In this document: positions 1 through 64,000 of the stretch, one piece after another
How the letters are laid out: every line of letters starts with the position of its first letter
How positions within the stretch are numbered: the first letter of the stretch is position 1
Virus record (IMG/VR): IMGVR_UViG_3300008459_007659
Location: 1-64,000 of that record
Strand: one strand, 5' to 3'
Length of the DNA stretch: 64,000 bases
Source: an uncultured virus (IMG/VR IMGVR_UViG_3300008459_007659)
Taxonomy: Duplodnaviria; Heunggongvirae; Uroviricota; Caudoviricetes
Made by a program: the position numbers and the translations under genes
The notes under the pieces: generated by a model
Seen by the model: the letters and a program-made list of their open reading frames with translations, nothing else
Told to the model about the DNA's origin: nothing
Databases searched by the model: none

Positions 1-24
1 TACTAAATCCGTTTTCATAATACG

Positions 25-660
25 TTAAGAATTTAATCCATTACCACCAAGGGTAATCATATTTAATTGTGTCACGGAAGCACCATATCCATCTGTCCAT
101 ACAGGATGAGGTGGAGACACCTGTGTTATTGTACTTCCAGTTGCTCCACAATCACAACAAATTACACATACGGTAGATTCGGTGCTTGCACTTCTTGGTG
201 GAGTATCTTTTGGGACACACTCCCAACAATCCCCAAAAGGTCCTTCATCAGGAATTATATTGGGTTCACCTGGATCTGAAGAATAACCTGTATGTGTTGC
301 ACAAAATGATTCATTAGTTGATTGATTAGAAAATTGGAAGACATCTCCCAAGTTTGGTATATCACCATAAGTAGTACAAAAACCTGATAACTCTATCAAA
401 ATTTTATCACCACCACATATATTAAATTCTAATGAAATTAATTCATCCATTTCTGTTTGGATGCAATCACAACAATCTGTGTATATATGATTACCTCCCG
501 CACCTTCTTGTGTGTCTAATGTTACAGAAATTACTTTTCCACAATATGGACCTATTTCACCAATATAATAATCAATTATATTATTTGGGTAAAGAGTGGT
601 AGTACTACTAATTATAGATTGTTCACCTGAAGTACAACTTATTACAATATAATTTGCCAT
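25..660 (-). CDS. Cys-rich putative virion protein with conserved C-terminal ~57-aa domain
   Basis: CxxC-rich; C-terminus nearly identical to that of 693..2729; TATTTAT motif upstream. Confidence 0.55.
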   Translation of the reverse strand: MANYIVISCTSGEQSIISSTTTLYPNNIIDYYIGEIGPYCGKVISVTLDTQEGAGGNHIYTDCCDCIQTEMDELISLEFNICGGDKILIELSGFCTTYGDIPNLGDVFQFSNQSTNESFCATHTGYSSDPGEPNIIPDEGPFGDCWECVPKDTPPRSASTESTVCVICCDCGATGSTITQVSPPHPVWTDGYGASVTQLNMITLGGNGLNS

Positions 661-866
661 TTTTGTTTTTTATTTATAAATATCACATTATTTTAATTAT
701 TCAACCCATTTCCGCCTAATGTAACCATATTCATTTGAGTTACCTCAGTTCCATATCCATCTGTCCATACAGGATGAGGAGGAGCAACTTGAGTTATTGT
801 ACTTCCTGTTGATCCACAATCACAACAAATAACACAAATTAGTGTTTCTGTATTTGCACTTCTTGG
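25..866. repeat. Direct repeat pair 25-198 / 693-866 (paralogous C-terminal domains)
   Basis: Colinear 174-nt copies with an identical core ccatatccatctgtccatacaggatgagg; many differences are synonymous. Confidence 0.9.
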
Positions 867-2729
867 AAATCTTGTATTATCAAAAGTACATTGAATACAG
901 TTATAATATGTTGAAACAGGAGTTATTGTTGTGTAATTAGGTTCTAATGGACAAGTGTTTAATAAAATATAACATTGTCCATAATTTTGAGTGACGAATA
1001 CTAATTGAGAGTCAAAATAAGTCATTATATTCCATATATCAATTGGGATATTAACAAACTGTTGTCCTCCACCACCACATTTAACAATAGAGGCACCAAT
1101 TAATGTTCCACTATTACAAGATGTGCAATCACTAAATGGTGTTACCGTATTTGAAATATATGATACAATAGCATTATCAGTTACAGGGTTATATGGGGAT
1201 ATTAATTCGTGACATTGAAATTCAGTTGTTCCTCTTACTACCTTCACATAATCTCCTGTTGTGAATGAATTTGAATTTAAAACGACGATATTATTTTGAC
1301 CACTACCACATTCTCTCGTTAACCAAATATAAGAATTATCAGCATTTAATTCACATTCTGAACAACTTTCAAAAACATCAAAACTAAGAACAGGATAGAA
1401 TGAGTCATTAATATCCTGAATACCCGTTATTTCAACACAATCATCAAGTTGTGGAACATAAAATGTTTTACCAATTGGGTTTTGAACGTATTGATAAGAA
1501 AACACAACACCTGTTGTGACTACATCGGTAATTGTTATTATTAAATCTAAACTACCCTCAAATAAATCTTTATTGATAGTTATTGTGTCATCTACAGAAT
1601 ATCTAATCCCATTATTAGATAATGAAACACTAGTGACTACTCCGCTCATAATGTCAACGTAAAAACCTGAACCAACCCCATTACCCGTTGTTGTACCTGT
1701 GAATGGACCATATGTACCATCACCAAGTAAAGAATTTGGTGATGTAAATGAAAAATTATTGATTAATCCTGTGTTAGTACAACTTGAATAAGTATAATAC
1801 AATCCCGTACACTGAATACATTCTTGACAATCAGGTTGTGGGTTATAATCTAAAAATGTTGAAATAGTAACCGCTGATTCTGTTAAATCACCCACTTCAA
1901 AACACCCATCAGATGTAGAGAGATTTGATACTTCATTTCCTTCATAAAATACAGAACCCCATACAACTTCATCTTCTTGTGTTAAACAATTTGTTATAAT
2001 TCTTTTTTCATTACTAATTGCTAAACACTCATCACAACTTACTTCCTCGTTTGTACCTAAAATAGAAATTAATGTCCCTGTAGTTTCAGTGGTTTGAATA
2101 CTATCAACAGTACCACATTGTATATCACCAAAACTATCAATAAAGGTTACAATATAATTAGTGTAATCAAAACCAGAAGGAAATTCAATGTAATAAGATG
2201 TAAAGGGATCTAAACAGGTATTGACTTGATATGTTGCAAAATTATTTATTAAACATTCAGTGCAACCCGTATACGAATCACTTATTGATGTCAAAGAATA
2301 AATAAAATCTCCGTCTCTTGGTGTAACAAAACAACTAATAGTTACACAACCTAACGATTTAATCTCCCCTTCTATTGAAACTGACAAATAATAAATGTCA
2401 CCTATTGTTGGTAATGTTGTAAAAGTATTGATATCAATAAAATATGTTTCACCTCTTACACAATCCACAACACTTACCGCAGTGGTAATTCCACTTAAAC
2501 ATTCTTCACAAGATGTATATGATTCATCAAGTGTTGCGGTTACTTGAGATGTTGTATCTTTTATTATTAATACTCTATAACAATCGGTAGTTCTTGGTTC
2601 AGTTAAAACCGTAAATAAATAGGTATTTCCTGTTGTTATTGTACTAATTGGATCGTCAACTATAATATTTGTTGGTCTAGCGTCACCAACACAACATTTT
2701 ATAACGGTTAAATCTTTAAGAGCTGCCAT
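693..2729 (-). CDS. Cys-rich repeat putative virion/decoration protein
   Basis: Repeated [YF]xxCxxC units; one inserted beta-rich module; C-terminal domain shared with 25..660. Confidence 0.55.
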   Translation of the reverse strand: MAALKDLTVIKCCVGDARPTNIIVDDPISTITTGNTYLFTVLTEPRTTDCYRVLIIKDTTSQVTATLDESYTSCEECLSGITTAVSVVDCVRGETYFIDINTFTTLPTIGDIYYLSVSIEGEIKSLGCVTISCFVTPRDGDFIYSLTSISDSYTGCTECLINNFATYQVNTCLDPFTSYYIEFPSGFDYTNYIVTFIDSFGDIQCGTVDSIQTTETTGTLISILGTNEEVSCDECLAISNEKRIITNCLTQEDEVVWGSVFYEGNEVSNLSTSDGCFEVGDLTESAVTISTFLDYNPQPDCQECIQCTGLYYTYSSCTNTGLINNFSFTSPNSLLGDGTYGPFTGTTTGNGVGSGFYVDIMSGVVTSVSLSNNGIRYSVDDTITINKDLFEGSLDLIITITDVVTTGVVFSYQYVQNPIGKTFYVPQLDDCVEITGIQDINDSFYPVLSFDVFESCSECELNADNSYIWLTRECGSGQNNIVVLNSNSFTTGDYVKVVRGTTEFQCHELISPYNPVTDNAIVSYISNTVTPFSDCTSCNSGTLIGASIVKCGGGGQQFVNIPIDIWNIMTYFDSQLVFVTQNYGQCYILLNTCPLEPNYTTITPVSTYYNCIQCTFDNTRFPRSANTETLICVICCDCGSTGSTITQVAPPHPVWTDGYGTEVTQMNMVTLGGNGLNN

Positions 2730-2731
2730 AA

Positions 2732-4201
2732 TTATTTCTTATTTACTATTTGAAACTTTATTTCTTTTTTATATGTATTAACTTCACCTGACGATAATAC
2801 TTTAATATCAATAAAGTATTCATTAGGAATTTTGTCCCTCGTATCAAAAAGAAAATAATATTCATTTGGTGTTCTATTAATTTTAGTCCAATCTTGAACC
2901 CTAACTTCTGTTGATCCTTCCTTAACATATATTCTGTAGTAAGCATCAACATTTGGTTGTAGTTGATTAGTTGTATATGCCTTTTTAATAACAACACCAA
3001 CTTTTCTTACATCGGTATTAAGTATTTTTTCATCTTGTTTTATACCATAATAATCAAAACCATATATTGTTGGTTGTTGAGATTCCGTCCCAATCTGAAT
3101 AGATTTTTTTAGTGGATAAACATTAAATTCATTTACAACATTAGGAAGAGTAAAACCATTCAATACTATATTGGACCAAGTATCCGTAAATGTACAAGGA
3201 ACCTGATAACCACCAGGAGGTAAAGGAGGTATTACTACCTCGTAAACTCCTTTAGCTCTTCTACAGGTTTGTAAATTAGTTAACCCAACAATAGGGTTAC
3301 CATTACCGTCACCAATACTAACTGATGGGTTATTATCTAAATTTTGAAAATCTCCGTCTTCATAGATATACAAATATAATTTATTAGATTTTCCTAAAGA
3401 AAAACTATTTCTATCATCATCAATAATATCATTAAATGATGTTTCTAAAAATGGTTCGTAAAAGGTTTGAGTATGTCTTGTAAAGAAACCAACTTCGTAG
3501 GTACCAGTTGTCCCTGATAAAAGTTCCACCTGAGGCATATATGCAATCCCCCAACCCGCAACATTTGTTAAAAATCCCTGAAGTATGTCGTTTATTTCAG
3601 ATGTCATATTAAATTCAATATTCTCATCACCAAATTCAAAATGTTGGGTGTCAACAATATATAAATCATTAAAGGTAAAAACCCCTGAATTTGTATTACT
3701 ATATATTCCCGCTTGCTCCCAATTAGTCATTCCTGATGATGTGTACCAATTTGACGATCTTGTAGAATAATTTTTATCATTAGGTACTTGAGTCATTAAG
3801 TCCGCAAAATCATAACCAACACCTTCATCCCAATATTGTGGTTGATCAGGATCTAAATCTCTGTACGGTATTCTAAATAAAATTAAATCAAATGATGTTG
3901 CTCTTAATCTACCGCTTGATGTTGATGTGTTAAGTAACTCTTTATCAAAAAAAGATGTATTTGTCATCCTTAAAGTGTGAACCATATTAGGATTACAATT
4001 TATTGGAGGTATTGTCCCATCTGAATATTTTTCTTTTAATAGATTTAAATCTAAATTAAAAATAAATCTACTAAAACCTATTGGATCTACAATACTACCA
4101 TTACCATAAAATAATTCCATTACAGGATTTCTTCCGGTATTTGTTATACTACCTGATATTAATGTATTGTTTCTACTGAAATACGAATTGTTAATTGACA
4201 T
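2732..4201 (-). CDS. Putative virion structural protein
   Basis: 489 aa, beta-rich, lies among structural genes, TATTTAT upstream. Confidence 0.5.
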   Translation of the reverse strand: MSINNSYFSRNNTLISGSITNTGRNPVMELFYGNGSIVDPIGFSRFIFNLDLNLLKEKYSDGTIPPINCNPNMVHTLRMTNTSFFDKELLNTSTSSGRLRATSFDLILFRIPYRDLDPDQPQYWDEGVGYDFADLMTQVPNDKNYSTRSSNWYTSSGMTNWEQAGIYSNTNSGVFTFNDLYIVDTQHFEFGDENIEFNMTSEINDILQGFLTNVAGWGIAYMPQVELLSGTTGTYEVGFFTRHTQTFYEPFLETSFNDIIDDDRNSFSLGKSNKLYLYIYEDGDFQNLDNNPSVSIGDGNGNPIVGLTNLQTCRRAKGVYEVVIPPLPPGGYQVPCTFTDTWSNIVLNGFTLPNVVNEFNVYPLKKSIQIGTESQQPTIYGFDYYGIKQDEKILNTDVRKVGVVIKKAYTTNQLQPNVDAYYRIYVKEGSTEVRVQDWTKINRTPNEYYFLFDTRDKIPNEYFIDIKVLSSGEVNTYKKEIKFQIVNKK

Positions 4202-4222
4202 TTATACTTTTTAATATAAATA

Positions 4223-5773
4223 TCAATTAATCCTAATATTTTTGTTTAAAATGATATTATCTGCAGTTGCTAGTTTTTGGAGTATTTCACTTGCTAAAGT
4301 ACCGTCACTTGCGGTTGGTACTGGAGGTACTCCAGGAAATGGATGAACATGAAATAAAACGAATCTTGTTAATAGGGTTAAGAAACTTATTAACTCTTCA
4401 CCTCTAACCATTGAATTAGTGTTATCGTATATTTGATTCGCTAACATTGGTTGTGGGATTCCATATAATGTATCTTTTAAATTAATTGCAAATTTATCTG
4501 TTGATCTATGTGTTAACAAATATAACTTATCACCTCCCATAACTGAATAAGTAATAGGGTTTGAAATATAATCTCTTTTATTAACTTCTTCTCTAACAAT
4601 GTTTTTTAAGATACCTAATTTTGGTGGTGTTTTTTGCCATACCAAACCAGAACCTCTTTCTGTATAACCCTTACTTAAAGTTATTTTATTATATAATAAT
4701 TTAACTTTTAGACAATGTTGGAAATCGTTTATTACATCACTGATATCATTAAAATATTGGTATGTTTGGTAACTAGGTCCATAAAAAAATGGGAATTGAT
4801 CGGATATAGATTCTCCGTCACCCGCAGGATAATTAATGTACCCATCAACTTGTATTTTACCTTCATTAACTCCATTAATAAAGTCGTTAACAATTTCGGC
4901 AGCATCATTTAAAGACTTACCCGTAAACGTTAAAGTATATAATGGTTTTATTGTTGTACCATCCAATATATCAACTGACTCGTTTATTTGAGAAACTTTT
5001 GTGTTTTCATTGTCTTTTGGTAATGAATATAATTTGACTTTACCGTTATATGTTAGTGCGGTTGGAGATAAGTTATCTAACGACCATTCAACATAATATT
5101 TAGTTTGGATGTCCTCATATGTCTCCCTTTCAACAACATCAGTACCCGCCTCAACATTTTCTAACTGATAACTTGACAATTGTAAGAAAGATCTTCCATC
5201 GTTTTTTACCACAGGTATATTATCATTACCTGAAGGTAGGTATTTACCTGATCTTAATAATGCACTTGATGAACCATCATTAGGGTTCTCAACCATAACT
5301 AAATCACTACTACCCCTACCTAAAAATGCATTATCACCAGGTTTTGGGAAAACTCCCTCAAGAGTCACCCTAACTTTACCTGTTTGAGCATCAATAATTG
5401 ATTCGGACTGTTTTAATTTTTCACCACTTGCTAATACGGACTGAGAGTTGTTGTAGTTTTCAAATTTAGTATTCCAAGGTCGTGATAATGGTCCTTGAAT
5501 ATAAAATTTATTACCATCATACCTTTCTTCGTTATTGGCATATATGATATTAACATATTCACCAACTTTTGGTATTTGGGAAATATACATAGGTAATAAA
5601 GGTAAAAAAACCAACGGATCCTTTATCGTCCACTTATCAATATTAGGATTCCAATCTACAGGATAAATGTATTTAATTAATTCAATTTTAGGTTCAACAC
5701 GAATTCGACCAATCCCTTTAGGATCGTCAATATCTTTAACCTCACCATAAAATATATTTTTATTACTTAGCAT
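4223..5773 (-). CDS. Baseplate central spike (gp5/VgrG-like)
   Basis: N-terminal GEVKDIDDPKGIGRIRV resembles the gp5/VgrG OB-fold; C-terminal HVH resembles the HxH iron-binding spike tip. Confidence 0.7.
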   Translation of the reverse strand: MLSNKNIFYGEVKDIDDPKGIGRIRVEPKIELIKYIYPVDWNPNIDKWTIKDPLVFLPLLPMYISQIPKVGEYVNIIYANNEERYDGNKFYIQGPLSRPWNTKFENYNNSQSVLASGEKLKQSESIIDAQTGKVRVTLEGVFPKPGDNAFLGRGSSDLVMVENPNDGSSSALLRSGKYLPSGNDNIPVVKNDGRSFLQLSSYQLENVEAGTDVVERETYEDIQTKYYVEWSLDNLSPTALTYNGKVKLYSLPKDNENTKVSQINESVDILDGTTIKPLYTLTFTGKSLNDAAEIVNDFINGVNEGKIQVDGYINYPAGDGESISDQFPFFYGPSYQTYQYFNDISDVINDFQHCLKVKLLYNKITLSKGYTERGSGLVWQKTPPKLGILKNIVREEVNKRDYISNPITYSVMGGDKLYLLTHRSTDKFAINLKDTLYGIPQPMLANQIYDNTNSMVRGEELISFLTLLTRFVLFHVHPFPGVPPVPTASDGTLASEILQKLATADNIILNKNIRIN

Positions 5774-5975
5774 TTCTTGATTGGTATTCTTTTAATAAAG
5801 TATTATAACTTAATTCTAATTTATCTAAATGATTTGTCAACTTTATTACAGTATCTTTAGTTAACTCAAAATCTTTCTGAATAAAATCCATTGCCAATTT
5901 TAAATCTTGGTTAGTACTACTTTTGTATTCTTTTATTATCTCAACAATTTTAGTTGATTCTATTTTATTTTCCAT
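5763..5975 (-). CDS. Small coiled-coil hypothetical protein
   Basis: 70-aa ORF overlapping the spike gene start. Confidence 0.6.
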   Translation of the reverse strand: MENKIESTKIVEIIKEYKSSTNQDLKLAMDFIQKDFELTKDTVIKLTNHLDKLELSYNTLLKEYQSRNAK

Positions 5976-5979
5976 AATA

Positions 5980-7902
5980 TTAAACTATTACTCCATACGC
6001 CGAGTTAGGTATTGTTTGGAATGCCGGTGTCACACTTAGTGCGGGTATACCAATATCTGCTCTACCGTTTTCGTTAAACTCATCATCAATACCATTTATT
6101 ATTCCTTTAACTGCCGCTAACATTAGATTCGGACTACCATCTGGCATAGGTCCTGTTGGTAATCCTAATTCCTCAAACTCAGTTATCACTCTTAAAAATG
6201 CGCTTGTTTTTGAAAATCCTTTTCTCATTTTAGATGCCAATAAAAGTGGTAACGGTAATGAATTAGTTTGGGTTTGTATATTAGATAATAATCCCAATAA
6301 TTGATTAATTATTGATTTACATTCTCTTAAATCTTTAATTATGTTTGCAATTTGTACTAATATTGCAGTTAAAGACAAAATCATATCTGTGTATTTTTTT
6401 GTTTTTTCTTTTGCAATGTTTTGGATTATTCCTCTAATTAAATTCTTTATATCTTTTTTAACTATATCAAAAATTATTTTAACAAAAAGTACTGTGACTC
6501 TAGAAACAAACTCAACAAAAAAGGTTCTTAATTTTTTTGCAAAATCCATATATGAATTAATTTCATCAACAAATGTTTTACCTAACGATTTCGCTATAAC
6601 CATTATTGGTAAAACAATCTTTGGTGATAGTATTGCCATAACAATTGCTTTAGGGAATTCTTTTAAAAAACTCAAATCAATGTTAATTTTAAATGGAAAA
6701 AATTTATCAGTAACTACATTTGTTAAATCCGCTGCCGCATTTATTTGATTGTTATTATTACTACCCTCAATATAATTTAATGTGGCAATTGCGTCTATAA
6801 TTGACTCTGGATCCACAGGTAATTTAACTGTTTCACATTCCTCAAACTCAACAACACCATTTTTTATATCAGAAACTTTTTGATCAATAATTCGTAAATC
6901 TATTTCACTAAATTCAAAAAACCCATCATCAATGTTATCAAATTGAGAAACTTTTGATGCTCCCGTGACATCAATCTCCTTGTTTGAATCAAAACATAAT
7001 CCTAATATTCTTTTAAGAATTAATAATACTTTATTTAAGTCTATTAATTGGAAATCTCCGTCACCTTTTTTAATTGATAATGCACCAACCAATTGATTCA
7101 TTAATTGAGCAAAAATATTTTTAAAATCAACAATATTAACTGTCTTATAGTAGTCTTCAATAAACTCAGTTACTTTATTACTTTGTCTTGGTTTTAAATC
7201 TACTTTATAAAAATTACCAACAACAGTTTGTTGTTGGTTATTAACATATGACTCAACATAAGTAATATCAAATAAATTTTGTGTTGATTTACCAAGGTAG
7301 TCATTACCAGCAGGTACGGAATATGGTTGGTTAATATTTTGTATTCTATTATATAACTCCTTATTCATTGAAAATGGGAAACTATTATATACTGGGTTAG
7401 TTCTTTCGTATATAATTTTACCGACAGGGCTTGTGGGATCTTCCTTTAAGGTGTCCATTAAATCTATTGATTTAACTTTAATATAAACCGATGAGTTTGG
7501 CGCATATTCCTGATCTTCTGAACACCCAATTGCCTTAACGGATAATTCGTTTAAGATACCTTCTAATTTAGGTTGTATTTCTTTTATTGCCGTAACAAAT
7601 ATTTTTTTTAAATACTTAACAGTTTTAGTGTCACCACTTTTTTCACCACTATTTGACAATATTTTTGTTAAATCTAATAATTGATCTAATTGATTTTTTT
7701 TGTCTCTAATAGTGTTTTCAAACTTATCAACTTTCTTTTTCGCACTTGATAATTGTTCAGATACTTCTTTTTTATAAATTTCTAAAGATTCTCCTTTTTT
7801 CTTTTTTAAGTCTTGAATATCTTTATCTACCTGTTGATATTTTTGGGTTGCGGAAATCTTTTTTTGTACAGTTTTATAACCATCACTAATATCTAAAGCC
7901 AT
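5980..7902 (-). CDS. Hypothetical protein, probably virion-associated
   Basis: 640 aa, helical; in the same run as the spike gene. Confidence 0.5.
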   Translation of the reverse strand: MALDISDGYKTVQKKISATQKYQQVDKDIQDLKKKKGESLEIYKKEVSEQLSSAKKKVDKFENTIRDKKNQLDQLLDLTKILSNSGEKSGDTKTVKYLKKIFVTAIKEIQPKLEGILNELSVKAIGCSEDQEYAPNSSVYIKVKSIDLMDTLKEDPTSPVGKIIYERTNPVYNSFPFSMNKELYNRIQNINQPYSVPAGNDYLGKSTQNLFDITYVESYVNNQQQTVVGNFYKVDLKPRQSNKVTEFIEDYYKTVNIVDFKNIFAQLMNQLVGALSIKKGDGDFQLIDLNKVLLILKRILGLCFDSNKEIDVTGASKVSQFDNIDDGFFEFSEIDLRIIDQKVSDIKNGVVEFEECETVKLPVDPESIIDAIATLNYIEGSNNNNQINAAADLTNVVTDKFFPFKINIDLSFLKEFPKAIVMAILSPKIVLPIMVIAKSLGKTFVDEINSYMDFAKKLRTFFVEFVSRVTVLFVKIIFDIVKKDIKNLIRGIIQNIAKEKTKKYTDMILSLTAILVQIANIIKDLRECKSIINQLLGLLSNIQTQTNSLPLPLLLASKMRKGFSKTSAFLRVITEFEELGLPTGPMPDGSPNLMLAAVKGIINGIDDEFNENGRADIGIPALSVTPAFQTIPNSAYGVIV

Positions 7903-7903
7903 A

Positions 7904-8272
7904 TTATTTTAATTTATAATTTTTATCGTCAGATATGTCTTTCTCAATTAAATTTTTGATTATATCGTCATCTAAATCAATATCAGATAAAGTAAAGTCG
8001 TCTTGTTTTTCTGTTGATTTTTGCCACATTTGAGACTGTAGTTTTGAAAGAGTTAACTTTTTCTCAACACAGTCATTTATAATTTTTTGTTGTTTTTCAA
8101 TGACAGGACCAATAAGTTGCATATCTTCAGGTTCCTTCATCATTGTTAACATCTTATTTTGAATTCTTATTGCGGTATTCCTTTGCTCAACAAGTTCGTT
8201 ATATATCTCTTGCATTAGAGATAACATTGATTCTTTTGTTAAATTGATTTGTTTTTTTTGAGGTCTTGCCAT
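7904..8272 (-). CDS. Hypothetical helical protein
   Basis: 122-aa ORF; TATTTAT 4 nt upstream of ATG. Confidence 0.6.
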   Translation of the reverse strand: MARPQKKQINLTKESMLSLMQEIYNELVEQRNTAIRIQNKMLTMMKEPEDMQLIGPVIEKQQKIINDCVEKKLTLSKLQSQMWQKSTEKQDDFTLSDIDLDDDIIKNLIEKDISDDKNYKLK

Positions 8273-8292
8273 AACAATAAATACTTAAATTT

Positions 8293-9039
8293 TTATTTTA
8301 ACATTTCTTGAATTAATTGAAAATAGATTTTGCGGTATCTTTTAATTGATGATCTAATTTCTTTAGTTGTCAAATTTGTCATCTCCCTCAATTCAAATAA
8401 GATAACATTTTTATTAAATTTATTGTTTGATGTATCAAGAAATATGTCATTATAATTTTCAAACATATCGTATAACGCTTGTCCTAATTTTAATTCTTGT
8501 TCGGACATTTGTTTATCAGATAAAGTATCTAATAATTTATCTAAAAATTTTTTAATAATATCTTCAGTGGTTATACTATAATCATCAATATGATATATCA
8601 TATCTGGACTATGTTGTAAATCAGATGAAATATCTTCGTAAGAAATTTTTCTATTCATTTCTTTTTGGTCTTTCATGATTTGTCCCATCAAGTAATTTTT
8701 ACATATGGTACCAAAATATGAATACGCCTTTTTTTCTTTTGATGGTTTAAATTTATCAATTTTAGTCATCAAAAATGAATGAGTATCTATATGGACTTCC
8801 TCAAAGTTCATATCTTTTCTGTACAATTTATATCTTCTAATGATTGAAGATATCATCTTGTCTAAAGGAAGTTTTAAAAACTCATTATATATTTTATTTT
8901 TTTCTTCGAAAGTGTCTGCGGTTAGATACATTCTAACCGCATTTTCCTCTCTTTCGTCAAAATAATTATTAAGTTTTGGTTTTCTACCTTTCTTTTTTAC
9001 TTCATCTAATGTGTTTGAATTTTTTTCATTATCATTCAT
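8293..9039 (-). CDS. Phage RNA polymerase sigma factor (T4 gp55-like, late)
   Basis: KFKPSKEKKAYSYFGTICKNYL resembles the sigma region 2.3-2.4 motif of gp55-type factors; HTH-like C-terminus. Confidence 0.65.
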   Translation of the reverse strand: MNDNEKNSNTLDEVKKKGRKPKLNNYFDEREENAVRMYLTADTFEEKNKIYNEFLKLPLDKMISSIIRRYKLYRKDMNFEEVHIDTHSFLMTKIDKFKPSKEKKAYSYFGTICKNYLMGQIMKDQKEMNRKISYEDISSDLQHSPDMIYHIDDYSITTEDIIKKFLDKLLDTLSDKQMSEQELKLGQALYDMFENYNDIFLDTSNNKFNKNVILFELREMTNLTTKEIRSSIKRYRKIYFQLIQEMLK

Positions 9040-9842
9040 TAAACTTCTTGGGGTTCGTATTTTATTTCCCTCTGATTGATGTACATATACTCTTTCTTCG
9101 CGGAGTCAATCCAAAATCTAACCTCATCTTCGGTTAATCTATCATCACCGTTTTTATAATTCCAAAAAATAGATCCTTCTCTTAAGTTTGTATGTTTATA
9201 ACCAATTCTTGGAATTGACATAAATCTTACTGAGTTATGTGTCATTCTTAAAAGAAACTCATAACCAAAAGTTAATTTAAATGTTGTTTTTAACATTCCA
9301 TAATCAACAAACGATTCTTTTTTAATAGCCAATCCTGATAATTGGAAGTTTTGATATGACAACAATGTTTCGTTAGTTAAAATACCCATCTCACTTGAGA
9401 AGTTTGCCGCAAATGTTGCCTCATTAGTAAACCCAACAAATACTCCTTTTTCATCAACATCAACCACGATAGGTAAAAATGCGTCAACATTAGGATAAAT
9501 GTTTGCATACTCTTTAAAGTTTTTAACCCATATATTTGAGAATTCATCATCAAACTCAAATATTGTTACCCATTTAGATGTTGCCACCTTAACCCCATGA
9601 TTAACCTGAGAACAAAAATTAGGTTCTTTAGTCCACTCCTCAAATTTAACATTTAAATCCCCAAAATCGTATGACTTCAAATGATCACTTAAAAATGTAT
9701 CATTAGTGTGTACAATAACAATCTCATCAAATTGTTCTTTTTGTAATTTTAATGAAGTAATTGCCTTATCAAGGTACTCCTCAAAAAATCCTGTTTTACC
9801 TGTTCTAATCGGTAATATAACCGAAATTGTATTCTTTTCCAT
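9039..9842 (-). CDS. GT2-like glycosyltransferase
   Basis: ISVILPI N-terminus, FDDE acidic motif; ATG at 9842 chosen because it directly follows the upstream stop. Confidence 0.7.
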   Translation of the reverse strand: MEKNTISVILPIRTGKTGFFEEYLDKAITSLKLQKEQFDEIVIVHTNDTFLSDHLKSYDFGDLNVKFEEWTKEPNFCSQVNHGVKVATSKWVTIFEFDDEFSNIWVKNFKEYANIYPNVDAFLPIVVDVDEKGVFVGFTNEATFAANFSSEMGILTNETLLSYQNFQLSGLAIKKESFVDYGMLKTTFKLTFGYEFLLRMTHNSVRFMSIPRIGYKHTNLREGSIFWNYKNGDDRLTEDEVRFWIDSAKKEYMYINQREIKYEPQEV

Positions 9843-9843
9843 A

Positions 9844-10902
9844 TTATTCAATTGTTTCAAATTTAGATAGTTGATCTTCAAACGATTCCAACCTTGTGTT
9901 TATCATACTTTCAAATAGATTGTTTACATCAGATTCAAATTTTGTTTTATCTGAAAATTCCGATATTGTTTTATCCATTTCTTCAAAAATAATTGGATTA
10001 ATATTATCCTCTAACCAATTTTGAATAAAGTCGGCAACAACATCAACAAACATATTTTGATTGTTAATCCAAATTCCATTATTTTCATTCATCCATTCTG
10101 GTTGAAGGTTAGGTACTAATCCGACTACAGGGATTCCCATTTTAAATGATTCAAGAGGGAAAGTTCCAAATCCACTCGTAGGGTCAATCCATACTGAACA
10201 AAAACTTTCTTTCATAGCATTTGCAAATTCAATTTCTGACAATCCTCTCATATCTCTAAATGTAATCCATCTGTATTGTGGAAATTTAGCGTAGAATGCT
10301 TTAATCATATTTACAGTATCTCTTTGATCTCTTGAGTGAACTGAAATAATTGTTTTTGGTGGAAATTTTTGTTTCTCAAATGATTCAGTAATAAATGGAT
10401 TAACAACATCAATTGACACACCTCTCATCATTGACTCAATCATTTCTTTTTGTCTGTCTGAAGTTGTAATACATTTATAAAAACCTAATTTTGTCCATGT
10501 ATCCCCTGGATTTAAAGTTTCAAAAACATGATCATATGCCTGACAAATAACCACTTTACCACAAGGTAAATTTGTAATTTGATCCATAACAAACCCATAT
10601 ATTTCAGGTACAACAATAATATCTTCAGGAGATACCGCCAAATTAGTACCCTCAATTGCGTTATGAGGTAATTCCATATATTCCTCACCTAACCAACTTG
10701 ATACTCCGAAATATTCAGGTTTTTCATGTAAGATTATAGAATTGAATCCATTGTTTTTAAGAGCCATCGCCATTTGATAAATGTATCTAACTGACGCTCT
10801 AGCATTACCTTTTGTGTCTTGTACCAAAAAATAAATTCGGGACGACTTGTCCTTCATGTTTTGGATTGACTTTTCAAGTTTTGATATTTGTTCTTGGTTC
10901 AT
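9844..10902 (-). CDS. GT-B (GT4-like) glycosyltransferase
   Basis: C-terminal SGFGTFPLESFKMGIPVVG resembles the GT4 EGFGxxxxEA motif, partly degenerate. Confidence 0.65.
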   Translation of the reverse strand: MNQEQISKLEKSIQNMKDKSSRIYFLVQDTKGNARASVRYIYQMAMALKNNGFNSIILHEKPEYFGVSSWLGEEYMELPHNAIEGTNLAVSPEDIIVVPEIYGFVMDQITNLPCGKVVICQAYDHVFETLNPGDTWTKLGFYKCITTSDRQKEMIESMMRGVSIDVVNPFITESFEKQKFPPKTIISVHSRDQRDTVNMIKAFYAKFPQYRWITFRDMRGLSEIEFANAMKESFCSVWIDPTSGFGTFPLESFKMGIPVVGLVPNLQPEWMNENNGIWINNQNMFVDVVADFIQNWLEDNINPIIFEEMDKTISEFSDKTKFESDVNNLFESMINTRLESFEDQLSKFETIE

Positions 10903-10906
10903 AATA

Positions 10907-11188
10907 TTAAAATTTATTTATTATTTTTTTTGTTAATAGTGTATTAAATGCGAATCTAAAAGGGACTGATGTTTCGTTTGAACTTAATGCCATTTTTTCA
11001 TCAATTTCATCATGAGGATCCATTAAAATTTCCAACATATATTTAATCATTTCATATTTAACAATATGTACTTTTGTTTGATTGTCAACATCTTCAGTTT
11101 CATCTGATTTTTTTTCATCATCAATTCTAGTGAATTCATCAATTGCATCTAAATCAATGTAATAGTGCTCTCCAAAAATCTTAAACAT
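10907..11188 (-). CDS. Hypothetical protein
   Basis: 93-aa ORF tightly packed in the operon. Confidence 0.6.
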   Translation of the reverse strand: MFKIFGEHYYIDLDAIDEFTRIDDEKKSDETEDVDNQTKVHIVKYEMIKYMLEILMDPHDEIDEKMALSSNETSVPFRFAFNTLLTKKIINKF

Positions 11189-11191
11189 AAT

Positions 11192-11863
11192 TTATAAAGT
11201 TTTAAATAATTCTGTAAATTCGGATAATGATTTTATCGTATATTTAGAATTAATTTGTTTATTGTAGTCAGTTTCAAATTTAATAACAATTTTATTTGAC
11301 GGATGGTTTAATAATAAGTCAGGATTAGATGTAAGTAAAATGTCTATACTATCCCAAACAGTATTTTTTGTTTGATTACTGTAAAAAAATACTTTCTCAA
11401 TTAAACACCCAAATTTGGATAGGAAAAACAATGAGGATGGTTTTGATTTACCTATTTCATCTGAAAAAATAATAATATCATTATCTTCTCTTAAATCCAA
11501 ATATAAATCGTTAAGGTAGTTGAATGACATGGTTTCCGTTGACGGAGCGTGCCCAAACAATTCCATAGTATAGTCTTCATACATAAACGAATATAATTCT
11601 TCTTTAGATTTAAATGAAAAGTGTTTATCTAATTCTAATGAATCAACATCACCTAAAATTTCGTATTTAAAATAATTAACATCAGTATTCTCATTCATTT
11701 CAACCAACTCATCAGTATCTCCCGAAAAAGTTAATTCATAAGTCTTATCTACGGACTCCATTTGAATATCGTTAGATTCAATTAAATGTTTTTCATACAG
11801 TTGTTTAAACTTCCCAATAGTATCCCTCAATACACCATTAATCTCAATCCCTATTTTCTTCAT
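11192..11863 (-). CDS. HAD-fold 5'(3')-deoxyribonucleotidase-like protein with degenerate active site
   Basis: IGIEINGVLRD in place of IGIDxDGVL; DILLTSNP in place of DxLIDD. Confidence 0.55.
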   Translation of the reverse strand: MKKIGIEINGVLRDTIGKFKQLYEKHLIESNDIQMESVDKTYELTFSGDTDELVEMNENTDVNYFKYEILGDVDSLELDKHFSFKSKEELYSFMYEDYTMELFGHAPSTETMSFNYLNDLYLDLREDNDIIIFSDEIGKSKPSSLFFLSKFGCLIEKVFFYSNQTKNTVWDSIDILLTSNPDLLLNHPSNKIVIKFETDYNKQINSKYTIKSLSEFTELFKTL

Positions 11864-12578
11864 ACTTATCCAAAATTTTACTAATTAATGGGTTTCTAAC
11901 ATTTTTAGCATTTCTAAAATCATAAACACCAATGTTATTAACATTTTTAAATCGTTGTAATGCGTCGTATAGTCCTGATTGTGTTTTATCTTTATATCTG
12001 TCTGTTTGTTCTAAATCTCCTGAAATAAAAAACTTACTATTAAAACCAATTCTTGTAAGTAATAGTTTCATTTGATTTGGCGTTGAGTTTTGTGATTCTT
12101 CAAATATCAAAATTGAATTGTCAATATTCATACCTCTCATATAAGCCAAGGCAAATACCTCAATAATGTCTGCCTTTTTTAACTCTTCTCTTGCCTCTTT
12201 ACCGATGATTTTATTCAAAAGATAGTAAGAAGGGAATATATACGGATCCAATTTTTCCTCAAGATTTCCAGGTAAAGAACCTAACTTTTCTTCCGCTTCA
12301 ACTGCGGGTCTAACAATAATTAATTTTTCATAACCATTGTTTGGATCCATTAATAAATCCACCGCCGCTTTCATTGAGATGTAACTTTTACCAACCCCTG
12401 CTGGACCTGAACAAATTGTAATTTCATTTTCTTTAAGGAGGTTATAATACTCTTCCTGATTTGGGGATAAGAATTTATTCTTTTGTTTTCTTTTGATTAC
12501 TGAATTAATAAATTCTTTTTTTGAGAACGGTTTAGATTCTTGTTCCTCGTTCTGTTGTAATGGTTTTTTTCTAGTCAT
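11844..12578 (-). CDS. phoH: PhoH-family ATPase
   Basis: GPAGVGKS Walker A, RPAVEA, LGSLPG, AYMRG, EESQN, LTRIG, GDLEQTD, VRNPL motifs. Confidence 0.93.
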   Translation of the reverse strand: MTRKKPLQQNEEQESKPFSKKEFINSVIKRKQKNKFLSPNQEEYYNLLKENEITICSGPAGVGKSYISMKAAVDLLMDPNNGYEKLIIVRPAVEAEEKLGSLPGNLEEKLDPYIFPSYYLLNKIIGKEAREELKKADIIEVFALAYMRGMNIDNSILIFEESQNSTPNQMKLLLTRIGFNSKFFISGDLEQTDRYKDKTQSGLYDALQRFKNVNNIGVYDFRNAKNVRNPLISKILDKYEENRD

Positions 12579-12583
12579 CTACT

Positions 12584-13495
12584 TTATTTTCTTATAATAT
12601 TAAAATTATTTTCAAAGAATTCAATAGTTTCTTTTAACCCTTCATATATTGGTGTAAATTTAAAATCAGGTAAATATTTTTTTATTTTACTATTGTCACT
12701 TGGTTTTCTAAATTGTCCGTCAGGTTTTGTGGTGTCCCATACTACCTCACCTTTAAAATTCATAAGTTCTATTATCATACCAACAACATCTTTAATTGAT
12801 ATTTCTTCTGATGTTGATAATATTATTGGTTCACTTTCGTCATATTCTTGTAATACCCATTCAGTTAATTTTGCAACATCTTTACTAAAAATAAATTCTC
12901 TTAAAGGATTACCACTACCCCAAATAGTAAATGGTGTTTTATTTTCTCTTGCTAAATAACATTTATGTATTAATGAAGGAATAACATGACCATTCACAAT
13001 ATTATAATTGTCATTCGGTCCATAAATATTACAGGGTATAACTGATTTATAATTTAACCCATATTGTTCTCTGTATGATCTAATTTGTATATCAACCATT
13101 CTTTTTGCATATGCATAAGCATCATTTGATGTATGGGGAGGACCCATATGTATCTTTGATTCAGTAAGAGGGTATTCAACATTATCAGGAAAAATACAAG
13201 TAGATAAAAAAGAAACTAAATTTTTTACACCACATAATCTTGCTCCCTCAATAATGTTTGTATTCATCATAACATTATCATAAAAAAATTCTCCCTTATA
13301 TCTCATATTGGCTCCAATCCCACCAACCTTTGCCGCACAATGTATAACACTATCAAATCCTTTTAAAAGTAATGCATAAGTTTGATTTTTATCAACCAAA
13401 TTGTAATCTTTAGAAGAAAAATTATAATACTTATCTCCAATAAATTCAGAACCAACTAAACCATTTCCTCCTGTAACTAATATTTTATTTTCCAT
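12584..13495 (-). CDS. fcl: GDP-L-fucose synthase
   Basis: GGNGLVG, AAKVGGI, STCIFP, YAYAK, PCNIYGPNDN, WGSGNPLREF motifs. Confidence 0.92.
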   Translation of the reverse strand: MENKILVTGGNGLVGSEFIGDKYYNFSSKDYNLVDKNQTYALLLKGFDSVIHCAAKVGGIGANMRYKGEFFYDNVMMNTNIIEGARLCGVKNLVSFLSTCIFPDNVEYPLTESKIHMGPPHTSNDAYAYAKRMVDIQIRSYREQYGLNYKSVIPCNIYGPNDNYNIVNGHVIPSLIHKCYLARENKTPFTIWGSGNPLREFIFSKDVAKLTEWVLQEYDESEPIILSTSEEISIKDVVGMIIELMNFKGEVVWDTTKPDGQFRKPSDNSKIKKYLPDFKFTPIYEGLKETIEFFENNFNIIRK

Positions 13496-14459
13496 AATAA
13501 TCTAACCAATATTGAACCATCTCATCTAACATAGACTCAAAAGTGTATTTAGGGTTCCACCCAAGTTTATTTCTTAGTTTAGAAGAATCTCCTTTTAAAT
13601 CATGTAATTCTTCAGGTCTAAAATGTTTTTCATCAACAACAACATAATCTCTAAAATCTAAATTTAATTTAGAAAAAGTATAATCACATAAATCCTTTAC
13701 TGAGTGAGATATTCCTGTTGAACACACATAATCATCGGGACTATCAGATTGTAACATCAACCACATTGCTTCAACATAATCTTTGGCGTGTCCCCAATCT
13801 CTGGTTGCATCAAGATTACCTAAATGTAAATTATCTTGTAAACCTAATTTAATTCTTACTGCTGCCTTTACGACTTTGTTAGTTACAAAATTTGTTCCTC
13901 TTCTTGGTGATTCGTGGTTGAACAGTATACCGTTCCATATTTTCATTCCATAAGAGTTTCTGTAATTTCTACAAATATTGTATGAGAATACTTTTGCGCA
14001 ACCGTATGGTGAAACTGGATTCATAGGGGTTATTTCTCGTTGATATCCATCCTCATCTATATTATTACCAAACATCTCAGAAGAAGATGCTTGATATATT
14101 TTTGAATGGGGGGATACCATTCTCACCGCTTCTAATAAATTTAATGTACCTAATCCTGTTGCATTTGCGGTATATATTGGTTGATCAAAAGAAATTCTAA
14201 CGTGAGATTGTGCAGCTAAATTATACACCTCATCAGGTTGTACTTTTTGTAAAACTCTAACTAATGATGCCATATCAGTTAGATCAGCATATTCTAAATT
14301 TATTTTATTTTCATCTCTTAAATTATTTATTCTTGATGATTGTGTTTCAGAAACTGAATTTCTTTTTACTGTACCCCATACTTCATAACCTTTATTAACT
14401 AAAAGTTCTGCAAGATAAGATCCGTCCTGACCATTTATACCTGTTATTAATGATTTCAT
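13485..14459 (-). CDS. gmd: GDP-mannose 4,6-dehydratase
   Basis: ITGINGQDGSYLAE, NLAAQSHV, QASSSEMFG, SPYGCAK, FNHESPRRG, RDWGHAKDY. Confidence 0.95.
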   Translation of the reverse strand: MKSLITGINGQDGSYLAELLVNKGYEVWGTVKRNSVSETQSSRINNLRDENKINLEYADLTDMASLVRVLQKVQPDEVYNLAAQSHVRISFDQPIYTANATGLGTLNLLEAVRMVSPHSKIYQASSSEMFGNNIDEDGYQREITPMNPVSPYGCAKVFSYNICRNYRNSYGMKIWNGILFNHESPRRGTNFVTNKVVKAAVRIKLGLQDNLHLGNLDATRDWGHAKDYVEAMWLMLQSDSPDDYVCSTGISHSVKDLCDYTFSKLNLDFRDYVVVDEKHFRPEELHDLKGDSSKLRNKLGWNPKYTFESMLDEMVQYWLDYYGK

Positions 14460-14462
14460 TAT

Positions 14463-15401
14463 TTATATAGTATTTTTTATTTGTTTATAAAAATTTTCAC
14501 TTATCAGTTTTGTTTTAGATCTATTACCAACCTTGAATGGTTCAATCTCATTTAAACTTTTTGGACAAGATAAAATAAACCCGTCAAATTGAAAACTTTC
14601 ATTATCAAAGTCACATGAGCAAAGTATTTTGTAATTATTCTTTTCAAGAAATTCAACACAATCGTAATGTAATTTATTACTGTGAGTTGAAATAAAAAGG
14701 TATTTTATTTTTTGACTCTTAAGTAAATCTTCTATTTGATGTAACATGACGTATTCTTCTCCCTGAATGTCAGAATGTAATAAATCAACTCCCTCAATGT
14801 TTTTAGATTTCAAATAATCATATAAATTTATACCTTCGTTGGATATGAATCCTTTAGTTATATCATATTCTAAATTATTTAGAATAAAATTTTTTATTCC
14901 TAAATCAATGTTACTTTGTATTGGTTCAATACAATATGATTTTGAATTTTTAATTTCTTTCATGAACCATATTGAATACATTGACCAATAACTGCCAAGT
15001 TCCACCATTATTGAGTTTTCACCTAATACATTCAAAACCTTTTTGAATGCCCTTTCTTCTGATGGTTCATGAACACCTAAGTTGTAACGTAGAATATTAA
15101 TGAAATTACCGTAGTATTCTGAGTGTATTTTTAATCCATTATGTAGAGTTATCAAATCACCATCAATAAAACCAGCATCTTTATGTCTTTCTATAAAAAG
15201 GTTATTTGGATCCGATATGATATCTATAAATCGACCATCAAAATCGTCAGGGTTACCCAAACCCCCCTTTTCGTTGGTTTCAGTAGTTTTTAAAACTTCA
15301 AAAATTTTATCATCATAATATTTGTCACCATAGTTGTTTTCTAAATTATCGTAACCAAAATTAAATAAATAATCTTTTATTTCTTTATGTGGATTAATCA
15401 T
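14463..15401 (-). CDS. FkbM-like SAM methyltransferase
   Basis: VELGSYW, CIEP, LHSDIQGEE motifs. Confidence 0.7.
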   Translation of the reverse strand: MINPHKEIKDYLFNFGYDNLENNYGDKYYDDKIFEVLKTTETNEKGGLGNPDDFDGRFIDIISDPNNLFIERHKDAGFIDGDLITLHNGLKIHSEYYGNFINILRYNLGVHEPSEERAFKKVLNVLGENSIMVELGSYWSMYSIWFMKEIKNSKSYCIEPIQSNIDLGIKNFILNNLEYDITKGFISNEGINLYDYLKSKNIEGVDLLHSDIQGEEYVMLHQIEDLLKSQKIKYLFISTHSNKLHYDCVEFLEKNNYKILCSCDFDNESFQFDGFILSCPKSLNEIEPFKVGNRSKTKLISENFYKQIKNTI

Positions 15402-16027
15402 TTGTGTAGTATTATGTTTACATTATTCTCAAAAAGAACTTTGTTTATATTATGACTACCACAATAGTCTATGATTTCATTTTTAATTATGTTATTATGT
15501 TCTAAAACTAATAATTCTACCCCCATATTGGTTAAATCTAATTGTCTTAGAATATCTAAATCAACCCCTTCAATATCAATACTTACAAAATCAAATTTTT
15601 TATAAGGTACCGACGTTAAAACGGTATCAATTGTATCACATTCAATTTCAAACTCAGAAAAACTACCCCATGATGATGTTCTTTCATAACTTGATAAATC
15701 GATTGTAGATAACAAGTCCATATTATCTCCCGCGGTTGGGTTATGATGAAAGGTGTTATGATAAAAAGTGGTTTTAAGTTTTTCCTTTGATAGGCATTTT
15801 TCCACACATACAACTTTGTTTGAGTTTTCATACAAAGTTTTTAATTTTTTAAATGTCAGTGGAGACGCTTCAACTAAAACCCCTCCCCATCCATTTTCAA
15901 TAAGTAATCTTGAGTTACTAAAAGTAATTCCGTCATTAGCCCCAAGATCTAGTAAATTACCTATTTTACCGTTAAAATAGTCAAACACTATTAAATCCTC
16001 CCTGTATTGGGAATATGTTTTTTTCAT
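15398..16027 (-). CDS. FkbM-family methyltransferase
   Basis: LDLGANDG, GVLVEA, SIDIEG. Confidence 0.85.
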   Translation of the reverse strand: MKKTYSQYREDLIVFDYFNGKIGNLLDLGANDGITFSNSRLLIENGWGGVLVEASPLTFKKLKTLYENSNKVVCVEKCLSKEKLKTTFYHNTFHHNPTAGDNMDLLSTIDLSSYERTSSWGSFSEFEIECDTIDTVLTSVPYKKFDFVSIDIEGVDLDILRQLDLTNMGVELLVLEHNNIIKNEIIDYCGSHNINKVLFENNVNIILHK

Positions 16028-16036
16028 ATATTAATT

Positions 16037-16648
16037 TTAAATTAAAAATTGTTTATTTTTGAAAATTAAATTTGACCACTTTTCATCTTCTTTGATATGA
16101 TGACTTAGTTCAAAATTATTTGATTCAAAAAAATCTATAATTTTATAACATTTAGCCTCGTTTTCATACAAACTTTGTTCATCTTTGGTTGAAAAGCATT
16201 CTAGTTGTATTGATTTGAAATTTTTAATGTAATTACCCAATGATTCTACTACGTCTAAGTCACTTCCTTGTGTGTCAATTTTTAAAAAACTTATTACTTT
16301 ATCTGACAAATTGTTTTCTATTAAAAATGTAGATAGTTTAGATACTTTTACGTTAATAACATTCATTAGTTGTAACCGTACTTTTTTATCCCATTTATCT
16401 TTATAATCGGTAAATGGTTTTAACGAGCTAGTATAGTGGGGTTCATTAACATAAAACTCCGACATACCGTCATTGTTGTTTATTGCGTAATTAAAAACCT
16501 TTATGTTTTTGTGGTTTAATTCTAAAGATTTTAATTTTTCATATAAATGTGGTACAGGCTCAAAGGCAAAAATCATATTGTTTTCATCATCTAAATATTG
16601 ACTTAAAAATGATCCTTCATTTGCCCCAACGTCTATTATAATATTCAT
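16037..16648 (-). CDS. FkbM-family methyltransferase
   Basis: IDVGANEG, FAFEP, LKIDTQGSD. Confidence 0.85.
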   Translation of the reverse strand: MNIIIDVGANEGSFLSQYLDDENNMIFAFEPVPHLYEKLKSLELNHKNIKVFNYAINNNDGMSEFYVNEPHYTSSLKPFTDYKDKWDKKVRLQLMNVINVKVSKLSTFLIENNLSDKVISFLKIDTQGSDLDVVESLGNYIKNFKSIQLECFSTKDEQSLYENEAKCYKIIDFFESNNFELSHHIKEDEKWSNLIFKNKQFLI

Positions 16649-17421
16649 TTTTTTAAAATTTTTATTTCGTTATTTTCAAATTTTGTGTAATACATACAAT
16701 TTTTTATGTTTGATAAATTACCATTAATTAATGAGTCGTTTATTTTTTGTTCATTTTGCCAATATGATGTTTCATATATGTCTGAAAATTTTTTATCAGT
16801 ATTTGGTCCATAGTTATGTCTGTGATGTATGCAAAAAATTGTTTCGGTACAGTCAATTGCTGTGTGTTCTTTTATTGCTTTATTCATTAAAAAATTATCA
16901 AACCTCATTCTTGCAATAAAAAATTTTGGAACATCTAAAAATACGTGCTTTTTAAAAATAAAATAATCTATAGCCCACTCACCATGAACACTTAAATTTT
17001 CAAATAAATTAAAATTAGGGATAGTATCTAATAAGGTGTAGTTGTGCCAATCATATTTTTGACCAACAAGAACAAAATCATTGATAGACTTGTTAACGGT
17101 ATTTATAGTGTTTAATAAGGTTTCATCAAACATAACATCAGAATTAACCCAAACAATAACATCACTATTTTCCGCATGTTCAGAAGCAATATTTTTCATA
17201 CTAACCCATGTAGGTATATCACTATAGCTCGAGTGATCATAATCGGAAACAACCTCAACATCCAAATCTTCACACATATCAATCACTGATTGGTTTTTGT
17301 TAAAAACAAGAATTTTTTTATCAATAGGTAATCTTGACCAACTACGAATTGAGTTTTTTTGCATAATAGTTATATCTTCATTATTTAATGGTTTACAAGA
17401 TGTAATAAAAATTAATTTCAT
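16645..17421 (-). CDS. Putative GT-A glycosyltransferase
   Basis: VNSDV motif, IDYFIF, FDN; glycan-cluster context. Confidence 0.55.
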   Translation of the reverse strand: MKLIFITSCKPLNNEDITIMQKNSIRSWSRLPIDKKILVFNKNQSVIDMCEDLDVEVVSDYDHSSYSDIPTWVSMKNIASEHAENSDVIVWVNSDVMFDETLLNTINTVNKSINDFVLVGQKYDWHNYTLLDTIPNFNLFENLSVHGEWAIDYFIFKKHVFLDVPKFFIARMRFDNFLMNKAIKEHTAIDCTETIFCIHHRHNYGPNTDKKFSDIYETSYWQNEQKINDSLINGNLSNIKNCMYYTKFENNEIKILKK

Positions 17422-18197
17422 TAGATGTTTTTAAGTATTTTATCTTTCCAATAATCATAATCAATAATATCTAAATTGTAATTATTAGAAATGATTTCAT
17501 TATATTTTTTATCAATTAAATCGTAATCTAATAAATCTTCTATTTTATCTAAAATAATAATTGGTAAAGTTTCGTAAAGTTTATAAATTCCGTAATTATT
17601 AACCTTTACTGTTATAGGGATTCTATTGGAATACAATACTTCCCATAATCTATGGGTATCTACTCCGTTACCTACGGGACATAATATCATTTTATAATCA
17701 AGCATCCTATTAAAAAAATCATGTAAGGACAGATTACTTTCCTCCCAATCTATATGTGGACATCCGATTGAAATATTTTTGTATTTTATTCTTTCTGTAT
17801 AATTTGTATGAATGTTAAAATTAGAATAAATAAATTTTTCAGGTTCTTTATTTTTTATGTTGTTTAACAGGTTCTCTTTTTCTTGAACCCTTTCAAAATA
17901 CCCAATACCATGATTGTATCTTAATGATTCTAATTTATTTTCTATTCCCATAGGAATAGGAATGACTAAATCTGAATTTGACAATGCGTTTTGTGCGTAC
18001 CATTTTTTAATATTTGAAGGTACATGGGAAACATGATAGTCGGTTATTGGGTAGTCAGAATTACCTGTGATTAAAATTACATCAGAATCAAGATTTTTTA
18101 TTGTATTAAATTCCTCAAATAAAAAATCTGTTTTACAAAAAATTATTTTATTACCATCATGAAGATTAGTGAATTTATTTAATTGTATGAAATTCAT
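17421..18197 (-). CDS. Exostosin/GT47-like glycosyltransferase
   Basis: LCPVGNGVDTHRLWEVLY..IPI resembles the GT47 C-terminal motif. Confidence 0.6.
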   Translation of the reverse strand: MNFIQLNKFTNLHDGNKIIFCKTDFLFEEFNTIKNLDSDVILITGNSDYPITDYHVSHVPSNIKKWYAQNALSNSDLVIPIPMGIENKLESLRYNHGIGYFERVQEKENLLNNIKNKEPEKFIYSNFNIHTNYTERIKYKNISIGCPHIDWEESNLSLHDFFNRMLDYKMILCPVGNGVDTHRLWEVLYSNRIPITVKVNNYGIYKLYETLPIIILDKIEDLLDYDLIDKKYNEIISNNYNLDIIDYDYWKDKILKNI

Positions 18198-18201
18198 AAT
18201 T

Positions 18202-18273
18202 TTATTTTTTAATGGTATTCATCAACAATTTTCCTTTTTCTGTTAATTCTATCATTTGTCTTTGTACTGTCAT
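18202..18273 (-). CDS. 23-aa small ORF (MTVQRQMIELTEKGKLLMNTIKK)
   Basis: ATGA overlap with the upstream stop; fills the only sizeable gap in the operon and stops 4 nt before the next ATG. Confidence 0.45.
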   Translation of the reverse strand: MTVQRQMIELTEKGKLLMNTIKK

Positions 18274-18950
18274 ATTAAATTGGTTTTTTTAAGTAATTCC
18301 ATTTCATCAACGTTTATTTGTTGTATGAAAAAATTTTTATCTTCTATATTAAAAGGTCTTTTTCTACCATATCCAAAATCAAATTCTTTTATATCATTAG
18401 GATATTTTTCATATAAAAAATGATGTTTTAGTTCTGTTAATAAATCATAATCGGCACTTGGGATATTAAGCCATTCAATAACAAATGTTAAAATAAAATC
18501 ATGTTTTACAATAAAAAAACTTTGTTCTACCCAATCACTATGTAAAATACTCATTAAAGATTTACATTGTTTATTTTCCAATTGTTCATAAACATTATTT
18601 ATATCACCAAAAAAAAGACAATCTTGTTCTTTATAAATAAAATCACAATTGTTATTATAACAAATTAATAATCCTATTAAAATTGAGAGGCTCCACCCAC
18701 TGAGGTGAAATTTTTTTGTTTTAATTAAATCACCAATGTGTCCTAAATTGTGTTCTAAATTAATAAATTCCGTGTTATCATATTTTTCCTTCTCAAAGTT
18801 TCCGTCAATATTAATCACATAAATTTTATTATTTGTGAATTTTCTGGTATTTTTATACCATATATCAAAAAATTTATCTTTGTCAAATCCTGAATACATT
18901 TTGTTATTACCCTGAAAATATCCGGTAATAATATTAAAATTATTATTCAT
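18270..18950 (-). CDS. Putative glycosyltransferase-like protein
   Basis: YKEQDCL (DxD-like position); glycan-cluster context. Confidence 0.45.
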   Translation of the reverse strand: MNNNFNIITGYFQGNNKMYSGFDKDKFFDIWYKNTRKFTNNKIYVINIDGNFEKEKYDNTEFINLEHNLGHIGDLIKTKKFHLSGWSLSILIGLLICYNNNCDFIYKEQDCLFFGDINNVYEQLENKQCKSLMSILHSDWVEQSFFIVKHDFILTFVIEWLNIPSADYDLLTELKHHFLYEKYPNDIKEFDFGYGRKRPFNIEDKNFFIQQINVDEMELLKKTNLI

Positions 18951-19636
18951 ATTATTGTAAAATTTAATTTGGATTGTGATTTTGTTGTACTATCTTTAAT
19001 TTTATTATTTTTAAGGTTTATATGGTAAAATAAATTACTATTCCTTAATTGTAATGAATCAAATAATAATTTAAAAGAACTATCTATAAAATGTGATTCA
19101 CAACTTTTTTCCATTAAATAACAATAATCAAAAATATTATTAGATAAACCTTTTTTTGGTGATATTATTGGTAAGTCTTTGTTTATTATTTTCCCTTTAT
19201 TAATTTCAAAATTTCTATCCAAATCGTCGTGTAAAAAAACATAGTTATTCTCCTTAACTTGATATAAATCAAATAATTTTTTTTCTGATTCTATATCACG
19301 ATTTACAAAAAATTTGTCCCATCTATAATCAAATGGTAAATTATTTTGAAGATAAAAACTGTCATCAAATTCTTTAGAATTAGGGTGTCTGTAAAATCCT
19401 GCAATTATTAATTCATTTTTATTTATATTATTTTCATTAATATAATTTTGAACAAAATCGTCGTCCCCAATTAAAAATGATAAATTATTTAAATCACGAT
19501 ACATAAATGATACACTATCTAAATTATGTGATTTGACAAACATTATATATTCTTCATTAGGGTTAATTAAAGAACGAACTAAACCATTACAAATTATGTG
19601 ATCACCTAAACCTAAATGATGATAGATATATTTCAT
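18947..19636 (-). CDS. Putative GT-B glycosyltransferase
   Basis: HHLGLGDHI N-terminus and HFIDSSF C-terminal motif (GT9-like). Confidence 0.5.
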   Translation of the reverse strand: MKYIYHHLGLGDHIICNGLVRSLINPNEEYIMFVKSHNLDSVSFMYRDLNNLSFLIGDDDFVQNYINENNINKNELIIAGFYRHPNSKEFDDSFYLQNNLPFDYRWDKFFVNRDIESEKKLFDLYQVKENNYVFLHDDLDRNFEINKGKIINKDLPIISPKKGLSNNIFDYCYLMEKSCESHFIDSSFKLLFDSLQLRNSNLFYHINLKNNKIKDSTTKSQSKLNFTII

Positions 19637-19642
19637 GAACTT

Positions 19643-20266
19643 TTAATTACAAAAATTATTTAATTCATTCATCTCATTAAAATTTTTTATATGATGAAAT
19701 GTTATATTATTTTTTATTTCATTTTGATTAATGTTATATGATAATGGGGGTTCAGAATGAAACATCTCATCTGTTTTCATTTTTATACCACACTCAATTA
19801 AATTTAAACCTAATGTTACATCGGCAAACATCGTATTTTTATGATGTATTTTTTCACAAAGAACATTTAATACTTCTCTATGTAACAATACCCCACCGCC
19901 CCCTGAATGATAAAACAAATCTTTCATTTTAGGCCAACAATTAATTAAAAATCCGTACGCTGATTTAGTATCACAACCCACAACAAATTCTTCTAATTTT
20001 TTTGTGTTTACAAATGTATCATCATCACAGAAAAAAAACCATTCCTTATCTAAAAAATTATTTTTTAGATATTTAAAAATGTTTATATGTTTCTCTTCTA
20101 AACTCCAATAGTCGGATTTATCAGTGACTTTAATGGTTTTTTCATCTTTACCATCATCATCTGAGTAAAAAAATAAATCCTGATTTTTTCCCCATGTTTC
20201 AGAAACATTTCTTTGTCTATCCAAGTATATTTTACTTGTCATTACAAAATAAGTAATTTTTTTCAT
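19643..20266 (-). CDS. Fringe/GT31-like beta-1,3-glycosyltransferase
   Basis: WFFFCDDDTFVN, YHSGGGGVLL, ADVTLG, ITFHH match the Fringe/C1GalT motif order. Confidence 0.8.
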   Translation of the reverse strand: MKKITYFVMTSKIYLDRQRNVSETWGKNQDLFFYSDDDGKDEKTIKVTDKSDYWSLEEKHINIFKYLKNNFLDKEWFFFCDDDTFVNTKKLEEFVVGCDTKSAYGFLINCWPKMKDLFYHSGGGGVLLHREVLNVLCEKIHHKNTMFADVTLGLNLIECGIKMKTDEMFHSEPPLSYNINQNEIKNNITFHHIKNFNEMNELNNFCN

Positions 20267-20272
20267 ATTAAA

Positions 20273-20857
20273 TTAAAACCATTGATGTAGATTAATTCCT
20301 AAAGAAGTGATTTGATTTACTAATTCATTTTTAGTTTGTTCATTTTCTTTTGGCATAAATCTTTCGTGAAACTCAACATAAAGTTCATTAATTTTTTTTA
20401 TAGAACCTTTCTCCAGTAAGTCTCTAAGAACTGCAAATTCACTCCCCTCAATATCCATTTTACAAACAATATAATCATCATCATTATACTGTTGGAGAAA
20501 GTTACTTAATGAAATTGATTCTACCTCAACCTTTGTTTCATATCCTGGATGAATAAATCCAATATTGTCAATTGACGACCCCCAACCATCAACATCTGAT
20601 TGTCCATCGTGAGGTGAACCTGAACGACTTTTTCTGTGGTTTTCTTGGTTAAAAAATACTGTTCCATCCTCAATCCACACCGCTTTTTGATGTGGTGTAA
20701 CATTGTACGGAATTTGTTTTATTCTTTCAATAATGTTACAAGCTGGATTAGCTTCAAATGTGTGAATTTCAAAATCTTCAGTTACAATTTTTTTACCTAT
20801 AAAATCTTTTAACCCCTCACATAAATGTGTTCCGCAATCTAAAAATACTTTTTTCAT
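20273..20857 (-). CDS. FkbM-family methyltransferase
   Basis: FLDCGTH, TFEAN, KMDIEGSE, VEFH. Confidence 0.8.
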   Translation of the reverse strand: MKKVFLDCGTHLCEGLKDFIGKKIVTEDFEIHTFEANPACNIIERIKQIPYNVTPHQKAVWIEDGTVFFNQENHRKSRSGSPHDGQSDVDGWGSSIDNIGFIHPGYETKVEVESISLSNFLQQYNDDDYIVCKMDIEGSEFAVLRDLLEKGSIKKINELYVEFHERFMPKENEQTKNELVNQITSLGINLHQWF

Positions 20858-20889
20858 ATTTTATTTTATTTTATTTTATTTAATATTAT

Positions 20890-21537
20890 CTACACTAATT
20901 TTGAGTGTTCTGGATAAATCATATCATCGTTCTCATTAAATGCTTGACCAACAAATCTATTATTTTCTCTTTTAGATGGAAATGGTTTATTATTAAAAAA
21001 CTCATCATGAACCACACAATTATCTTTAATTAACGGGTAAATAATATCTTTAAGAAAAAATTGATCTACTTGCCAAAAATTACCCTTAACATACTCATCA
21101 ATTTTTGTTTTCATATTATGTATTGTTCCTTTTTTTGATCCCCACATTCCACCAAGTATTTCTATGTTATGATACGGGTGATCTTTCATAATATGAAATC
21201 CTTTATCAGACTCTAACCATTCATCAACGGCATTTTTTTCTCTTTCATTTAATCTTGAGTCACAATCTCTAACAATTACAACATCAACATCATCTTCACT
21301 TGATGGGTAAAACCTCCAGAACATTCCTGTCCAATCACCATCAGTGTCCATTAAAATAATTTCGGTGTTATCAAAACTATTTAATTTTTCTATAATTTCT
21401 GTCGGAACACTTTTTCCAACATAATATCTACATATCCAATCAGGATAAATAGTTTTAGCAAGTTCAGAATTTTTAATCGCACCAATATTATATATTGGAT
21501 TTGTTCCCCATAAACTAAAAGATATTATTTTTTTCAT
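20890..21537 (-). CDS. Putative glycosyltransferase-like protein
   Basis: IISFSLWG, MFWRF, RDCDSR (DxD), GGMWG, DQFFL. Confidence 0.55.
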   Translation of the reverse strand: MKKIISFSLWGTNPIYNIGAIKNSELAKTIYPDWICRYYVGKSVPTEIIEKLNSFDNTEIILMDTDGDWTGMFWRFYPSSEDDVDVVIVRDCDSRLNEREKNAVDEWLESDKGFHIMKDHPYHNIEILGGMWGSKKGTIHNMKTKIDEYVKGNFWQVDQFFLKDIIYPLIKDNCVVHDEFFNNKPFPSKRENNRFVGQAFNENDDMIYPEHSKLV

Positions 21538-22196
21538 AAACCAAAATTTTTTTCTTTTCGTTTAATATAAACATTTCTATCAATAGTGTCAAACTTTACA
21601 TTATCAATATGAACAAAATCTCTTTTACCAAATCCAGCGTCAGGATGTTCATGTCTAATAATTATATCATTAAAATATGTTTGTTTGTTTAATAAGTTTG
21701 CAACATCCATAAATTCATTATCCGCCCATAACGATGTGTAGTCAGGATGATAAATATAATTAAATCTTTCGTAATATTTTTTACCTAAGATACATAAAGT
21801 ATTCAACCTATTACCTTGATTTCCATCGTTAAACCATAAAACCCCGTCAGTGTTAGGATATAGTTCAGTCATTTTATTTCTGATTATATTATCATACCCT
21901 TTAACTTTTGGTATCATGTCATCAGAGGCAATTAAAATAATATCCCAATCACCAATTGTTATATCTCTATTAACCGCATTTATTTTATTTTTACTAAAAC
22001 CAAGATTGTACTTTAAATTTTTATAAGTTTTTAATTTTTCTAAAACATTATGATTGTTCATAGACTCGTCGTCTGTATCTATTGTAATTTGAAACTCAAC
22101 ATTATCAATGTTTTCCGCTAATTGGTAATATATGTCTAAAACGTTAAAAAATTTATCTCTCCTACCTCTTGTTGGGAATTTAATTAGTATTTTCAT
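21534..22196 (-). CDS. GT2-like glycosyltransferase
   Basis: PTRGR, ASDDM, WADNE, HEH motifs. Confidence 0.65.
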   Translation of the reverse strand: MKILIKFPTRGRRDKFFNVLDIYYQLAENIDNVEFQITIDTDDESMNNHNVLEKLKTYKNLKYNLGFSKNKINAVNRDITIGDWDIILIASDDMIPKVKGYDNIIRNKMTELYPNTDGVLWFNDGNQGNRLNTLCILGKKYYERFNYIYHPDYTSLWADNEFMDVANLLNKQTYFNDIIIRHEHPDAGFGKRDFVHIDNVKFDTIDRNVYIKRKEKNFGL

Positions 22197-23574
22197 TTTT
22201 AAAAATATTATTTTTATTCATTATATAATTATATAATTCTTGTGTGTTTTTATTTGCCTCAGTAGATACGGTACCATCTTTCTCATGGTGAAAATATGTG
22301 AATAGAGGTTTTGGTATTCTTTTACCAACAAAACCATTGTTCATCATTCTAACCCATAAATCATAATCTTCCCATCCTTTCATTTCTTCGTCATATCCTC
22401 CACAAATATCAAATGATTCTCTTGTAAACATTGAACAATTCACAATGAATGGTCCTTGTATCAATCTTTCTTTTGTCCATTCAGGACGATTCTCAATTCC
22501 ACTCATTTGTCCAATGTGATTAGTATCGCAATATACGGGACTGATATTGTTATCTTTTTTAATAATATTCACACAAGTTTGAATATATTCTGATGAAATC
22601 ATGTCGTCAGAATCTAAAGGTAAGATATAAACACCGTTTGAGTTTTTTATTCCGTTATTTCTGGCATTTGCCGGACCTCCATTTTCTTGATTAATAATTT
22701 TAATATTTGGATGATTGGATAATGAACTCAATTTATTTAAGACGTATTCATCCGTGGATCCATCATTAACAATAATCAACTCAAAATTTTTGTATGTGGA
22801 ATTAAAAACGGACTCAATTGATTTATGAAACATTTTACCATAATTATGAACCGGCATAATTACCGAGACTAAAGGTAAATTTTTATTTGGGTTTAATACT
22901 GGTAAGTTGTTCTCTAAAATGTTAGGTAGATGAGGTTTGTAATTTTCAATAAAAACTTTCCTATTTTTATCCCATTGTTCATTTGTCATGCCAATTGATA
23001 AATGAGTTATTGGAATATTGGAAACTACCCCAACCTTAACACCGTTAATATGGTTCTCAAATGAAAATGTTGTATCATAAAAATGGAAACCTTCAACTGA
23101 TTCATTAAATGGTTTAACAATTGTTTTTTTATTTATCATCATAAATACACCATCAATAATTACGGTGTCGATGATTTTACCCCCAAAAGGTTCATTATAG
23201 GATGAAAGCCATTTTTTACCATTATGTTGATGATAAACTTGTCCTACCATTTCTGAACTAATCTCCCACCACATACCTGACGAAGGGTAGTATCTTGTTC
23301 CTGCAACACCCAATATCCCAAATTCAGGTTTCTTGGTAAAATGTTCTATAACTCTTTTAGCCCAATACCCCTTTTCAAAAATGATATCATCATGACATAA
23401 AACAACGATATCATTTAGACTTTCGGATAAAATTTCATTATAAACTACTGACAATGATTTTTCACCATTATTAATTTTCTCAATGATTTGTACATCATTA
23501 ATCCCACAAGTTTCCTTAATATGTTCAATAAACTTTGGTTTTGTTGATTTTGTACTATACCCAATTGTAATCAT
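22180..23574 (-). CDS. Two-domain GT2 glycosyltransferase
   Basis: N-domain CHDD; C-domain VSVIMPVHN, VNDGSTD, ARNNG, LDSDD, EDYDLW. Confidence 0.88.
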   Translation of the reverse strand: MITIGYSTKSTKPKFIEHIKETCGINDVQIIEKINNGEKSLSVVYNEILSESLNDIVVLCHDDIIFEKGYWAKRVIEHFTKKPEFGILGVAGTRYYPSSGMWWEISSEMVGQVYHQHNGKKWLSSYNEPFGGKIIDTVIIDGVFMMINKKTIVKPFNESVEGFHFYDTTFSFENHINGVKVGVVSNIPITHLSIGMTNEQWDKNRKVFIENYKPHLPNILENNLPVLNPNKNLPLVSVIMPVHNYGKMFHKSIESVFNSTYKNFELIIVNDGSTDEYVLNKLSSLSNHPNIKIINQENGGPANARNNGIKNSNGVYILPLDSDDMISSEYIQTCVNIIKKDNNISPVYCDTNHIGQMSGIENRPEWTKERLIQGPFIVNCSMFTRESFDICGGYDEEMKGWEDYDLWVRMMNNGFVGKRIPKPLFTYFHHEKDGTVSTEANKNTQELYNYIMNKNNIFKNENTN

Positions 23575-24185
23575 ATCCCCGTACTTCCGAAACCATTTGA
23601 GTTTCTATCTTTATTGTTTATATTATCTACTTTGTTAAACTTTATCCATTTACCACACGCTACAGGAGAAAAAACGGCTTGAGCAATTTTTTGTCCTTTT
23701 TTGATTGTTGTTGGTAAATTATTTGCGTTAAAAATAATAACCTGTATTTCTCCCGTGTATCCTTGATCAACAGTTCCTGGCGAGTTCAATACCATAATAC
23801 CATCTTTAAGTGCTAACCCACTCTTTGATCTTACTTGAAGTTCGTACTGTTCAGGAATATCAATATGTAATCCTGTTGGCACTAACTTCCTACCAAACGG
23901 AGGAACTTCAATCTCCTCAGTTGAGTATAAATCAAAACCAGAATCTGTAAAATATGCGTATTGAGGATCAACTGAATCGGGACGACTAAAAGAATAATTC
24001 ACATTAATCTTTTGTTCGTATCTTTCCATATCTCTCTCTAACTCGGCAATATCAATTCCAAACTCATCAATAATTGCTTGATAATTCGGTTCTTCATCTC
24101 CAAATACTTCATCAAGTTCTTGGAGTTGTTTTAATAAATCCTCAAGACTTTCCTCATCGTTATTATCACCTAATGTAAAACTCAT
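23571..24185 (-). CDS. dut: Trimeric dUTPase with acidic N-terminal extension
   Basis: SGFDL, RSKSGLA, PGTVDQGYTGEI, KIAQ, RNSNGFGSTG (motifs I-V). Confidence 0.93.
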   Translation of the reverse strand: MSFTLGDNNDEESLEDLLKQLQELDEVFGDEEPNYQAIIDEFGIDIAELERDMERYEQKINVNYSFSRPDSVDPQYAYFTDSGFDLYSTEEIEVPPFGRKLVPTGLHIDIPEQYELQVRSKSGLALKDGIMVLNSPGTVDQGYTGEIQVIIFNANNLPTTIKKGQKIAQAVFSPVACGKWIKFNKVDNINNKDRNSNGFGSTGI

Positions 24186-24883
24186 TTTAATTCTTTTAAT
24201 TTTTTAATTGCGTCAACTAAAACAACAACATCCTTTTCACAATATTCAGATATTTCTTTTAATTTTTGTTCTTCCCAATAAGCACTATGAACTTTATCTC
24301 CAGTTACTTCCCCATCTTTTGGTGTTGGTATATCAAGACAAGAACACATCAAATCTAATGAACCAATTGATGTATAAGCTCCGTATTGCCAAATTTCTTT
24401 GGTATCAATGGCTTTAACTTCCCAAGGTTTTGTATCATATGAAGGAAGAAGTTTTGATGGCATAATACCATTAATAATCATTCTTTTTGCCATCATAGGA
24501 ATATCAAAATTCTTTAAATTATGCCCACAAAGATAAAAATCTAATTTTTGACATCTGTCTAAAAGATTTCTTACTTGAAGTAGTAATTCTTTTTCATCGT
24601 CTCCTGAAAATGTTTGTTTTTTTATGTCTCCGTTATCCATAACAAATGCCATAGACACACAAACAATTTTTGCAAATTCAGGAACAAGAGCTGCTCGTTT
24701 TTTAAACACCTCATCCTTAGTTAATCCATTATCTTCAGGAAACCTTTTTTGAAACCAATCAAAATATTTGTCAAACTGATTTGCAATACTTGGACTAAAT
24801 CTTTCACAAGATTCATAATCAGGACATCCACCAACCGTTTCAATATCCAAGAATAAAATTTTTGTAATAGGAATATTAATCAT
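24182..24883 (-). CDS. PolB-like 3'-5' exonuclease (DnaQ/RNase H fold)
   Basis: LDIETV, GHNLKNFDIP, YCEKDV (ExoI-III). Confidence 0.85.
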   Translation of the reverse strand: MINIPITKILFLDIETVGGCPDYESCERFSPSIANQFDKYFDWFQKRFPEDNGLTKDEVFKKRAALVPEFAKIVCVSMAFVMDNGDIKKQTFSGDDEKELLLQVRNLLDRCQKLDFYLCGHNLKNFDIPMMAKRMIINGIMPSKLLPSYDTKPWEVKAIDTKEIWQYGAYTSIGSLDLMCSCLDIPTPKDGEVTGDKVHSAYWEEQKLKEISEYCEKDVVVLVDAIKKLKELK

Positions 24884-24886
24884 AAA

Positions 24887-26104
24887 TTATTTAATTAAAG
24901 ATTTGTAAAATTCTGCTCGTGTTTTTGTTACATTTTTAAGATCATATCTATCTTTAACAGTTTCATATAATCTTTCACCCATATCAACAACCATATTTGG
25001 GTTGTCAACCAATTTTTTAACATATTTTGCCCAATCTCCATGATTTCTATTTTTATCCACTAATAAAGCGTTACCATCAGTAAAATTACCATTATTAAGT
25101 GAATGTTTTAAATCAATGGTATAAGGTCCAACATTAGATGCGATTAATGCTTTTTTATAGAATCCAGCTTCAATAACCTTAAGTTGTGACTTCATTCGGT
25201 TAAATACATGATCAACAATTGGTGCCAATGAAATATCAAACTTAGAGTAGTTCTTGGCATATGATGTGGTAGGTTTTGTCCAAACCCTTACATAGTTTTC
25301 ATTTTCCCAACCAAAATATTCTTCATCGTTAAATTTATCCAAAAATGTTTTATAGTTTGGTGTAATGATTTTATAATTGTTAGTAAATATACTCTCATAT
25401 TTAACCCAAACAGTTTCTTCAGGTCTAATTGGTCTTCTTGTCTCTTGTCCTGTCTGTTTGTTTATTTCAGTCACAGTTCCTCTTGTATCAAAACCACAAA
25501 CATAATATTGTAATTTATCTTGGATTGGTTTTAACTTTGACACCATTCCATCTAAAAGTTTTAAATCGTGAAGGTGAGATGATCCCCCTAACCAACCAAC
25601 TCTAATTTTTTCTGATGGTAATGTTGGTTGATTAAATTGTTCTTCGTTTGGATTAATTGCATTTGGTAAAACAAGAACATTTTTATTAAATTTTCTTATT
25701 TCATCGGCGAATAATTCTGTCGTTGTTGTGACATACGAACAAACTTTCATGTTTGCCGTTATCTTTTCGTGTATTTTATTTGTTACAATTAATTGATGTA
25801 TTGGGTGTTCCTTTGTTGGTAACCAATAATCATCAATATCCATAATAACAACAATACCATTTGATTTTAATTTTTCTATTAATGATGGAGTTTCTTCATA
25901 GTTATTCCCAATATTTCTATGGAAATGAACAATTTGATACTGACCCCAATATTTGTCATCATCAACTTTTGGTTGGAAGTCTATGTCAACATGAAAATCA
26001 TCAGAATATAAATTTTGTAACATTACATGGGGGTCAACGGATCTGTACTTACCAACACCTGAACCATCAGATGGGAGTACTAATACTTTAATTTTTTCTT
26101 TCAT
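24887..26104 (-). CDS. GT-B (GT4-like) glycosyltransferase
   Basis: DIDDYW, VGWLGG..H..D, DISLAP, FNRMKSQLKVIEAG. Confidence 0.75.
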   Translation of the reverse strand: MKEKIKVLVLPSDGSGVGKYRSVDPHVMLQNLYSDDFHVDIDFQPKVDDDKYWGQYQIVHFHRNIGNNYEETPSLIEKLKSNGIVVIMDIDDYWLPTKEHPIHQLIVTNKIHEKITANMKVCSYVTTTTELFADEIRKFNKNVLVLPNAINPNEEQFNQPTLPSEKIRVGWLGGSSHLHDLKLLDGMVSKLKPIQDKLQYYVCGFDTRGTVTEINKQTGQETRRPIRPEETVWVKYESIFTNNYKIITPNYKTFLDKFNDEEYFGWENENYVRVWTKPTTSYAKNYSKFDISLAPIVDHVFNRMKSQLKVIEAGFYKKALIASNVGPYTIDLKHSLNNGNFTDGNALLVDKNRNHGDWAKYVKKLVDNPNMVVDMGERLYETVKDRYDLKNVTKTRAEFYKSLIK

Positions 26105-26126
26105 AAATTAGTTATATAATAATCCA

Positions 26127-26155
26127 ATTATAATCATTAATTTATGATATATCAA
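26127..26155 (-). promoter_or_regulatory. Host-type promoter TTGATA-N17-TATAAT for the glycan/nucleotide operon
   Basis: Exact 17-nt spacing; directly downstream of a terminator and upstream of the ATG at 26104. Confidence 0.65.
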
Positions 26156-26160
26156 TAAAT

Positions 26161-26195
26161 AAAAAACAAAAAACCCCCACTTTTGGTGGAGGTTT
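26161..26195 (-). terminator. Rho-independent terminator
   Basis: Minus-strand AAACCUCCAC-CAAAA-GUGGGGGUUU hairpin followed by a U tract. Confidence 0.85.
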
Positions 26196-26227
26196 AGCCG
26201 ATGTAATAAAATACAAAGGGGTGCGTG

Positions 26228-26824
26228 TTATTCTGATATTTTTCTAATTTTAGTTACTCTACCCTCAAAAAGATGTTGACCAACTCTAAATTTAAATTGT
26301 TCATTTGATTTTTTTGTTGACTCAACTAACAAACCATTTTCTTTCAAAACATCCTCAACAGTTTCTCTAACGATAGTTTTAATATCACTTGCGGATATAC
26401 CAATTGATTGTGGTTGGGGATTACTAACTCTTTGTTTAGTTTCATTAATTACTTCACCTTTTGCGTTTGTGTTCATTAATCTTGATGCCTTCTCAACTAA
26501 ATCATTAGATAATGATGGTCCTCCCATATTAGATGGTTGATTAATTGGATGTTCCATCATTAATCTTTTAATCTCATCAGGTAATTTTGAATTTGCTATT
26601 CTATCTACTGTAGGTACCTCAGTGTTATACGATTTTGGGATTGACTCCTCACTTAATAAATTTTGTGGTAAGTTATAACTGGCATTAACAGGTTGAAATT
26701 CTTCTACCATTGGAGAGTTAAATGCTTCAGGATTATTAATCCCATTACGACCCATTGTGTCGTGTCTCTCCATTATTTTTTTTGATATCATTAATTTATT
26801 TATCAAATCTTGTTCTGCTGACAT
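26228..26824 (-). CDS. Hypothetical protein
   Basis: 198-aa ORF, last gene before the terminator. Confidence 0.65.
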   Translation of the reverse strand: MSAEQDLINKLMISKKIMERHDTMGRNGINNPEAFNSPMVEEFQPVNASYNLPQNLLSEESIPKSYNTEVPTVDRIANSKLPDEIKRLMMEHPINQPSNMGGPSLSNDLVEKASRLMNTNAKGEVINETKQRVSNPQPQSIGISASDIKTIVRETVEDVLKENGLLVESTKKSNEQFKFRVGQHLFEGRVTKIRKISE

Positions 26825-26825
26825 A

Positions 26826-27230
26826 TTATACTAAATTTTCTTGGTTATTATCAAATACTGCATTTATCACAACGCTTGTCATACTTTTATCACCATTTGG
26901 GTTATATCCAGGTTTTGGTTCATTAAATGTTTCTGCCGTAGGTCTGAATGACACTATCTTGTCAACCCTAAACATTCTCCAACTTGGTAATGGTTTTTTT
27001 CCTAAATACGCCTTATGAGACGCCCCCTCTAAATCCCAAGCTCGTAACACAGGATTTCCTGCCTTACTATACCCAAAACAAACAGGTTCTATTGTTCTTA
27101 AACCATTTCCACCTGGTTCATCACCTTGGTAATAAATCACAACTTTTTGTCGTTTCTTAATTGCATCAACGATTGACTCAATAGATGCTACCTCAAGAAT
27201 AAGACTTTTTAATGTGTTGTAAAGTTTCAT
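26826..27230 (-). CDS. Stand-alone WYL-domain protein
   Basis: I.Y..., RTIEP, LRAW, WRMFRVDKI match the WYL domain pattern. Confidence 0.75.
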   Translation of the reverse strand: MKLYNTLKSLILEVASIESIVDAIKKRQKVVIYYQGDEPGGNGLRTIEPVCFGYSKAGNPVLRAWDLEGASHKAYLGKKPLPSWRMFRVDKIVSFRPTAETFNEPKPGYNPNGDKSMTSVVINAVFDNNQENLV

Positions 27231-27517
27231 TAAACTGATGGAGTGGTATATGGTTTATCGTATTGATATTCATTAATTTTTATTTCATTTTTTCTTTCTA
27301 AAATATCAACTGAAGAACCACCATTAACAGTATCCAAAAATGATCCAGTACCTTTACCCAATTCATCCCCATCAGACAACGCATCTTTATTTGTTGCCGA
27401 ATATTGGTTAACAGGTTTGTAATCGTTTTTTGGGATTAACTTTTGTCTTTGTTGTTCACCTACTTGACCTAACTCATTCAGAGGTTGATCAAAATTCAAT
27501 CTTTCACTAATTGCCAT
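27230..27517 (-). CDS. Hypothetical protein
   Basis: 95-aa ORF coupled to its neighbours. Confidence 0.6.
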   Translation of the reverse strand: MAISERLNFDQPLNELGQVGEQQRQKLIPKNDYKPVNQYSATNKDALSDGDELGKGTGSFLDTVNGGSSVDILERKNEIKINEYQYDKPYTTPSV

Positions 27518-27518
27518 T

Positions 27519-27986
27519 TTAAATTATTTTTTTTATTAAATCATTTATCCTTTTAAGGTTTTCTGTGATTTTTATATCATCATTATAATCTTTGTGACTT
27601 TTTACGTCTCTATTCATATTTGATAACCATCCCATGTCATCAATTAATTCGTCAGTAATGTCATCAGGCATTACATCACTTACCGCTTGATTTGTATGAG
27701 TTCCGTTTCTCATTCCATCAATTGTTGTTGTTACCCAATTATTCATATAATCACCACCATTTAAAATATATGGTGCATCTTCTTTATTACCGTCAAAATA
27801 TTTAAACCAATTTTGAATTCTTTCTAACTGCTGAAATGTTACTTGTCCATTATCTCTTAAGAACATATTTCTTTTGTGTCCCTCAACAGTTGCATCAGAA
27901 TTTGGTACTTGATCAAAACATTGTTGTAAGTACTGTGTAAGTTCTTTAGGTAATACTACTACCTGTCCGTATAATTCTTTATTCAC
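27519..27986 (-). CDS. Hypothetical protein
   Basis: 155-aa ORF coupled to its neighbours. Confidence 0.6.
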   Translation of the reverse strand: MNKELYGQVVVLPKELTQYLQQCFDQVPNSDATVEGHKRNMFLRDNGQVTFQQLERIQNWFKYFDGNKEDAPYILNGGDYMNNWVTTTIDGMRNGTHTNQAVSDVMPDDITDELIDDMGWLSNMNRDVKSHKDYNDDIKITENLKRINDLIKKII

Positions 27987-28965
27987 CTGTTTTGAGTATT
28001 TTGATTAAATTGTTTATACTTATCCCTTCTTTTTCCGCAATCTTTTTAATTGATTGTAAATTCCTTGTTAATATTTTATTAACTGGTGTATCGTCAATTT
28101 CGGAATCTTTCTTAACAACATCTCCTGATTTATTTTTTTTATTAAGAATAATTTCGTCAATCATCCTCACCATTTTTTCTTTTTCAATTTCTGATAATCT
28201 TTTTTTAGTAAAACAATTTTTACATTCACCTTGTTTTTTTTCTCGTTTTAATTGTTTGTCTAAACTCTTATCAAATCCAAATACCTTACATCTTTCATCT
28301 CTCTCAAATAAATCTTCAATACCCAACTTTTCCATAGTTTCCATACATTCTTTATATGTCTTATCATTTTTGGTTTCTTCATCACCAAACGCGCCAGACA
28401 TATCTATTTCATCAAGTATATTTTCGTCATCATTTTCAATTGATTCACCATAATAAACTCTATAACCACGAACAACAGGATTGTTTGTTTGTCTTGTTGT
28501 TATCACAGTTTGATCCATTGTTTTTCTTGGATGCATTCCTTGATCTAACATTGGTATATTTGAACCTGCAAAAGTACCGTCAGAAGCAACAAACTCAGTC
28601 ATTTCACCATCAGTTTCTTCATCTTTGTTTTCTTTGTATTTTTCAGGAATTTTAGTGTTTAATTTCATTCCTAATTTTTGTCCAAGTTTAATAATGAATG
28701 GAGTTGCAATTGTACTTCCTGGTATAATTTGTAATGCAATTAACGGTATTAATTTTAATAAATCGGCAGATTGATCTTTAATGAATTCCTTTTCATCTTT
28801 AGGTAATTCAAAATCTTTATTTTTTAAATATTCTTTTGCTGAAGACATAAGAATTTTAACAAGGACTCTTGTTTGTTTTGCCTCATTAGATGCAACTTCT
28901 TTGTATTTCTTCAAATCAGAATATACTTTGTCTACAGTTTTATTTTTTGCCTCTTTAAAAGTCAT
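27979..28965 (-). CDS. Hypothetical protein with possible LETM1-like N-terminal segment
   Basis: DLLKLIPLIALQIIPGSTIATPFIIKL hydrophobic Pro-containing segment; charged C-terminal part. Confidence 0.45.
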   Translation of the reverse strand: MTFKEAKNKTVDKVYSDLKKYKEVASNEAKQTRVLVKILMSSAKEYLKNKDFELPKDEKEFIKDQSADLLKLIPLIALQIIPGSTIATPFIIKLGQKLGMKLNTKIPEKYKENKDEETDGEMTEFVASDGTFAGSNIPMLDQGMHPRKTMDQTVITTRQTNNPVVRGYRVYYGESIENDDENILDEIDMSGAFGDEETKNDKTYKECMETMEKLGIEDLFERDERCKVFGFDKSLDKQLKREKKQGECKNCFTKKRLSEIEKEKMVRMIDEIILNKKNKSGDVVKKDSEIDDTPVNKILTRNLQSIKKIAEKEGISINNLIKILKTGE

Positions 28966-28979
28966 AGGTATTTTTTACA

Positions 28980-29006
28980 ATAAATACTTTGATTTGTGGT
29001 ATTTAT
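28980..29006. promoter_or_regulatory. Back-to-back TATTTAT motifs (candidate divergent late promoters)
   Basis: Minus copy 28980-28986 precedes ATG 28965; plus copy 29000-29006 precedes ATG 29018. Confidence 0.7.
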
Positions 29007-29017
29007 TTAGAAAAAAG

Positions 29018-31237
29018 ATGGCACAACAAAATATTAATCAATATGTATATTCTAAATTACGACTTAACATCGTAAATGAGTGTCAAGATATGTCTTTGGC
29101 GTCTGATGAGGTAAATTACAACCAAGAAGTTGTATTTTCACCATTTCTTATTGCCCAAACATATGGAAATAAGTTACCAATAAACATAGATATATCGGAT
29201 ACGGATACCGTTCAAAATTTGAATTTATTCTATAAAGATTATAATTTCAATAATATTTTTGTTTCTCAAAATTATTATAACCCTGAAAATAAAGATTTGT
29301 TATGTTTTTCATCATCAACAGCTTGTGATATAGGATTAACGGGAATTGATAATGGGTTGGTAACATCAATGAATGGTGAAGAAATAAATTTCACAAATGG
29401 TTTATACGATAACTCATTAAAATTTGAAAGATTATATTTTGATAGAAGATTTAAGATGTTTCAAACTACTGGATATACTACTGATAATGTTAGATTTTCA
29501 GGTATAACCGACAGAACATTGTATGAAGTTGTTAGTAAGAATGGTCCAACAGGAAAATATCACGAACTATATGGGGGGTTCTATCAAGGATTTTATAGAT
29601 TGTTTGGTTATGATTATAATATTTTTCCTGAAAGGATGAATAAAGGATGGTCGGTTGAGATGTTGTTAAAACCGAGATTGATAGATGAATATTTTCCAAG
29701 TACAGGAGAAACTACTCTTAATGAAATTTATCCTGAAAATGCTGAAATATTCTTTTATTTTGGTACAAGAGCTGAAAATAAATTTTATCACCACGCAGAT
29801 GGTTCCCCAAATTGTTTTCCTGAATATAACAGAGTTACAAATGGGTTAGAAGAATGTGTGCAGACTTGTGCTTGTTGTAATCAACAAATCACAAATAGTA
29901 GATGTATATATGTTTACCCACCAAGATCAGAAAATAATCAACACGATCCTCATTTAAATTATGGATGTGATTTATGTAATGGAAATAAAGATAAAAAATT
30001 AACTTGTGGTTGTGACTGTGGTAAACAAGCTTGTGATTTGTGTGGGTGGGAATGTTTTACTCATCAGTGTGAAAACATAATTACGCCAACACCAACGCCA
30101 ACACCTGATCCAACACCGACTCCTGATTGTAATAACCCCATACCTGTCTGTACTCCAACTTGTACAACTTGCGATACTTGTGACGAATGTGAGAATTGCC
30201 CATCAACAGGATTTACTTCAGTTGAGAACACTTGCGAATCTAATCCTTTATTTGACTCAATGTCGAATGCGATAGCAATTAAATTATGTGGTAGTAAAAA
30301 CAATCCTCAAATTGGTGTTAAAATATTTAGATGGACTGGTAATTGTGAAACCACAGGAACTTGTGTTACAGGACAAACTTATGTTACGGGTTATACAATA
30401 GATGAATATTGTTCTCCTGATGGAATATATGATTATTGTGAAATAGTTAATCCTTTATATTTGTTAGAGGAACATTGGTTCCAAGTAGATGTTGTATGGG
30501 AAAGATATACTTGGTTAGATATATGTGATTTATGGTGGAGAGGTGGTCTTGGGGACATTACCAAATTTGAATACTTAGATTCGTTGGCTAACGATACTAC
30601 AAAATTAATTAAACCCCCAATTACTCGTGGAACAGAAATTGCGGAGAAAATAGAACTTGTTAATTTGGATCAATCTTGGTTAGATGACACCCAATTAAGA
30701 ATGGGGAGATTAAAAATTTATGTTAATGGAAAAATATTCTTCAAAATAGAAAATATTGAGGAGATAATACCAAGAGCATTAAGTACGGATAAAGAAAGAC
30801 AGTTAGGAGTTCCATTTAATATTTCTTGGGGTGGTGGAACACAAGGATTAAGGGAAAATTTAACATTCTCGGCTTGTACTGCACTTGACGGAAAATATAT
30901 ACAAGACCCCGAATGTTTCTCAACAGAGTTATTAAACACAACATCTTTAGCAGGATTACAAACAAATATATTATTGGAACAAAATTTTGCGGGGACTTTT
31001 GAGGGTGGTATATCACAATTTAGAATGTATGTAGAACCTTTATCGGCACCTGAAGTAAAACATAACTTCTTATTACTTAAAGATACTTTTGATATGTTAA
31101 ACCCTGATTGTCCTGATTGTAGTACAATTGTTTGTTTACCAAATGATTTCACATATGTTTTAGTTGAGTTGGATTTCTTAGTAACTCAAGATTTTTTCTA
31201 CATTAGAACACAGAATAATGATTATTTCATAGTCTGA
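29018..31237 (+). CDS. Putative virion protein, LamG/ConA-like fold interrupted by a Cys-rich, Pro-Thr insert
   Basis: LKIYVNG and FEGGISQFRMY..PLS..EV are LamG-like; start moved to ATG 29018 (MAQQN) to avoid overlap with the divergent gene. Confidence 0.6.
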   Translation: MAQQNINQYVYSKLRLNIVNECQDMSLASDEVNYNQEVVFSPFLIAQTYGNKLPINIDISDTDTVQNLNLFYKDYNFNNIFVSQNYYNPENKDLLCFSSSTACDIGLTGIDNGLVTSMNGEEINFTNGLYDNSLKFERLYFDRRFKMFQTTGYTTDNVRFSGITDRTLYEVVSKNGPTGKYHELYGGFYQGFYRLFGYDYNIFPERMNKGWSVEMLLKPRLIDEYFPSTGETTLNEIYPENAEIFFYFGTRAENKFYHHADGSPNCFPEYNRVTNGLEECVQTCACCNQQITNSRCIYVYPPRSENNQHDPHLNYGCDLCNGNKDKKLTCGCDCGKQACDLCGWECFTHQCENIITPTPTPTPDPTPTPDCNNPIPVCTPTCTTCDTCDECENCPSTGFTSVENTCESNPLFDSMSNAIAIKLCGSKNNPQIGVKIFRWTGNCETTGTCVTGQTYVTGYTIDEYCSPDGIYDYCEIVNPLYLLEEHWFQVDVVWERYTWLDICDLWWRGGLGDITKFEYLDSLANDTTKLIKPPITRGTEIAEKIELVNLDQSWLDDTQLRMGRLKIYVNGKIFFKIENIEEIIPRALSTDKERQLGVPFNISWGGGTQGLRENLTFSACTALDGKYIQDPECFSTELLNTTSLAGLQTNILLEQNFAGTFEGGISQFRMYVEPLSAPEVKHNFLLLKDTFDMLNPDCPDCSTIVCLPNDFTYVLVELDFLVTQDFFYIRTQNNDYFIV

Positions 31238-31257
31238 AATATTTATAGTAAAAAAAC

Positions 31258-34200
31258 ATGGCAAACATTAGAATTACCGATTTAGATTTAGTCCCATTTT
31301 CATCAATAACTGTTGATGACGTTTTTCCATTGGTAGATGTTAGTGGTAATACCACATATAAAATTAATTTAAATCAATTAAGTAATTATTTATCAGGATT
31401 TAATAACCGTTGGTACATTGAATCAGGTGAAACAATAACCGTAAGAACAAATACTCAAAGTTTTATATATAACGATTTAATTGTTTATGGTAATTTAGTT
31501 TTGGAAAATAACTCAAAACTATTTGTTGTTAATGGGAACATTGAACTTATAAGTGGGGGAACAATTTCAAATGATGGGGGAGATATAATTTTAATTGATT
31601 TACCTGAATTTGATACCAAAGTTACTGATTTTACATATAATGACAATGAATTTACTATATCAAATAATATTGGTAGTTCATATTCAGTTTCACTTAATGA
31701 AGTTACAGGTTTAACTGTAAACGGTAATTTTAGTGCAACAACAATAAGTGCGTCTACTATTGATTTGTGTGGTACAAATGGAATATTATTTACCGATACC
31801 ATATCAGGATGTTCCCCAATTAATATTTTAAGTTTTGCAATTTTTCACGAAGGGTTAAGTGCCAATACAATTTCTGCAATAACATATCAAAATTTACCTG
31901 ACAATGTTACTGGATTTTATTTACCATTAAGTGGAGGGACAGTTACTGGATCAACAACATTTACTAATGGATTATTGTCAAGTACAATCTCTGCAACAAC
32001 AATAAGTGGAGGTACTTTTTATGGTGATGGTAGTAACTTACTTGGTAGTATAACTGGTGGAACTAATTTAGGTGACGGATTACCAATTTTTAGTAACACT
32101 CAAAATAAAAATTTAGAATTTAACTCAATTACTGGAGACACCCTTGATAAAATTTCAACTACTCTTAATTCAAACAAAATTGAAATTGGGATAAATGAAC
32201 CTAATTTAGATATTTGGCCTTTAGTGGTAAAAGGAAGTAAGTTGTTAAATGGTGGTGTTTCATATATAAGCGGTTATACTTTTGAGGTAAGTCCTTTAGA
32301 ATATATAATTGGAGAAACTATATATTCAATAACATCGTCATCAACTGTTGTATTGAATTCGGGAGATAGTACATATGATAGGATTGATGTTATTATATCC
32401 GACGTTTTTGGGAATACATCTGTAATTCAAGGAACACCATCCTTAAATCCCGAAAAACCAAATATAGATGAATTAACCCAACTTGAAATTACATTTATAT
32501 TGGTACCAGCAAATAGTATTGAACCTGATATAACCACACTAATATTATATAATAATAATTTGGGGACACCAACGGAATGGACATTTGGTTCGGTTGGTTC
32601 ACAACCAACAAGAATAATTTCATCAGCAACTGAAGAAACTTACAGTGGATCAACATCTATTAGAGTTAGTGGTGTTACAGGTGCATTTACAACATCTTTT
32701 AGATTAACTGGATTAACTACTGTTGACACAACAAATTATTCTTCATTACAATTTGCAATAAGAAATTTATCCGCAAACACAACAACAACACAAATAAGAT
32801 TCAGATTTTTAACATCCACAGGTACTCAAAATGGTAGTGCTGTTTTTATGAATGCCGCGGGTTCTTCAAACTTTGTCCAATATAATAATACTAACACATC
32901 ATCATGGCAAGTAATATCAATACCTTTATGGAGATTTTATCTAACTAATAATTTTGCACAAATTTTAGAAGTATCATTCAATAGTCCTAATGCAAGATAT
33001 TATTTTGATTTAATCGAATTGTTAGAGGGTTATTCATCTTCCCCTCCTGTTAATTCTTGGACGGCAATAAAAGGTGATGGGACAACCACTATTACCGCAC
33101 CAAACCCAAATGCTACTTTAACAATTTCAGGTGGAACAAATATTAGTTCATCAATATCTGGTTCATCTACTGTTGTTCTAAACTTGGATAATAATATTTC
33201 ACTTAATAGTGTTAGTGCAACAACTATAAGTGGGGGAACATTTTATGGTGATGGTAGTAATCTTACAGGAATTGGTGGTGGAGATAACTTTTTACCATTA
33301 AGTGGTGGTACGGTAACAGGTGATACTATTTTTACACAAAATATTACTGCGAATACCGTTAATAGTTTAAGGTTAGGTATTGGTGGTGGAAACATAAATT
33401 CTAATATTTCGTTGGGAACAAATTCACTCCAATCTAATACTACAGGATTTGAAAACATTTCTTTTGGTAATCAATCACTCCAAAACAATACAACAGGTGT
33501 TAGAAATATTGCAATTGGTTCAAATACTTTACAAGCTAACATAACAGGAAATTACAACGTATCATTGGGTAGATATTCACTCCGATGCAATACAACAGGT
33601 AGTAACAACGTATCATTGGGTAGATATTCACTCCGATGGAATACAACGGGTAGTAACAACGTATCATTGGGTGCGTGTTCACTCCTTTGTAACAGTACAG
33701 GTACTGCAAATATTGCGTTGGGTCAAAGTTCACTCCAACGTAACACAACAGGTTACCGAAACGTATCATTAGGTAGTTATTCACTCTATTCTAACACAAC
33801 AGGAACTAACAATGTATCGTTGGGTGCAAATTCACTCATATCCAATATCTCAGGATGTTTAAACGTGAGTATAGGTACAAATTCACTCCTATCTAACACA
33901 ACAGGAGGTAGTAACATATCGATGGGTTTTCAATCACTCCGTAACAACACAACAGGAACTAACAACATATCGTTAGGTGGGTGTTCACTTTATTGTAACA
34001 GTATAGGATGTAACAACGTATCATTGGGTAGATATTCACTCCAACGTAACACAACAGGAAATAATAACGTTGCGTTGGGTTACTCCTCACTCCGATGTAA
34101 CACAACAGGATTATACAACGTATCGTTGGGTCAAAATTCACTCCGATTAAACACAACAGGATGTAACAACGTATCGTTGGGATCAAGCTCACTCCAAAAT

Positions 34201-35799
34201 AATACAACAGGTAATCACAACATATCATTGGGTTCAGGTTCACTCCTATCCAATATTTCAGGATGTTACAACGTATCGTTAGGTCAAAGTTCACTACTAA
34301 ACAACACCACAGGATGTAACAACGTATCGTTGGGTAATTGCTCACTCCGAGGTAACACAACAGGATGTAACAACGTATCGTTAGGTTTGTGTTCACTCCG
34401 AGCAAACACTACAGGTAATGGAAATATTGCGTTAGGACAAGTTTCATTATTTAGTAATACAACTGGTTATCGTAATATTGGTTTAGGTGTAAGTTTAGTT
34501 GCAAATACCACAGGGTCTAATAATATAGCCCTTGGGGATAATGCATTAGCCTTTAACACAACAGGAAATGGTAATATTGCATTGGGATCAAGATCTTTAA
34601 GAAGTAATACAACAGGGTTTTACAACGTCTCTATTGGTTGCGGTGCAATGTATTGTAGTACAACTAGTAATTTTAATACCGCAATAGGTTTTAGATCGTT
34701 ATTTTGTAACACAACAGGTACTCGTAATGTTGGGATTGGTCAACAAACACTTTACGATAATACTACAGGTAATGATAATGTTGCGTTAGGGTATAGAATT
34801 TTAAGACGTAACACAACAGGATGTAACAACGTATCGTTAGGTTCTCTTTCACTATATGGTAATACAGTAGGAAATTACAACGTAGCGTTAGGACAATCTG
34901 CTTTACGTTGTAATACTTCAGGTACAACTAATGTTGGAATTGGGAGGTGTTCTTTGTGTTTAAATACAACAGGTTCTTACAACGTAGCGTTGGGTCAAAA
35001 TTCACTCCGATCAAACACAACAGGATGTCTTAATGTTGCGTTGGGATCATGTTCACTCCAAAACAACACAACAGGATGTTTTAATGTTGCTTTAGGTTTA
35101 AGTTCACTCCGATTAAACACAACAGGATGTAACAACGTATCGTTGGGACAACTTTCGCTCTTTTCTAACACAACAGGAGCATACAACGTATCGTTGGGTA
35201 CAGGTTCACTAAACACTAACACAACAGGATGTAACAACGTATCGTTGGGTAATCGTTCATTAAACTTTAACACAACAGGTTCTGACAACGTATCGTTGGG
35301 TAATCGTTCACTCCAATGTAATATTAATGGTGGATCAAATGTATCAATAGGAAGGTATTCATTACAATGTAACACTTCGGGAACTTTAAATGTTTCTATA
35401 GGAGAAAGGTCAATGAGAAATAATACAACATCTAATTTTAACATTGCAATGGGTTATAACTCACTTTTTAGTAATTTATCAGGTAATACTAATATAAGTT
35501 TGGGTGTACAATCTTTATTTAGTAATAATGTTGGGGCGTGTAATATTGCAATAGGATTTAAAAGTGCTTGTATTAATACTTCAGGAAATACAAACGTTGT
35601 TATAGGATGTGAAGCACAAACGGGTGATTTTTCTAATTCGGTAATATTAGGTAATAGTGCCACTGCGGGTAATAATAATGAATTTGTGGTAGGTAGTTCA
35701 GGAACTCCTTTAGGAACAATAACAACCGAATCGTGCACATCAAGTAAAACATGGCAGATAAGAGTCAATGGTAACTTATATAAATTACTATTGGCTTAA
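31258..35799 (+). CDS. Long tail fibre/adhesin with CBM-like domain and ~43 17-aa beta-solenoid repeats
   Basis: LPLSGGTVTG and TISGGTFYGDGSNL fibre motifs (each twice); NxxLGxxSLxxNTTG repeats resembling YadA-like head repeats. Confidence 0.75.
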   Translation: MANIRITDLDLVPFSSITVDDVFPLVDVSGNTTYKINLNQLSNYLSGFNNRWYIESGETITVRTNTQSFIYNDLIVYGNLVLENNSKLFVVNGNIELISGGTISNDGGDIILIDLPEFDTKVTDFTYNDNEFTISNNIGSSYSVSLNEVTGLTVNGNFSATTISASTIDLCGTNGILFTDTISGCSPINILSFAIFHEGLSANTISAITYQNLPDNVTGFYLPLSGGTVTGSTTFTNGLLSSTISATTISGGTFYGDGSNLLGSITGGTNLGDGLPIFSNTQNKNLEFNSITGDTLDKISTTLNSNKIEIGINEPNLDIWPLVVKGSKLLNGGVSYISGYTFEVSPLEYIIGETIYSITSSSTVVLNSGDSTYDRIDVIISDVFGNTSVIQGTPSLNPEKPNIDELTQLEITFILVPANSIEPDITTLILYNNNLGTPTEWTFGSVGSQPTRIISSATEETYSGSTSIRVSGVTGAFTTSFRLTGLTTVDTTNYSSLQFAIRNLSANTTTTQIRFRFLTSTGTQNGSAVFMNAAGSSNFVQYNNTNTSSWQVISIPLWRFYLTNNFAQILEVSFNSPNARYYFDLIELLEGYSSSPPVNSWTAIKGDGTTTITAPNPNATLTISGGTNISSSISGSSTVVLNLDNNISLNSVSATTISGGTFYGDGSNLTGIGGGDNFLPLSGGTVTGDTIFTQNITANTVNSLRLGIGGGNINSNISLGTNSLQSNTTGFENISFGNQSLQNNTTGVRNIAIGSNTLQANITGNYNVSLGRYSLRCNTTGSNNVSLGRYSLRWNTTGSNNVSLGACSLLCNSTGTANIALGQSSLQRNTTGYRNVSLGSYSLYSNTTGTNNVSLGANSLISNISGCLNVSIGTNSLLSNTTGGSNISMGFQSLRNNTTGTNNISLGGCSLYCNSIGCNNVSLGRYSLQRNTTGNNNVALGYSSLRCNTTGLYNVSLGQNSLRLNTTGCNNVSLGSSSLQNNTTGNHNISLGSGSLLSNISGCYNVSLGQSSLLNNTTGCNNVSLGNCSLRGNTTGCNNVSLGLCSLRANTTGNGNIALGQVSLFSNTTGYRNIGLGVSLVANTTGSNNIALGDNALAFNTTGNGNIALGSRSLRSNTTGFYNVSIGCGAMYCSTTSNFNTAIGFRSLFCNTTGTRNVGIGQQTLYDNTTGNDNVALGYRILRRNTTGCNNVSLGSLSLYGNTVGNYNVALGQSALRCNTSGTTNVGIGRCSLCLNTTGSYNVALGQNSLRSNTTGCLNVALGSCSLQNNTTGCFNVALGLSSLRLNTTGCNNVSLGQLSLFSNTTGAYNVSLGTGSLNTNTTGCNNVSLGNRSLNFNTTGSDNVSLGNRSLQCNINGGSNVSIGRYSLQCNTSGTLNVSIGERSMRNNTTSNFNIAMGYNSLFSNLSGNTNISLGVQSLFSNNVGACNIAIGFKSACINTSGNTNVVIGCEAQTGDFSNSVILGNSATAGNNNEFVVGSSGTPLGTITTESCTSSKTWQIRVNGNLYKLLLA
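33400..35600 (+). repeat. 51-nt coding tandem repeat, about 43 units
   Basis: Consensus aacacaacagga-N6-aacgtatcgttgggt-N6-tcactc-N6. Confidence 0.92.
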
Positions 35800-35840
35800 A
35801 ATATTTTATGTTTATGTTTTAGTTAAATTAATAATATAAC

Positions 35841-36662
35841 ATGGTACAAAAAATTTTTTTTAACGCATCACTACCGAGAGCAGGATCAACATTACTGCAA
35901 AATATTCTAATGCAAAATCCTGATATTTATTCCACACCAACTTCTGGTGTTATAGAATTATTATCAACCGCAAGAACATTATATTCTAATGGAGATGCGT
36001 TTAAGGCTCAAGATTCTGAAACTATGAAATCAGGATTTAAAAATTTTTGTAACAAAGGTTTTTTTGGGTTTTATGATGGTGTTACTAATAGACCTTATGT
36101 TATGGAAAAAAGTAGAGGTTGGCTTGGATACCAAGATTTTGTTGAATTTTTTATGGATGAAAAACCTAAAATAATTTGTATGGTTCGTGATTTGAGATCA
36201 ATATTTTCATCAATGGAAAAAAATTATAGAAAAAATCCTGATAAAGATCCAAACATTGTTAATACTGTTGAATTAAAAAATATGACAACAACATCAAGGA
36301 TAGATCATTACTCAATTTCTCCCCCAATCGGACCATCATTAGAATGGTTATCGGAGACATTCCAAAGAAAACAAAATAAAGATATACTTTTTATCCGATT
36401 TGAGGATTTAACATCAAATCCTGATACTGAACTTAAAAAGATTTACAACTATTTAGAATTACCTTACTACCAACATGATTTTAATAATGTACAACAACTT
36501 ACATTTGAGAATGATATAATCCATGGGATTTTTGGTGATCACCAAATTAAATCTCAGGTAAAACCTGTTAAAGATGATTACGTTGATATATTAAGTCAAG
36601 AAAATTGTGATAGATTAAGACAACATTATGATTGGTTTTTTAGGACATTTAACTATTTATAA
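35841..36662 (+). CDS. PAPS-dependent sulfotransferase (RaxST/Sulfotransfer_3-like), copy 1
   Basis: LPRAGSTLL (5'-PSB loop), KSRGW, VRDLRSIFSS (3'-PB), RFEDL, HDFNNV. Confidence 0.85.
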   Translation: MVQKIFFNASLPRAGSTLLQNILMQNPDIYSTPTSGVIELLSTARTLYSNGDAFKAQDSETMKSGFKNFCNKGFFGFYDGVTNRPYVMEKSRGWLGYQDFVEFFMDEKPKIICMVRDLRSIFSSMEKNYRKNPDKDPNIVNTVELKNMTTTSRIDHYSISPPIGPSLEWLSETFQRKQNKDILFIRFEDLTSNPDTELKKIYNYLELPYYQHDFNNVQQLTFENDIIHGIFGDHQIKSQVKPVKDDYVDILSQENCDRLRQHYDWFFRTFNYL

Positions 36663-36689
36663 TATATAAAAAATTAAAAATATAATAAA

Positions 36690-36932
36690 ATGGAAGAAAA
36701 TATAACACAAGAGCAAATCCAAAACAGTATCAACGCCGCGTTTGACTCCGTTAATTTAATAAATCAAATGTTAACGTCAGAAAAAACTGATGAAAACAAA
36801 AATACTGTAAAAAGAAATTTTGAACATTTGGAAATAATGTTATCAAAAGATTGGTTTTTAACAAATTTAACTGAACAACAAAAAACGGATATTGATTCTT
36901 CAATTGAAGATGGTAAATTGTTTATTTTGTAA
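36690..36932 (+). CDS. Small fibre-associated protein (possible assembly chaperone)
   Basis: 80 aa, helical, DSVNLI...RNFEHLEIM; located after the fibre gene. Confidence 0.4.
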   Translation: MEENITQEQIQNSINAAFDSVNLINQMLTSEKTDENKNTVKRNFEHLEIMLSKDWFLTNLTEQQKTDIDSSIEDGKLFIL

Positions 36933-36955
36933 TACTATAAATTATATTTTTTCTT

Positions 36956-37834
36956 ATGGAAGAAAAATATTTGGTTTGGCACATTGAGGGTGGTTTAGGT
37001 AAAAATATTGCGGCAACGGCATTATTAAATTCATTAAAAGAAAAATACAATGATAGAAAAATTGTTGTAGTTGCATCTTATCCCGAAATATTTTTAAACT
37101 TACCATCGGTATATAGGGTATACAAATTAGGTTCTACTCAGTATTTTTATGATGATTATATTAAAGATAAAGATACTATAGTTTTTAAACATGAACCATA
37201 TTATGAAACACAACATATATTGAAACAAAAACATTTGATTTCAAATTGGTGTAACATAATGGGAATAGATTATAATTTTCAATTACCAACTTTAAATTTT
37301 AATTTTGTTCAACAAAGGAATGTACTTTCATGGGAAAGAAGTAAACCTATTTTGGTGATTCAAACAAATGGAGGACATCTTCAGAGTAATCAATCTTATT
37401 CTTGGACAAGAGATTTGCCTTATATGATAACTTCTCAAATTGCAGAAAAATATAAAGAGACTCATCACATCATACAAGTATGTAAACCAAATTCAATAAA
37501 ATTACCAAACGCAGAAATTATTGATTATCAAATTCAATCAATGGATTTGTTTGGATTACTTATTGCAAGTGATAAAAGAATTCTAATTGATTCTTGTTTG
37601 CAACACGCATCCGCCGCACTTAATTTACCATCTACTGTGTTTTGGATTGGTACGTCACCTAAAAACTTTGGTTATTCATTACATAATAATATTATTGCTA
37701 ATCAACCAACCGATACCACAAAATTAATTGATGGTTATCTTTTTGACTATTCTTTTGACGGAATAAGTCACGAATGTCCTTATTATAGTTTGGAAGAAAT
37801 GTTTGACATACCAAATATCTTGGAAAAGATATAA
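36956..37834 (+). CDS. GT9-like (heptosyltransferase-fold) glycosyltransferase, copy 1
   Basis: GGLGKNI, IDSCLQHASAALNLPSTVFW. Confidence 0.7.
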   Translation: MEEKYLVWHIEGGLGKNIAATALLNSLKEKYNDRKIVVVASYPEIFLNLPSVYRVYKLGSTQYFYDDYIKDKDTIVFKHEPYYETQHILKQKHLISNWCNIMGIDYNFQLPTLNFNFVQQRNVLSWERSKPILVIQTNGGHLQSNQSYSWTRDLPYMITSQIAEKYKETHHIIQVCKPNSIKLPNAEIIDYQIQSMDLFGLLIASDKRILIDSCLQHASAALNLPSTVFWIGTSPKNFGYSLHNNIIANQPTDTTKLIDGYLFDYSFDGISHECPYYSLEEMFDIPNILEKI

Positions 37835-37931
37835 CCCGTTAAAAATCATTTTTTTATTTACTTTTTAAAATTAATTTCTGTATCTATCAGACAATTCTCT
37901 ATTGGATAGATATTTATTGTAAAAACTAATA

Positions 37932-40811
37932 ATGGGAAAAATAATTCTTAAAAGTAATGGTGTTGAGACACAAATAATCAACGTAACCGATTTTACCGCA
38001 TTAAGTGGAGAATCAAATGTTTACGTTTTAGGTATTAACGATAACGGAGATGTTTTAGAACAATTTAATCCTGATGGTTCAGTAATCAAATTTGATAACA
38101 GTGGTGATAAAATCACTCAAGGAGTTTATAACGATAATACAGGAACTTTAACACTTACCGATTTAACAGGTGGAACTTTAACCGTTACAGGTTTTACAAC
38201 AGGATCAACTGAAATATACATAACAGGTGGTACATATTCCGCAAATACTATAACTTTTACAAATAATACGGGAGGAACATTTAATGTTACAGGTATTACA
38301 TCTGTATATGAAGTAGGTTCAGGAAGTAGTTCCGTCCAATTAGTGGGTGTTAGTGGTTCGGCAATTGGGGATTATTCTGTAGTAAGTGGAGGATTTAATA
38401 ATACAACTTTTGGTGACTGCTCAAGTATTGTCGGGGGTTCAAATAACCTAATAACTGGACCAACAGGAATTGTGAATTCAACGTATAACGGGATATATAG
38501 TGGGAGTACATTTAGTGGTTATTATGGAAGTTATTCACCATCATCAACATTATCAGGTTTAGGAACTGGTGCAACATTCTCATTTTATTTTAACCCACCA
38601 GGAACATTAAGTAATGTTTATGTTAATAATAACGGTAAGAATTACATTAATAATGATACTGTAACAGTACTTGGAAATGTCTTTGGCGGAACAATAGGAA
38701 CAGATAATGTTACATTCCAAATTGGAACAGTTAATGCTCCGTCTAATAGTTTTATTGGTAGTGGGGAATTTAATACAATTTCAGCATACTACGGTTGTTC
38801 TGTAATTGTCGGTGGTGAAAATAATAGAACTTACGATGGTTATGATTCTGTTAAAAATAACTTTATTGGTGGGGGATGTAATAATACTTCTAGTGGATAC
38901 TTCTCAACGGTTGTTGCGGGTAGAAACAATTGTTCTTTTGGTGATTGTGCCTTTGTTGGTGGTGGTTGTGGAAACCGAGCATATAGTAGATCAACAATCG
39001 CTGGTGGTAGAAGAAATACCGCAGGTATATCAGGAGGAGTTAATTCTGTAAATATTTTGGGTTCTTACACAGGTACTGGAGTTTCTCAAGGAACATATAG
39101 TGTTTATACAAATAATGTTATAAGTTCAGGAATTGGTTTAAGTTTATTAATTACTTTTGATAATTCTGGTGTTACTACAAATACCCAAGTTGAAAATAAT
39201 GGTAACTTATATAACACTTCCGATCAAGTTATTGTTCCAGGAAATTTATTTAATGGTGGAACATCACCATTAAATGATATTATTTATGAGATTACTGGTA
39301 CATTTACAAATTCTTACGCATCAATTATTGGTGGTTGTGGAAACAGATCTATTGGTGAGTATTCAACCATAAGTGGTGGTTATCGTAATACCGCATCAGG
39401 ATATGTATCAACAATAAGTGGTGGTTATTGTAATACCGCATCATCACAATACACGGTAATTGCTGGTGGTTGTTGTAATGAATCAAGAAAAAATTCATCA
39501 ACAGTAAGTGGTGGTAGAAGTAATACAGTTGATAACGAATACGATACAATTGGTGGTGGATATAGAAATACAACATTAGTTAGTGGAAGTGCTTGTGGGG
39601 TATCAACAATAAGTGGTGGATACCTTAATACATCTGGAAACTATTATACATTTAATGGTGGTGGTTGTAATAATAAAACTTTAGGGGAATACTCATCAAT
39701 CGTTGGGGGTTGTAATAACCAAATTCTTTCAGGTTTTGTTGATGGTGTGAATTTTAATGCGGGTGATGCTTCCTCAATACCTAATAACACATACACCGTT
39801 AATCCTACAAATATTAGTGGTTATGGTGACGGACTTCAAATAAGTTTTGATGTAAATAGTGGTGTAGTAAGTAATATTAGTATATTAAATCCTGGTATAA
39901 GATATGAAAGTGGGAATCAAGTTTTAGTTCTTGGGACTAGTATTGGTGGTTCATCGGCAAACGATTTAACATTTGATATATCAAATGTTAAATCATCAAA
40001 TCATTCATTTATTGGTGGTGGTAGAGAAAATACAACATTAAGTGATTGTTCAACCATAAGTGGAGGTTATGAGAACACTGTCAGCGGAAATTACGGATCT
40101 ATAGGTGGTGGAGCAAACAATACAATATCAACATATTCTGATTACGCAACAATCGGTGGAGGTGACGACAATACAATATTATCGGGTGAAGCACCAACAA
40201 TATCAGGTGGTGAAAACAATACAGTTAGTGGTCGTTATTCAACCGTTGGGGGTGGTAATTACAATGTAATAGAATCAATAACATCAAGTAATTATACTCA
40301 ATACGCATCAACAATTGGTGGAGGTTCTTGTAATACAATTTCATCATATAGTGGGTACTATGATATGTATGGTAATACAATTGCTGGTGGTACTTGTAAT
40401 ACAACGGTATCTTCAGAATACAACGGACAAACCATTAGTGGGGGATATAGGAATATAACAATGTCTAAATTCTCAACAGTTGGCGGTGGGTGTAACAACA
40501 CATCAAGTGGTGATTATTCATTTATTGGTGGTGGTAGAAGTAACACATCAAGTAGTAATTACTCTATGATTCTTGGTGGTAATTCTAACACGACAATTGG
40601 TATAAGAAGTGCGGTTGTTGGTGGACAAAACATTATTGCAACAGATGATGATATGGTTTATATGGCAAATGCCAATATTCAGTCATCCGGATATATTTAT
40701 TTTGGAGATGTGAACACAGACGGATCTTGGAGAATGAGAATATCTGGTACAACATTTATAATAGAAAAAAGAGTTGGTGGTTCTTGGGTAACATCAGGAA
40801 CATTTGTATAA
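37932..40811 (+). CDS. Fibre/adhesin with Gly-Gly beta-solenoid repeats and 3 inserted modules
   Basis: ~15-aa S[TS]I[SG]GGxxN[TR]xSG repeats; C-terminal DGSWR..ISG...EKRV.G.W. Confidence 0.7.
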   Translation: MGKIILKSNGVETQIINVTDFTALSGESNVYVLGINDNGDVLEQFNPDGSVIKFDNSGDKITQGVYNDNTGTLTLTDLTGGTLTVTGFTTGSTEIYITGGTYSANTITFTNNTGGTFNVTGITSVYEVGSGSSSVQLVGVSGSAIGDYSVVSGGFNNTTFGDCSSIVGGSNNLITGPTGIVNSTYNGIYSGSTFSGYYGSYSPSSTLSGLGTGATFSFYFNPPGTLSNVYVNNNGKNYINNDTVTVLGNVFGGTIGTDNVTFQIGTVNAPSNSFIGSGEFNTISAYYGCSVIVGGENNRTYDGYDSVKNNFIGGGCNNTSSGYFSTVVAGRNNCSFGDCAFVGGGCGNRAYSRSTIAGGRRNTAGISGGVNSVNILGSYTGTGVSQGTYSVYTNNVISSGIGLSLLITFDNSGVTTNTQVENNGNLYNTSDQVIVPGNLFNGGTSPLNDIIYEITGTFTNSYASIIGGCGNRSIGEYSTISGGYRNTASGYVSTISGGYCNTASSQYTVIAGGCCNESRKNSSTVSGGRSNTVDNEYDTIGGGYRNTTLVSGSACGVSTISGGYLNTSGNYYTFNGGGCNNKTLGEYSSIVGGCNNQILSGFVDGVNFNAGDASSIPNNTYTVNPTNISGYGDGLQISFDVNSGVVSNISILNPGIRYESGNQVLVLGTSIGGSSANDLTFDISNVKSSNHSFIGGGRENTTLSDCSTISGGYENTVSGNYGSIGGGANNTISTYSDYATIGGGDDNTILSGEAPTISGGENNTVSGRYSTVGGGNYNVIESITSSNYTQYASTIGGGSCNTISSYSGYYDMYGNTIAGGTCNTTVSSEYNGQTISGGYRNITMSKFSTVGGGCNNTSSGDYSFIGGGRSNTSSSNYSMILGGNSNTTIGIRSAVVGGQNIIATDDDMVYMANANIQSSGYIYFGDVNTDGSWRMRISGTTFIIEKRVGGSWVTSGTFV

Positions 40812-40833
40812 AAAATTAAAAAAAAAATAAAAT

Positions 40834-43734
40834 ATGGGATTTATAAGTGATAGTATATCGGGAACAACAATAAGTGGTGGAACTTTTTATGGTGATGGAT
40901 CGGGTCTAACTGATGTGTCATTAAACGATATTTTAACAGCATCAGCGATTCTTGGTGTAAATATAAACACGTCAAGTGATTACTTAGGTATTACAGCTAT
41001 TGACACATTTGATGATGAATCATCAAATTATATAAGTTGGACAAATGGATCAAACCAAGGAACTGGTTTTAATCCTTGGGTTATATCAACACAACCAAAT
41101 ACAGGTGTTTTTTTAGGAAATCCGGCTTCAGATGGAATGGGAACAACTGGTATTGGGACAAACGCATTCGCTTTATTTGCAACTGACGGATCAAACTATG
41201 TATCAACATCAAGAACATTTACAACACCTTTAAGTGTCGGTGAAGTGTTTTCTTTTTATTGGGCAATTAATTTTGATGCAAATGGTGGAAATAAAGGTTT
41301 TGATTTAAAAGCTGGTGGTGTAACAATATTTAATGCAAATAATAATAATACATCAACAATTACCTCAAATTTATCAGCACCATATAATGTTGTTGATGGT
41401 GGTTATGGGACAACACCAATGCTTGTAACATTAACAAGAGACTCGTCAACACAATATACAATAACAATAACATCAAGAAGTGGTGGTCCAACATATTCAG
41501 CACCAATAAATTCTTCATTAGCAATTAATGAATTAAGTTTTTATTGTGGAGCACAAAGTGATGGATCAGGACAAAGAAATTTATATTTTAATAAATTACA
41601 AATAACACAAAATGTAAGTTTAAATAAAGTTTCTGTTGATGAATTAAAAATCGCATTAAACGTTGGTGATATATTATATTCGGCAGGAACTGGAACCGAC
41701 TCAACTGTAAGAGTAGACAATGGAAATTTTGCAAATGGTAACTGCTCAATTGTTGCTGGAGGAAGTGGAAATATTAGTGATAGTCAATATTCAACAATCG
41801 GTGGTGGATGTAATAACACAATAAATAATTTTACAACAAATTCTAACTATTATTCGGTAGTTGGGAATTTAATTGGTGGGGGTAATCGTAATACAATTGA
41901 TTCTAATACGTTAAATGATGCCGATGTTGGTGGATCAGTAATTGGTGGTGGTTATGTAAATCAATTGATTTCACCTTTTTATGGTTTCAACACGGTTAAT
42001 GGTGGGGTTTTAAATAGAACATTTTTTGATTATAGTACAATTGGTGGTGGAGCAATCAATGTTAACTTAGATTCGTTTACAACAATCGGTGGTGGAGCAT
42101 TTAATACAAACTCAAGTTATACATCAACAATCGGTGGTGGTAATAATAATACAATTGGAACTTTATCTTCTTATTATAATGATCCTATTATTGGTCAAAC
42201 TATAGGTGGTGGATCTTGTAATACAATGTCATCTTATAGTGCTCAGTATTATAATGGTGGTAGTACAATTAGTGGTGGATATTGTAACACAACAGTTTCT
42301 TCATATTATGGAGGGCAAACTATATCAGGAGGGTTTAATAATATAACATCAAGTGATTATGCAACAGTTGGTGGAGGGGTTAGAAACACATCAAGTGGTT
42401 ATTATTCAACTGTAAGTGGTGGGATTAACAATACATCAAGTTGTGGTGGTTCATTTATTGGTGGTGGTTGTAACAACACATCAAGTTGTAATTATTCTAC
42501 CGTAAGTGGAGGTTATAGAAATACATCAAGTTGTTGTAATTCAACAATAGGTGGTGGTAGAAGTAACACAGTAAGTTCTTGTTATTCAACTGTTAGTGGG
42601 GGTCGTAACAACGTATCCGGAATTAGCGGAACTATATCAGGAATTTATGATCAAACATATAATGGAGGAACATTTAGTGGTTATTATGGGTCATATTCAC
42701 CAACCTCAACATCTTCAGGGTTTGGTAATGGAGGAACATTCTCATTTAATTTTAATACGGGAACATTGTCTAACGTTTATGTTAACACAATTGGTCAAAG
42801 TTATGTTCAAGGAGATACGTTATTATTTGACGGTACTTTATTTGGTGGATCAAGTGGTACTGATGATGTGACAATTAAAATTAATGTGACATCAAGTGGT
42901 AATAATTCTACCGTAAGTGGAGGTTATTGTAATACATCAATTGGTAGTAGTTCAACAGTAAGTGGTGGTAAAAGAAACACATCAAGTGGTAGTTATTCAA
43001 CAATTGGAGGTGGTAATGTTAACACATCAAGTTGTTATTACTCAACCGTTGGTGGTGGTAGAAATAACACGTCAAGCGATTATTGTTCAACCATTGGTGG
43101 TGGTTTTAATAATAAAATTAATCCAGCATCATCCGATAGTGGTACTATATACGCATCAACAATAGGAGGAGGATCTTGTAATACAATCGGAACATTATCG
43201 GCATATTATGATGTATATGGTGCAACAATAGGTGGGGGAACTTGTAATACAGTTGGGACATTATCCTCTTATTGTGGTGTGTATAGCTCAACAATTGGTG
43301 GAGGTTCCTTTAATATAATATCATCCTACAGTGGATACTATGAAATGTATGGTAATACAATAGCTGGTGGTACTTTTAATACAACGGTATCTTCAGAATA
43401 CAACGGACAAACAATTGGTGGAGGTCGTGGTAATGTAACAAGGTATAATTATTCAACTGTAAGTGGGGGTAGAACTAACACATCAAGTGGTTATTATTCA
43501 ACAATTGGTGGTGGTATAAATAACACATTAATAAATGGTTGTTCGGCAATACTTGGAGGAATATGTAATACGTCACAACACGATTGTTCATTTATTGTTG
43601 GTAGTGGTATATGTAGTACTGCCGCAAACACAACACACGTAAATTGTCTACATTTCAGTAACATACCTACATCGTCAGCAGGACTTGCACCAGGTACTGT
43701 ATATAGTGATTCGTGTGTATTAAAAATAGTATAA
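40834..43734 (+). CDS. Second Gly-Gly repeat fibre/adhesin
   Basis: TISGGTFYGDGS start; lectin-like N-domain; STIGGGxxNT repeats; C-terminal NIPTSSAGLAPGTVY...LKIV. Confidence 0.7.
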   Translation: MGFISDSISGTTISGGTFYGDGSGLTDVSLNDILTASAILGVNINTSSDYLGITAIDTFDDESSNYISWTNGSNQGTGFNPWVISTQPNTGVFLGNPASDGMGTTGIGTNAFALFATDGSNYVSTSRTFTTPLSVGEVFSFYWAINFDANGGNKGFDLKAGGVTIFNANNNNTSTITSNLSAPYNVVDGGYGTTPMLVTLTRDSSTQYTITITSRSGGPTYSAPINSSLAINELSFYCGAQSDGSGQRNLYFNKLQITQNVSLNKVSVDELKIALNVGDILYSAGTGTDSTVRVDNGNFANGNCSIVAGGSGNISDSQYSTIGGGCNNTINNFTTNSNYYSVVGNLIGGGNRNTIDSNTLNDADVGGSVIGGGYVNQLISPFYGFNTVNGGVLNRTFFDYSTIGGGAINVNLDSFTTIGGGAFNTNSSYTSTIGGGNNNTIGTLSSYYNDPIIGQTIGGGSCNTMSSYSAQYYNGGSTISGGYCNTTVSSYYGGQTISGGFNNITSSDYATVGGGVRNTSSGYYSTVSGGINNTSSCGGSFIGGGCNNTSSCNYSTVSGGYRNTSSCCNSTIGGGRSNTVSSCYSTVSGGRNNVSGISGTISGIYDQTYNGGTFSGYYGSYSPTSTSSGFGNGGTFSFNFNTGTLSNVYVNTIGQSYVQGDTLLFDGTLFGGSSGTDDVTIKINVTSSGNNSTVSGGYCNTSIGSSSTVSGGKRNTSSGSYSTIGGGNVNTSSCYYSTVGGGRNNTSSDYCSTIGGGFNNKINPASSDSGTIYASTIGGGSCNTIGTLSAYYDVYGATIGGGTCNTVGTLSSYCGVYSSTIGGGSFNIISSYSGYYEMYGNTIAGGTFNTTVSSEYNGQTIGGGRGNVTRYNYSTVSGGRTNTSSGYYSTIGGGINNTLINGCSAILGGICNTSQHDCSFIVGSGICSTAANTTHVNCLHFSNIPTSSAGLAPGTVYSDSCVLKIV

Positions 43735-43791
43735 AAAATAATATCAAAAAACATTTCTTAAGAGGAATAAATAAATAAAAAACAAATAAAA

Positions 43792-43983
43792 ATGGAAAAC
43801 AGAGAAATTAAATTATTGTTTAAATATGAGACACCAGTTACTATTGGTGAACATAAAGTAATTGCAATTAGACAAACACCAAAAGGTATTAGATTTAGAA
43901 CTGAAAATGGTCCTATTTTAAAGGAGGTTGAACGTAAAGAAACATGGACTGAACAAGAATTGCATGATTTATTGTTGAGTTAA
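43792..43983 (+). CDS. Small hypothetical protein
   Basis: 63-aa ORF with A-rich leader. Confidence 0.55.
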   Translation: MENREIKLLFKYETPVTIGEHKVIAIRQTPKGIRFRTENGPILKEVERKETWTEQELHDLLLS

Positions 43984-44035
43984 TATTTTAAAAAAAATAC
44001 ATATACTTTTACAAACATATTATTAAAATTGTAAT

Positions 44036-44779
44036 ATGTTTGTAACTGTATGTAATAAAGAATATCTTATTGGTTTTGAGGTAATGTTAAAATCTCTTGT
44101 GGAGAATAACCCAAGAGTTATTGAGGAAGATATCCCATTCACAATTATTAGTAATGATTTAACATCAGATGATTTAATAGTTGCGAGAAAAATTCATAAT
44201 AATATTTCATTAAAAACCTATGATTCATCAAAATATTATGAAATTGATGAGTTAAAAAAACAACAGATGTCGTTTGGTGATTACGCCAAATATGAAATAT
44301 TTTCTATTGAGGATGTTGATAAAATCATATTTCTTGATTCCGATACTTTAATATTAGGGAACATTGATAGATTAATTGACTCTGATTATAATTTTGGTGC
44401 TGTTAGAGAATTGTATATTGACCAATACAATACCGGAGTAATAGTCATTTCAAAGAAATATTTAAACCCTAAAATCACAAATGATTTAATCAATTTAACA
44501 AAAGTTTATGGAATAACTGAACATTCCGATCAGGATATTATAAATCATTACTTTGAAGACGTTATTAAAGATTTCCCAATTGAATATAATTTTTTAAAAA
44601 CATACAATAAAAAAGTATTCCAAAACACAGGGTTACCTAAGTACATCAAAATATTACACTACATAGTTAAAAAACCTTGGCAACAAAAAGAATTAGTGTC
44701 TTTAGAAGAAGGGACTTTATGGACTGAAAGATATTGGTTTGATTATTATTCAAAAATACTTAAACTAAAAAATGATTAA
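44036..44779 (+). CDS. GT8 glycosyltransferase
   Basis: FLDSDTL, YNTGV, DQDIIN, EYN, LHY..KPW. Confidence 0.85.
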   Translation: MFVTVCNKEYLIGFEVMLKSLVENNPRVIEEDIPFTIISNDLTSDDLIVARKIHNNISLKTYDSSKYYEIDELKKQQMSFGDYAKYEIFSIEDVDKIIFLDSDTLILGNIDRLIDSDYNFGAVRELYIDQYNTGVIVISKKYLNPKITNDLINLTKVYGITEHSDQDIINHYFEDVIKDFPIEYNFLKTYNKKVFQNTGLPKYIKILHYIVKKPWQQKELVSLEEGTLWTERYWFDYYSKILKLKND

Positions 44780-45680
44780 AAGACATTACGATAAAAGTGA
44801 GTTATTAAACTACGTTGAGTTAGATAAGGATACAACAACATTAGAGAATAAAGTAATATTATTACATTTAGATTCTTTTTGTTTGGGGGATACTATTTGT
44901 TTTGCGTCATTTATTGATTCATTTATAGATTACCACAACCCAAAAAAAGTTATTGTATCCACATTTTTTCCTCATTTATTAATATCAAATAATGAAAAAT
45001 GTGAAATTATTAACGCCAATCAACAAAAAAAATTAACAATAGATAAATTAATTGATGTTGGTTATGATAAAAATAATATGTCACATACTTTGGGTGGTAT
45101 GTTGTATGCAACCAAAGATACAATGATGATACCACAATCAACCGAACCAAAAAAACCAACATTAATACCAAAATTTAAAAACGTTAAATCAAATAAAATA
45201 ACTATTGCTCCCGAATCATTAAAATCAATTGCTCAATGGGATAGAGATGGTTGGCAGTTAGTTGTTGATTCTTTGGTTAATTCTGGTTTTGAGGTTTTTA
45301 ATGTCTCTTACGAAGATACATTAAAATTAAATAATGTTAAAGGATATCACGGATTTGATGATATCAACGTCTCGTTAAATCACATATTAGAATCAAGATT
45401 GTTTATTGGGCTATCTTCGGGATTATCTTGGTTGGCATGGGCGTATGATGTTCCAGTTGTTATGATTTCAGGTTTTACAAAAGAACACAATGAATTTGAT
45501 TGTTTTAGAGTTATTAATAAAAACGTTTGTAATGGGTGTTTTAATTTATTTCCAAATATTAGCACTAAATGTCCGATATTTTTAAATACAGAAAGAGAAA
45601 ACGAATGTCATAAAAAAATAACACCAAAAATGGTTATAGAACAAATAAACAAGGCAATTATGTTTACAAACAATAAATAA
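44772..45680 (+). CDS. Aah/TibC-like (autotransporter O-heptosyltransferase family) glycosyltransferase
   Basis: LGDTI, FIGLSSGLSWLAWA..VPVVMISGF, and a four-Cys tail CNGC...CP...EC.K.IT. Confidence 0.75.
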   Translation: MIKRHYDKSELLNYVELDKDTTTLENKVILLHLDSFCLGDTICFASFIDSFIDYHNPKKVIVSTFFPHLLISNNEKCEIINANQQKKLTIDKLIDVGYDKNNMSHTLGGMLYATKDTMMIPQSTEPKKPTLIPKFKNVKSNKITIAPESLKSIAQWDRDGWQLVVDSLVNSGFEVFNVSYEDTLKLNNVKGYHGFDDINVSLNHILESRLFIGLSSGLSWLAWAYDVPVVMISGFTKEHNEFDCFRVINKNVCNGCFNLFPNISTKCPIFLNTERENECHKKITPKMVIEQINKAIMFTNNK

Positions 45681-45697
45681 AATATTATTATAAATTT

Positions 45698-46585
45698 ATG
45701 GAAAAAAAATATTCAATATTTCATATAGAAGGTGGGTTAGGAAAACATATATGTGCAACTGCGGTTGCAAAATGTATTAAGAATAATTTCCCTGAAAGAG
45801 AGTTGATTGTGGTATGTGCTTACCCTGAAATATTTTTAAATTTAGAATTTATTGATAGAGTGTATAGAATTGGTAACACACCATATTTCTACGATGACTT
45901 CATTAATGATAAAGATTCAAAAATATTTAAACATGAACCTTATTTCACTGATGAACACATACATAAAAAATTACCTCTAATTGAGAATTGGTGCAAACTG
46001 TTTAATTTGAATTATTTAGGAGAGAAACCTGAATTAGTATTTAATCTTAGGCAAAAACAAACAGGTATTAACAAATGGAAAAGAGATAAACCTGTGATGG
46101 TAATCCAAACAAACGGAGGACCCTTAAATGATCAACCTTATCCATATTCTTGGACTAGAGATATTCCGTATGATGTTGCTCAACATTTAGTTAATTATTT
46201 TTCACCACAATATCACATAATTCAAATATGTAGAAATGAAAAAAATGCAATTGCAGGATGTGAAGTTATTACAGAACAAATGTCTAACATGGAATTGTTT
46301 TCACTATTGTTTATGTCTGAAAAAAGAATTTTAATTGATTCTTGTTTGCAACACGCATCTGCGGCAATGGGAATACCATCAACTGTTTTATGGATAGGTA
46401 CATCGCCAGTTATGTTTGGTTATAACACACACAAAAATATTATTGCAAAATTACCTAACACGGTGAAATTACCTGATAGTTATTTGTTTGATTATAATTT
46501 TAATGGGTTAACACATGAATGTCCTTTAATAGATACCGATATTTTTGATATCGACGAAATAATATATAATATAAATAATTTTTAA
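45698..46585 (+). CDS. GT9-like glycosyltransferase, copy 2
   Basis: Full-length paralogue of 36956..37834. Confidence 0.7.
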   Translation: MEKKYSIFHIEGGLGKHICATAVAKCIKNNFPERELIVVCAYPEIFLNLEFIDRVYRIGNTPYFYDDFINDKDSKIFKHEPYFTDEHIHKKLPLIENWCKLFNLNYLGEKPELVFNLRQKQTGINKWKRDKPVMVIQTNGGPLNDQPYPYSWTRDIPYDVAQHLVNYFSPQYHIIQICRNEKNAIAGCEVITEQMSNMELFSLLFMSEKRILIDSCLQHASAAMGIPSTVLWIGTSPVMFGYNTHKNIIAKLPNTVKLPDSYLFDYNFNGLTHECPLIDTDIFDIDEIIYNINNF

Positions 46586-46586
46586 T

Positions 46587-47408
46587 ATGGTAGAAAAGAT
46601 ATTTTTTCAAAGCTCATTACCAAGAGCTGGTTCAACATTATTACAAAACATAATGGGGCAAAATCCTGATTTTTATGTTACACCAACTTCAGGTGTTTTA
46701 GAACTTGTATATGCCGCAAGAAACAATTACACTAACTCGCCTGAATTTAAGGCTCAAGATTCTAAATTAATGAAAGATGGGTTCATATCATTTTGTAAAA
46801 ATGGTATGGAGGGATTTTTTAATGGTGTAACAGATAAACCTTATGTTTTAGATAAAAGTAGAGGGTGGGGAGTTCACTATGGTTTTTTAAATTCTTTTTA
46901 TCCTGAACCTAAAATAATTTGTATGGTTAGAGATCCAAGATCAATTTTTGCGTCAATGGAGAAAAATTTTAGGAAAAGTCAACATTTAGATTCAGGATTG
47001 GTTAATCATGCTCAAATGGCAGGAACAACGACTGAAAAGAGAATTGATATATGGGCTCAATCACAACCTGTTGGTTTGGCTTTAGAAAGATTACAACAAA
47101 TTTTTAGAGAAGGGGTAAACGACAAAATATTGTTTGTTAGATTTGAGGATTTAACCTCAAGTCCTAAAACAGAAATAGAAAGAATTTATACCTATTTAGG
47201 ATTACCGTATTATGAAGGTCATGACTTTAATAACGTAACTCAAATTACAAAAGAAGATGATTCAATTTATGGTATTTACGGTGATCATGTCATTAAACAA
47301 CGAATAGAACCTACCAAAAAAGATTATCGGGATATCTTAGGTGATGATGCTTCTAATTGGATAAAAAACAGATACAAATGGGTATTTAATCAATTTGGTT
47401 ATTTTTAA
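46587..47408 (+). CDS. PAPS-dependent sulfotransferase, copy 2
   Basis: Full-length paralogue of 35841..36662; LPRAGSTLL, VRDPRSIFAS. Confidence 0.85.
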   Translation: MVEKIFFQSSLPRAGSTLLQNIMGQNPDFYVTPTSGVLELVYAARNNYTNSPEFKAQDSKLMKDGFISFCKNGMEGFFNGVTDKPYVLDKSRGWGVHYGFLNSFYPEPKIICMVRDPRSIFASMEKNFRKSQHLDSGLVNHAQMAGTTTEKRIDIWAQSQPVGLALERLQQIFREGVNDKILFVRFEDLTSSPKTEIERIYTYLGLPYYEGHDFNNVTQITKEDDSIYGIYGDHVIKQRIEPTKKDYRDILGDDASNWIKNRYKWVFNQFGYF

Positions 47409-47413
47409 TTATT

Positions 47414-47872
47414 ATGGAGAATAAAATTTATTGGTTTACCGGTCAGCCAGGTGCGGGAAAGACAGTTTTGTCTTTAATGTTAAAAACGGTTTTAGAACTT
47501 GACAATAGTAATAAAGTATTTCATATTGATGGAGATGAATTAAGAAGTCTTTTTAATAATCAAAAATACGGTAGAGAAGGTCGTGAAGAGAATATAAAAC
47601 GAGCACAAGATATTGCTAAATTTATATTAGCTCAAGGACATAGTGTTGTTGTTAGTTTGGTTGCACCATACAAAGAACTTAGAGAAAGTCTTAAACAAGA
47701 GTTGGGTAATTTGCTTGTTGAGTTTTATGTTCACACTACAGATATTAGAGGTAGAGAACATTTTCACACCGACGAATATGAAAAACCAACAGAAAATTAT
47801 TTAGATATTAATACAACTAATGTTGACCCACAAATATCACTAAACCAAATAATAGAACACATTTCAAAATGA
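47414..47872 (+). CDS. cysC: Adenylylsulfate (APS) kinase
   Basis: WFTGQPGAGKT P-loop, IDGDELR, GREENIKR, VSLVAPY, YEKP. Confidence 0.85.
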   Translation: MENKIYWFTGQPGAGKTVLSLMLKTVLELDNSNKVFHIDGDELRSLFNNQKYGREGREENIKRAQDIAKFILAQGHSVVVSLVAPYKELRESLKQELGNLLVEFYVHTTDIRGREHFHTDEYEKPTENYLDINTTNVDPQISLNQIIEHISK

Positions 47873-48333
47873 ATTGGGAAGTAAAAAATCACGGAGGAGA
47901 ACCTACAACAAACGAAAGTAAAAAATATGCAATATTTGTTGGTAGATACCAACCATACCATTATGGACATATTGAGTTAATACAACAAAAATTAAATCAA
48001 GGAATTCCTGCTCTTATTATGGTTAGGGATATTGAACCTGACGAAAAAAATCCATTTACCACTGAACAAACGGTAAAGATGATTGAGGAATATCATAACT
48101 CAAAAGGTGATGATGTTAAAGTTGTTATTATTCCTGATATTGAATCTGTTAATTACGGTAGAGGTGTTGGGTATGAAATAAATGAATTCACACCACCAGA
48201 TAATATTGGATTCATATCTGCAACAGGAATAAGAAACTCAATTGCTAAAGGTGACGACAAATGGAAAGATATGGTGGACGAATCAATACAAGATTATATA
48301 ATTAATTTTTTAACATATGCAAATACAAAGTAA
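47869..48333 (+). CDS. Small HxGH nucleotidyltransferase (cytidyltransferase-like)
   Basis: GRYQPYHYGH, NPF, ISATGIR; ATGA overlap with cysC. Confidence 0.8.
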   Translation: MNWEVKNHGGEPTTNESKKYAIFVGRYQPYHYGHIELIQQKLNQGIPALIMVRDIEPDEKNPFTTEQTVKMIEEYHNSKGDDVKVVIIPDIESVNYGRGVGYEINEFTPPDNIGFISATGIRNSIAKGDDKWKDMVDESIQDYIINFLTYANTK

Positions 48334-48757
48334 AACTTATCAAATCAGATTTAACACAGATTCAAAAACTGATGATGAAAGATGGAGATTAATTGAAAAC
48401 GGTAACGAGACATTAGTTTCAGACATCATTATTGATGGACACACTCAAACAACTAAAGATTGGTTACCGGAAATTAATGATTATAAATGGCATGTTAGTT
48501 GTGTTGGTTATTGTAGTATTGAGAATAATGTTGCATATATAAAAACCATAAAAGAAGAATCTGTATTAATTAGACATATTTTAAAAACAGTTAGTTATAG
48601 ATTTTTAGGAACCTTAACTACAGTTGTTGTTGCATATTCGTTAGGGGCAACAATTGAGGTTTCGGCATTGCTTGGTGTTGGTGAACTTATTATGAAACCA
48701 TTTATATATTTTGGTCACGAAAGATTGTGGTATAAATATATAAGAATTAAAAAATAA
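48317..48757 (+). CDS. DUF2061-like membrane domain protein with N-terminal extension
   Basis: KTVSYRFLGT...IYFGHERLW. Confidence 0.7.
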   Translation: MQIQSKTYQIRFNTDSKTDDERWRLIENGNETLVSDIIIDGHTQTTKDWLPEINDYKWHVSCVGYCSIENNVAYIKTIKEESVLIRHILKTVSYRFLGTLTTVVVAYSLGATIEVSALLGVGELIMKPFIYFGHERLWYKYIRIKK

Positions 48758-48785
48758 CTTTCTTTCATTGTATTTATAAGATACA

Positions 48786-49280
48786 ATGGAGCAATCAATT
48801 ACTATACAAAGTATTAATTATGACGGTGAACTTGCTAATATCTTATTTAAACCAGATATTAGCGAAACCGTATATAATTTAGGTGATCAGTTTTTACCTT
48901 TTGTGTTTAATTCAAACACAATTAACCCTAATTTAGAAGTATTTGGGACATATACTATATTAATTTTATTTAATAAATGCCCATATTTTTTAAATGTCCC
49001 AAGACTTACTCCTACACCGACACCTACAAATACGCCAACTAGAACACCAACACCTACACCAACACCTACGATTACACCTACACCTACGTTCGATCCTTGT
49101 AAGGTACCAACACCAACACCAACGGTTACTACAACGCCTACGATTACACCTACAAATACACCAACTCCAAGTGTGACTTGTACAAATCCTTGTGGTTGTC
49201 CTGAACCAAGTAAAACACCAAAACCAAGTAAAACACCAAAACCGACACCTACTTGTACAAGTCCTTGTGGTTGCCCATAA
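48786..49280 (+). CDS. Pro-Thr-rich mucin-like putative virion protein
   Basis: Long (TP)n tracts, twin CTxPCGCP motifs, TATTTAT upstream. Confidence 0.7.
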
Positions 49281-49333
49281 ACAATTTAATTTTTGATTAA
49301 ATGTTTTATTGTATTTATATAATGTAATTTAAA

Positions 49334-51271
49334 ATGATACATCAAATTTCAATAACAGGAGTAACAGGAACTCCACCATATTCAATATCGGTATGTGATT
49401 CAACATACACATATTGTTATTTGGTTACAGGTTCAACAACAATACCACCAACATTTACTTTTGATGTTCCATCACCTTTAGATGGAGTTAATAATTTAAT
49501 TGTAAAAATAACTGATTCTACAGGATGCGAATACTTTGAACCTTATAGTTGTCCTCCTACACCGACACCAACACCTACTCTAACACCGACACCAACACCT
49601 ACCCCAACCGATTTGTGTTATTGTTTAATGGCAGTTAATTCATCCATGATGGATGGTTCGTTTGATTATATAGATTGTGATGGATTATCACAATTAAATA
49701 TTCATGTCCCAAGTGGAATAACATATTATACTTGTGGATCTAACCCGACAAACATAATTAATTTATCAATCGGAATAGGTGATTTATGTTCTTTATCCAG
49801 TTGTAATCCACCTTTACCTTCATTATCGGCAACACCAACTCCTACTCCCACACCTTCGTCATTACCTTTTGCGTTTATTTCAGTTTGGTCGGCATCAACT
49901 ACAATTGAACTTCCGTATTCACCAACTGGAACTTATTCAGGAATAATAGATTGGGGTGATGGTAATACATCTGTTAACTCATATGCAAATAGAACTCATA
50001 CATATTCGATAACAGGTGATTATACTGTAACAATTACAGGTACAATTGAGGGTTGGGATTTTAATAATTATGCGACATCTTATAAAAACAATATAAAAGA
50101 AATATTAAGGTGGGGTCCACTAAAAGGAGAATCAGGTTCAAACAATGGCATGTTCTATGGTTGTCAAAATTTAATTATAACAGGTGTAACAGATACTATT
50201 AATTTAATTGGAATAACAAATTTGAGTAGTATGTTTTTTGGTTGTACTAGTTTAACTACCGTAAATAATATGGATAGTTGGGATGTATCATCTGTTAATA
50301 ATATGTCGGGTATGTTTACATTGACATCTAATTTCAATCAACCAATAGGAAGTTGGGATGTTTCAAATGTTACAAATATGGCATCTATGTTCTCGTTATC
50401 CACAAACTTTAACCAAAACATCGGAAGTTGGGATGTTTCAAACGTTACCAATATGTTGGCTATGTTTTTAGCCGCGGCAAATTTCAATCAACCAATAGGA
50501 GGATGGGATGTTTCAAATGTTATCAATATGTCAGCTATGTTCGCAGGTTCTCAAAATTTCAATCAACCAGTAGGAAGTTGGGATGTTTCAAATGTTACCA
50601 ATATGTCGTCTATGTTTGGTAATGCAACAAACTTCAATCAGACAATTGGGGGTTGGGATGTGTCAAATGTTACCAATATGGGTAATATGTTTGGTAATGC
50701 AACAAACTTTAACCAAAACATCGGAAGTTGGGATGTTTCAAATGTTACCGATATGAATGGTATGTTTTTATCGGCAATAAACTTTAACCAAAACATCGGA
50801 AGTTGGGATGTTTCAAATGTTACCGTTATGAATGGTATGTTTAATAATGCTACAAGTTTTAACAATGGAGGTTCTCCAAGTATAAATTTATGGAATGTTT
50901 CAGGTGTGACAAATATGTCATTTACTTTTTATACCGCAACAAATTTCAATCAACCAATAGGAGGATGGGACGTATCTAATGTAACAAATATGGAAAATAT
51001 GTTATCATTGGCAACAGTTTTTGATCAACCAATCGGAGGATGGGATGTTTCATCAGTAACTAATATGAGTTTTATGTTAAATGGTACGTCATTATCAACA
51101 CCTAATTATGATTTACTACTCAATGGATGGGCATCATTAGGAGGTTCATTACAACCCTCAGTTAATTTTAATGCCGGTACTTCTGTATATACGATTGCAA
51201 CGGCTGGTGTGAGTAGAAATTATTTGACAGGAACCAAGTTATGGAATATAACTGACGGGGGAGGAATTTAA
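49334..51271 (+). CDS. Pro-Thr + PKD-like + DUF285/BspA-type repeat protein
   Basis: (PT)n tracts, IDWGDG..HTY, about 10 25-aa FNQxIGxWDVSNVTNM repeats. Confidence 0.8.
   Translation: MIHQISITGVTGTPPYSISVCDSTYTYCYLVTGSTTIPPTFTFDVPSPLDGVNNLIVKITDSTGCEYFEPYSCPPTPTPTPTLTPTPTPTPTDLCYCLMAVNSSMMDGSFDYIDCDGLSQLNIHVPSGITYYTCGSNPTNIINLSIGIGDLCSLSSCNPPLPSLSATPTPTPTPSSLPFAFISVWSASTTIELPYSPTGTYSGIIDWGDGNTSVNSYANRTHTYSITGDYTVTITGTIEGWDFNNYATSYKNNIKEILRWGPLKGESGSNNGMFYGCQNLIITGVTDTINLIGITNLSSMFFGCTSLTTVNNMDSWDVSSVNNMSGMFTLTSNFNQPIGSWDVSNVTNMASMFSLSTNFNQNIGSWDVSNVTNMLAMFLAAANFNQPIGGWDVSNVINMSAMFAGSQNFNQPVGSWDVSNVTNMSSMFGNATNFNQTIGGWDVSNVTNMGNMFGNATNFNQNIGSWDVSNVTDMNGMFLSAINFNQNIGSWDVSNVTVMNGMFNNATSFNNGGSPSINLWNVSGVTNMSFTFYTATNFNQPIGGWDVSNVTNMENMLSLATVFDQPIGGWDVSSVTNMSFMLNGTSLSTPNYDLLLNGWASLGGSLQPSVNFNAGTSVYTIATAGVSRNYLTGTKLWNITDGGGI
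50270..51080 (+). repeat. 75-nt coding tandem repeat (DUF285-type)
   Basis: Recurrent tgggatgtttcaaatgttac blocks at mostly 75-nt spacing. Confidence 0.85.
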
Positions 51272-51318
51272 AAACATTTATTGAGTTTTATTTTTATTTT
51301 TTTATTATTAAAATAAAA

Positions 51319-52566
51319 ATGAAAATTTTCATCCAAATCGCTTCTTATAGAGATCCCCAACTTATACCAACAATTAAAGATTGTATTGATAAATCAAAAA
51401 AACCTGAAAATTTAAGATTTGGTATTTGTAGACAATTTCATCCTGAAGATGGTTTTGATAATTTAACAGAATATGAGAATGATGATAGATTCAGAATTTT
51501 AAATATTCCATATCAAGAATCAACAGGCGTGTGTTGGGCAAGAAACCAAGTACAACAATTATATAAAGGAGAAAAATACACTCTACAGTTAGATTCTCAT
51601 ATGAGATTTGAACAAGATTGGGATGATACTTTAATTAAAATGATTAAAGGATTACAAAAGAATGGCTATAAAAAACCATTATTAACTGGTTATGTCTCAT
51701 CATTTGATCCTGAAAATGATCCTCAAGGTAGGGTTACCGATCCGTGGAGAATGACATTTGATAGATTTACACCTGAAGGTGTTGTATTCTTTTTACCTGA
51801 AGTAATTCCTAATTGGAGGGAATTTAGTGAACCAATACCTTCAAGATTTTACTCCGCACATTTTGCATTTACATTAGGGGAGTTTTCTAAAGAAGTTCAA
51901 CATGATCCTGAATACTATTTTCACGGTGAAGAAATTTCAATTGCAGTAAGAGCATACACTCATGGATATGATTTATTTCATCCACATAGAGTTGTTATTT
52001 GGCACGAATACACAAGGAAGGGTAGAACTAAACAATGGGACGATGATAAAGAGTGGTATAAAAAAAACGAATCTTGTCATAAAAAGAATAGACAAATACT
52101 TGGTATTGATGGAGAATCTTATGAAGGGGATTTAGGTAAATATGGTTTTGGTACCGAAAGGACAATTAGAGATTATGAAAAATATTCAGGTATCCTATTT
52201 TCTAAAAGAGCAATACAACAATATACAATAGATAAAAATTATCCTCCTAATTCATACGATTATGAAACTGAAGAACAATGGTTAGATAGTTTTACAACAA
52301 TATTCAAACATTGTATTGATATATCATTTGATGGAGTTCCTGAAAATGATTACGATTTTTGGGTTGTTGCATTTCATAATGAAAAAGATGAAACTTTATT
52401 TAGACAAGATGCCGACTCAAACGAAATAAATAGAATGATGCAAGATCCTGACAGATACTGTAAAATATGGAGAGAATTCCACACAAAAGAAAAACCTAAG
52501 TATTGGGTTGTGTGGCCGTATAGTAAATCAAAAGGATGGTGTCCAAGATTAACAGGTAATTTATAA
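51319..52566 (+). CDS. GT60-like polypeptide GlcNAc-transferase
   Basis: IFIQIASYRD, GVCWAR, LQLDSHMRF..WD, FHGEEI..AVRAYTHGYD. Confidence 0.8.
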   Translation: MKIFIQIASYRDPQLIPTIKDCIDKSKKPENLRFGICRQFHPEDGFDNLTEYENDDRFRILNIPYQESTGVCWARNQVQQLYKGEKYTLQLDSHMRFEQDWDDTLIKMIKGLQKNGYKKPLLTGYVSSFDPENDPQGRVTDPWRMTFDRFTPEGVVFFLPEVIPNWREFSEPIPSRFYSAHFAFTLGEFSKEVQHDPEYYFHGEEISIAVRAYTHGYDLFHPHRVVIWHEYTRKGRTKQWDDDKEWYKKNESCHKKNRQILGIDGESYEGDLGKYGFGTERTIRDYEKYSGILFSKRAIQQYTIDKNYPPNSYDYETEEQWLDSFTTIFKHCIDISFDGVPENDYDFWVVAFHNEKDETLFRQDADSNEINRMMQDPDRYCKIWREFHTKEKPKYWVVWPYSKSKGWCPRLTGNL

Positions 52567-52571
52567 TTTAT

Positions 52572-53282
52572 ATGGTAACATTTAATGATGTAAAAATAGC
52601 TGATGTTGGGTATTATATAAATTTGGATAGTAGGGTTGACAGAAAAGATAACCTTGAGTCACAGTTTAATAAATTTAACATAAAGGGGGTTAATAGATTT
52701 TCGGCATTTTCAAGTTACCCAAGTAATCCCTCAAATTGTAAAAAAAGTCATTATCAATTATTTGAATTGTTTTTACAATCAAATTACAATACTATGTTAG
52801 TATTAGAAGATGATTGTAAGTTTTTAGATTTTTTAAAGGATGAGTCAACCGAAATTTTTGATAAAATTTTAAATACTGATTGGGATTTATTTTGGTTAGG
52901 ATGTAGAAATAGAAAACCACCAAAAAATTATATTAATAATTGTTATTTTACCTCATCAACTTCCGGAGCTCAATCTTACATTATAACAAAAAGATTTGTT
53001 GAGTATCTATTATCTACTTTCCCTATTGAACCTAACGATAATTTAAGGAACACATCAATTGATGAACTACTGTGTTTATCAATATATGATATTGATGTGG
53101 TTAATAACCCAAATAAATATAATTTTTATAATTTAGATCAACCTTTAGATAATCTACAAACTAAATTTAAATCATTGTGTTATGAAAAGGCACTTACAAC
53201 ACAATATCTTTCATATAGTGATTTATGGGGTACTACTACCGATTTAGAATATTATATGATATCATCACACCCAAAACAATAA
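52572..53282 (+). CDS. GT25-like glycosyltransferase
   Basis: YINLDSRVDR, RFSA, C..SH, LVLEDD, WDLFWLG. Confidence 0.8.
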   Translation: MVTFNDVKIADVGYYINLDSRVDRKDNLESQFNKFNIKGVNRFSAFSSYPSNPSNCKKSHYQLFELFLQSNYNTMLVLEDDCKFLDFLKDESTEIFDKILNTDWDLFWLGCRNRKPPKNYINNCYFTSSTSGAQSYIITKRFVEYLLSTFPIEPNDNLRNTSIDELLCLSIYDIDVVNNPNKYNFYNLDQPLDNLQTKFKSLCYEKALTTQYLSYSDLWGTTTDLEYYMISSHPKQ

Positions 53283-53286
53283 TAAT

Positions 53287-53880
53287 ATGAACGGACACTT
53301 TATTTACAAAAATTTAATTATTAGTCAACATCCAAATGTTGGGGAAAAGTTTAAAACACTTATTGACGAATACAAACCATCAAGAGTTTTAGAAATAGGA
53401 ACTGCGGATGGCGGATTAACATTATTAATAAGAGATTTATTAGATAGTGTGGGATTAACTAATACAATAGTACGAACTTATGATGTTAATGAACAAAAAA
53501 ATTTAAAGTTAAAAGAAAGAAATATTGAGATAATCACAAAAGATGTTTTTAATTATCCATATTCAGATTTAGAATATCCTGATGAAATCAGAGACTTTAT
53601 ACAAAGTAATGGTAAAACTTTAGTTCTTTGCGATGGAGGGAGTAAAAAAAATGAATTTAGATTATTATCTCAATTTTTAAAATATGGTGATATTATTATG
53701 GCTCACGATTATGCACCAAATGAAAATTATTTTAATGAAAATATAAAAGATAAAATATGGAATTGGTTAGAAATACAAGATTTTGATATTAATGAAAGTT
53801 GTTTAACTTATAATCTTAAACCATATATGGAAGATGAATTTCGTTCTGTTGTATGGGTATGTAAAATAAAAGAACAATGA
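53287..53880 (+). CDS. Class I SAM-dependent methyltransferase
   Basis: VLEIGTADGG, LCDGG, IMAHD. Confidence 0.7.
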   Translation: MNGHFIYKNLIISQHPNVGEKFKTLIDEYKPSRVLEIGTADGGLTLLIRDLLDSVGLTNTIVRTYDVNEQKNLKLKERNIEIITKDVFNYPYSDLEYPDEIRDFIQSNGKTLVLCDGGSKKNEFRLLSQFLKYGDIIMAHDYAPNENYFNENIKDKIWNWLEIQDFDINESCLTYNLKPYMEDEFRSVVWVCKIKEQ

Positions 53881-55559
53881 TTACATTAGTAACTGGTTTA
53901 TGGGATATTGGTAGAGGTGATTTACAGGAAGGTTGGTCACGATCATATCAACACTATTTAGGTAAGTTTGAAGAACTACTAAAAGTAGATAGTAACCTTA
54001 TTATTTTTGGTGATAAAGAGTTACAAGATTTTGTATCTCAAAGAAGACAGGTTGAAAACACTCAATTTATTTTGAGGGATTTGAATTGGTTTAAAAATAA
54101 CGAATATTTCCAATTAATACAAACTATACGAACAAATCCTGATTGGTTTAACCAAGTTGGGTGGTTAAAGGACTCAACTCAATCTAAATTAGAAATGTAT
54201 AACCCTTTGGTTATGTCTAAAATGTTTTTACTTAATGATGCAAAAATTTTAGATAAATTTAATTCAGATAAACTATTTTGGGTTGATGCCGGTTTAAGTA
54301 ATACCGTACATATGGGTTATTTTACGCATGATAAAGTTATGGATAAAATAGATAAATTATCTGACAAATTTTTATTTATTTGTTTTCCATATAACGCAGA
54401 AACTGAAGTTCATGGATTCAAGTATGAAGAAATGAAACGATTAACAAACTCAACACCTGATATTGTTGCTCGCGGAGGATTCTTTGGTGGGGATAAGGAT
54501 TTAATATCACAAATGAATAGTTTGTATTATGGGATATTAATTGACACCCTTAAACGAGGTTTTATGGGTACTGAAGAAAGTTTATTTACAATATTAACAT
54601 ACCAATACCCTAACATAATTGATTACTGTGAAATAGAATCTAATGGATTAGTTTATAAATTTTTTGAGGATGTTAAAAACAATTTAGTTGTAATAAAAAA
54701 CTTTGACTCAAAACCAACAATCGTTAAAACTAATTTAGAAATTAACTCAAATGGGATTGGTTTATATATTATAACATTTAATTCACCAAATCAATTTGAG
54801 ACATTAATCCAATCAATGTTGAACTATGATACTGATTTTATCACAAGAACCAAAAAGTTTTTACTTGATAATTCAACAGATACATCAACAACCCCAAGGT
54901 ATTTGGAACTTTGTGAACAATATGGTTTTACTCACATAAAAAAAGATAATATTGGTATAACTGGTGGAAGACAATTTATTGCGGAACATTTTAATGAACA
55001 AGAAGATTTAGGTTATTATTTCTTCTTTGAGGACGATATGTTATTTCACTCAGGTAAAACCGATGTGTGTAAAAATGGTTTTGGTAGGTATGTTAAAAAA
55101 CTATTTACCAAATCTTTAAACATACTAAAAAGAGAATCTTTTGATTTCTTAAAATTAAATTTTACAGAATTTTATGGTTCTAATGATAAACAATGGTCTT
55201 GGTATAATGTTCCCCAAGATTTTAGACAATCCCATTGGCAGAACAATCCAAGGTTACCACAACAAGGGTTGGATCCAAATTCACCAAACACAGAATTCAA
55301 ATATATTAAATCATTACAGGGGTTACCATATGCGAGTGGAGAAATCTATTTGTGTAACTGGCCGATTCTAATGTCAAAAGAAGGTAATTATAAGTGTTAT
55401 TTAAAAACAAAATTTGATCATCCATTTGAACAAACTTTAATGTCCCAATGTTTCCAAGAAACCATTAAGGGTAATATCAATCCGGGTTTATTATTAATAA
55501 CCCCAACTGAACACAATCGTTTCGATCATTATGAATCCTCATTAAGAAAAGAATGTTAA
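53877..55559 (+). CDS. HtrL/YibB-like domain fused to GT-A-like domain
   Basis: TLVTGLWDIGR, WVDAG, GGFFGG; second domain with DNS and FEDDM. Confidence 0.65.
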   Translation: MITLVTGLWDIGRGDLQEGWSRSYQHYLGKFEELLKVDSNLIIFGDKELQDFVSQRRQVENTQFILRDLNWFKNNEYFQLIQTIRTNPDWFNQVGWLKDSTQSKLEMYNPLVMSKMFLLNDAKILDKFNSDKLFWVDAGLSNTVHMGYFTHDKVMDKIDKLSDKFLFICFPYNAETEVHGFKYEEMKRLTNSTPDIVARGGFFGGDKDLISQMNSLYYGILIDTLKRGFMGTEESLFTILTYQYPNIIDYCEIESNGLVYKFFEDVKNNLVVIKNFDSKPTIVKTNLEINSNGIGLYIITFNSPNQFETLIQSMLNYDTDFITRTKKFLLDNSTDTSTTPRYLELCEQYGFTHIKKDNIGITGGRQFIAEHFNEQEDLGYYFFFEDDMLFHSGKTDVCKNGFGRYVKKLFTKSLNILKRESFDFLKLNFTEFYGSNDKQWSWYNVPQDFRQSHWQNNPRLPQQGLDPNSPNTEFKYIKSLQGLPYASGEIYLCNWPILMSKEGNYKCYLKTKFDHPFEQTLMSQCFQETIKGNINPGLLLITPTEHNRFDHYESSLRKEC

Positions 55560-55595
55560 AATAGATTATTGATATATTTATAGTAAAAACTATAG

Positions 55596-56012
55596 ATGGA
55601 ATTCTACATTAAAAAAAATGCAACTCTTCCTGTTTTAAAGATACAAGTTGTAAAAGACGGAAGAAGTGATTATAATAATTTTATGGAGATGATTGAGGAA
55701 TCTGCCATATTTTTTTCTATGGTAAATGTAGAAACTGGTATCCCTAAAATAACAACAAGACCCGCAGGATTTGTGGAAAAAATTCAAATAGAACCAAACG
55801 CAACTCCCGAATATTATATCTACTATAGATTTACCTCAAAAGACACAAGTAAAGTTGGTAGATATGAAGCACAATTCTTATTGAGAAATAATGACGGAAC
55901 TTTAATTTTACCAATAAGAGAAAGATTATTTATAAATGTCCAAGAGAGTTATATTGCGGATGATTTATTATATCAAAATCCTTATATAGTAGATTTCCCT
56001 TGTTGTGGGTAA
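55596..56012 (+). CDS. Putative baseplate/virion Ig-like protein (BppU N-terminal-like)
   Basis: FYIKKNATLP...DT..VGRYEAQF; TATTTAT upstream. Confidence 0.45.
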   Translation: MEFYIKKNATLPVLKIQVVKDGRSDYNNFMEMIEESAIFFSMVNVETGIPKITTRPAGFVEKIQIEPNATPEYYIYYRFTSKDTSKVGRYEAQFLLRNNDGTLILPIRERLFINVQESYIADDLLYQNPYIVDFPCCG

Positions 56013-56043
56013 TTGACATTAATGTAATAATAAGATATATTTA
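56013..56043 (+). promoter_or_regulatory. Host-type promoter of the DNA polymerase gene
   Basis: TTGACA-N17-TATATT; also readable as TTG-N20-TATATTTA (Bacteroidota-like TAnnTTTG). Confidence 0.7.
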
Positions 56044-56104
56044 AGAGTGTAAGGTAAATGTCGTTACATACGGCAGTTAATAAACCAAACTTAAATATAT
56101 ACAA

Positions 56105-59038
56105 ATGATATCAGAAGAAGAAATTAAATCCTTCTTAGAAGGTGCCGACCCAGAACAATTCATAGTGTCGGTAGAGTATGATTACGCTGCTAATTGCGTT
56201 TATAAAATCAAAGAAACACCAGGAAAAGGAAAATCAATACATAAAGAATCTTTTAGTTCTTTTGGTTGGGTAGGTGACTTGCGTGGTATGAATTTTTACC
56301 AAGGTTCTAAAGAATTACAAAAAGAGGCAATGACTAAATACGGTATTATCATTGAGAAACTAAGGACTGATGGTAATGAAAGATTAGAAAATGGACTAAC
56401 ATTCTTAGTTAAATCAATCAAAGGATATAGAGAACTAATTCAATTTTTTAGAGACGGTGGTATAGATCCTTGGGGTGAAAAAACCAAAGATAAAATAATG
56501 ATTCTACCTCCTGTAGAACAATACCTCATCTCAAAAGAAAAACGACTATTTAAAGGATTTGAAGAATACAATGATATTACAAGACTTGTATTTGACTTGG
56601 AGACGACTGCTTTAGAACCTAAAGACGGTCGTATTTTTATGATTGGAATTAAGACAAATAAGGGACACTTAAAAGTAATTGAGTGTAAAGATGCTGACGA
56701 AGAAAGACGAGGTATCGTTGAATTTTTCAGAATCATAGATGAGATAAAACCTTCAATCATTGGGGGTTACAACTCAGCAAACTTTGACTGGCATTGGATT
56801 TTTGAGAGATGTAAAGCTCTTAACATTGACTTAAAGAAAATCCCAACCTCATTAAACCACTCAAAACCTATTGCACAAAAAGAGTCAATGTTAAAATTGG
56901 CAAATGAAGTTGAGCGATATAACCAAGTACAAATGTGGGGATACAATGTTATTGATATCATCCATTCAGTTCGTAGAGCTCAAGCAATCAACTCAAGTAT
57001 TAAAGAGGCGGGACTTAAATATATTACCAAATATATTGATGCCGAAGCGAAAGATCGTATTTACATCGATCACACAAAAATTGGTCCGATGTATGCAAAC
57101 AAGGACGAATATTGGTTAAATACCGAAAACGGTAAATACAAGAAGGTTGGTGTTGATCAAAAAATTGATGAGGTATGTTTTAGACGAGGTGACATTTATC
57201 TTAAAACCACAGGTGATAACATTGTTGAGAGATATCTTGACGATGACTTGGAGGAAACCTTAATTGTTGACGATGAATTCAATCAAGGATCATTCCTACT
57301 TGCATCACTACTCCCAACAACATATGAACGAGTATCAACAATGGGTACCGCAACATTATGGAAAATGTTAATGTTAGCTTGGTCATATAAACATAAATTG
57401 GCGATACCTCAAAAACAAGAAAAAGGAAACTTTGTTGGTGGTTTATCAAGACTATTAAAAGTTGGGTATTCAAAAGATGTACTGAAACTTGACTACTCAT
57501 CACTATACCCATCAATTCAGTTGGTTCACGATGTGTTTCCTGAATGTGATATAACAGGAGCAATGAAAGGATTATTAACTTACTTTAGAAATACTCGTAT
57601 CAAGTATAAAAATTTGGCATCAGAATTTAAAAGTAAGGATAAAAAACTTTCCTTATCTTACGATAGAAAACAATTACCAATTAAAATCTTTATCAACTCA
57701 TTGTTTGGTGGTTTAAGTGCCCCACAAGTATTCCATTGGGGTGATATGAACAAGGGGGAACAGATTACCTGTACGGGTAGACAATATCTTAGACAGATGT
57801 TAAAATTCTTTAGTAAAAGAGGATATAGTCCTTTGGTGTGTGATACTGATGGTATGAACTTCTCATTGCCTGAAGGTGGTGTAGAAGATAGAGTATACAT
57901 TGGTAAAGGATTAAATTGGTTGGTTAAGGAAGGTAAAGAATATCGTGGTTATGATGCGGATGTTGCCGAGTTTAATGATTTATTTATGAGAGGTGCGATG
58001 GGTCTTGATTGTGACGGTACTTGGGATTCTTGTATTAACTTAGCTCGTAAAAATTACGCAACTATGGAACAAAACGGTAAGATTAAACTTACAGGTAATA
58101 GTATCAAGTCCAAAAAGATGCCAAAGTATATTGAGAAGTTCTTGGATAAAGGGATTAAACAATTACTTAAAGGTGAGGGTAAAGAATTTATTGAGTGGTA
58201 TTACGAATACATTCAAAAGATATTTGATCAAAAGATTCCTTTGGCGGAAATTGCGTCTAAAGCAAAAGTTAAATTGAGTGTTGATGATTACATTAAACGC
58301 AGTAAACAAACTACCAAGGCAGGTTCGTTGATGTCAAGACAGGCACATATGGAACTTATTATAAGAGATGGGATTCAGTCAAATCTTGGTGATATGATTT
58401 TCTATGTGAATAACGGAACAAAGGCTTCACACGGAGATGTTCAGAAAGTTAATAAACCAAAGAAAGGGTGGACAGAAGAACAAATAAGTTTGTTCTTTTC
58501 GGATAGTTCAAAAAATAATTTAGATTATAAACAGAAAGAAAAATTTTTAATTAACAACGGTTGGGAAACTTCTTGGTCTGATGATAATTGGGTAAGAAGT
58601 GATTCACCGTACAAAGAAGCAAATACTGGTATACCGACAGATGTTGCATATAAAGTCGCTAGTTCAGATTCTGTTATACAACTTAATTGTTATCGTATTG
58701 AACCTTCGGATTTGGAAAACAATCCTGAGATGTTAGGTGAGTACAATATCCAAAGAGCGATTGCAACATTCAATAAACGAGTGGAACCTTTATTAATTGT
58801 TTTTGACGATGAGGTAAGAGATTCACTATTGGTTAAAAATCCTGAAGATAGAAATTTCTATACAACAGAACAATGTAAATTGATTAATGGAAAACCATTC
58901 AGTCCTGAAGATCAAGATGATGTATATGAAAATCTATTAAAGATGGAACAAGGTGAGGTTGAATTTTGGAACCGTGTTGGTATCAACCCTGATTATATTT
59001 ATGAGTTAGCAGATGAGGGATGGGAGGAGTTAATTTAA
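56105..59038 (+). CDS. Family B DNA polymerase
   Basis: FDLET and GYNSANFDW (exonuclease); LDYSSLYPS, KIFINSLFG, CDTDG (polymerase motifs A-C). Confidence 0.93.
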   Translation: MISEEEIKSFLEGADPEQFIVSVEYDYAANCVYKIKETPGKGKSIHKESFSSFGWVGDLRGMNFYQGSKELQKEAMTKYGIIIEKLRTDGNERLENGLTFLVKSIKGYRELIQFFRDGGIDPWGEKTKDKIMILPPVEQYLISKEKRLFKGFEEYNDITRLVFDLETTALEPKDGRIFMIGIKTNKGHLKVIECKDADEERRGIVEFFRIIDEIKPSIIGGYNSANFDWHWIFERCKALNIDLKKIPTSLNHSKPIAQKESMLKLANEVERYNQVQMWGYNVIDIIHSVRRAQAINSSIKEAGLKYITKYIDAEAKDRIYIDHTKIGPMYANKDEYWLNTENGKYKKVGVDQKIDEVCFRRGDIYLKTTGDNIVERYLDDDLEETLIVDDEFNQGSFLLASLLPTTYERVSTMGTATLWKMLMLAWSYKHKLAIPQKQEKGNFVGGLSRLLKVGYSKDVLKLDYSSLYPSIQLVHDVFPECDITGAMKGLLTYFRNTRIKYKNLASEFKSKDKKLSLSYDRKQLPIKIFINSLFGGLSAPQVFHWGDMNKGEQITCTGRQYLRQMLKFFSKRGYSPLVCDTDGMNFSLPEGGVEDRVYIGKGLNWLVKEGKEYRGYDADVAEFNDLFMRGAMGLDCDGTWDSCINLARKNYATMEQNGKIKLTGNSIKSKKMPKYIEKFLDKGIKQLLKGEGKEFIEWYYEYIQKIFDQKIPLAEIASKAKVKLSVDDYIKRSKQTTKAGSLMSRQAHMELIIRDGIQSNLGDMIFYVNNGTKASHGDVQKVNKPKKGWTEEQISLFFSDSSKNNLDYKQKEKFLINNGWETSWSDDNWVRSDSPYKEANTGIPTDVAYKVASSDSVIQLNCYRIEPSDLENNPEMLGEYNIQRAIATFNKRVEPLLIVFDDEVRDSLLVKNPEDRNFYTTEQCKLINGKPFSPEDQDDVYENLLKMEQGEVEFWNRVGINPDYIYELADEGWEELI

Positions 59039-59389
59039 CTTCAACCCATCACTGCTGATAATGTACCAATTTCCCTCAACAAAACTTAAATGAACACAAG
59101 CACCTTTTTCAAGTAAAAGTTCATCCCATTCTTCATCAATTAAACCAATATCAGGTTTAATTAAAACGGTAGTCAAAGATTTTATGGTTACCGTTTTATT
59201 TTTTTCTGAACTTAAAGTAACTTCTGAACTTTCAATATCTTTAACAATAACTAAAATTTCTTCATCAACTTGATGTGTCTCTGTTGTTACAATTTTGTCC
59301 TCAACAATTTTAGCTGGTGTAGGCGGAATGTGTGTTCTGTATCTAACCACATTTTTTCTCGGTGAAATATTTTCAATTTTAAAACTCAT
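59030..59389 (-). CDS. Hypothetical protein
   Basis: 119-aa ORF overlapping the stop of the neck gene. Confidence 0.55.
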   Translation of the reverse strand: MSFKIENISPRKNVVRYRTHIPPTPAKIVEDKIVTTETHQVDEEILVIVKDIESSEVTLSSEKNKTVTIKSLTTVLIKPDIGLIDEEWDELLLEKGACVHLSFVEGNWYIISSDGLKLN

Positions 59390-60516
59390 ATAACATAAAT
59401 TTGTCTAGGCATTGCCCTGAACTTTAAAGATTTGTTAAGATTCTCCGCAAGTAAAGCCTCTCGTTCTAAAACTTTATCAGGTCTTAATCTTGTTAACTTA
59501 CCTTCAGCCCCTGTTAATTCTTCTATTAGTTTAGTTTTTTCGTCTTTACCTTCAGTTGCTAATGACTGATAATCCATTGTAAGTTCTGAATCCGGTGTTT
59601 TGATATTACCACTAAATTTACCTCTAACTTTTGATAGAGTTTCTTTACAACTTGCGATAAACCAATTTCTAACCCAAACTTGTGCGGGATGATTTAAATC
59701 AACCCAAGAAAGTTTATCAATCGGAACATCAGATGGTAATTTAATAATATCAGGATTATCTTTTAAACATTTGTCTCTACCTCCTTCAGTAGTATCATAG
59801 TACCAATACCATACTTTTCCTTTAGTCATTGTTCCATTACCAAAATCAAACTTACCACCAGGAGTGTTCATTAAATGTATAGCTTTTTTACCACCTGGTA
59901 ATGCGGTAATTCTATATGTTAAATCACCAGCAATAATTCTTCTTTGAATGTTTATTTCTTGCATTCTCAATAACATATCAAAAGCCGGCATCATAAAATA
60001 TGAACCTGCCATATTACCACCCATTTGTGCGAGACCTCCACCTCCACCAAGACCTCCACCATATCCTAATGAACCAAATGACCATGGATCAAACATTGTG
60101 TTGTTTAGTGTTGCAGGAGTAAACCATAGTAGTTCATTAATTTCTCTTCCTTCAGGTATTTCGTATATTTGTTGGTTTTTGACTAATTGGATGTAATCCT
60201 TTTTAAGTTCCCACTCTCCACCCGCTTGTAACCCAACGATTTTAGAATATGCGTATGTGTATCTTGTTTCGTAATCTAAACTTTTTGTTACAAAGGCTCT
60301 TGATAACGATTGAGTTTCAAGATTCAAATTCCATAAACTTGTCCATTGAGATTCAATCAACCAATCATTAACTTTTTGAGAATACTCATCTATTGAGAAT
60401 TCAAGAAGGGTATCCATTTGTTCGTCCTCTAATTCAACACTCCTTAACGGTGCTCCGAGTATGTGTCTAATTTTAGTGTATAATTCACTTCTTTGTGGTT
60501 CTGGTATAATTCCCAT
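59386..60516 (-). CDS. Neck/head-tail adaptor (T4 gp13-like)
   Basis: LGAPLRSVELEDEQMD N-terminal motif; WV...KE.L..VRGKF C-terminal motif. Confidence 0.75.
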   Translation of the reverse strand: MGIIPEPQRSELYTKIRHILGAPLRSVELEDEQMDTLLEFSIDEYSQKVNDWLIESQWTSLWNLNLETQSLSRAFVTKSLDYETRYTYAYSKIVGLQAGGEWELKKDYIQLVKNQQIYEIPEGREINELLWFTPATLNNTMFDPWSFGSLGYGGGLGGGGGLAQMGGNMAGSYFMMPAFDMLLRMQEINIQRRIIAGDLTYRITALPGGKKAIHLMNTPGGKFDFGNGTMTKGKVWYWYYDTTEGGRDKCLKDNPDIIKLPSDVPIDKLSWVDLNHPAQVWVRNWFIASCKETLSKVRGKFSGNIKTPDSELTMDYQSLATEGKDEKTKLIEELTGAEGKLTRLRPDKVLEREALLAENLNKSLKFRAMPRQIYVI

Positions 60517-60539
60517 AGTAATAGTTTTATTATAAATAT

Positions 60540-61631
60540 TTATTTCTTCATTCTTAATTCGTATAACTCATTGACGAATTCCCAATTAACACAATTCCAA
60601 AAGTTTTTAATGTACTGATCCCTCTTGTTTCTGTATCTCAAATAATAAGCATGTTCCCAAACATCAAGTCCAAGAAGTGGATAACCACCACCCTCAACAA
60701 CATTCATTAATGGATTGTCTTGATTTGGGGTTGACATAATTTTTAATCTACCTGTTTTAGTTAATACTAACCAAGCCCACCCTGAACCAAATCTATCTAA
60801 TGCGGTTTTATTAAATTCTTCTTTAAATTTGTTAAATGAACCGTATTGTTTTTTTATTTTCTCAAAAACAATACCTTTAGGTGTTTGTTTTGTTGGGGAT
60901 AACATTTTCCAAAATAATGCATGGTTGAAAGCTCCTCCAGCATTGTTTCTAACTTTAGTATCAAATTTACTAATGGATTTAACAATGTCCTCAAGTTCCA
61001 TATCACCTTTTCTACTTGATAAAGCGTCGTTTAATTTTTTTACATATCCTTTGTAGTGTTTGTTATAATGAATATCCATTGTCTCAGGATCTACAAATTT
61101 TTTAATTGCTGAATATGAATAAGGTAATTTCTCAATACCTATTTTTTTCATTTCAGTTAAAAACTGTTTTTGGATGTTTTCTTTTTCTTTAAGGACTATC
61201 TGTTCTGATATGATATCTAATTTATTGGATATTGATTTAAACCCCTCAAATATTGTTTTTTCATAATTTGGATAGTCTTTCTCAAACATTTTAACAATTT
61301 GACCCGCAAACGCATTTGCTTCATCTTCATTTTTCCCACCAATGTCCGGACCTTTATCTCTATCTAAAACTCCGTGTTGATATTCGTGAACCCATTCGTG
61401 AGCAAGAGTTCTCATAATATCTCTATTTAATCTATTTTTTGCGAGTATCTTTAATATATGTTTGTTAGTCCTACTACCAGTACTCATTTTACCATATCTT
61501 TCACCCGTAAAAACTATTTCTATATCATCAACCAACGGCAATTTTTTACTTAAGAATTTTATAAAATCCTCAAATAATTTGTAATCTTTTTTTGGGATAT
61601 CCGATTTAAGATATTTTATTGAAACTTTCAT
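60540..61631 (-). CDS. sodA: Fe/Mn superoxide dismutase (Mn-type signature) fused to an N-terminal HExxH domain
   Basis: LPYSY, HYNKH, GGAFNH, FGSGWAW, NQD, DVWEHAYY; N-domain AHEWVH...EDEANAFA. Confidence 0.88.
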   Translation of the reverse strand: MKVSIKYLKSDIPKKDYKLFEDFIKFLSKKLPLVDDIEIVFTGERYGKMSTGSRTNKHILKILAKNRLNRDIMRTLAHEWVHEYQHGVLDRDKGPDIGGKNEDEANAFAGQIVKMFEKDYPNYEKTIFEGFKSISNKLDIISEQIVLKEKENIQKQFLTEMKKIGIEKLPYSYSAIKKFVDPETMDIHYNKHYKGYVKKLNDALSSRKGDMELEDIVKSISKFDTKVRNNAGGAFNHALFWKMLSPTKQTPKGIVFEKIKKQYGSFNKFKEEFNKTALDRFGSGWAWLVLTKTGRLKIMSTPNQDNPLMNVVEGGGYPLLGLDVWEHAYYLRYRNKRDQYIKNFWNCVNWEFVNELYELRMKK

Positions 61632-61659
61632 TAACAATAAATATCTTCAAATGAAAGTT

Positions 61660-63423
61660 TTATCTTCTCTTGTTAATTGAATTGAGTATTTCCTCTACAA
61701 CATCTCCACCATTTTCAAGTAAGTCATCACCCATCACGGTATTTATGATTTGTTTTTTTCTAGTAAGAATATCATATATTGCGCCCTCAATTGAGTTATC
61801 AAATAATGGGTAATAAACAAGAACATTATTTTTTTGTCCGTAACGATACGCTCTATCCTCAGCCTGTGCGTGTTCCGCAGGGACAAATGATAAGTCATTC
61901 ATTATTACCACTTCTGCCGATGTTAATGTTAAACCAACACCTGCCGCTTTAAGGTTACCTACAAATACTTTAATTTTTTCATTATCTTGAAACTGATCTA
62001 CGGCATATTGTCTTTGAGGTTTAGTACAACTACCATCCAAGTAAACAGACTGTTTCCCAAAATGATTATGTATCATTTGTAATGTATCCGTAAAATTTGT
62101 GAATATGATAACCTTTTTACCTTGTTCAATTATGTTCTCAACAAATTCAATTGTGTGTTTGATTTTTTCGTTTGCAATAATTTTTCTAACTTTCATCAAT
62201 TTACTAAACTGAATAGTCAAAGATGATGATTCGTCAGATTTGTTTTCATACCAATCATAATATTCTCCCATCATTTCTTCGTAGTCTTTAGAAACTAATC
62301 TTAGATATATTGGTGAAATAATTTTATCTGGTAAATCAAGGACATCTTCTTTCAATCGTCTTAACATCTGTTTTGAAGTCCTGTCTCTTAATTCCTCAAG
62401 ATTTGATGCTCCTTGTACATTCCATACTTTTCTTTTCCCTGCCATGAATTGATATCCCTGACAGTATCGGATAGCATAAGCCATCCAATTCTGTGCTACG
62501 GGACTTTCGATGATACTCAAAAGATTATAGTAATTCATGGGACGAGATGTCATTGGTGTTCCTGTCAACAACCACACTCGTTTAATATCTTTAACGAATG
62601 AATTAATAATTTTAGTTCGTTGAGCTTGTGGATTTGATATCATATGTGCCTCATCCAAAATAACCAAGTCAAAATTTGAATTATGTATGATTGAATTGTC
62701 TTTATTTTTTGTATCGTAGAAATTTTTAAGAATGTCGTAATTAACAATCGTAAAGTCTTCTTCTGTAGAGAATTTTTTACCTTCACTAATATAAACACTA
62801 CGATCAGTATAATTTTCAATCTCTCGTTGCCAATTTATTTTTAATGATGCGGGACATACAATTAAAATTCTTTTTGCACCTGTTTCTAAAGCGGCAATTA
62901 TTGTGGAAGTTGTTTTACCAAGTCCCATATCATCCGCAAGAATAAATCTTTTAGAACCAACTAATTTCTCAATCGCTTCTTTTTGGTGGGTAAGTGGTGG
63001 TCTATGTTCGTATTTAGAATAATCAATATCAACTTTCTCTATTGTGTGGGTTTTAATTAATGCGGATTTAGGAACCCAAAATTCAGTTAAATCATCCTTC
63101 TCAAAAAATTTACCCCAAATATGATATGACTTTTCTTTTTCCACTAAAAGTTTCTCAACATAAACAGTTTCAGGAACTTCTAATAGATATTTTTCTTCAG
63201 CAAATTTCTTTGCGAAGTATGAATCCAAGTCAACCCATTTACGAGCAACTTTTGGTTTTACATCATGATAAGTATTTATATAATCTGATTGTGATCTAGT
63301 AGGAAAGAATTTTTTACTCTTTTCTTTTTTAGTTTTTAAAGATAAAATATAGTTATTCGCACCTGAATATACCTCAAGTACTTCTAATGCTTTTTGCTCT
63401 ATCGTTTTCGTTAGAATATCCAA
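61660..63423 (-). CDS. SNF2-family helicase/annealing ATPase
   Basis: LADDMGLGKT, DEAH, LTGTP, RRLK, QAEDRAYRYGQ. Confidence 0.9.
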   Translation of the reverse strand: MDILTKTIEQKALEVLEVYSGANNYILSLKTKKEKSKKFFPTRSQSDYINTYHDVKPKVARKWVDLDSYFAKKFAEEKYLLEVPETVYVEKLLVEKEKSYHIWGKFFEKDDLTEFWVPKSALIKTHTIEKVDIDYSKYEHRPPLTHQKEAIEKLVGSKRFILADDMGLGKTTSTIIAALETGAKRILIVCPASLKINWQREIENYTDRSVYISEGKKFSTEEDFTIVNYDILKNFYDTKNKDNSIIHNSNFDLVILDEAHMISNPQAQRTKIINSFVKDIKRVWLLTGTPMTSRPMNYYNLLSIIESPVAQNWMAYAIRYCQGYQFMAGKRKVWNVQGASNLEELRDRTSKQMLRRLKEDVLDLPDKIISPIYLRLVSKDYEEMMGEYYDWYENKSDESSSLTIQFSKLMKVRKIIANEKIKHTIEFVENIIEQGKKVIIFTNFTDTLQMIHNHFGKQSVYLDGSCTKPQRQYAVDQFQDNEKIKVFVGNLKAAGVGLTLTSAEVVIMNDLSFVPAEHAQAEDRAYRYGQKNNVLVYYPLFDNSIEGAIYDILTRKKQIINTVMGDDLLENGGDVVEEILNSINKRR

Positions 63424-63441
63424 ACTAATTAGTTTTTTATA

Positions 63442-63470
63442 ATAATAATCAATATTTAGATATTTATCAA
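63442..63470. promoter_or_regulatory. Overlapping divergent promoters: host-type (minus) and TATTTAT (plus)
   Basis: Minus strand TTGATA-N17-TATTAT toward the helicase; plus strand TATTTAT at 63461-63467 toward 63484. Confidence 0.55.
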
Positions 63471-63483
63471 TAAAACTGTTTTT

Positions 63484-63996
63484 ATGTCAAATAAAGTACC
63501 TATTACAAGACTGGGTAAGTTTTTCGGAGAAAATGATTTTAACCTTGATATCTCAATGGGAGAAGAATGGTTAGTCGGGGATATGAACTTTACTTGTGTT
63601 CTTTATCGTATTGATAGATATAAAACAAAAACTGATGATGTTTATGGTGAGACTGTTGAGGACGGAATTAAATTCTTACCTCCTGTTGAGTTCAATGCGT
63701 TTGTACAAGTATCGGCACCTGAAAATAAAATGATGGGAACTACAAGAATTGATCAGATGGAACCTGGTAATATTAGAGTGTCTGTTTATCAAAAAACATT
63801 AGATGATTTGGAAATTGATATAAATTTTGGTGATTATATAGGTTACTATGAAAGTGAAACTTTGGTTAGATATTATACGGTTAATAACGATGGTCGTGTA
63901 GTTTCTGATAATAAACATACATACGGTGGGTATAAACCTTTTTATCGTACAATATCGGCATCTCCTGTTGGACCTAATGAATTTAGAGGATTATGA
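63484..63996 (+). CDS. Head-closure/neck protein (T4 gp14-like)
   Basis: LYRID...DDVYGE....F.PPVE; close to the gp13-like gene. Confidence 0.6.
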   Translation: MSNKVPITRLGKFFGENDFNLDISMGEEWLVGDMNFTCVLYRIDRYKTKTDDVYGETVEDGIKFLPPVEFNAFVQVSAPENKMMGTTRIDQMEPGNIRVSVYQKTLDDLEIDINFGDYIGYYESETLVRYYTVNNDGRVVSDNKHTYGGYKPFYRTISASPVGPNEFRGL

Positions 63997-64000
63997 GAAA

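Follow-up and report, generated by a model that had tools for sequence, protein, structure and literature searches.

A phage gene cassette that may glycosylate and sulfate its own fibre-like proteins

We analyzed a 64,000-nucleotide stretch of DNA from an uncultured virus (the window; positions 1 to 64,000 of IMG/VR record IMGVR_UViG_3300008459_007659), in which three fibre-like genes are interleaved with sulfotransferase, glycosyltransferase and putative PAPS supply genes. As read from its genes alone, this phage would glycosylate and sulfate its own adhesin-like fibres in the cytoplasm, the likeliest of the readings weighed here and, in our view, somewhat probable. The modification would take place in the infected cell, before or during assembly, and its substrates would be F1, F2 and F3, which carry a Ser/Thr/Tyr-bearing rung every 15-17 residues. 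GT9x, GT9a, GT9b and GT8 would put sugars on these rungs, and sulfate from PAPS would be added after the sugars, by ST1 with GT9a for F1 and by ST2 with GT9b for F2 and F3. The target of the sulfate would most likely be the sugar set by the partner glycosyltransferase, with Tyr, Ser or Thr as less likely direct acceptors. APS would be formed from sulfate by NT, acting as an adenylyltransferase, and turned into PAPS by the CysC-like kinase; the DUF2061 gene accompanies the two in phages. The gene identities, folds, conserved linkage and NT-CysD/Sat complementarity reported below are observations, whereas the substrate, sugar and site, the sequence of events and a possible influence on adsorption are inferences.

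Sheath, tube and baseplate genes were found on the same contig as the cassette, and Gp23 capsid, Gp20 portal and terminase genes on a 304-kb contig that is 100% identical to the window contig over matched genes. Judged from these genes, the cassette belongs to an uncultured, T4-like jumbo phage whose genome measures some 304 kb. Its host is probably a member of the Bacteroidota; this guess of the initial annotation is supported by the presence of a T9SS CHU_C/SprB protein and the 77-79% identity of NT to Flavobacteriales genes. Every gene named in that annotation was recovered in its place, all on the + strand and tightly packed. The cassette and its neighbours are as follows.

28781-31237: Cys-rich PT-linker protein (g28781), with a PT-rich linker
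31258..48757, all +: cassette from F1 to DUF2061, with gaps of -17 to +97 bp in the ORF list
31258..35799, +: F1, fibre-like, 1513 aa; PHROG tail spike / virion structural, E 1e-102 to 5e-173
35841..36662, +: ST1, PAPS-type sulfotransferase; PF13469 (Sulfotransfer_3) 5e-15, PF00685 3e-14
36690..36932, +: sm80, 80 aa; no match in Pfam, PHROG or NCBIfam
36956..37834, +: GT9a, GT-B glycosyltransferase with a GT9 fold; member of alignment A1, fold inferred from the GT9b model
37932..40811, +: F2, fibre-like by repeat homology, 959 aa, Gly/Ser/Asn/Thr-rich, 15-residue repeats
40834..43734, +: F3, fibre-like by its repeats and predicted YadA-head-like fold, 966 aa, 15-residue repeats
43792..43983, +: sm63, 63 aa; no family match
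44036..44779, +: GT8-family glycosyltransferase; PF01501, 1.9e-21
44772..45680, +: GT9x, TibC/Aah-like O-heptosyltransferase relative; TIGR04414, 2.5e-35
45698..46585, +: GT9b, GT9-fold glycosyltransferase; AF2 model pLDDT 91.8
46587..47408, +: ST2, PAPS-type sulfotransferase; PF13469 (Sulfotransfer_3) 3.1e-23
47414..47872, +: CysC-like, APS kinase homologue, 152 aa; PF01583 (APS_kinase) 5.4e-19
47869..48333, +: NT, HxGH nucleotidyltransferase, 154 aa; PF01467 (CTP_transf_like), 1e-7
48317..48757, +: DUF2061 small membrane protein; PF09834, 1.2e-12
48786..51271, +: Thr/Pro-rich 164-aa protein, then 645-aa DUF285/PARCEL-repeat protein; cassette membership uncertain

The linkage of the enzymes to fibre genes is real. 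The viral collection held 109 relatives of ST2, of which 80 loci with 66 distinct sulfotransferase sequences were kept, and linkage was counted in the 49 distinct loci that extend 3 kb or more to either side of the sulfotransferase. A fibre-like ORF, recognised by BLASTP on low-complexity repeats and to be read with that caveat, lay within 3 kb of the sulfotransferase in 38/49 loci and within 1 kb in 24/49. Synteny in relatives had been set beforehand as a refuting test, and the pairing found was also matched by subtype: an F1-like ORF stood directly upstream of the sulfotransferase, with a gap of 6-59 bp, in all seven distinct ST1-type loci, while ST2-type genes had an F2/F3-type fibre in 30 loci and an F1-type fibre in 4. 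A GT9a/b gene was within 10 bp of the sulfotransferase in 29/49 loci and within 1 kb in 37/49; ST2-type genes mostly abut GT9b, a near-constant upstream partner, and GT9a is retained in ST1-type loci. CysC was within 3 kb in 29/49 loci. In 28 loci the fibre gene lies upstream of the sulfotransferase and shares its strand; where it lies downstream, it is on the opposite strand in 8 loci and on the same one in 5. The linkage thus persists through rearrangement. In five long genomes, 5/7 sulfotransferases were within 3 kb of a fibre-like ORF, against a genomic baseline of 5-10% (P = 2.7e-5, if the cases are independent). Related loci share ancestry, however, and the counts therefore overstate the independent support. 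Three observations count against the linkage or its generality: in 4 of the 37 distinct loci whose flanks extend about 10 kb each way, no fibre-like ORF was in reach; a second, divergent sulfotransferase of genome G002 was 69 kb from any fibre-like ORF; and the sulfotransferase homologues of Synechococcus phages S-SKS1 and S-SCSM1 (25-29% identity) do not lie beside fibre-annotated genes.

The label 'fibre' given to the three long proteins was borne out for F1 by virion structural families, whereas for F2 and F3 it stands on repeat homology and likeness of predicted structure. F1 matched phrog_23837 (5e-173) and the 'tail spike' family phrog_4636 (1e-102), and its tblastn matches in pelagiphages, roseophages and cyanophages are annotated as tail fibre or tail structural proteins. 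It contains 37 tandem 17-residue repeats, N-[VI]-[SA]-[LI]-G-x-x-S-L-x-x-N-T-T-G-x-x, and 90 NxS/T motifs against 54 expected; it is a candidate substrate of ST1 and GT9a. F2, which had no match in Pfam, PHROG or NCBIfam searches, is 44% identical to F3 across 497 aa (E 4e-65); its model, made without an alignment, had a mean pLDDT of 36 and was unusable. The repeat consensus of F3 is T-[IV]-[SG]-G-G-x-x-N-T-S-S-x-x-Y-S, and the structural neighbours of its ESM Atlas model were viral proteins and YadA-head adhesins. A 1035-aa paralogue of F3 (39% identity, 687 aa) lies in the tail/baseplate module, next to a phrog_1645 'virion structural protein' gene. By this homology, F1-F3 would be present in virions. 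Structural demands by themselves can account for conserved Ser, Thr and Asn in repeats of the YadA type. The two small ORFs keep their places as well: sm80 was retained behind ST1 in loci L073-L082 (52-74% identity), and sm63 followed F2/F3-type genes in L013, L015/16 and L055 (83-85% identity).

ST1 and ST2 are 56% identical to each other, and the two scored 83.6 and 56.7 bits in Pfam against a cut-off of 27. Both carry 'PRAGST' near the N-terminus and 'RDxRS', which we take to be the 5'-PSB and 3'-PB motifs; P12, R13, G15, S16 and R115 were invariant in 29 sequences. The best solved relative of the family profile was TPST1 (9e-10), and the NoeE model matched ST2 at 6e-9. The alignment with TPST1 was confined to residues 6-124 and 165-209, and the 'GEE' stretch of TPST1, which presumably holds the catalytic base Glu, was aligned to 'tPt'. 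With this partial alignment and Pro-Thr at the position of 'GEE', the identification of these enzymes as tyrosylprotein sulfotransferases was unsupported beyond the family level. The acceptor of the phage sulfotransferases cannot be read from their sequence.

A parallel with the adhesin modifiers Aah and TibC had been proposed, and GT9x upheld it by matching both the 'autotransporter strand-loop-strand O-heptosyltransferase' model and TibC. The score against that model (TIGR04414) was 122.2 bits, below the curated cut-off of 200, over profile positions 77-373 of 374. The GT9x family profile (A2) aligned with residues 90-389 of TibC 4rap at 3.4e-54, and GT9x is without approximately the first 76-90 residues of TibC. 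These matches place GT9x in the TibC/Aah group, of which all known members are protein-glycosylating enzymes. GT9x has four Cys residues (C253, C256, C267 and C279) with a conservation of at least 90%, and they are aligned to Cys residues of TibC that are presumably its iron ligands. TibC is called iron-containing in the PDB titles of 4rap and 4rb4. No ADP-heptose pathway families were seen in the ORFs scanned of the window and the complete genome. The term 'GT9-like', applied to GT9a and GT9b (52% identical), stood by fold and not by sequence. The Foldseek search with the GT9b model placed it among GT-B enzymes nearest to heptosyltransferases, with the GT9 structure 3tov best, then WaaF, WaaC and TibC (3tov 1.4e-11, TM 0.68 by query; 1psw 1.5e-10; WaaC 1e-8; TibC 7e-7). 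Neither protein matched PF01075 (GT9), and their profile A1 had no sequence match in the PDB. A sequence link between GT9a/b and GT9x was rejected, as hhalign of A1 against A2 gave a probability of only 7.5%.

The CysC-like protein is a homologue of APS kinases with a shortened lid region, and its kinase activity is putative. The kinase scored 69.2 bits against a PF01583 cut-off of 21.1, over only profile positions 4-110 of 152, and fell below all NCBIfam cut-offs for APS kinases (TIGR00455). In the PDB, APS kinases made up all of its best matches (to 1.4e-12). It retains the P-loop, DGD-R and R/N motifs but is short of about 21-26 canonical lid residues. The nearest named family of NT was archaeal NMNAT (NCBIfam 5.7e-14, PDB 2e-6), with which it shares HxGH and ISxTxxR-type motifs, but its scores were far under the NMNAT cut-offs (52.1 bits against 127 for TIGR01527; 48.4 against 181.2 for NF002243). 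Of the 80 viral NT loci, 75 had an APS-kinase gene within 5 kb and only 21 a nearby GT9 gene, and the identification of NT as an ADP-heptose-forming adenylyltransferase for the GT9 enzymes was rejected on these counts. Longer homologues of NT were also found (142 matched); of 10 checked, seven consisted of an N-terminal, full-length APS kinase and a C-terminal NT, and one of Sulfotransfer_2 and NT.

We also surveyed 151 Flavobacteriales genomes, of which 72 were APS-kinase-positive and none contained Sat. All six APS-kinase-positive genomes with NT had no CysD/CysH-family match, whereas all 66 without NT had one (Fisher p = 6.4e-9 over the 72; the six may be a single clade). Likewise, 5/5 Dadabacteria-type chromosomes with NT had an APS kinase and one CysH-sized PAPS_reduct ORF, with no Sat and no CysD-sized ORF. 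Among the phages, G001, which is rated 100% complete, had neither Sat nor CysD, and the Sat family (PF01747) had no match in G000 or G001; the lone Sat trace (9.6 bits, E 0.05), in G005, fell on the coordinates of the NT homologue of that genome. Given its association and fusion with APS kinase, and its presence in just those surveyed genomes that had no CysD or Sat match, NT is probably a small, previously unrecognised ATP sulfurylase outside the Sat sequence family, a role that the initial annotation understated; the PAPS pathway of the phage would therefore be complete. Open-access word searches returned no paper on an NMNAT-like ATP sulfurylase, which does not prove absence. The DUF2061 protein has one strong hydrophobic segment and was encoded within 5 kb of NT in 53/80 viral NT loci, in comparison with 0/80 cellular loci. 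Among longer proteins there were no fused forms of it, the Atlas search returned its own viral family only, and none of the paper titles found concerned DUF2061 function.

The same enzymes might instead change the surface of the host cell or yield a free sulfated glycan, with superinfection exclusion, easier release or an altered capsule as conceivable outcomes; the proximity to fibres would then reflect a common, fast-changing host-interaction island. The island does contain enzymes for GDP-sugars, five methyltransferases of the FkbM type and numerous further glycosyltransferases, among them the GT25 and HtrL/YibB families, both named after LPS genes. GT8 and GT9 families act mostly on LPS cores, NoeE (the 6e-9 match of ST2) is a sugar sulfotransferase, the APS kinase-NT pair of cellular Flavobacteriales adjoins polysaccharide genes and a Sulfotransfer_1 gene, and the 4/37 well-flanked loci that miss a fibre-like gene fit as well. 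We nevertheless judge this explanation rather unlikely. Flippase, polymerase and initiating-transferase families (Wzx, Wzy) and a ligase were not found among the ORFs scanned of the complete genome, and multi-pass membrane proteins were almost lacking (ORFs with at least four predicted membrane segments: 0/107 in G000, one in the rest of G001). The tight, subtype-matched pairing with fibres across several gene orders would be unexpected for host-directed enzymes, and the known members of the group of GT9x act on proteins.

Modification of phage proteins other than F1-F3, as the main or an additional target, or F1-F3 being non-virion adhesins released or displayed in infection, was judged distinctly unlikely. 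The candidate targets are the Thr/Pro-rich protein, the DUF285 protein, the PT-linker protein at 28781-31237, the capsid and tail proteins. PT-rich linkers are classic O-glycosylation sites, and they are present in g28781 and in the 164-aa ORF (T 23%, P 20%). The Thr/Pro-rich gene and the gene of the 645-aa protein (PF03382, 2e-106) follow the CysC-NT-DUF2061 triad and stay beside the cassette in window-like loci, and their products are possible further surface proteins or substrates; both genes are, however, missing from most loci that keep the trio of fibre, GT9 and sulfotransferase. This alternative is also in line with the position of F1-F3 in the accessory island, between replication genes and outside the tail module, and with the accessible text of PMC12363180, which reports mycobacteriophage glycosylation on capsid proteins. 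On the other side, ST1 is always directly against F1, and F1 matches virion structural families. Very improbable, in our view, is an auxiliary metabolic role of the kinase and NT that has nothing to do with fibres, either boosting host sulfate assimilation or, with NT as an NMN adenylyltransferase, serving NAD salvage, while the sulfotransferases act on small molecules or nucleic-acid sugars. The NMNAT matches of NT point that way, as does the finding that a recognised sulfotransferase lay within 5 kb in 29/80 viral NT loci only, leaving 51/80 without one, some of them beside DNA methylase and DUF3310 genes. However, NT scored far under every NMNAT cut-off, forms fusions with full-length APS kinase and in one case with a sulfotransferase, and apparently stands in for CysD/Sat in two lineages of bacteria; the five phage genomes searched had no PAPS reductase, and the CysC-NT-DUF2061 triad abuts a sulfotransferase in most loci of the lineage of the window.

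If self-modification of the fibres is correct, the sulfated sugar coat would be a virion modification undescribed for any phage; open-access word searches returned no paper on a sulfated phage virion, and searches of titles and abstracts none on a phage TibC/Aah-type enzyme, neither of which proves absence. More broadly, and tentatively, marine and freshwater Bacteroidota jumbo phages of a widespread lineage may coat their own fibres with sulfated sugars by their own enzymes only, including an ATP sulfurylase of a third kind, of about 150 residues, that also replaces CysDN/Sat in some Flavobacteriales and Dadabacteria-type bacteria. Sulfated and glycosylated fibres would carry host-recognition chemistry that is invisible to sequence-based predictions of receptor binding; any effect in aquatic systems on adsorption, particle stickiness, or resistance to proteases or grazing is speculative. 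According to a 2023 paper (PMC10580990), what phage sulfotransferases do 'remains unclear', and the cassette offers a defined enzyme-substrate pair for testing it. If the reading of NT is true, genomes now read as being without sulfate activation may have it, and NT, as an ATP sulfurylase of very small size, could serve in the enzymatic production of PAPS.

ST1 and ST2 share a PAPS-dependent fold family (PF13469 / PF00685) with TPST1/2 and NoeE, but the similarity is largely confined to the PAPS-binding half, and the phage family has Pro-Thr at the 'GEE' position of TPST. In the bifunctional PAPS synthases (PAPSS1/2, 1x6v; Sat-CysC fusions, 2gks), an APS kinase is paired with an HxxH-class adenylyltransferase. 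Unlike these, NT has about 130-155 residues, no PUA-like domain and no Sat match beyond the 9.6-bit trace in one homologue, and is closest by sequence to archaeal NMNAT. The NT relatives are fused kinase first, which is the domain order of animal PAPSS. In mycobacteriophages Che8, Corndog and Myrna, phage glycosyltransferases modify the phage's own virion proteins (Freeman et al. 2023, as cited in PMC12363180); the accessible text of the citing paper names the capsid as target, antibody shielding as effect and mass spectrometry as proof. The window cassette likewise encodes its own glycosyltransferases and is known from genes alone, whereas that text mentions no sulfation, PAPS genes or TibC-like enzyme in the mycobacteriophage system, whose hosts are Actinobacteria. 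TibC-TibA and Aah-AIDA-I of E. coli (4rap, 4rb4) place a GT9-related, iron-containing enzyme beside a long repeat adhesin that is modified in the cytoplasm. The phage setting differs from these systems, as do the short N-terminus of GT9x and its score under the curated cut-off, the added sulfotransferases and PAPS supply, and the lack of visible ADP-heptose genes. The repeats of AIDA-I and TibA are 19-residue beta-helix rungs, unlike the YadA-head-like repeats of 15-17 residues in the neighbours of GT9x. Like TibC itself, however, GT9x has the four Cys residues in register, within the alignment to residues 90-389 (3.4e-54).

The ORF list showed that all the genes named in the initial annotation were present in the window, in the same orientation and closely spaced, the gaps ranging from -17 to +97 bp.

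Fibre-like genes and putative modification genes of the cassette
31258..35799, + strand: F1, repeat-rich fibre-like protein
37932..40811, + strand: F2, repeat-rich fibre-like protein
40834..43734, + strand: F3, repeat-rich fibre-like protein
ST1 and ST2, + strand: sulfotransferases, PF13469
GT8, + strand: glycosyltransferase, PF01501
47414..47872, + strand: CysC-like kinase, PF01583
47869..48333, + strand: NT, 154-aa HxGH nucleotidyltransferase, PF01467
DUF2061, + strand: PF09834

The label Aah/TibC-like given to GT9x was correct, since GT9x matched TIGR04414 (2.5e-35), although below the cut-off, and a profile built from 11 relatives matched TibC (3.4e-54) with four Cys in register. The label GT9-like for the paralogues GT9a and GT9b held at the level of fold only: the nearest folds to the GT9b model (pLDDT 91.8) were GT9 heptosyltransferases and TibC, but family, profile and PDB searches gave no GT9 match at the sequence level for either protein. 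TPST1 (9e-10) and NoeE (6e-9) were equally distant from the sulfotransferases. No ADP-heptose genes were seen among the ORFs scanned. In Microcystis phage Mel-JY01, a 1226-aa protein with the annotation 'methyltransferase FkbM' (L092:4750-8430) has a TibC-like domain at its C-terminus; its gene comes directly behind one for a 'structural protein', with the terminase nearby.

F1 contains 37 tandem repeats of 17 residues, the repeat unit of F2 and F3 is 15 residues, and in all three proteins the repeats have fixed positions for Ser, Thr, Tyr and Asn. F1 matched the PHROG families 'tail spike' and 'virion structural protein', and also annotated tail fibres from marine phages. F2 and F3, which are 44% identical to each other, had no family match in Pfam, PHROG or NCBIfam. 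The ESM Atlas model of F3 showed likeness to viral proteins and YadA-head adhesins, and an F3-related 1035-aa paralogue (39% identity across 687 aa) sits in the tail/baseplate module, adjoining a phrog_1645 'virion structural protein' gene. We infer that F1-F3 belong to the virion. The gene at 28781-31237 (+), which in relatives L007-L011, L019 and L073 is directly upstream of the fibre genes, encodes an 818-aa protein that is rich in Cys, contains a TPTPTP linker and gave no family hit.

The linkage of sulfotransferases to fibre genes was analyzed using the 109 ST2 relatives in the viral collection. Eighty loci, with 66 distinct sulfotransferase sequences, were kept, their neighbour genes were annotated by BLAST against the window's proteins, and counts were made in the 49 distinct loci flanked by 3 kb or more on each side. 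The synteny check proposed with the initial annotation gave a positive result: a fibre-like ORF lay within 3 kb of the sulfotransferase in 38 of the 49 loci. A GT9a/b gene was found within 1 kb in 37 (within 10 bp in 29 of those), and CysC within 3 kb in 29. Gene order varied between loci. Some had fibre, GT8, GT9x, GT9b, ST2 and the CysC-NT-DUF2061 triad as in the window, some had only fibre, GT9b and ST2, others had the triad before GT9b with a convergent fibre gene downstream, and still others ran from F1 through ST1, the 80-aa ORF sm80 and the triad to GT9a. An F1-type fibre preceded the ST1-type gene in 7/7 loci, while ST2-type genes had an F2/F3-type neighbour in 30 loci and an F1-type neighbour in 4.

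In five long genomes, only 5-10% of each genome lay within 3 kb of a fibre-like ORF, whereas 5 of the 7 sulfotransferases did (P = 2.7e-5 if independent). The loci have common ancestry, which counts against the independence of this support for the fibres as substrate. Also counting against that reading, a fibre-like ORF was out of reach in 4 of 37 well-flanked loci, and cyanophage sulfotransferase homologues had neighbours without fibre annotation. A further exception to the linkage was a divergent second sulfotransferase in the phage genome G002 (G002:C1:178192-178977; 176 bits to the family profile), 69 kb from the nearest fibre-like ORF.

The contig holding the window (130,562 bp, 31% G+C, the window being its first 64 kb) carries tail sheath, tube and baseplate genes, and its completeness was about 44% by CheckV. 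A second contig, G001 (304,365 bp), rated 100% complete, was 100% identical to this contig in the matched genes, and its remainder encodes a T4-type major capsid protein, portal, prohead protease and terminase. Judged by these T4-type genes, the window's phage is a T4-like jumbo phage. Identity of PolB to its best hits was 23-25%, and by this measure none of the cultured phages is close. Both ends of G001 (L256:650-2678 and L265:11746-13774) carry the same gene pair, glutamine-synthetase-like plus methyltransferase with DUF3310, a pattern consistent with terminal redundancy or with a circularly permuted assembly. As far as is known, T9SS domains occur only in Bacteroidota. One protein of G001 combines SprB repeats with the CHU_C domain of type IX secretion, a second SprB-repeat protein is located within the tail module, and NT is 77-79% identical to Flavobacteriales genes; these sequence hints point to a host in Bacteroidota.

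The window's kinase has kept the P-loop, DGD-R and R/N motifs, and its lid region is missing. NT resembles archaeal NMNAT, yet scores far below the cut-offs. Longer NT homologues numbered 142. Seven of the 10 inspected joined an APS-kinase N-terminus to an NT C-terminus (full 152-position match in four of the fused kinase domains, up to 234 bits), and another combined Sulfotransfer_2 with NT. Of at least 560 relatives, 80 viral loci centred on NT were examined: within 5 kb of NT, 75 of them had an APS kinase, 53 had DUF2061, 29 had a recognised sulfotransferase and 21 had a GT9 gene. DUF2061 accompanied the kinase-NT pair in phages only. In marine Flavobacteriales, a canonical APS kinase was directly followed by NT in 22/23 loci, often close to a CysQ-family phosphatase gene, a sulfotransferase and polysaccharide genes. 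Among 151 Flavobacteriales genomes sampled, APS kinase was present in 72 and Sat in none; all 6 kinase-positive genomes with NT had no CysD/CysH-family match, whereas all 66 without NT had one (p = 6.4e-9). The five Dadabacteria-type chromosomes with NT all had APS kinase together with a single PAPS_reduct ORF of 242 aa, read as CysH by size only, and had no Sat and no 300-aa CysD-sized ORF. Neither Sat nor CysD was found in G001. The fusions, the viral linkage, the Flavobacteriales gene order and the CysD/CysH complementarity tie NT to sulfate activation, and NT is the leading candidate for the ATP sulfurylase that is otherwise absent. Word searches of open-access literature on NT in this role found no paper.

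In L010 and L011 compared with L013-L020 (about 10.8-11.3 kb per locus), the kinase was 45-46% and the neighbouring NT 75-77% identical to the window's, with synteny otherwise kept, which suggests that the kinase was exchanged next to a stable NT. In small viral contigs (L142, L151, L160-L170), the kinase-NT pair had genes for an N6/N4 DNA methylase, for DUF3310 and of the DHH type as neighbours, and no sulfotransferase was recognised within 5 kb; thus the pair may have other uses too, or the sulfotransferase lies elsewhere.

The target could be a protein or a polysaccharide. No flippase, polymerase or initiating-transferase family was found among the scanned ORFs of the complete genome, namely all window ORFs of at least 100 aa, 17 large ORFs from the region between 64 and 130 kb, and 109 of the 243 ORFs that lie outside the shared part. 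A crude hydropathy scan found no ORF with four or more membrane segments in the window's contig and one elsewhere in G001. The scarcity of membrane and export proteins, together with the TibC-type enzyme, favours soluble enzymes modifying a protein, though phage enzymes might instead work through the host's export machinery. The most predicted membrane segments in the window's contig were the three (residues 419-525) of a 640-aa protein at 5980-7902 (-) with no family hit.

In the proposed mechanism, NT would make APS, which the kinase would convert to PAPS. The repeat rungs of F1-F3 would be glycosylated in the cytoplasm by GT9x, GT9a/b and GT8 and then sulfated by ST1 and ST2, the most likely acceptor being the sugar installed by the adjoining GT9 partner.

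Other sugar genes were also present in the window, including a second large island at 9039-26104 (-).

Further sugar genes and a side find
12584-13495, - strand: GMER-like epimerase, second island
13485-14459, - strand: GDP-mannose 4,6-dehydratase, second island
51319-55559, + strand: PF11397 'GlcNAc' transferase (1.9e-71), GT25 gene and HtrL/YibB-like 560-aa protein
60540-61637, - strand: Fe/Mn superoxide dismutase domains (residues 169-357) after an N-terminal extension of about 165 residues

The second island also holds five FkbM-type methyltransferases, two GT2 genes, a Fringe-like gene and further glycosyltransferases, interspersed with PhoH, dUTPase and exonuclease genes, and suggests a methylated deoxyhexose glycan. 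The glycosyltransferase-type genes at 51319-55559 lie right behind the cassette.

The nearest known kinds are the TibC-TibA and Aah-AIDA-I pairs and mycobacteriophage virion glycosylation (PMC12363180). The role of phage sulfotransferases is called unclear in a 2023 paper (PMC10580990). New here are the TibC-type enzyme in a phage setting, the paired sulfotransferases and the self-contained putative PAPS route.

Follow-up and report, generated by a model that had tools for sequence, protein, structure and literature searches.

A small HxGH nucleotidyltransferase paired with an APS kinase in a large phage, a candidate ATP sulfurylase

Three tightly coupled genes, all on the plus strand, occupy positions 47414-48757 of the 64,000-nucleotide stretch of phage DNA analysed here (the window), namely those of an APS-kinase-type protein (KIN), a small nucleotidyltransferase (NT) and a membrane protein of the DUF2061 family. 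With a probability of about three in four, NT is an ATP sulfurylase within a phage sulfation module that would lead from sulfate through APS and PAPS to a glycan. That NT may supply APS to the adjacent APS kinase, as an earlier note on this DNA had proposed, is supported by evidence from sequence comparison: fusions of the two proteins, operon context, exclusivity with Sat and CysD, and motif decay in Sat proteins encoded in the same genomes as NT. By sequence profile and fold the NT family belongs to an uncharacterised branch off the NMNAT/PPAT-type HxGH nucleotidyltransferases, and it appears to represent a third, non-orthologous ATP sulfurylase class beside Sat and CysDN.

In the proposed mechanism the region 44036-48757 would constitute a phage-borne sulfation module in which NT adenylylates sulfate (ATP + sulfate -> APS + PPi) and KIN phosphorylates APS to PAPS; since KIN would consume APS, the unfavourable first step would be pulled forward. 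The PAPS would then be used by the two sulfotransferases of the window on a glycan that the adjacent glycosyltransferases would assemble. Gene order, protein families, the fusions, the phyletic distribution and the decay of motifs are observed, as described below; that NT catalyses its step, that the lid-less KIN acts as an APS kinase and that a glycan is the target are inferred.

The locus and its gene products

The source of the DNA is a myovirus of ~300 kb, and upstream of KIN lie a sulfotransferase and three glycosyltransferases (Table 1). The stop codon of KIN and the start codon of NT have the sequence ATGA (47869-47872) in common, while the DUF2061 gene begins 17 nt before NT ends. On the cysC/NT overlap, the QPYHYGH and ISATGIR motifs and the DUF2061-like gene that follows, the open reading frames and Pfam matches agree with the earlier note. 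Counterparts of the glycosyltransferase-like protein are also found adjacent to a sulfotransferase in loci L016, L029, L031, L051 and L065-L067, and a sulfotransferase is present within the fetched flanks of 27 of 80 viral NT loci. The same note had seen no sat or cysD gene in the window, and this extends to the whole 130.5-kb record, where Sat (PF01747) and PAPS_reduct/CysD (PF01507) gave no match. Neither was detected in a 304-kb record rated 100% complete which carries an identical NT. Three NT-carrying phage genomes rated 95-100% complete lack Sat and CysD, the sole weak match to a Sat profile in them being NT itself. A nucleotide search of a phage collection returned one short match (72.5%), to an unannotated marine virus record.

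Table 1. Features of the proposed sulfation module
Feature	Position	Strand	Family match
GT8 glycosyltransferase, opens co-directional block	44036..44779	+	PF01501 (1.9e-21)
GT9-like glycosyltransferase, weak match	44772..45680	+	PF01075 (E 0.001, 18.9 bits, below cut-off of 22)
Glycosyltransferase-like protein	45698..46585	+	no Pfam match; phrog_8954 (1.4e-6)
Sulfotransferase, proposed PAPS consumer	46587..47408	+	PF13469 (3.1e-23), PF00685 (5.3e-13), phrog_27463 (8.9e-40)
KIN, 152-aa lid-less APS-kinase-type P-loop kinase	47414..47872	+	PF01583
NT, 154-aa HxGH/ISxTxxR nucleotidyltransferase, candidate ATP sulfurylase	47869..48333	+	PF01467
DUF2061 protein, 146 aa	48317..48757	+	PF09834
Second sulfotransferase, further proposed PAPS consumer	35841..36662	+	PF13469 (5.4e-15), PF00685 (3e-14)

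KIN matches the APS_kinase domain (E-value 5.4e-19, 69.2 bits, cut-off 21.1) over profile positions 4-110 of 152 only, and all 24 of its matches to solved structures are APS kinases or APS-kinase domains. Besides the Pfam score it has the P-loop, the DGD motif and the APS-binding arginines of such enzymes, with G10, G15, K16, D39-G40-D41, R44 and R57 invariant in comparison with canonical CysC. Its lid region (KGLYKKAR..FTGI) is ~18 residues shorter than that of canonical CysC, and it scores below the TIGR00455 equivalog cut-off (67.3 vs 138.7). The conversion of APS to PAPS is proposed as its putative role. Prediction of a KIN and NT complex (alignments A4 and A1), run without controls, gave a score of 0.00, which counts neither for nor against an interaction.

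NT matches CTP_transf_like (PF01467) with an E-value of 9.7e-8 and 32.7 bits (cut-off 21). Its motifs are GRYQPYHYGH at residues 25-34 and ISATGIR at residues 116-122, and H31/H34 and S117-R122 are kept across 33 members of the family. The AlphaFold2 model (pLDDT 90.2) is a single Rossmann-like domain, and Pfam score, HxGH motif, ISxTxxR motif and fold together place NT in the HxGH (HIGH) nucleotidyltransferase superfamily. Within it the closest solved relatives are archaeal NMNAT and PPAT. The best fold match is archaeal NMNAT 1f9a (Z 15.3, rmsd 2.5 over 133 residues), followed by PPAT (Z 13.9); Thermus thermophilus Sat 1v47 (Z 10.6, rmsd 3.8 over 135 residues) and HldC 5x9q (Z 6.0) lie further off. 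Among the matches listed, a Foldseek search of the PDB gave NMNAT- and PPAT-type chains only. Searching solved structures with a profile built from the NT family found archaeal NMNAT (E-value 4.5e-16) as well as PPAT, NaMNAT, NadR and others, and Sat was not among the best 60 of its 77 matches (E <= 1). The best NCBIfam matches of NT are likewise NMNAT models, far under their cut-offs: the archaeal NMNAT/NadM models TIGR01527 and NF002243 score 48.4 against 181.2 and 52.1 against 127, and the NMNAT models align at profile positions 2-77 of 167 and 3-94 of 175 only, which is the N-terminal ATP-binding half.

The suggestion that NT is a miniature Sat does not hold in this form, as its sequence profile and fold are both nearer to archaeal NMNAT and PPAT, and 154 residues is a usual size for the NMNAT/PPAT branch, so NT is not a shrunken Sat. 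The wider claim that Sat and NT share one HxxH nucleotidyltransferase superfamily is borne out by the fold match to 1v47. The active-site motifs of Sat are QxRNPxHxxH and GRDHAG. Neither is present in NT, which keeps HxxH, is missing RN and has, at the possible position of a GRD-type loop, the sequence YGRGVGY; this conserved loop could be a place for sulfate binding, but is only a candidate. NT also lacks the PUA-like N-terminal domain and ~200-residue catalytic domain of Sat, and PF01747 gave no match to the NT of the window at E <= 0.01. Weak PF01747 matches do occur in two distant members of the family, P0227 (26.0 bits) and P0181 (23.8 bits). These two, together with P0128, P0160, P0171 and P0192, have an N-terminal extension which was considered as a Sat-like PUA domain and rejected; the six extensions are Cys-rich, appear HNH-type endonuclease-like by eye and have no family match.

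The DUF2061 protein matches its family (E-value 1.2e-12, 48.4 bits, cut-off 23.1) at residues 88-138 and consists of a conserved beta-rich N-terminal domain of ~80 residues and a C-terminal two-helix membrane hairpin. A fold search with the whole protein (model pLDDT 80.6) returned helical-hairpin look-alikes only (best Z 6.2), a search which barely probed the N-terminal beta domain. Of the 80 viral NT loci, 65 include the gene; L047 has it as a fusion with CysC, and P0167, P0251 and P0068 have it as a fusion with NT. The gene is absent from the one Dadabacteria-type genome checked, and in NT-bearing Flavobacteriales the chromosomal tandem-DUF2061 genes have rpoN, an unknown gene and a rhomboid-like gene as their neighbours and show no link to sulfur. 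None of the papers found to mention DUF2061, in the parts accessible, is about sulfur. One guess is that the protein might serve as membrane anchor of the module or as an entry route for sulfate.

Occurrence in phages and bacteria

Among viruses the family is found in large marine phages, and among bacteria in Dadabacteria-type lineages, in streamlined marine Flavobacteriales and in some Nitrospirales. Eighty IMG/VR loci encoding an NT homologue were examined, 78 of which have an APS-kinase-type gene adjacent or fused to NT; in the two exceptions the contig ends just upstream of NT. As the same pairing recurs in so many related viral loci, it is far beyond chance. The kinases are canonical CysC in 29 cases and short in 49, with the two proteins fused in 12 of the loci. 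A natural CysC-NT fusion of 349 residues is encoded in locus L038. The scan for fusions started from the 150 best representatives at 50% identity and covered the 63 among them with at least 176 residues; 42 of these 63 have PF01583 fused to NT, 31 in the order kinase-NT and 11 in the order NT-kinase, so the fusion arose in both orders. PF01583 was found in 117 of 120 longer NT homologues, among those listed, while P0370 has a sulfotransferase domain in its place.

Bacterial genomes were covered by a profile search of their contigs with a nine-sequence NT alignment. In the class that holds genome G006 (114 genomes), 76 genomes have NT, 18 have Sat and 13 have CysD; no two of these occur together in any genome, and seven genomes have none of them. 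The exclusivity of NT with Sat/CysD has a Fisher p of 1.6e-21 with relatedness ignored; the genomes compared are mostly MAGs and the clades are not independent samples. CysH is kept in 74 of the 76 NT genomes, and in three chromosomes it scores above the APS reductase cut-off and lies beside a CysP-type sulfate permease. In the Dadabacteria-type genomes NT itself is found among unrelated genes (Rdx, Leu/Phe-tRNA protein transferase, glutamine amidotransferase), outside any sulfur operon.

Among the Flavobacteriales, NT was found in six of 151 sampled genomes, in all six beside a canonical CysC. These six have no Sat, CysD or CysH (no member of the PAPS_reduct family), and one of them has CysQ two genes downstream. 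In the Nitrospirales all four MAG loci have the arrangement sir-cysH-NT, next to an Rrf2 gene, with NT last in the operon. All four NT-bearing genomes of this order also carry a Sat-CysC fusion, and compared with the reference motifs of active enzymes (QTRNPxH and GRDHA) the Sat motifs are changed in three of them, to QTQSLVH/EPNYA, QTRHPLH/GWDYA and QTRHPLY/GQDYA respectively. Both motifs are kept in three of three NT-lacking controls. The fourth genome, G279, has NT together with intact Sat motifs, so co-occurrence of the two does exist.

Alternative functions

The closeness of NT to archaeal NMNAT and NadM in both NCBIfam and solved-structure matches raises the question of whether it is an NMN/NaMN adenylyltransferase, which with a P-loop kinase would form a NadR-like salvage pair (riboside kinase and NMNAT) upholding or rebuilding NAD in phage infection. 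NadM-type NMNATs are common in phages, and the short-kinase-NT fusions of Xylella and Stenotrophomonas phages, that of Xylella phage Bacata included, adjoin a gene with a NADAR domain, a hint of NAD/ADP-ribose chemistry in that branch. This function is nevertheless very unlikely for NT, as the NMNAT models reach its ATP-binding half only and the partner is an APS kinase rather than a riboside kinase, being canonical CysC in the 29 viral loci above and in every bacterial CysC-NT pair examined. NT is also exclusive with Sat/CysD and lies in a sir-cysH operon, and a canonical NadD is encoded elsewhere in five of five NT genomes tested, making NT dispensable for NAD synthesis. The earlier note had itself raised a sugar-phosphate enzyme as the alternative, and a sugar- or polyol-phosphate nucleotidyltransferase (HldC/RfaE-domain-II or TagD-like) feeding the GT9-like glycosyltransferases would suit a gene in a block of glycosyltransferases, two of them GT9-like; in one Bacteroidetes locus an RfaE-domain-II-like enzyme of 132 residues even lies between CysC and NT. 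However, RfaE, HldC (TIGR02199) and TagD are absent among the 18 NCBIfam families matched by NT at E <= 0.01, the fold is much further from HldC than from NMNAT, the conserved partner in the viral loci is the APS kinase and not the glycosyltransferases, and bacterial NT is found without any glycosyltransferase context, all of which makes this role highly improbable.

A further alternative is a role in adenylyl-sulfate chemistry other than that of sulfurylase; fusions and neighbourhoods establish a functional link to APS kinase and not the reaction, and NT lacks the sulfate-binding motif of Sat. NT could then be an accessory or regulatory subunit, take part in APS/PAPS recycling or adenylylate some other oxyanion, and the APS would have an unrecognised source. 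This is judged unlikely, as it fails to explain why NT is present exactly where Sat/CysD are absent and sulfate permease, APS reductase and CysC are kept, and leaves the decay of Sat motifs beside NT unexplained; no other candidate sulfurylase was seen either. Sulfate adenylylation by NT is therefore retained as the preferred function. A broader reading is also considered likely, in which the family is a third sulfurylase class that forms a minimal PAPS synthase with APS kinase, is carried by large marine phages and has been exchanged with bacteria. It would have displaced Sat/CysDN as the entry to sulfate assimilation in Dadabacteria-type bacteria and some Nitrospirales, and would be the only PAPS route in streamlined marine Flavobacteriales thought unable to activate sulfate, while DUF2061 would be a dedicated membrane partner of NT and APS kinase in phages.

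Significance and comparison with known systems

To our knowledge, only two enzyme classes are recognised for sulfate activation, Sat and CysDN, and the presence of one of them is what pathway databases and genome-based models use to score sulfate assimilation. No earlier report of an NT-type ATP sulfurylase was found in database names or in the accessible open full-text literature, a coverage that leaves subscription journals outside; PMC13036487, considered as one, deals in its accessible part with a true NMNAT from a cyanobacterium and has no bearing on the question. If the proposed function is true, an apparent gap in the pathway would be closed for 74 of the 114 genomes in one bacterial class, sulfur auxotrophy would be called differently in marine MAGs, and the function of CysC in Flavobacteriales without a known sulfurylase would be explained. 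Large ocean phages would have an auxiliary metabolic function in the form of a PAPS and sulfation module sufficient in itself, and a compact PAPS generator of two genes or a single fused gene would be available to biotechnology. It would also be a clear example of how an NMNAT-type scaffold comes to act on an inorganic anion, and of how a resident Sat domain decays once displaced.

The homo-oligomeric Sat/Met3 (PF01747) resembles NT in the proposed reaction, the HxxH superfamily and the occurrence of APS-kinase fusions. NT is less than half its size, without the PUA-like N-terminal domain, and has GRYQPYHYGH and YGRGVGY in comparison with QTRNPxHxxH and GRDHAG in Sat. The heterodimeric, GTP-coupled CysDN would share with NT the reaction and the place in the pathway, and the two are exclusive in the class discussed above, but CysDN is of an unrelated fold family (a PAPS_reduct-type ATP pyrophosphatase and a GTPase). 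Unlike CysDN, NT has no GTPase partner, and the pull on its reaction would come from the APS kinase or APS reductase coupled to it. That a Sat-like domain, there an inactive one, can be retained within an APS kinase has a precedent in PDB 3cr8 ('Hexameric APS kinase from Thiobacillus denitrificans'). The Nitrospirales-order Sat-CysC proteins beside NT show a comparable loss of motifs; the parallel concerns the neighbouring protein and not NT.

Metazoan PAPS synthases are described in the accessible part of PMC3734648 as bifunctional. The 31 kinase-NT fusions and the overlapping KIN and NT genes have the same order and would likewise take sulfate to PAPS in one unit, although the metazoan sulfurylase is a Sat-type domain of ~400 residues and NT an NMNAT-like domain of 130-150 residues, and the NT-kinase order of the 11 other fusions differs from the metazoan one. 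Archaeal NMNAT/NadM, the closest solved relatives, share the GRxQPxHxGH and ISxTxIR motifs and a similar size with NT, but the genomic partners of NT are sulfur-pathway genes and NadD is encoded separately. In the CoA pathway an HxGH adenylyltransferase makes an adenylyl compound, the 3'-OH of which is then phosphorylated by a P-loop kinase. This pair, PPAT and dephospho-CoA kinase (CoaD/CoaE, fused in CoA synthase), has the same two-step logic as that proposed for NT and KIN, with a different kinase family and with 4'-phosphopantetheine as the acceptor in place of sulfate.

The proposed sulfation block and its phage

The stop codon of KIN, a short kinase of the APS-kinase type, and the start codon of NT, an HxGH nucleotidyltransferase, share the sequence ATGA, and NT overlaps the following DUF2061 ORF by 17 nt. 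ORF calls and Pfam searches thus agree with the earlier note, which had described a cysC gene overlapping a nucleotidyltransferase gene with a DUF2061-like gene behind it. Of the two motifs it reported, QPYHYGH lies within GRYQPYHYGH and ISATGIR is present as such. The genes directly upstream of KIN, spaced or overlapping by no more than a few bases, encode a GT8 glycosyltransferase, two glycosyltransferase-like proteins (GT9-like or unknown) and a sulfotransferase.

Features of the window (coordinates in nt; Pfam E-values)
Feature	Position	Strand	Description
KIN	47414-47872	+	152 aa; APS_kinase 5.4e-19, profile positions 4-110 of 152 only
NT	47869-48333	+	154 aa; generic CTP_transf_like 9.7e-8
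DUF2061 ORF	48317-48757	+	146 aa; DUF2061 1.2e-12, C-terminal third
Sulfotransferase	46587-47408		PF13469 3.1e-23
Second sulfotransferase	35841-36662
Glycan-gene run	9039-26104	-	several GT2 and a Fringe-like glycosyltransferase, three FkbM-type methyltransferases, GDP-mannose 4,6-dehydratase, epimerase/reductase
Repeat-protein regions	37932-43734, 48786-51271		two ~960-aa proteins rich in GGxxNT-type repeats; 164-aa Pro/Thr-rich protein and 645-aa DUF285 repeat protein (2.2e-106) flanking the sulfation block
Superoxide dismutase	60540-61637	-	Fe/Mn type; ~165-aa N-terminal extension without family match

The window makes up the first 64 kb of its virus record. This record (130.5 kb, 31% GC, CheckV completeness of 44%) encodes tail sheath, tail tube and baseplate proteins, a UvsX-like recombinase, a DnaB-like helicase and ribonucleotide reductase, a gene set which identifies the source phage as a large myovirus. 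Another IMG/VR record, of 304 kb and with a completeness rating of 100%, has an identical NT. The absence of sat and cysD, previously remarked for the window, extends further, as no match to the known ATP sulfurylases Sat or PAPS_reduct/CysD was found in the full 130-kb record or in three NT-bearing phage genomes (95-100% complete), where the single weak match to the Sat profile is the NT gene itself.

The phage puts heavy investment into the synthesis of modified glycans with its long glycan-gene run, within or adjoining which are also PhoH, dUTPase and a 3'-5' exonuclease. The GGxxNT-repeat, Pro/Thr-rich and DUF285 proteins are possibly fibre or surface proteins and hence targets of glycosylation and sulfation.

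Relatives of NT and its kinase partners

All NCBIfam matches of NT are below threshold, the best being archaeal NMNAT models (52.1 and 48.4 bits, with cut-offs of 127 and 181.2, respectively) which cover only its N-terminal half. An AlphaFold2 model, built on an alignment of 33 family members, was confident (pLDDT 90.2), and its best match in a structural search against representatives was the NMNAT of M. jannaschii (Z 15.3, rmsd 2.5 over 133 residues), followed by PPAT (Z 13.9) and NadM (Z 13.1). Searched against solved structures, the NT-family profile likewise found NMNAT (4.5e-16, profile positions 13-82 only), with no Sat among the matches listed. These matches place NT in the NMNAT/PPAT branch of the HxGH superfamily, where its size is normal. 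This corrects the earlier note's suggestion of a miniature Sat-type enzyme, Sat structures scoring only Z 10.6 (T. thermophilus) or 7-9, while the sugar-phosphate enzyme HldC, its alternative, stands at Z 6.0 in the structural comparison it had called for.

Conserved in the family are F-G-R-x-Q-P-x-H-x-G-H, I-S-A-T-x-I-R and a family-specific loop, I-P-D-I-E-S-V-N-Y-G-R-G-V-G-Y, whose invariant Arg is a candidate anion binder. The sulfate-binding motifs of Sat are not found in NT, which counts against a sulfurylase function. That NT could instead be an NMN adenylyltransferase is a rival reading to which its closest fold match lends itself, but in all five NT genomes tested a canonical NadD scoring above cut-off is encoded at another locus.

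Viral neighbourhoods were compared by calling ORFs in the best 80 of 98 confirmed IMG/VR loci with an NT homolog, with 6-kb flanks, using the proteins of the window and a canonical viral CysC as queries. An APS-kinase-type gene adjoins or is fused to NT in 78 of these, and in the remaining two the contig ends immediately upstream of NT. The kinase is a full canonical CysC with lid motif in 29 loci and the short lid-less type of the window in 49, and NTs that are ~72% identical occur with either; thus the two types appear to be interchangeable partners. Compared to bacterial CysC, the short kinase retains two invariant Arg as well as the P-loop and DGD motif but is missing ~18 lid residues, and each of the 24 solved structures that it matches is an APS kinase or an APS-kinase domain. 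Sulfotransferases lie inside the flanks of 27 of the 80 loci.

Kinase-NT fusions number 12 among these loci. The fusion analysis with CysC proposed in the earlier note gave a similar picture, with 42 of 63 long proteins (at least 176 aa, from the best 150 representatives at 50% identity) possessing an APS_kinase domain, which precedes NT in 31 and follows it in 11; two NT-DUF2061 fusions and one NT-DUF6717 were also present. In a search restricted to longer proteins, 117 of the 120 homologs listed carry PF01583 and one a Sulfotransfer_2 domain. P0139 combines NT with DUF6717 (7.8e-34) and P0370 with Sulfotransfer_2 (precomputed PF03567). PHROG 10255 ('kinase') is a short-kinase-NT fusion of Xylella, Xanthomonas and Stenotrophomonas phages, and such fusions, annotated as 'kinase' or 'adenylylsulfate kinase', occur in Xylella phage Bacata (L001:3555-5318) and Stenotrophomonas phage DLP_6 (L002:4590-5321). 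These soil and plant-pathogen phages may carry the same mini PAPS synthase. The Bacata fusion adjoins a NADAR-domain gene, a point against sulfate activation, and two genes upstream of it is a weak Sulfotransfer_4 match (E 9e-4, below cut-off).

Some canonical viral CysC proteins have a conserved ~120-aa C-terminal extension (L006:5031-5996, L024:5037-5996, L046:5045-6001, L047:4032-5204) with the pattern DFDGV...SSRP...YIDDRG, HAD-phosphatase-like by eye, which might act as a PAP 3'-phosphatase in the role of CysQ. The L047 protein is a DUF2061-CysC fusion with this further extension, and no Pfam match was found in it beyond APS_kinase and DUF2061. Six NT homologs (P0128, P0160, P0171, P0192, P0227, P0181) are extended at the N-terminus by Cys-rich sequence with the pattern GIDR..D..N..PCC..CN..K, which resembles an HNH-type homing-endonuclease module and may reflect upstream insertion of an endonuclease with read-through.

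DUF2061 is tied to both kinase and NT by neighbourhood and fusion, being present in 65 of the 80 viral loci in three different gene orders. It is absent from the one Dadabacteria-type genome tested, so bacteria appear not to need it for NT. Fold comparison gave no lead, and membrane anchoring or sulfate entry is a guess at its role. Four Flavobacteriales genomes (L175-L178; G259, G235, G210, G010) have a chromosomal gene for a protein with two DUF2061 domains in tandem, in the conserved order rpoN, unknown gene, double DUF2061, rhomboid-like gene.

NT as a probable stand-in for Sat and CysD in bacteria

A scan of bacterial genome contigs gave 184 confirmed NT stretches, the best 80 of which are 63-77% identical to the NT of the window and belong to Dadabacteria/Thermodesulfobacteriota chromosomes, marine Flavobacteriales/Bacteroidetes MAGs and SAGs, and Nitrospirales MAGs; most genomes compared here are MAGs. 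Sat is absent from three Dadabacteria-type chromosomes (2.1-3.1 Mb), whose only PAPS_reduct members are CysH and, in one, DndC. Their CysH scores above cut-off as a thioredoxin-dependent APS reductase (241-263 against 235.3) and adjoins a CysP-type sulfate permease, and all three encode a canonical CysC. With permease, APS reductase and CysC present and neither Sat nor CysD, NT is the only apparent source of APS in these bacteria.

The co-occurrence analysis advised in the earlier note bears this out: among 114 genomes of the class (completeness of at least 80% requested), 76 encode NT, 18 Sat and 13 CysD, never two of them together, with seven having none of the three (Fisher p = 1.6e-21, computed as though the genomes, which are related, were independent). 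CysH is present in 100, including 74 of the 76 NT genomes and all 18 Sat genomes, in which sat and cysH are adjacent judging from coordinates. The NT of these bacteria sits among unrelated genes, which weighs against a sulfurylase.

NT occurs in six of 151 sampled Flavobacteriales genomes, each with a canonical CysC ~600 bp or less away and none with Sat or PAPS_reduct members, so that this CysC has no substrate unless NT provides it. One locus, with the order CysC, NT, DeoC, CysQ, is plainly chromosomal (SprA, GcvH, TonB). One Bacteroidetes SAG has an additional small HxGH enzyme (L095:9597-9995), RfaE-domain-II/TagD-like (3.1e-14, below cut-off), encoded between the CysC and NT genes, after which come MetK and AhcY.

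In four of four Nitrospirales MAG loci, an Rrf2 regulator precedes genes for sulfite reductase(-TusA), APS reductase, NT and a TrpD-like protein, in that order. Each of the four NT-bearing genomes, among 101 sampled in the order, also encodes a Sat-CysC fusion (571-579 aa in translation), at first sight counter-evidence to NT as sulfurylase. The motifs QTRNPxH and GRDHA of Sat are catalytic. Apart from these motifs, the fusions closely resemble the bifunctional enzyme of Aquifex (E 6e-207), and alignment to it and to a Penicillium Sat structure places QTQSLVH and EPNYA at the QTRNPMH and GRDHA positions in G009, QTRHPLH and GWDYA in G275, and QTRHPLY and GQDYA in G283. Both motifs are kept in three of three genomes of the Dadabacteria-type class that have Sat but not NT. 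The APS-kinase P-loop is retained in all four fusions, and the kinase half looks intact in the three lacking the motifs (L174:316-2031, L186, L187), in which the Sat half is apparently a pseudo-enzyme domain. This is consistent with NT having displaced Sat, whose domain then became non-functional and persists within the APS kinase, for which a Thiobacillus APS kinase structure (PDB 3cr8) is reportedly a precedent. Both motifs are unchanged in the fourth genome, G279, and this apparently intact Sat alongside NT counts against the sulfurylase reading.

Spread, proposed route and naming of the family

A quick maximum-likelihood tree was made of 128 distinct NT sequences from 159, identical copies and fragments below 110 aa being dropped. 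The Dadabacteria-type sequences (58 rows) group in a single clade (SH-aLRT 100), as do the four Nitrospirales rows (96), which join two Flavobacteriales MAG rows (99); the other nine Bacteroidetes rows and one from Gammaproteobacteria fall among viral rows, and the NT of the window lies in a purely viral subclade. This mixing and the 63-77% identity across phyla suggest horizontal spread with phages taking part.

In the proposed route, NT would adenylylate sulfate, KIN (or CysC in relatives) would convert the APS to PAPS, and the sulfotransferases would then transfer sulfate to a glycan that the neighbouring glycosyltransferases build. As the phage has low GC and an NT close to Flavobacteriales sequences, we infer streamlined marine Flavobacteriales to be plausible hosts. 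Such hosts have neither Sat nor CysDN, a lack that would account for the phage supplying the complete route itself.

Of 2910 candidate clusters (90% identity) with lengths like that of NT, 2907 match the family at E ≤ 0.001; at 50% identity, 1234 representatives match (405 at 1e-10). No model specific to the family was found in NCBIfam or Pfam, nor did full-text literature searches find an earlier report of its function. Its members are named only 'cytidyltransferase-like protein' in their sources, the fused forms 'adenylylsulfate kinase', and what would be new is the enzyme family that opens the otherwise known sulfate-activation pathway.
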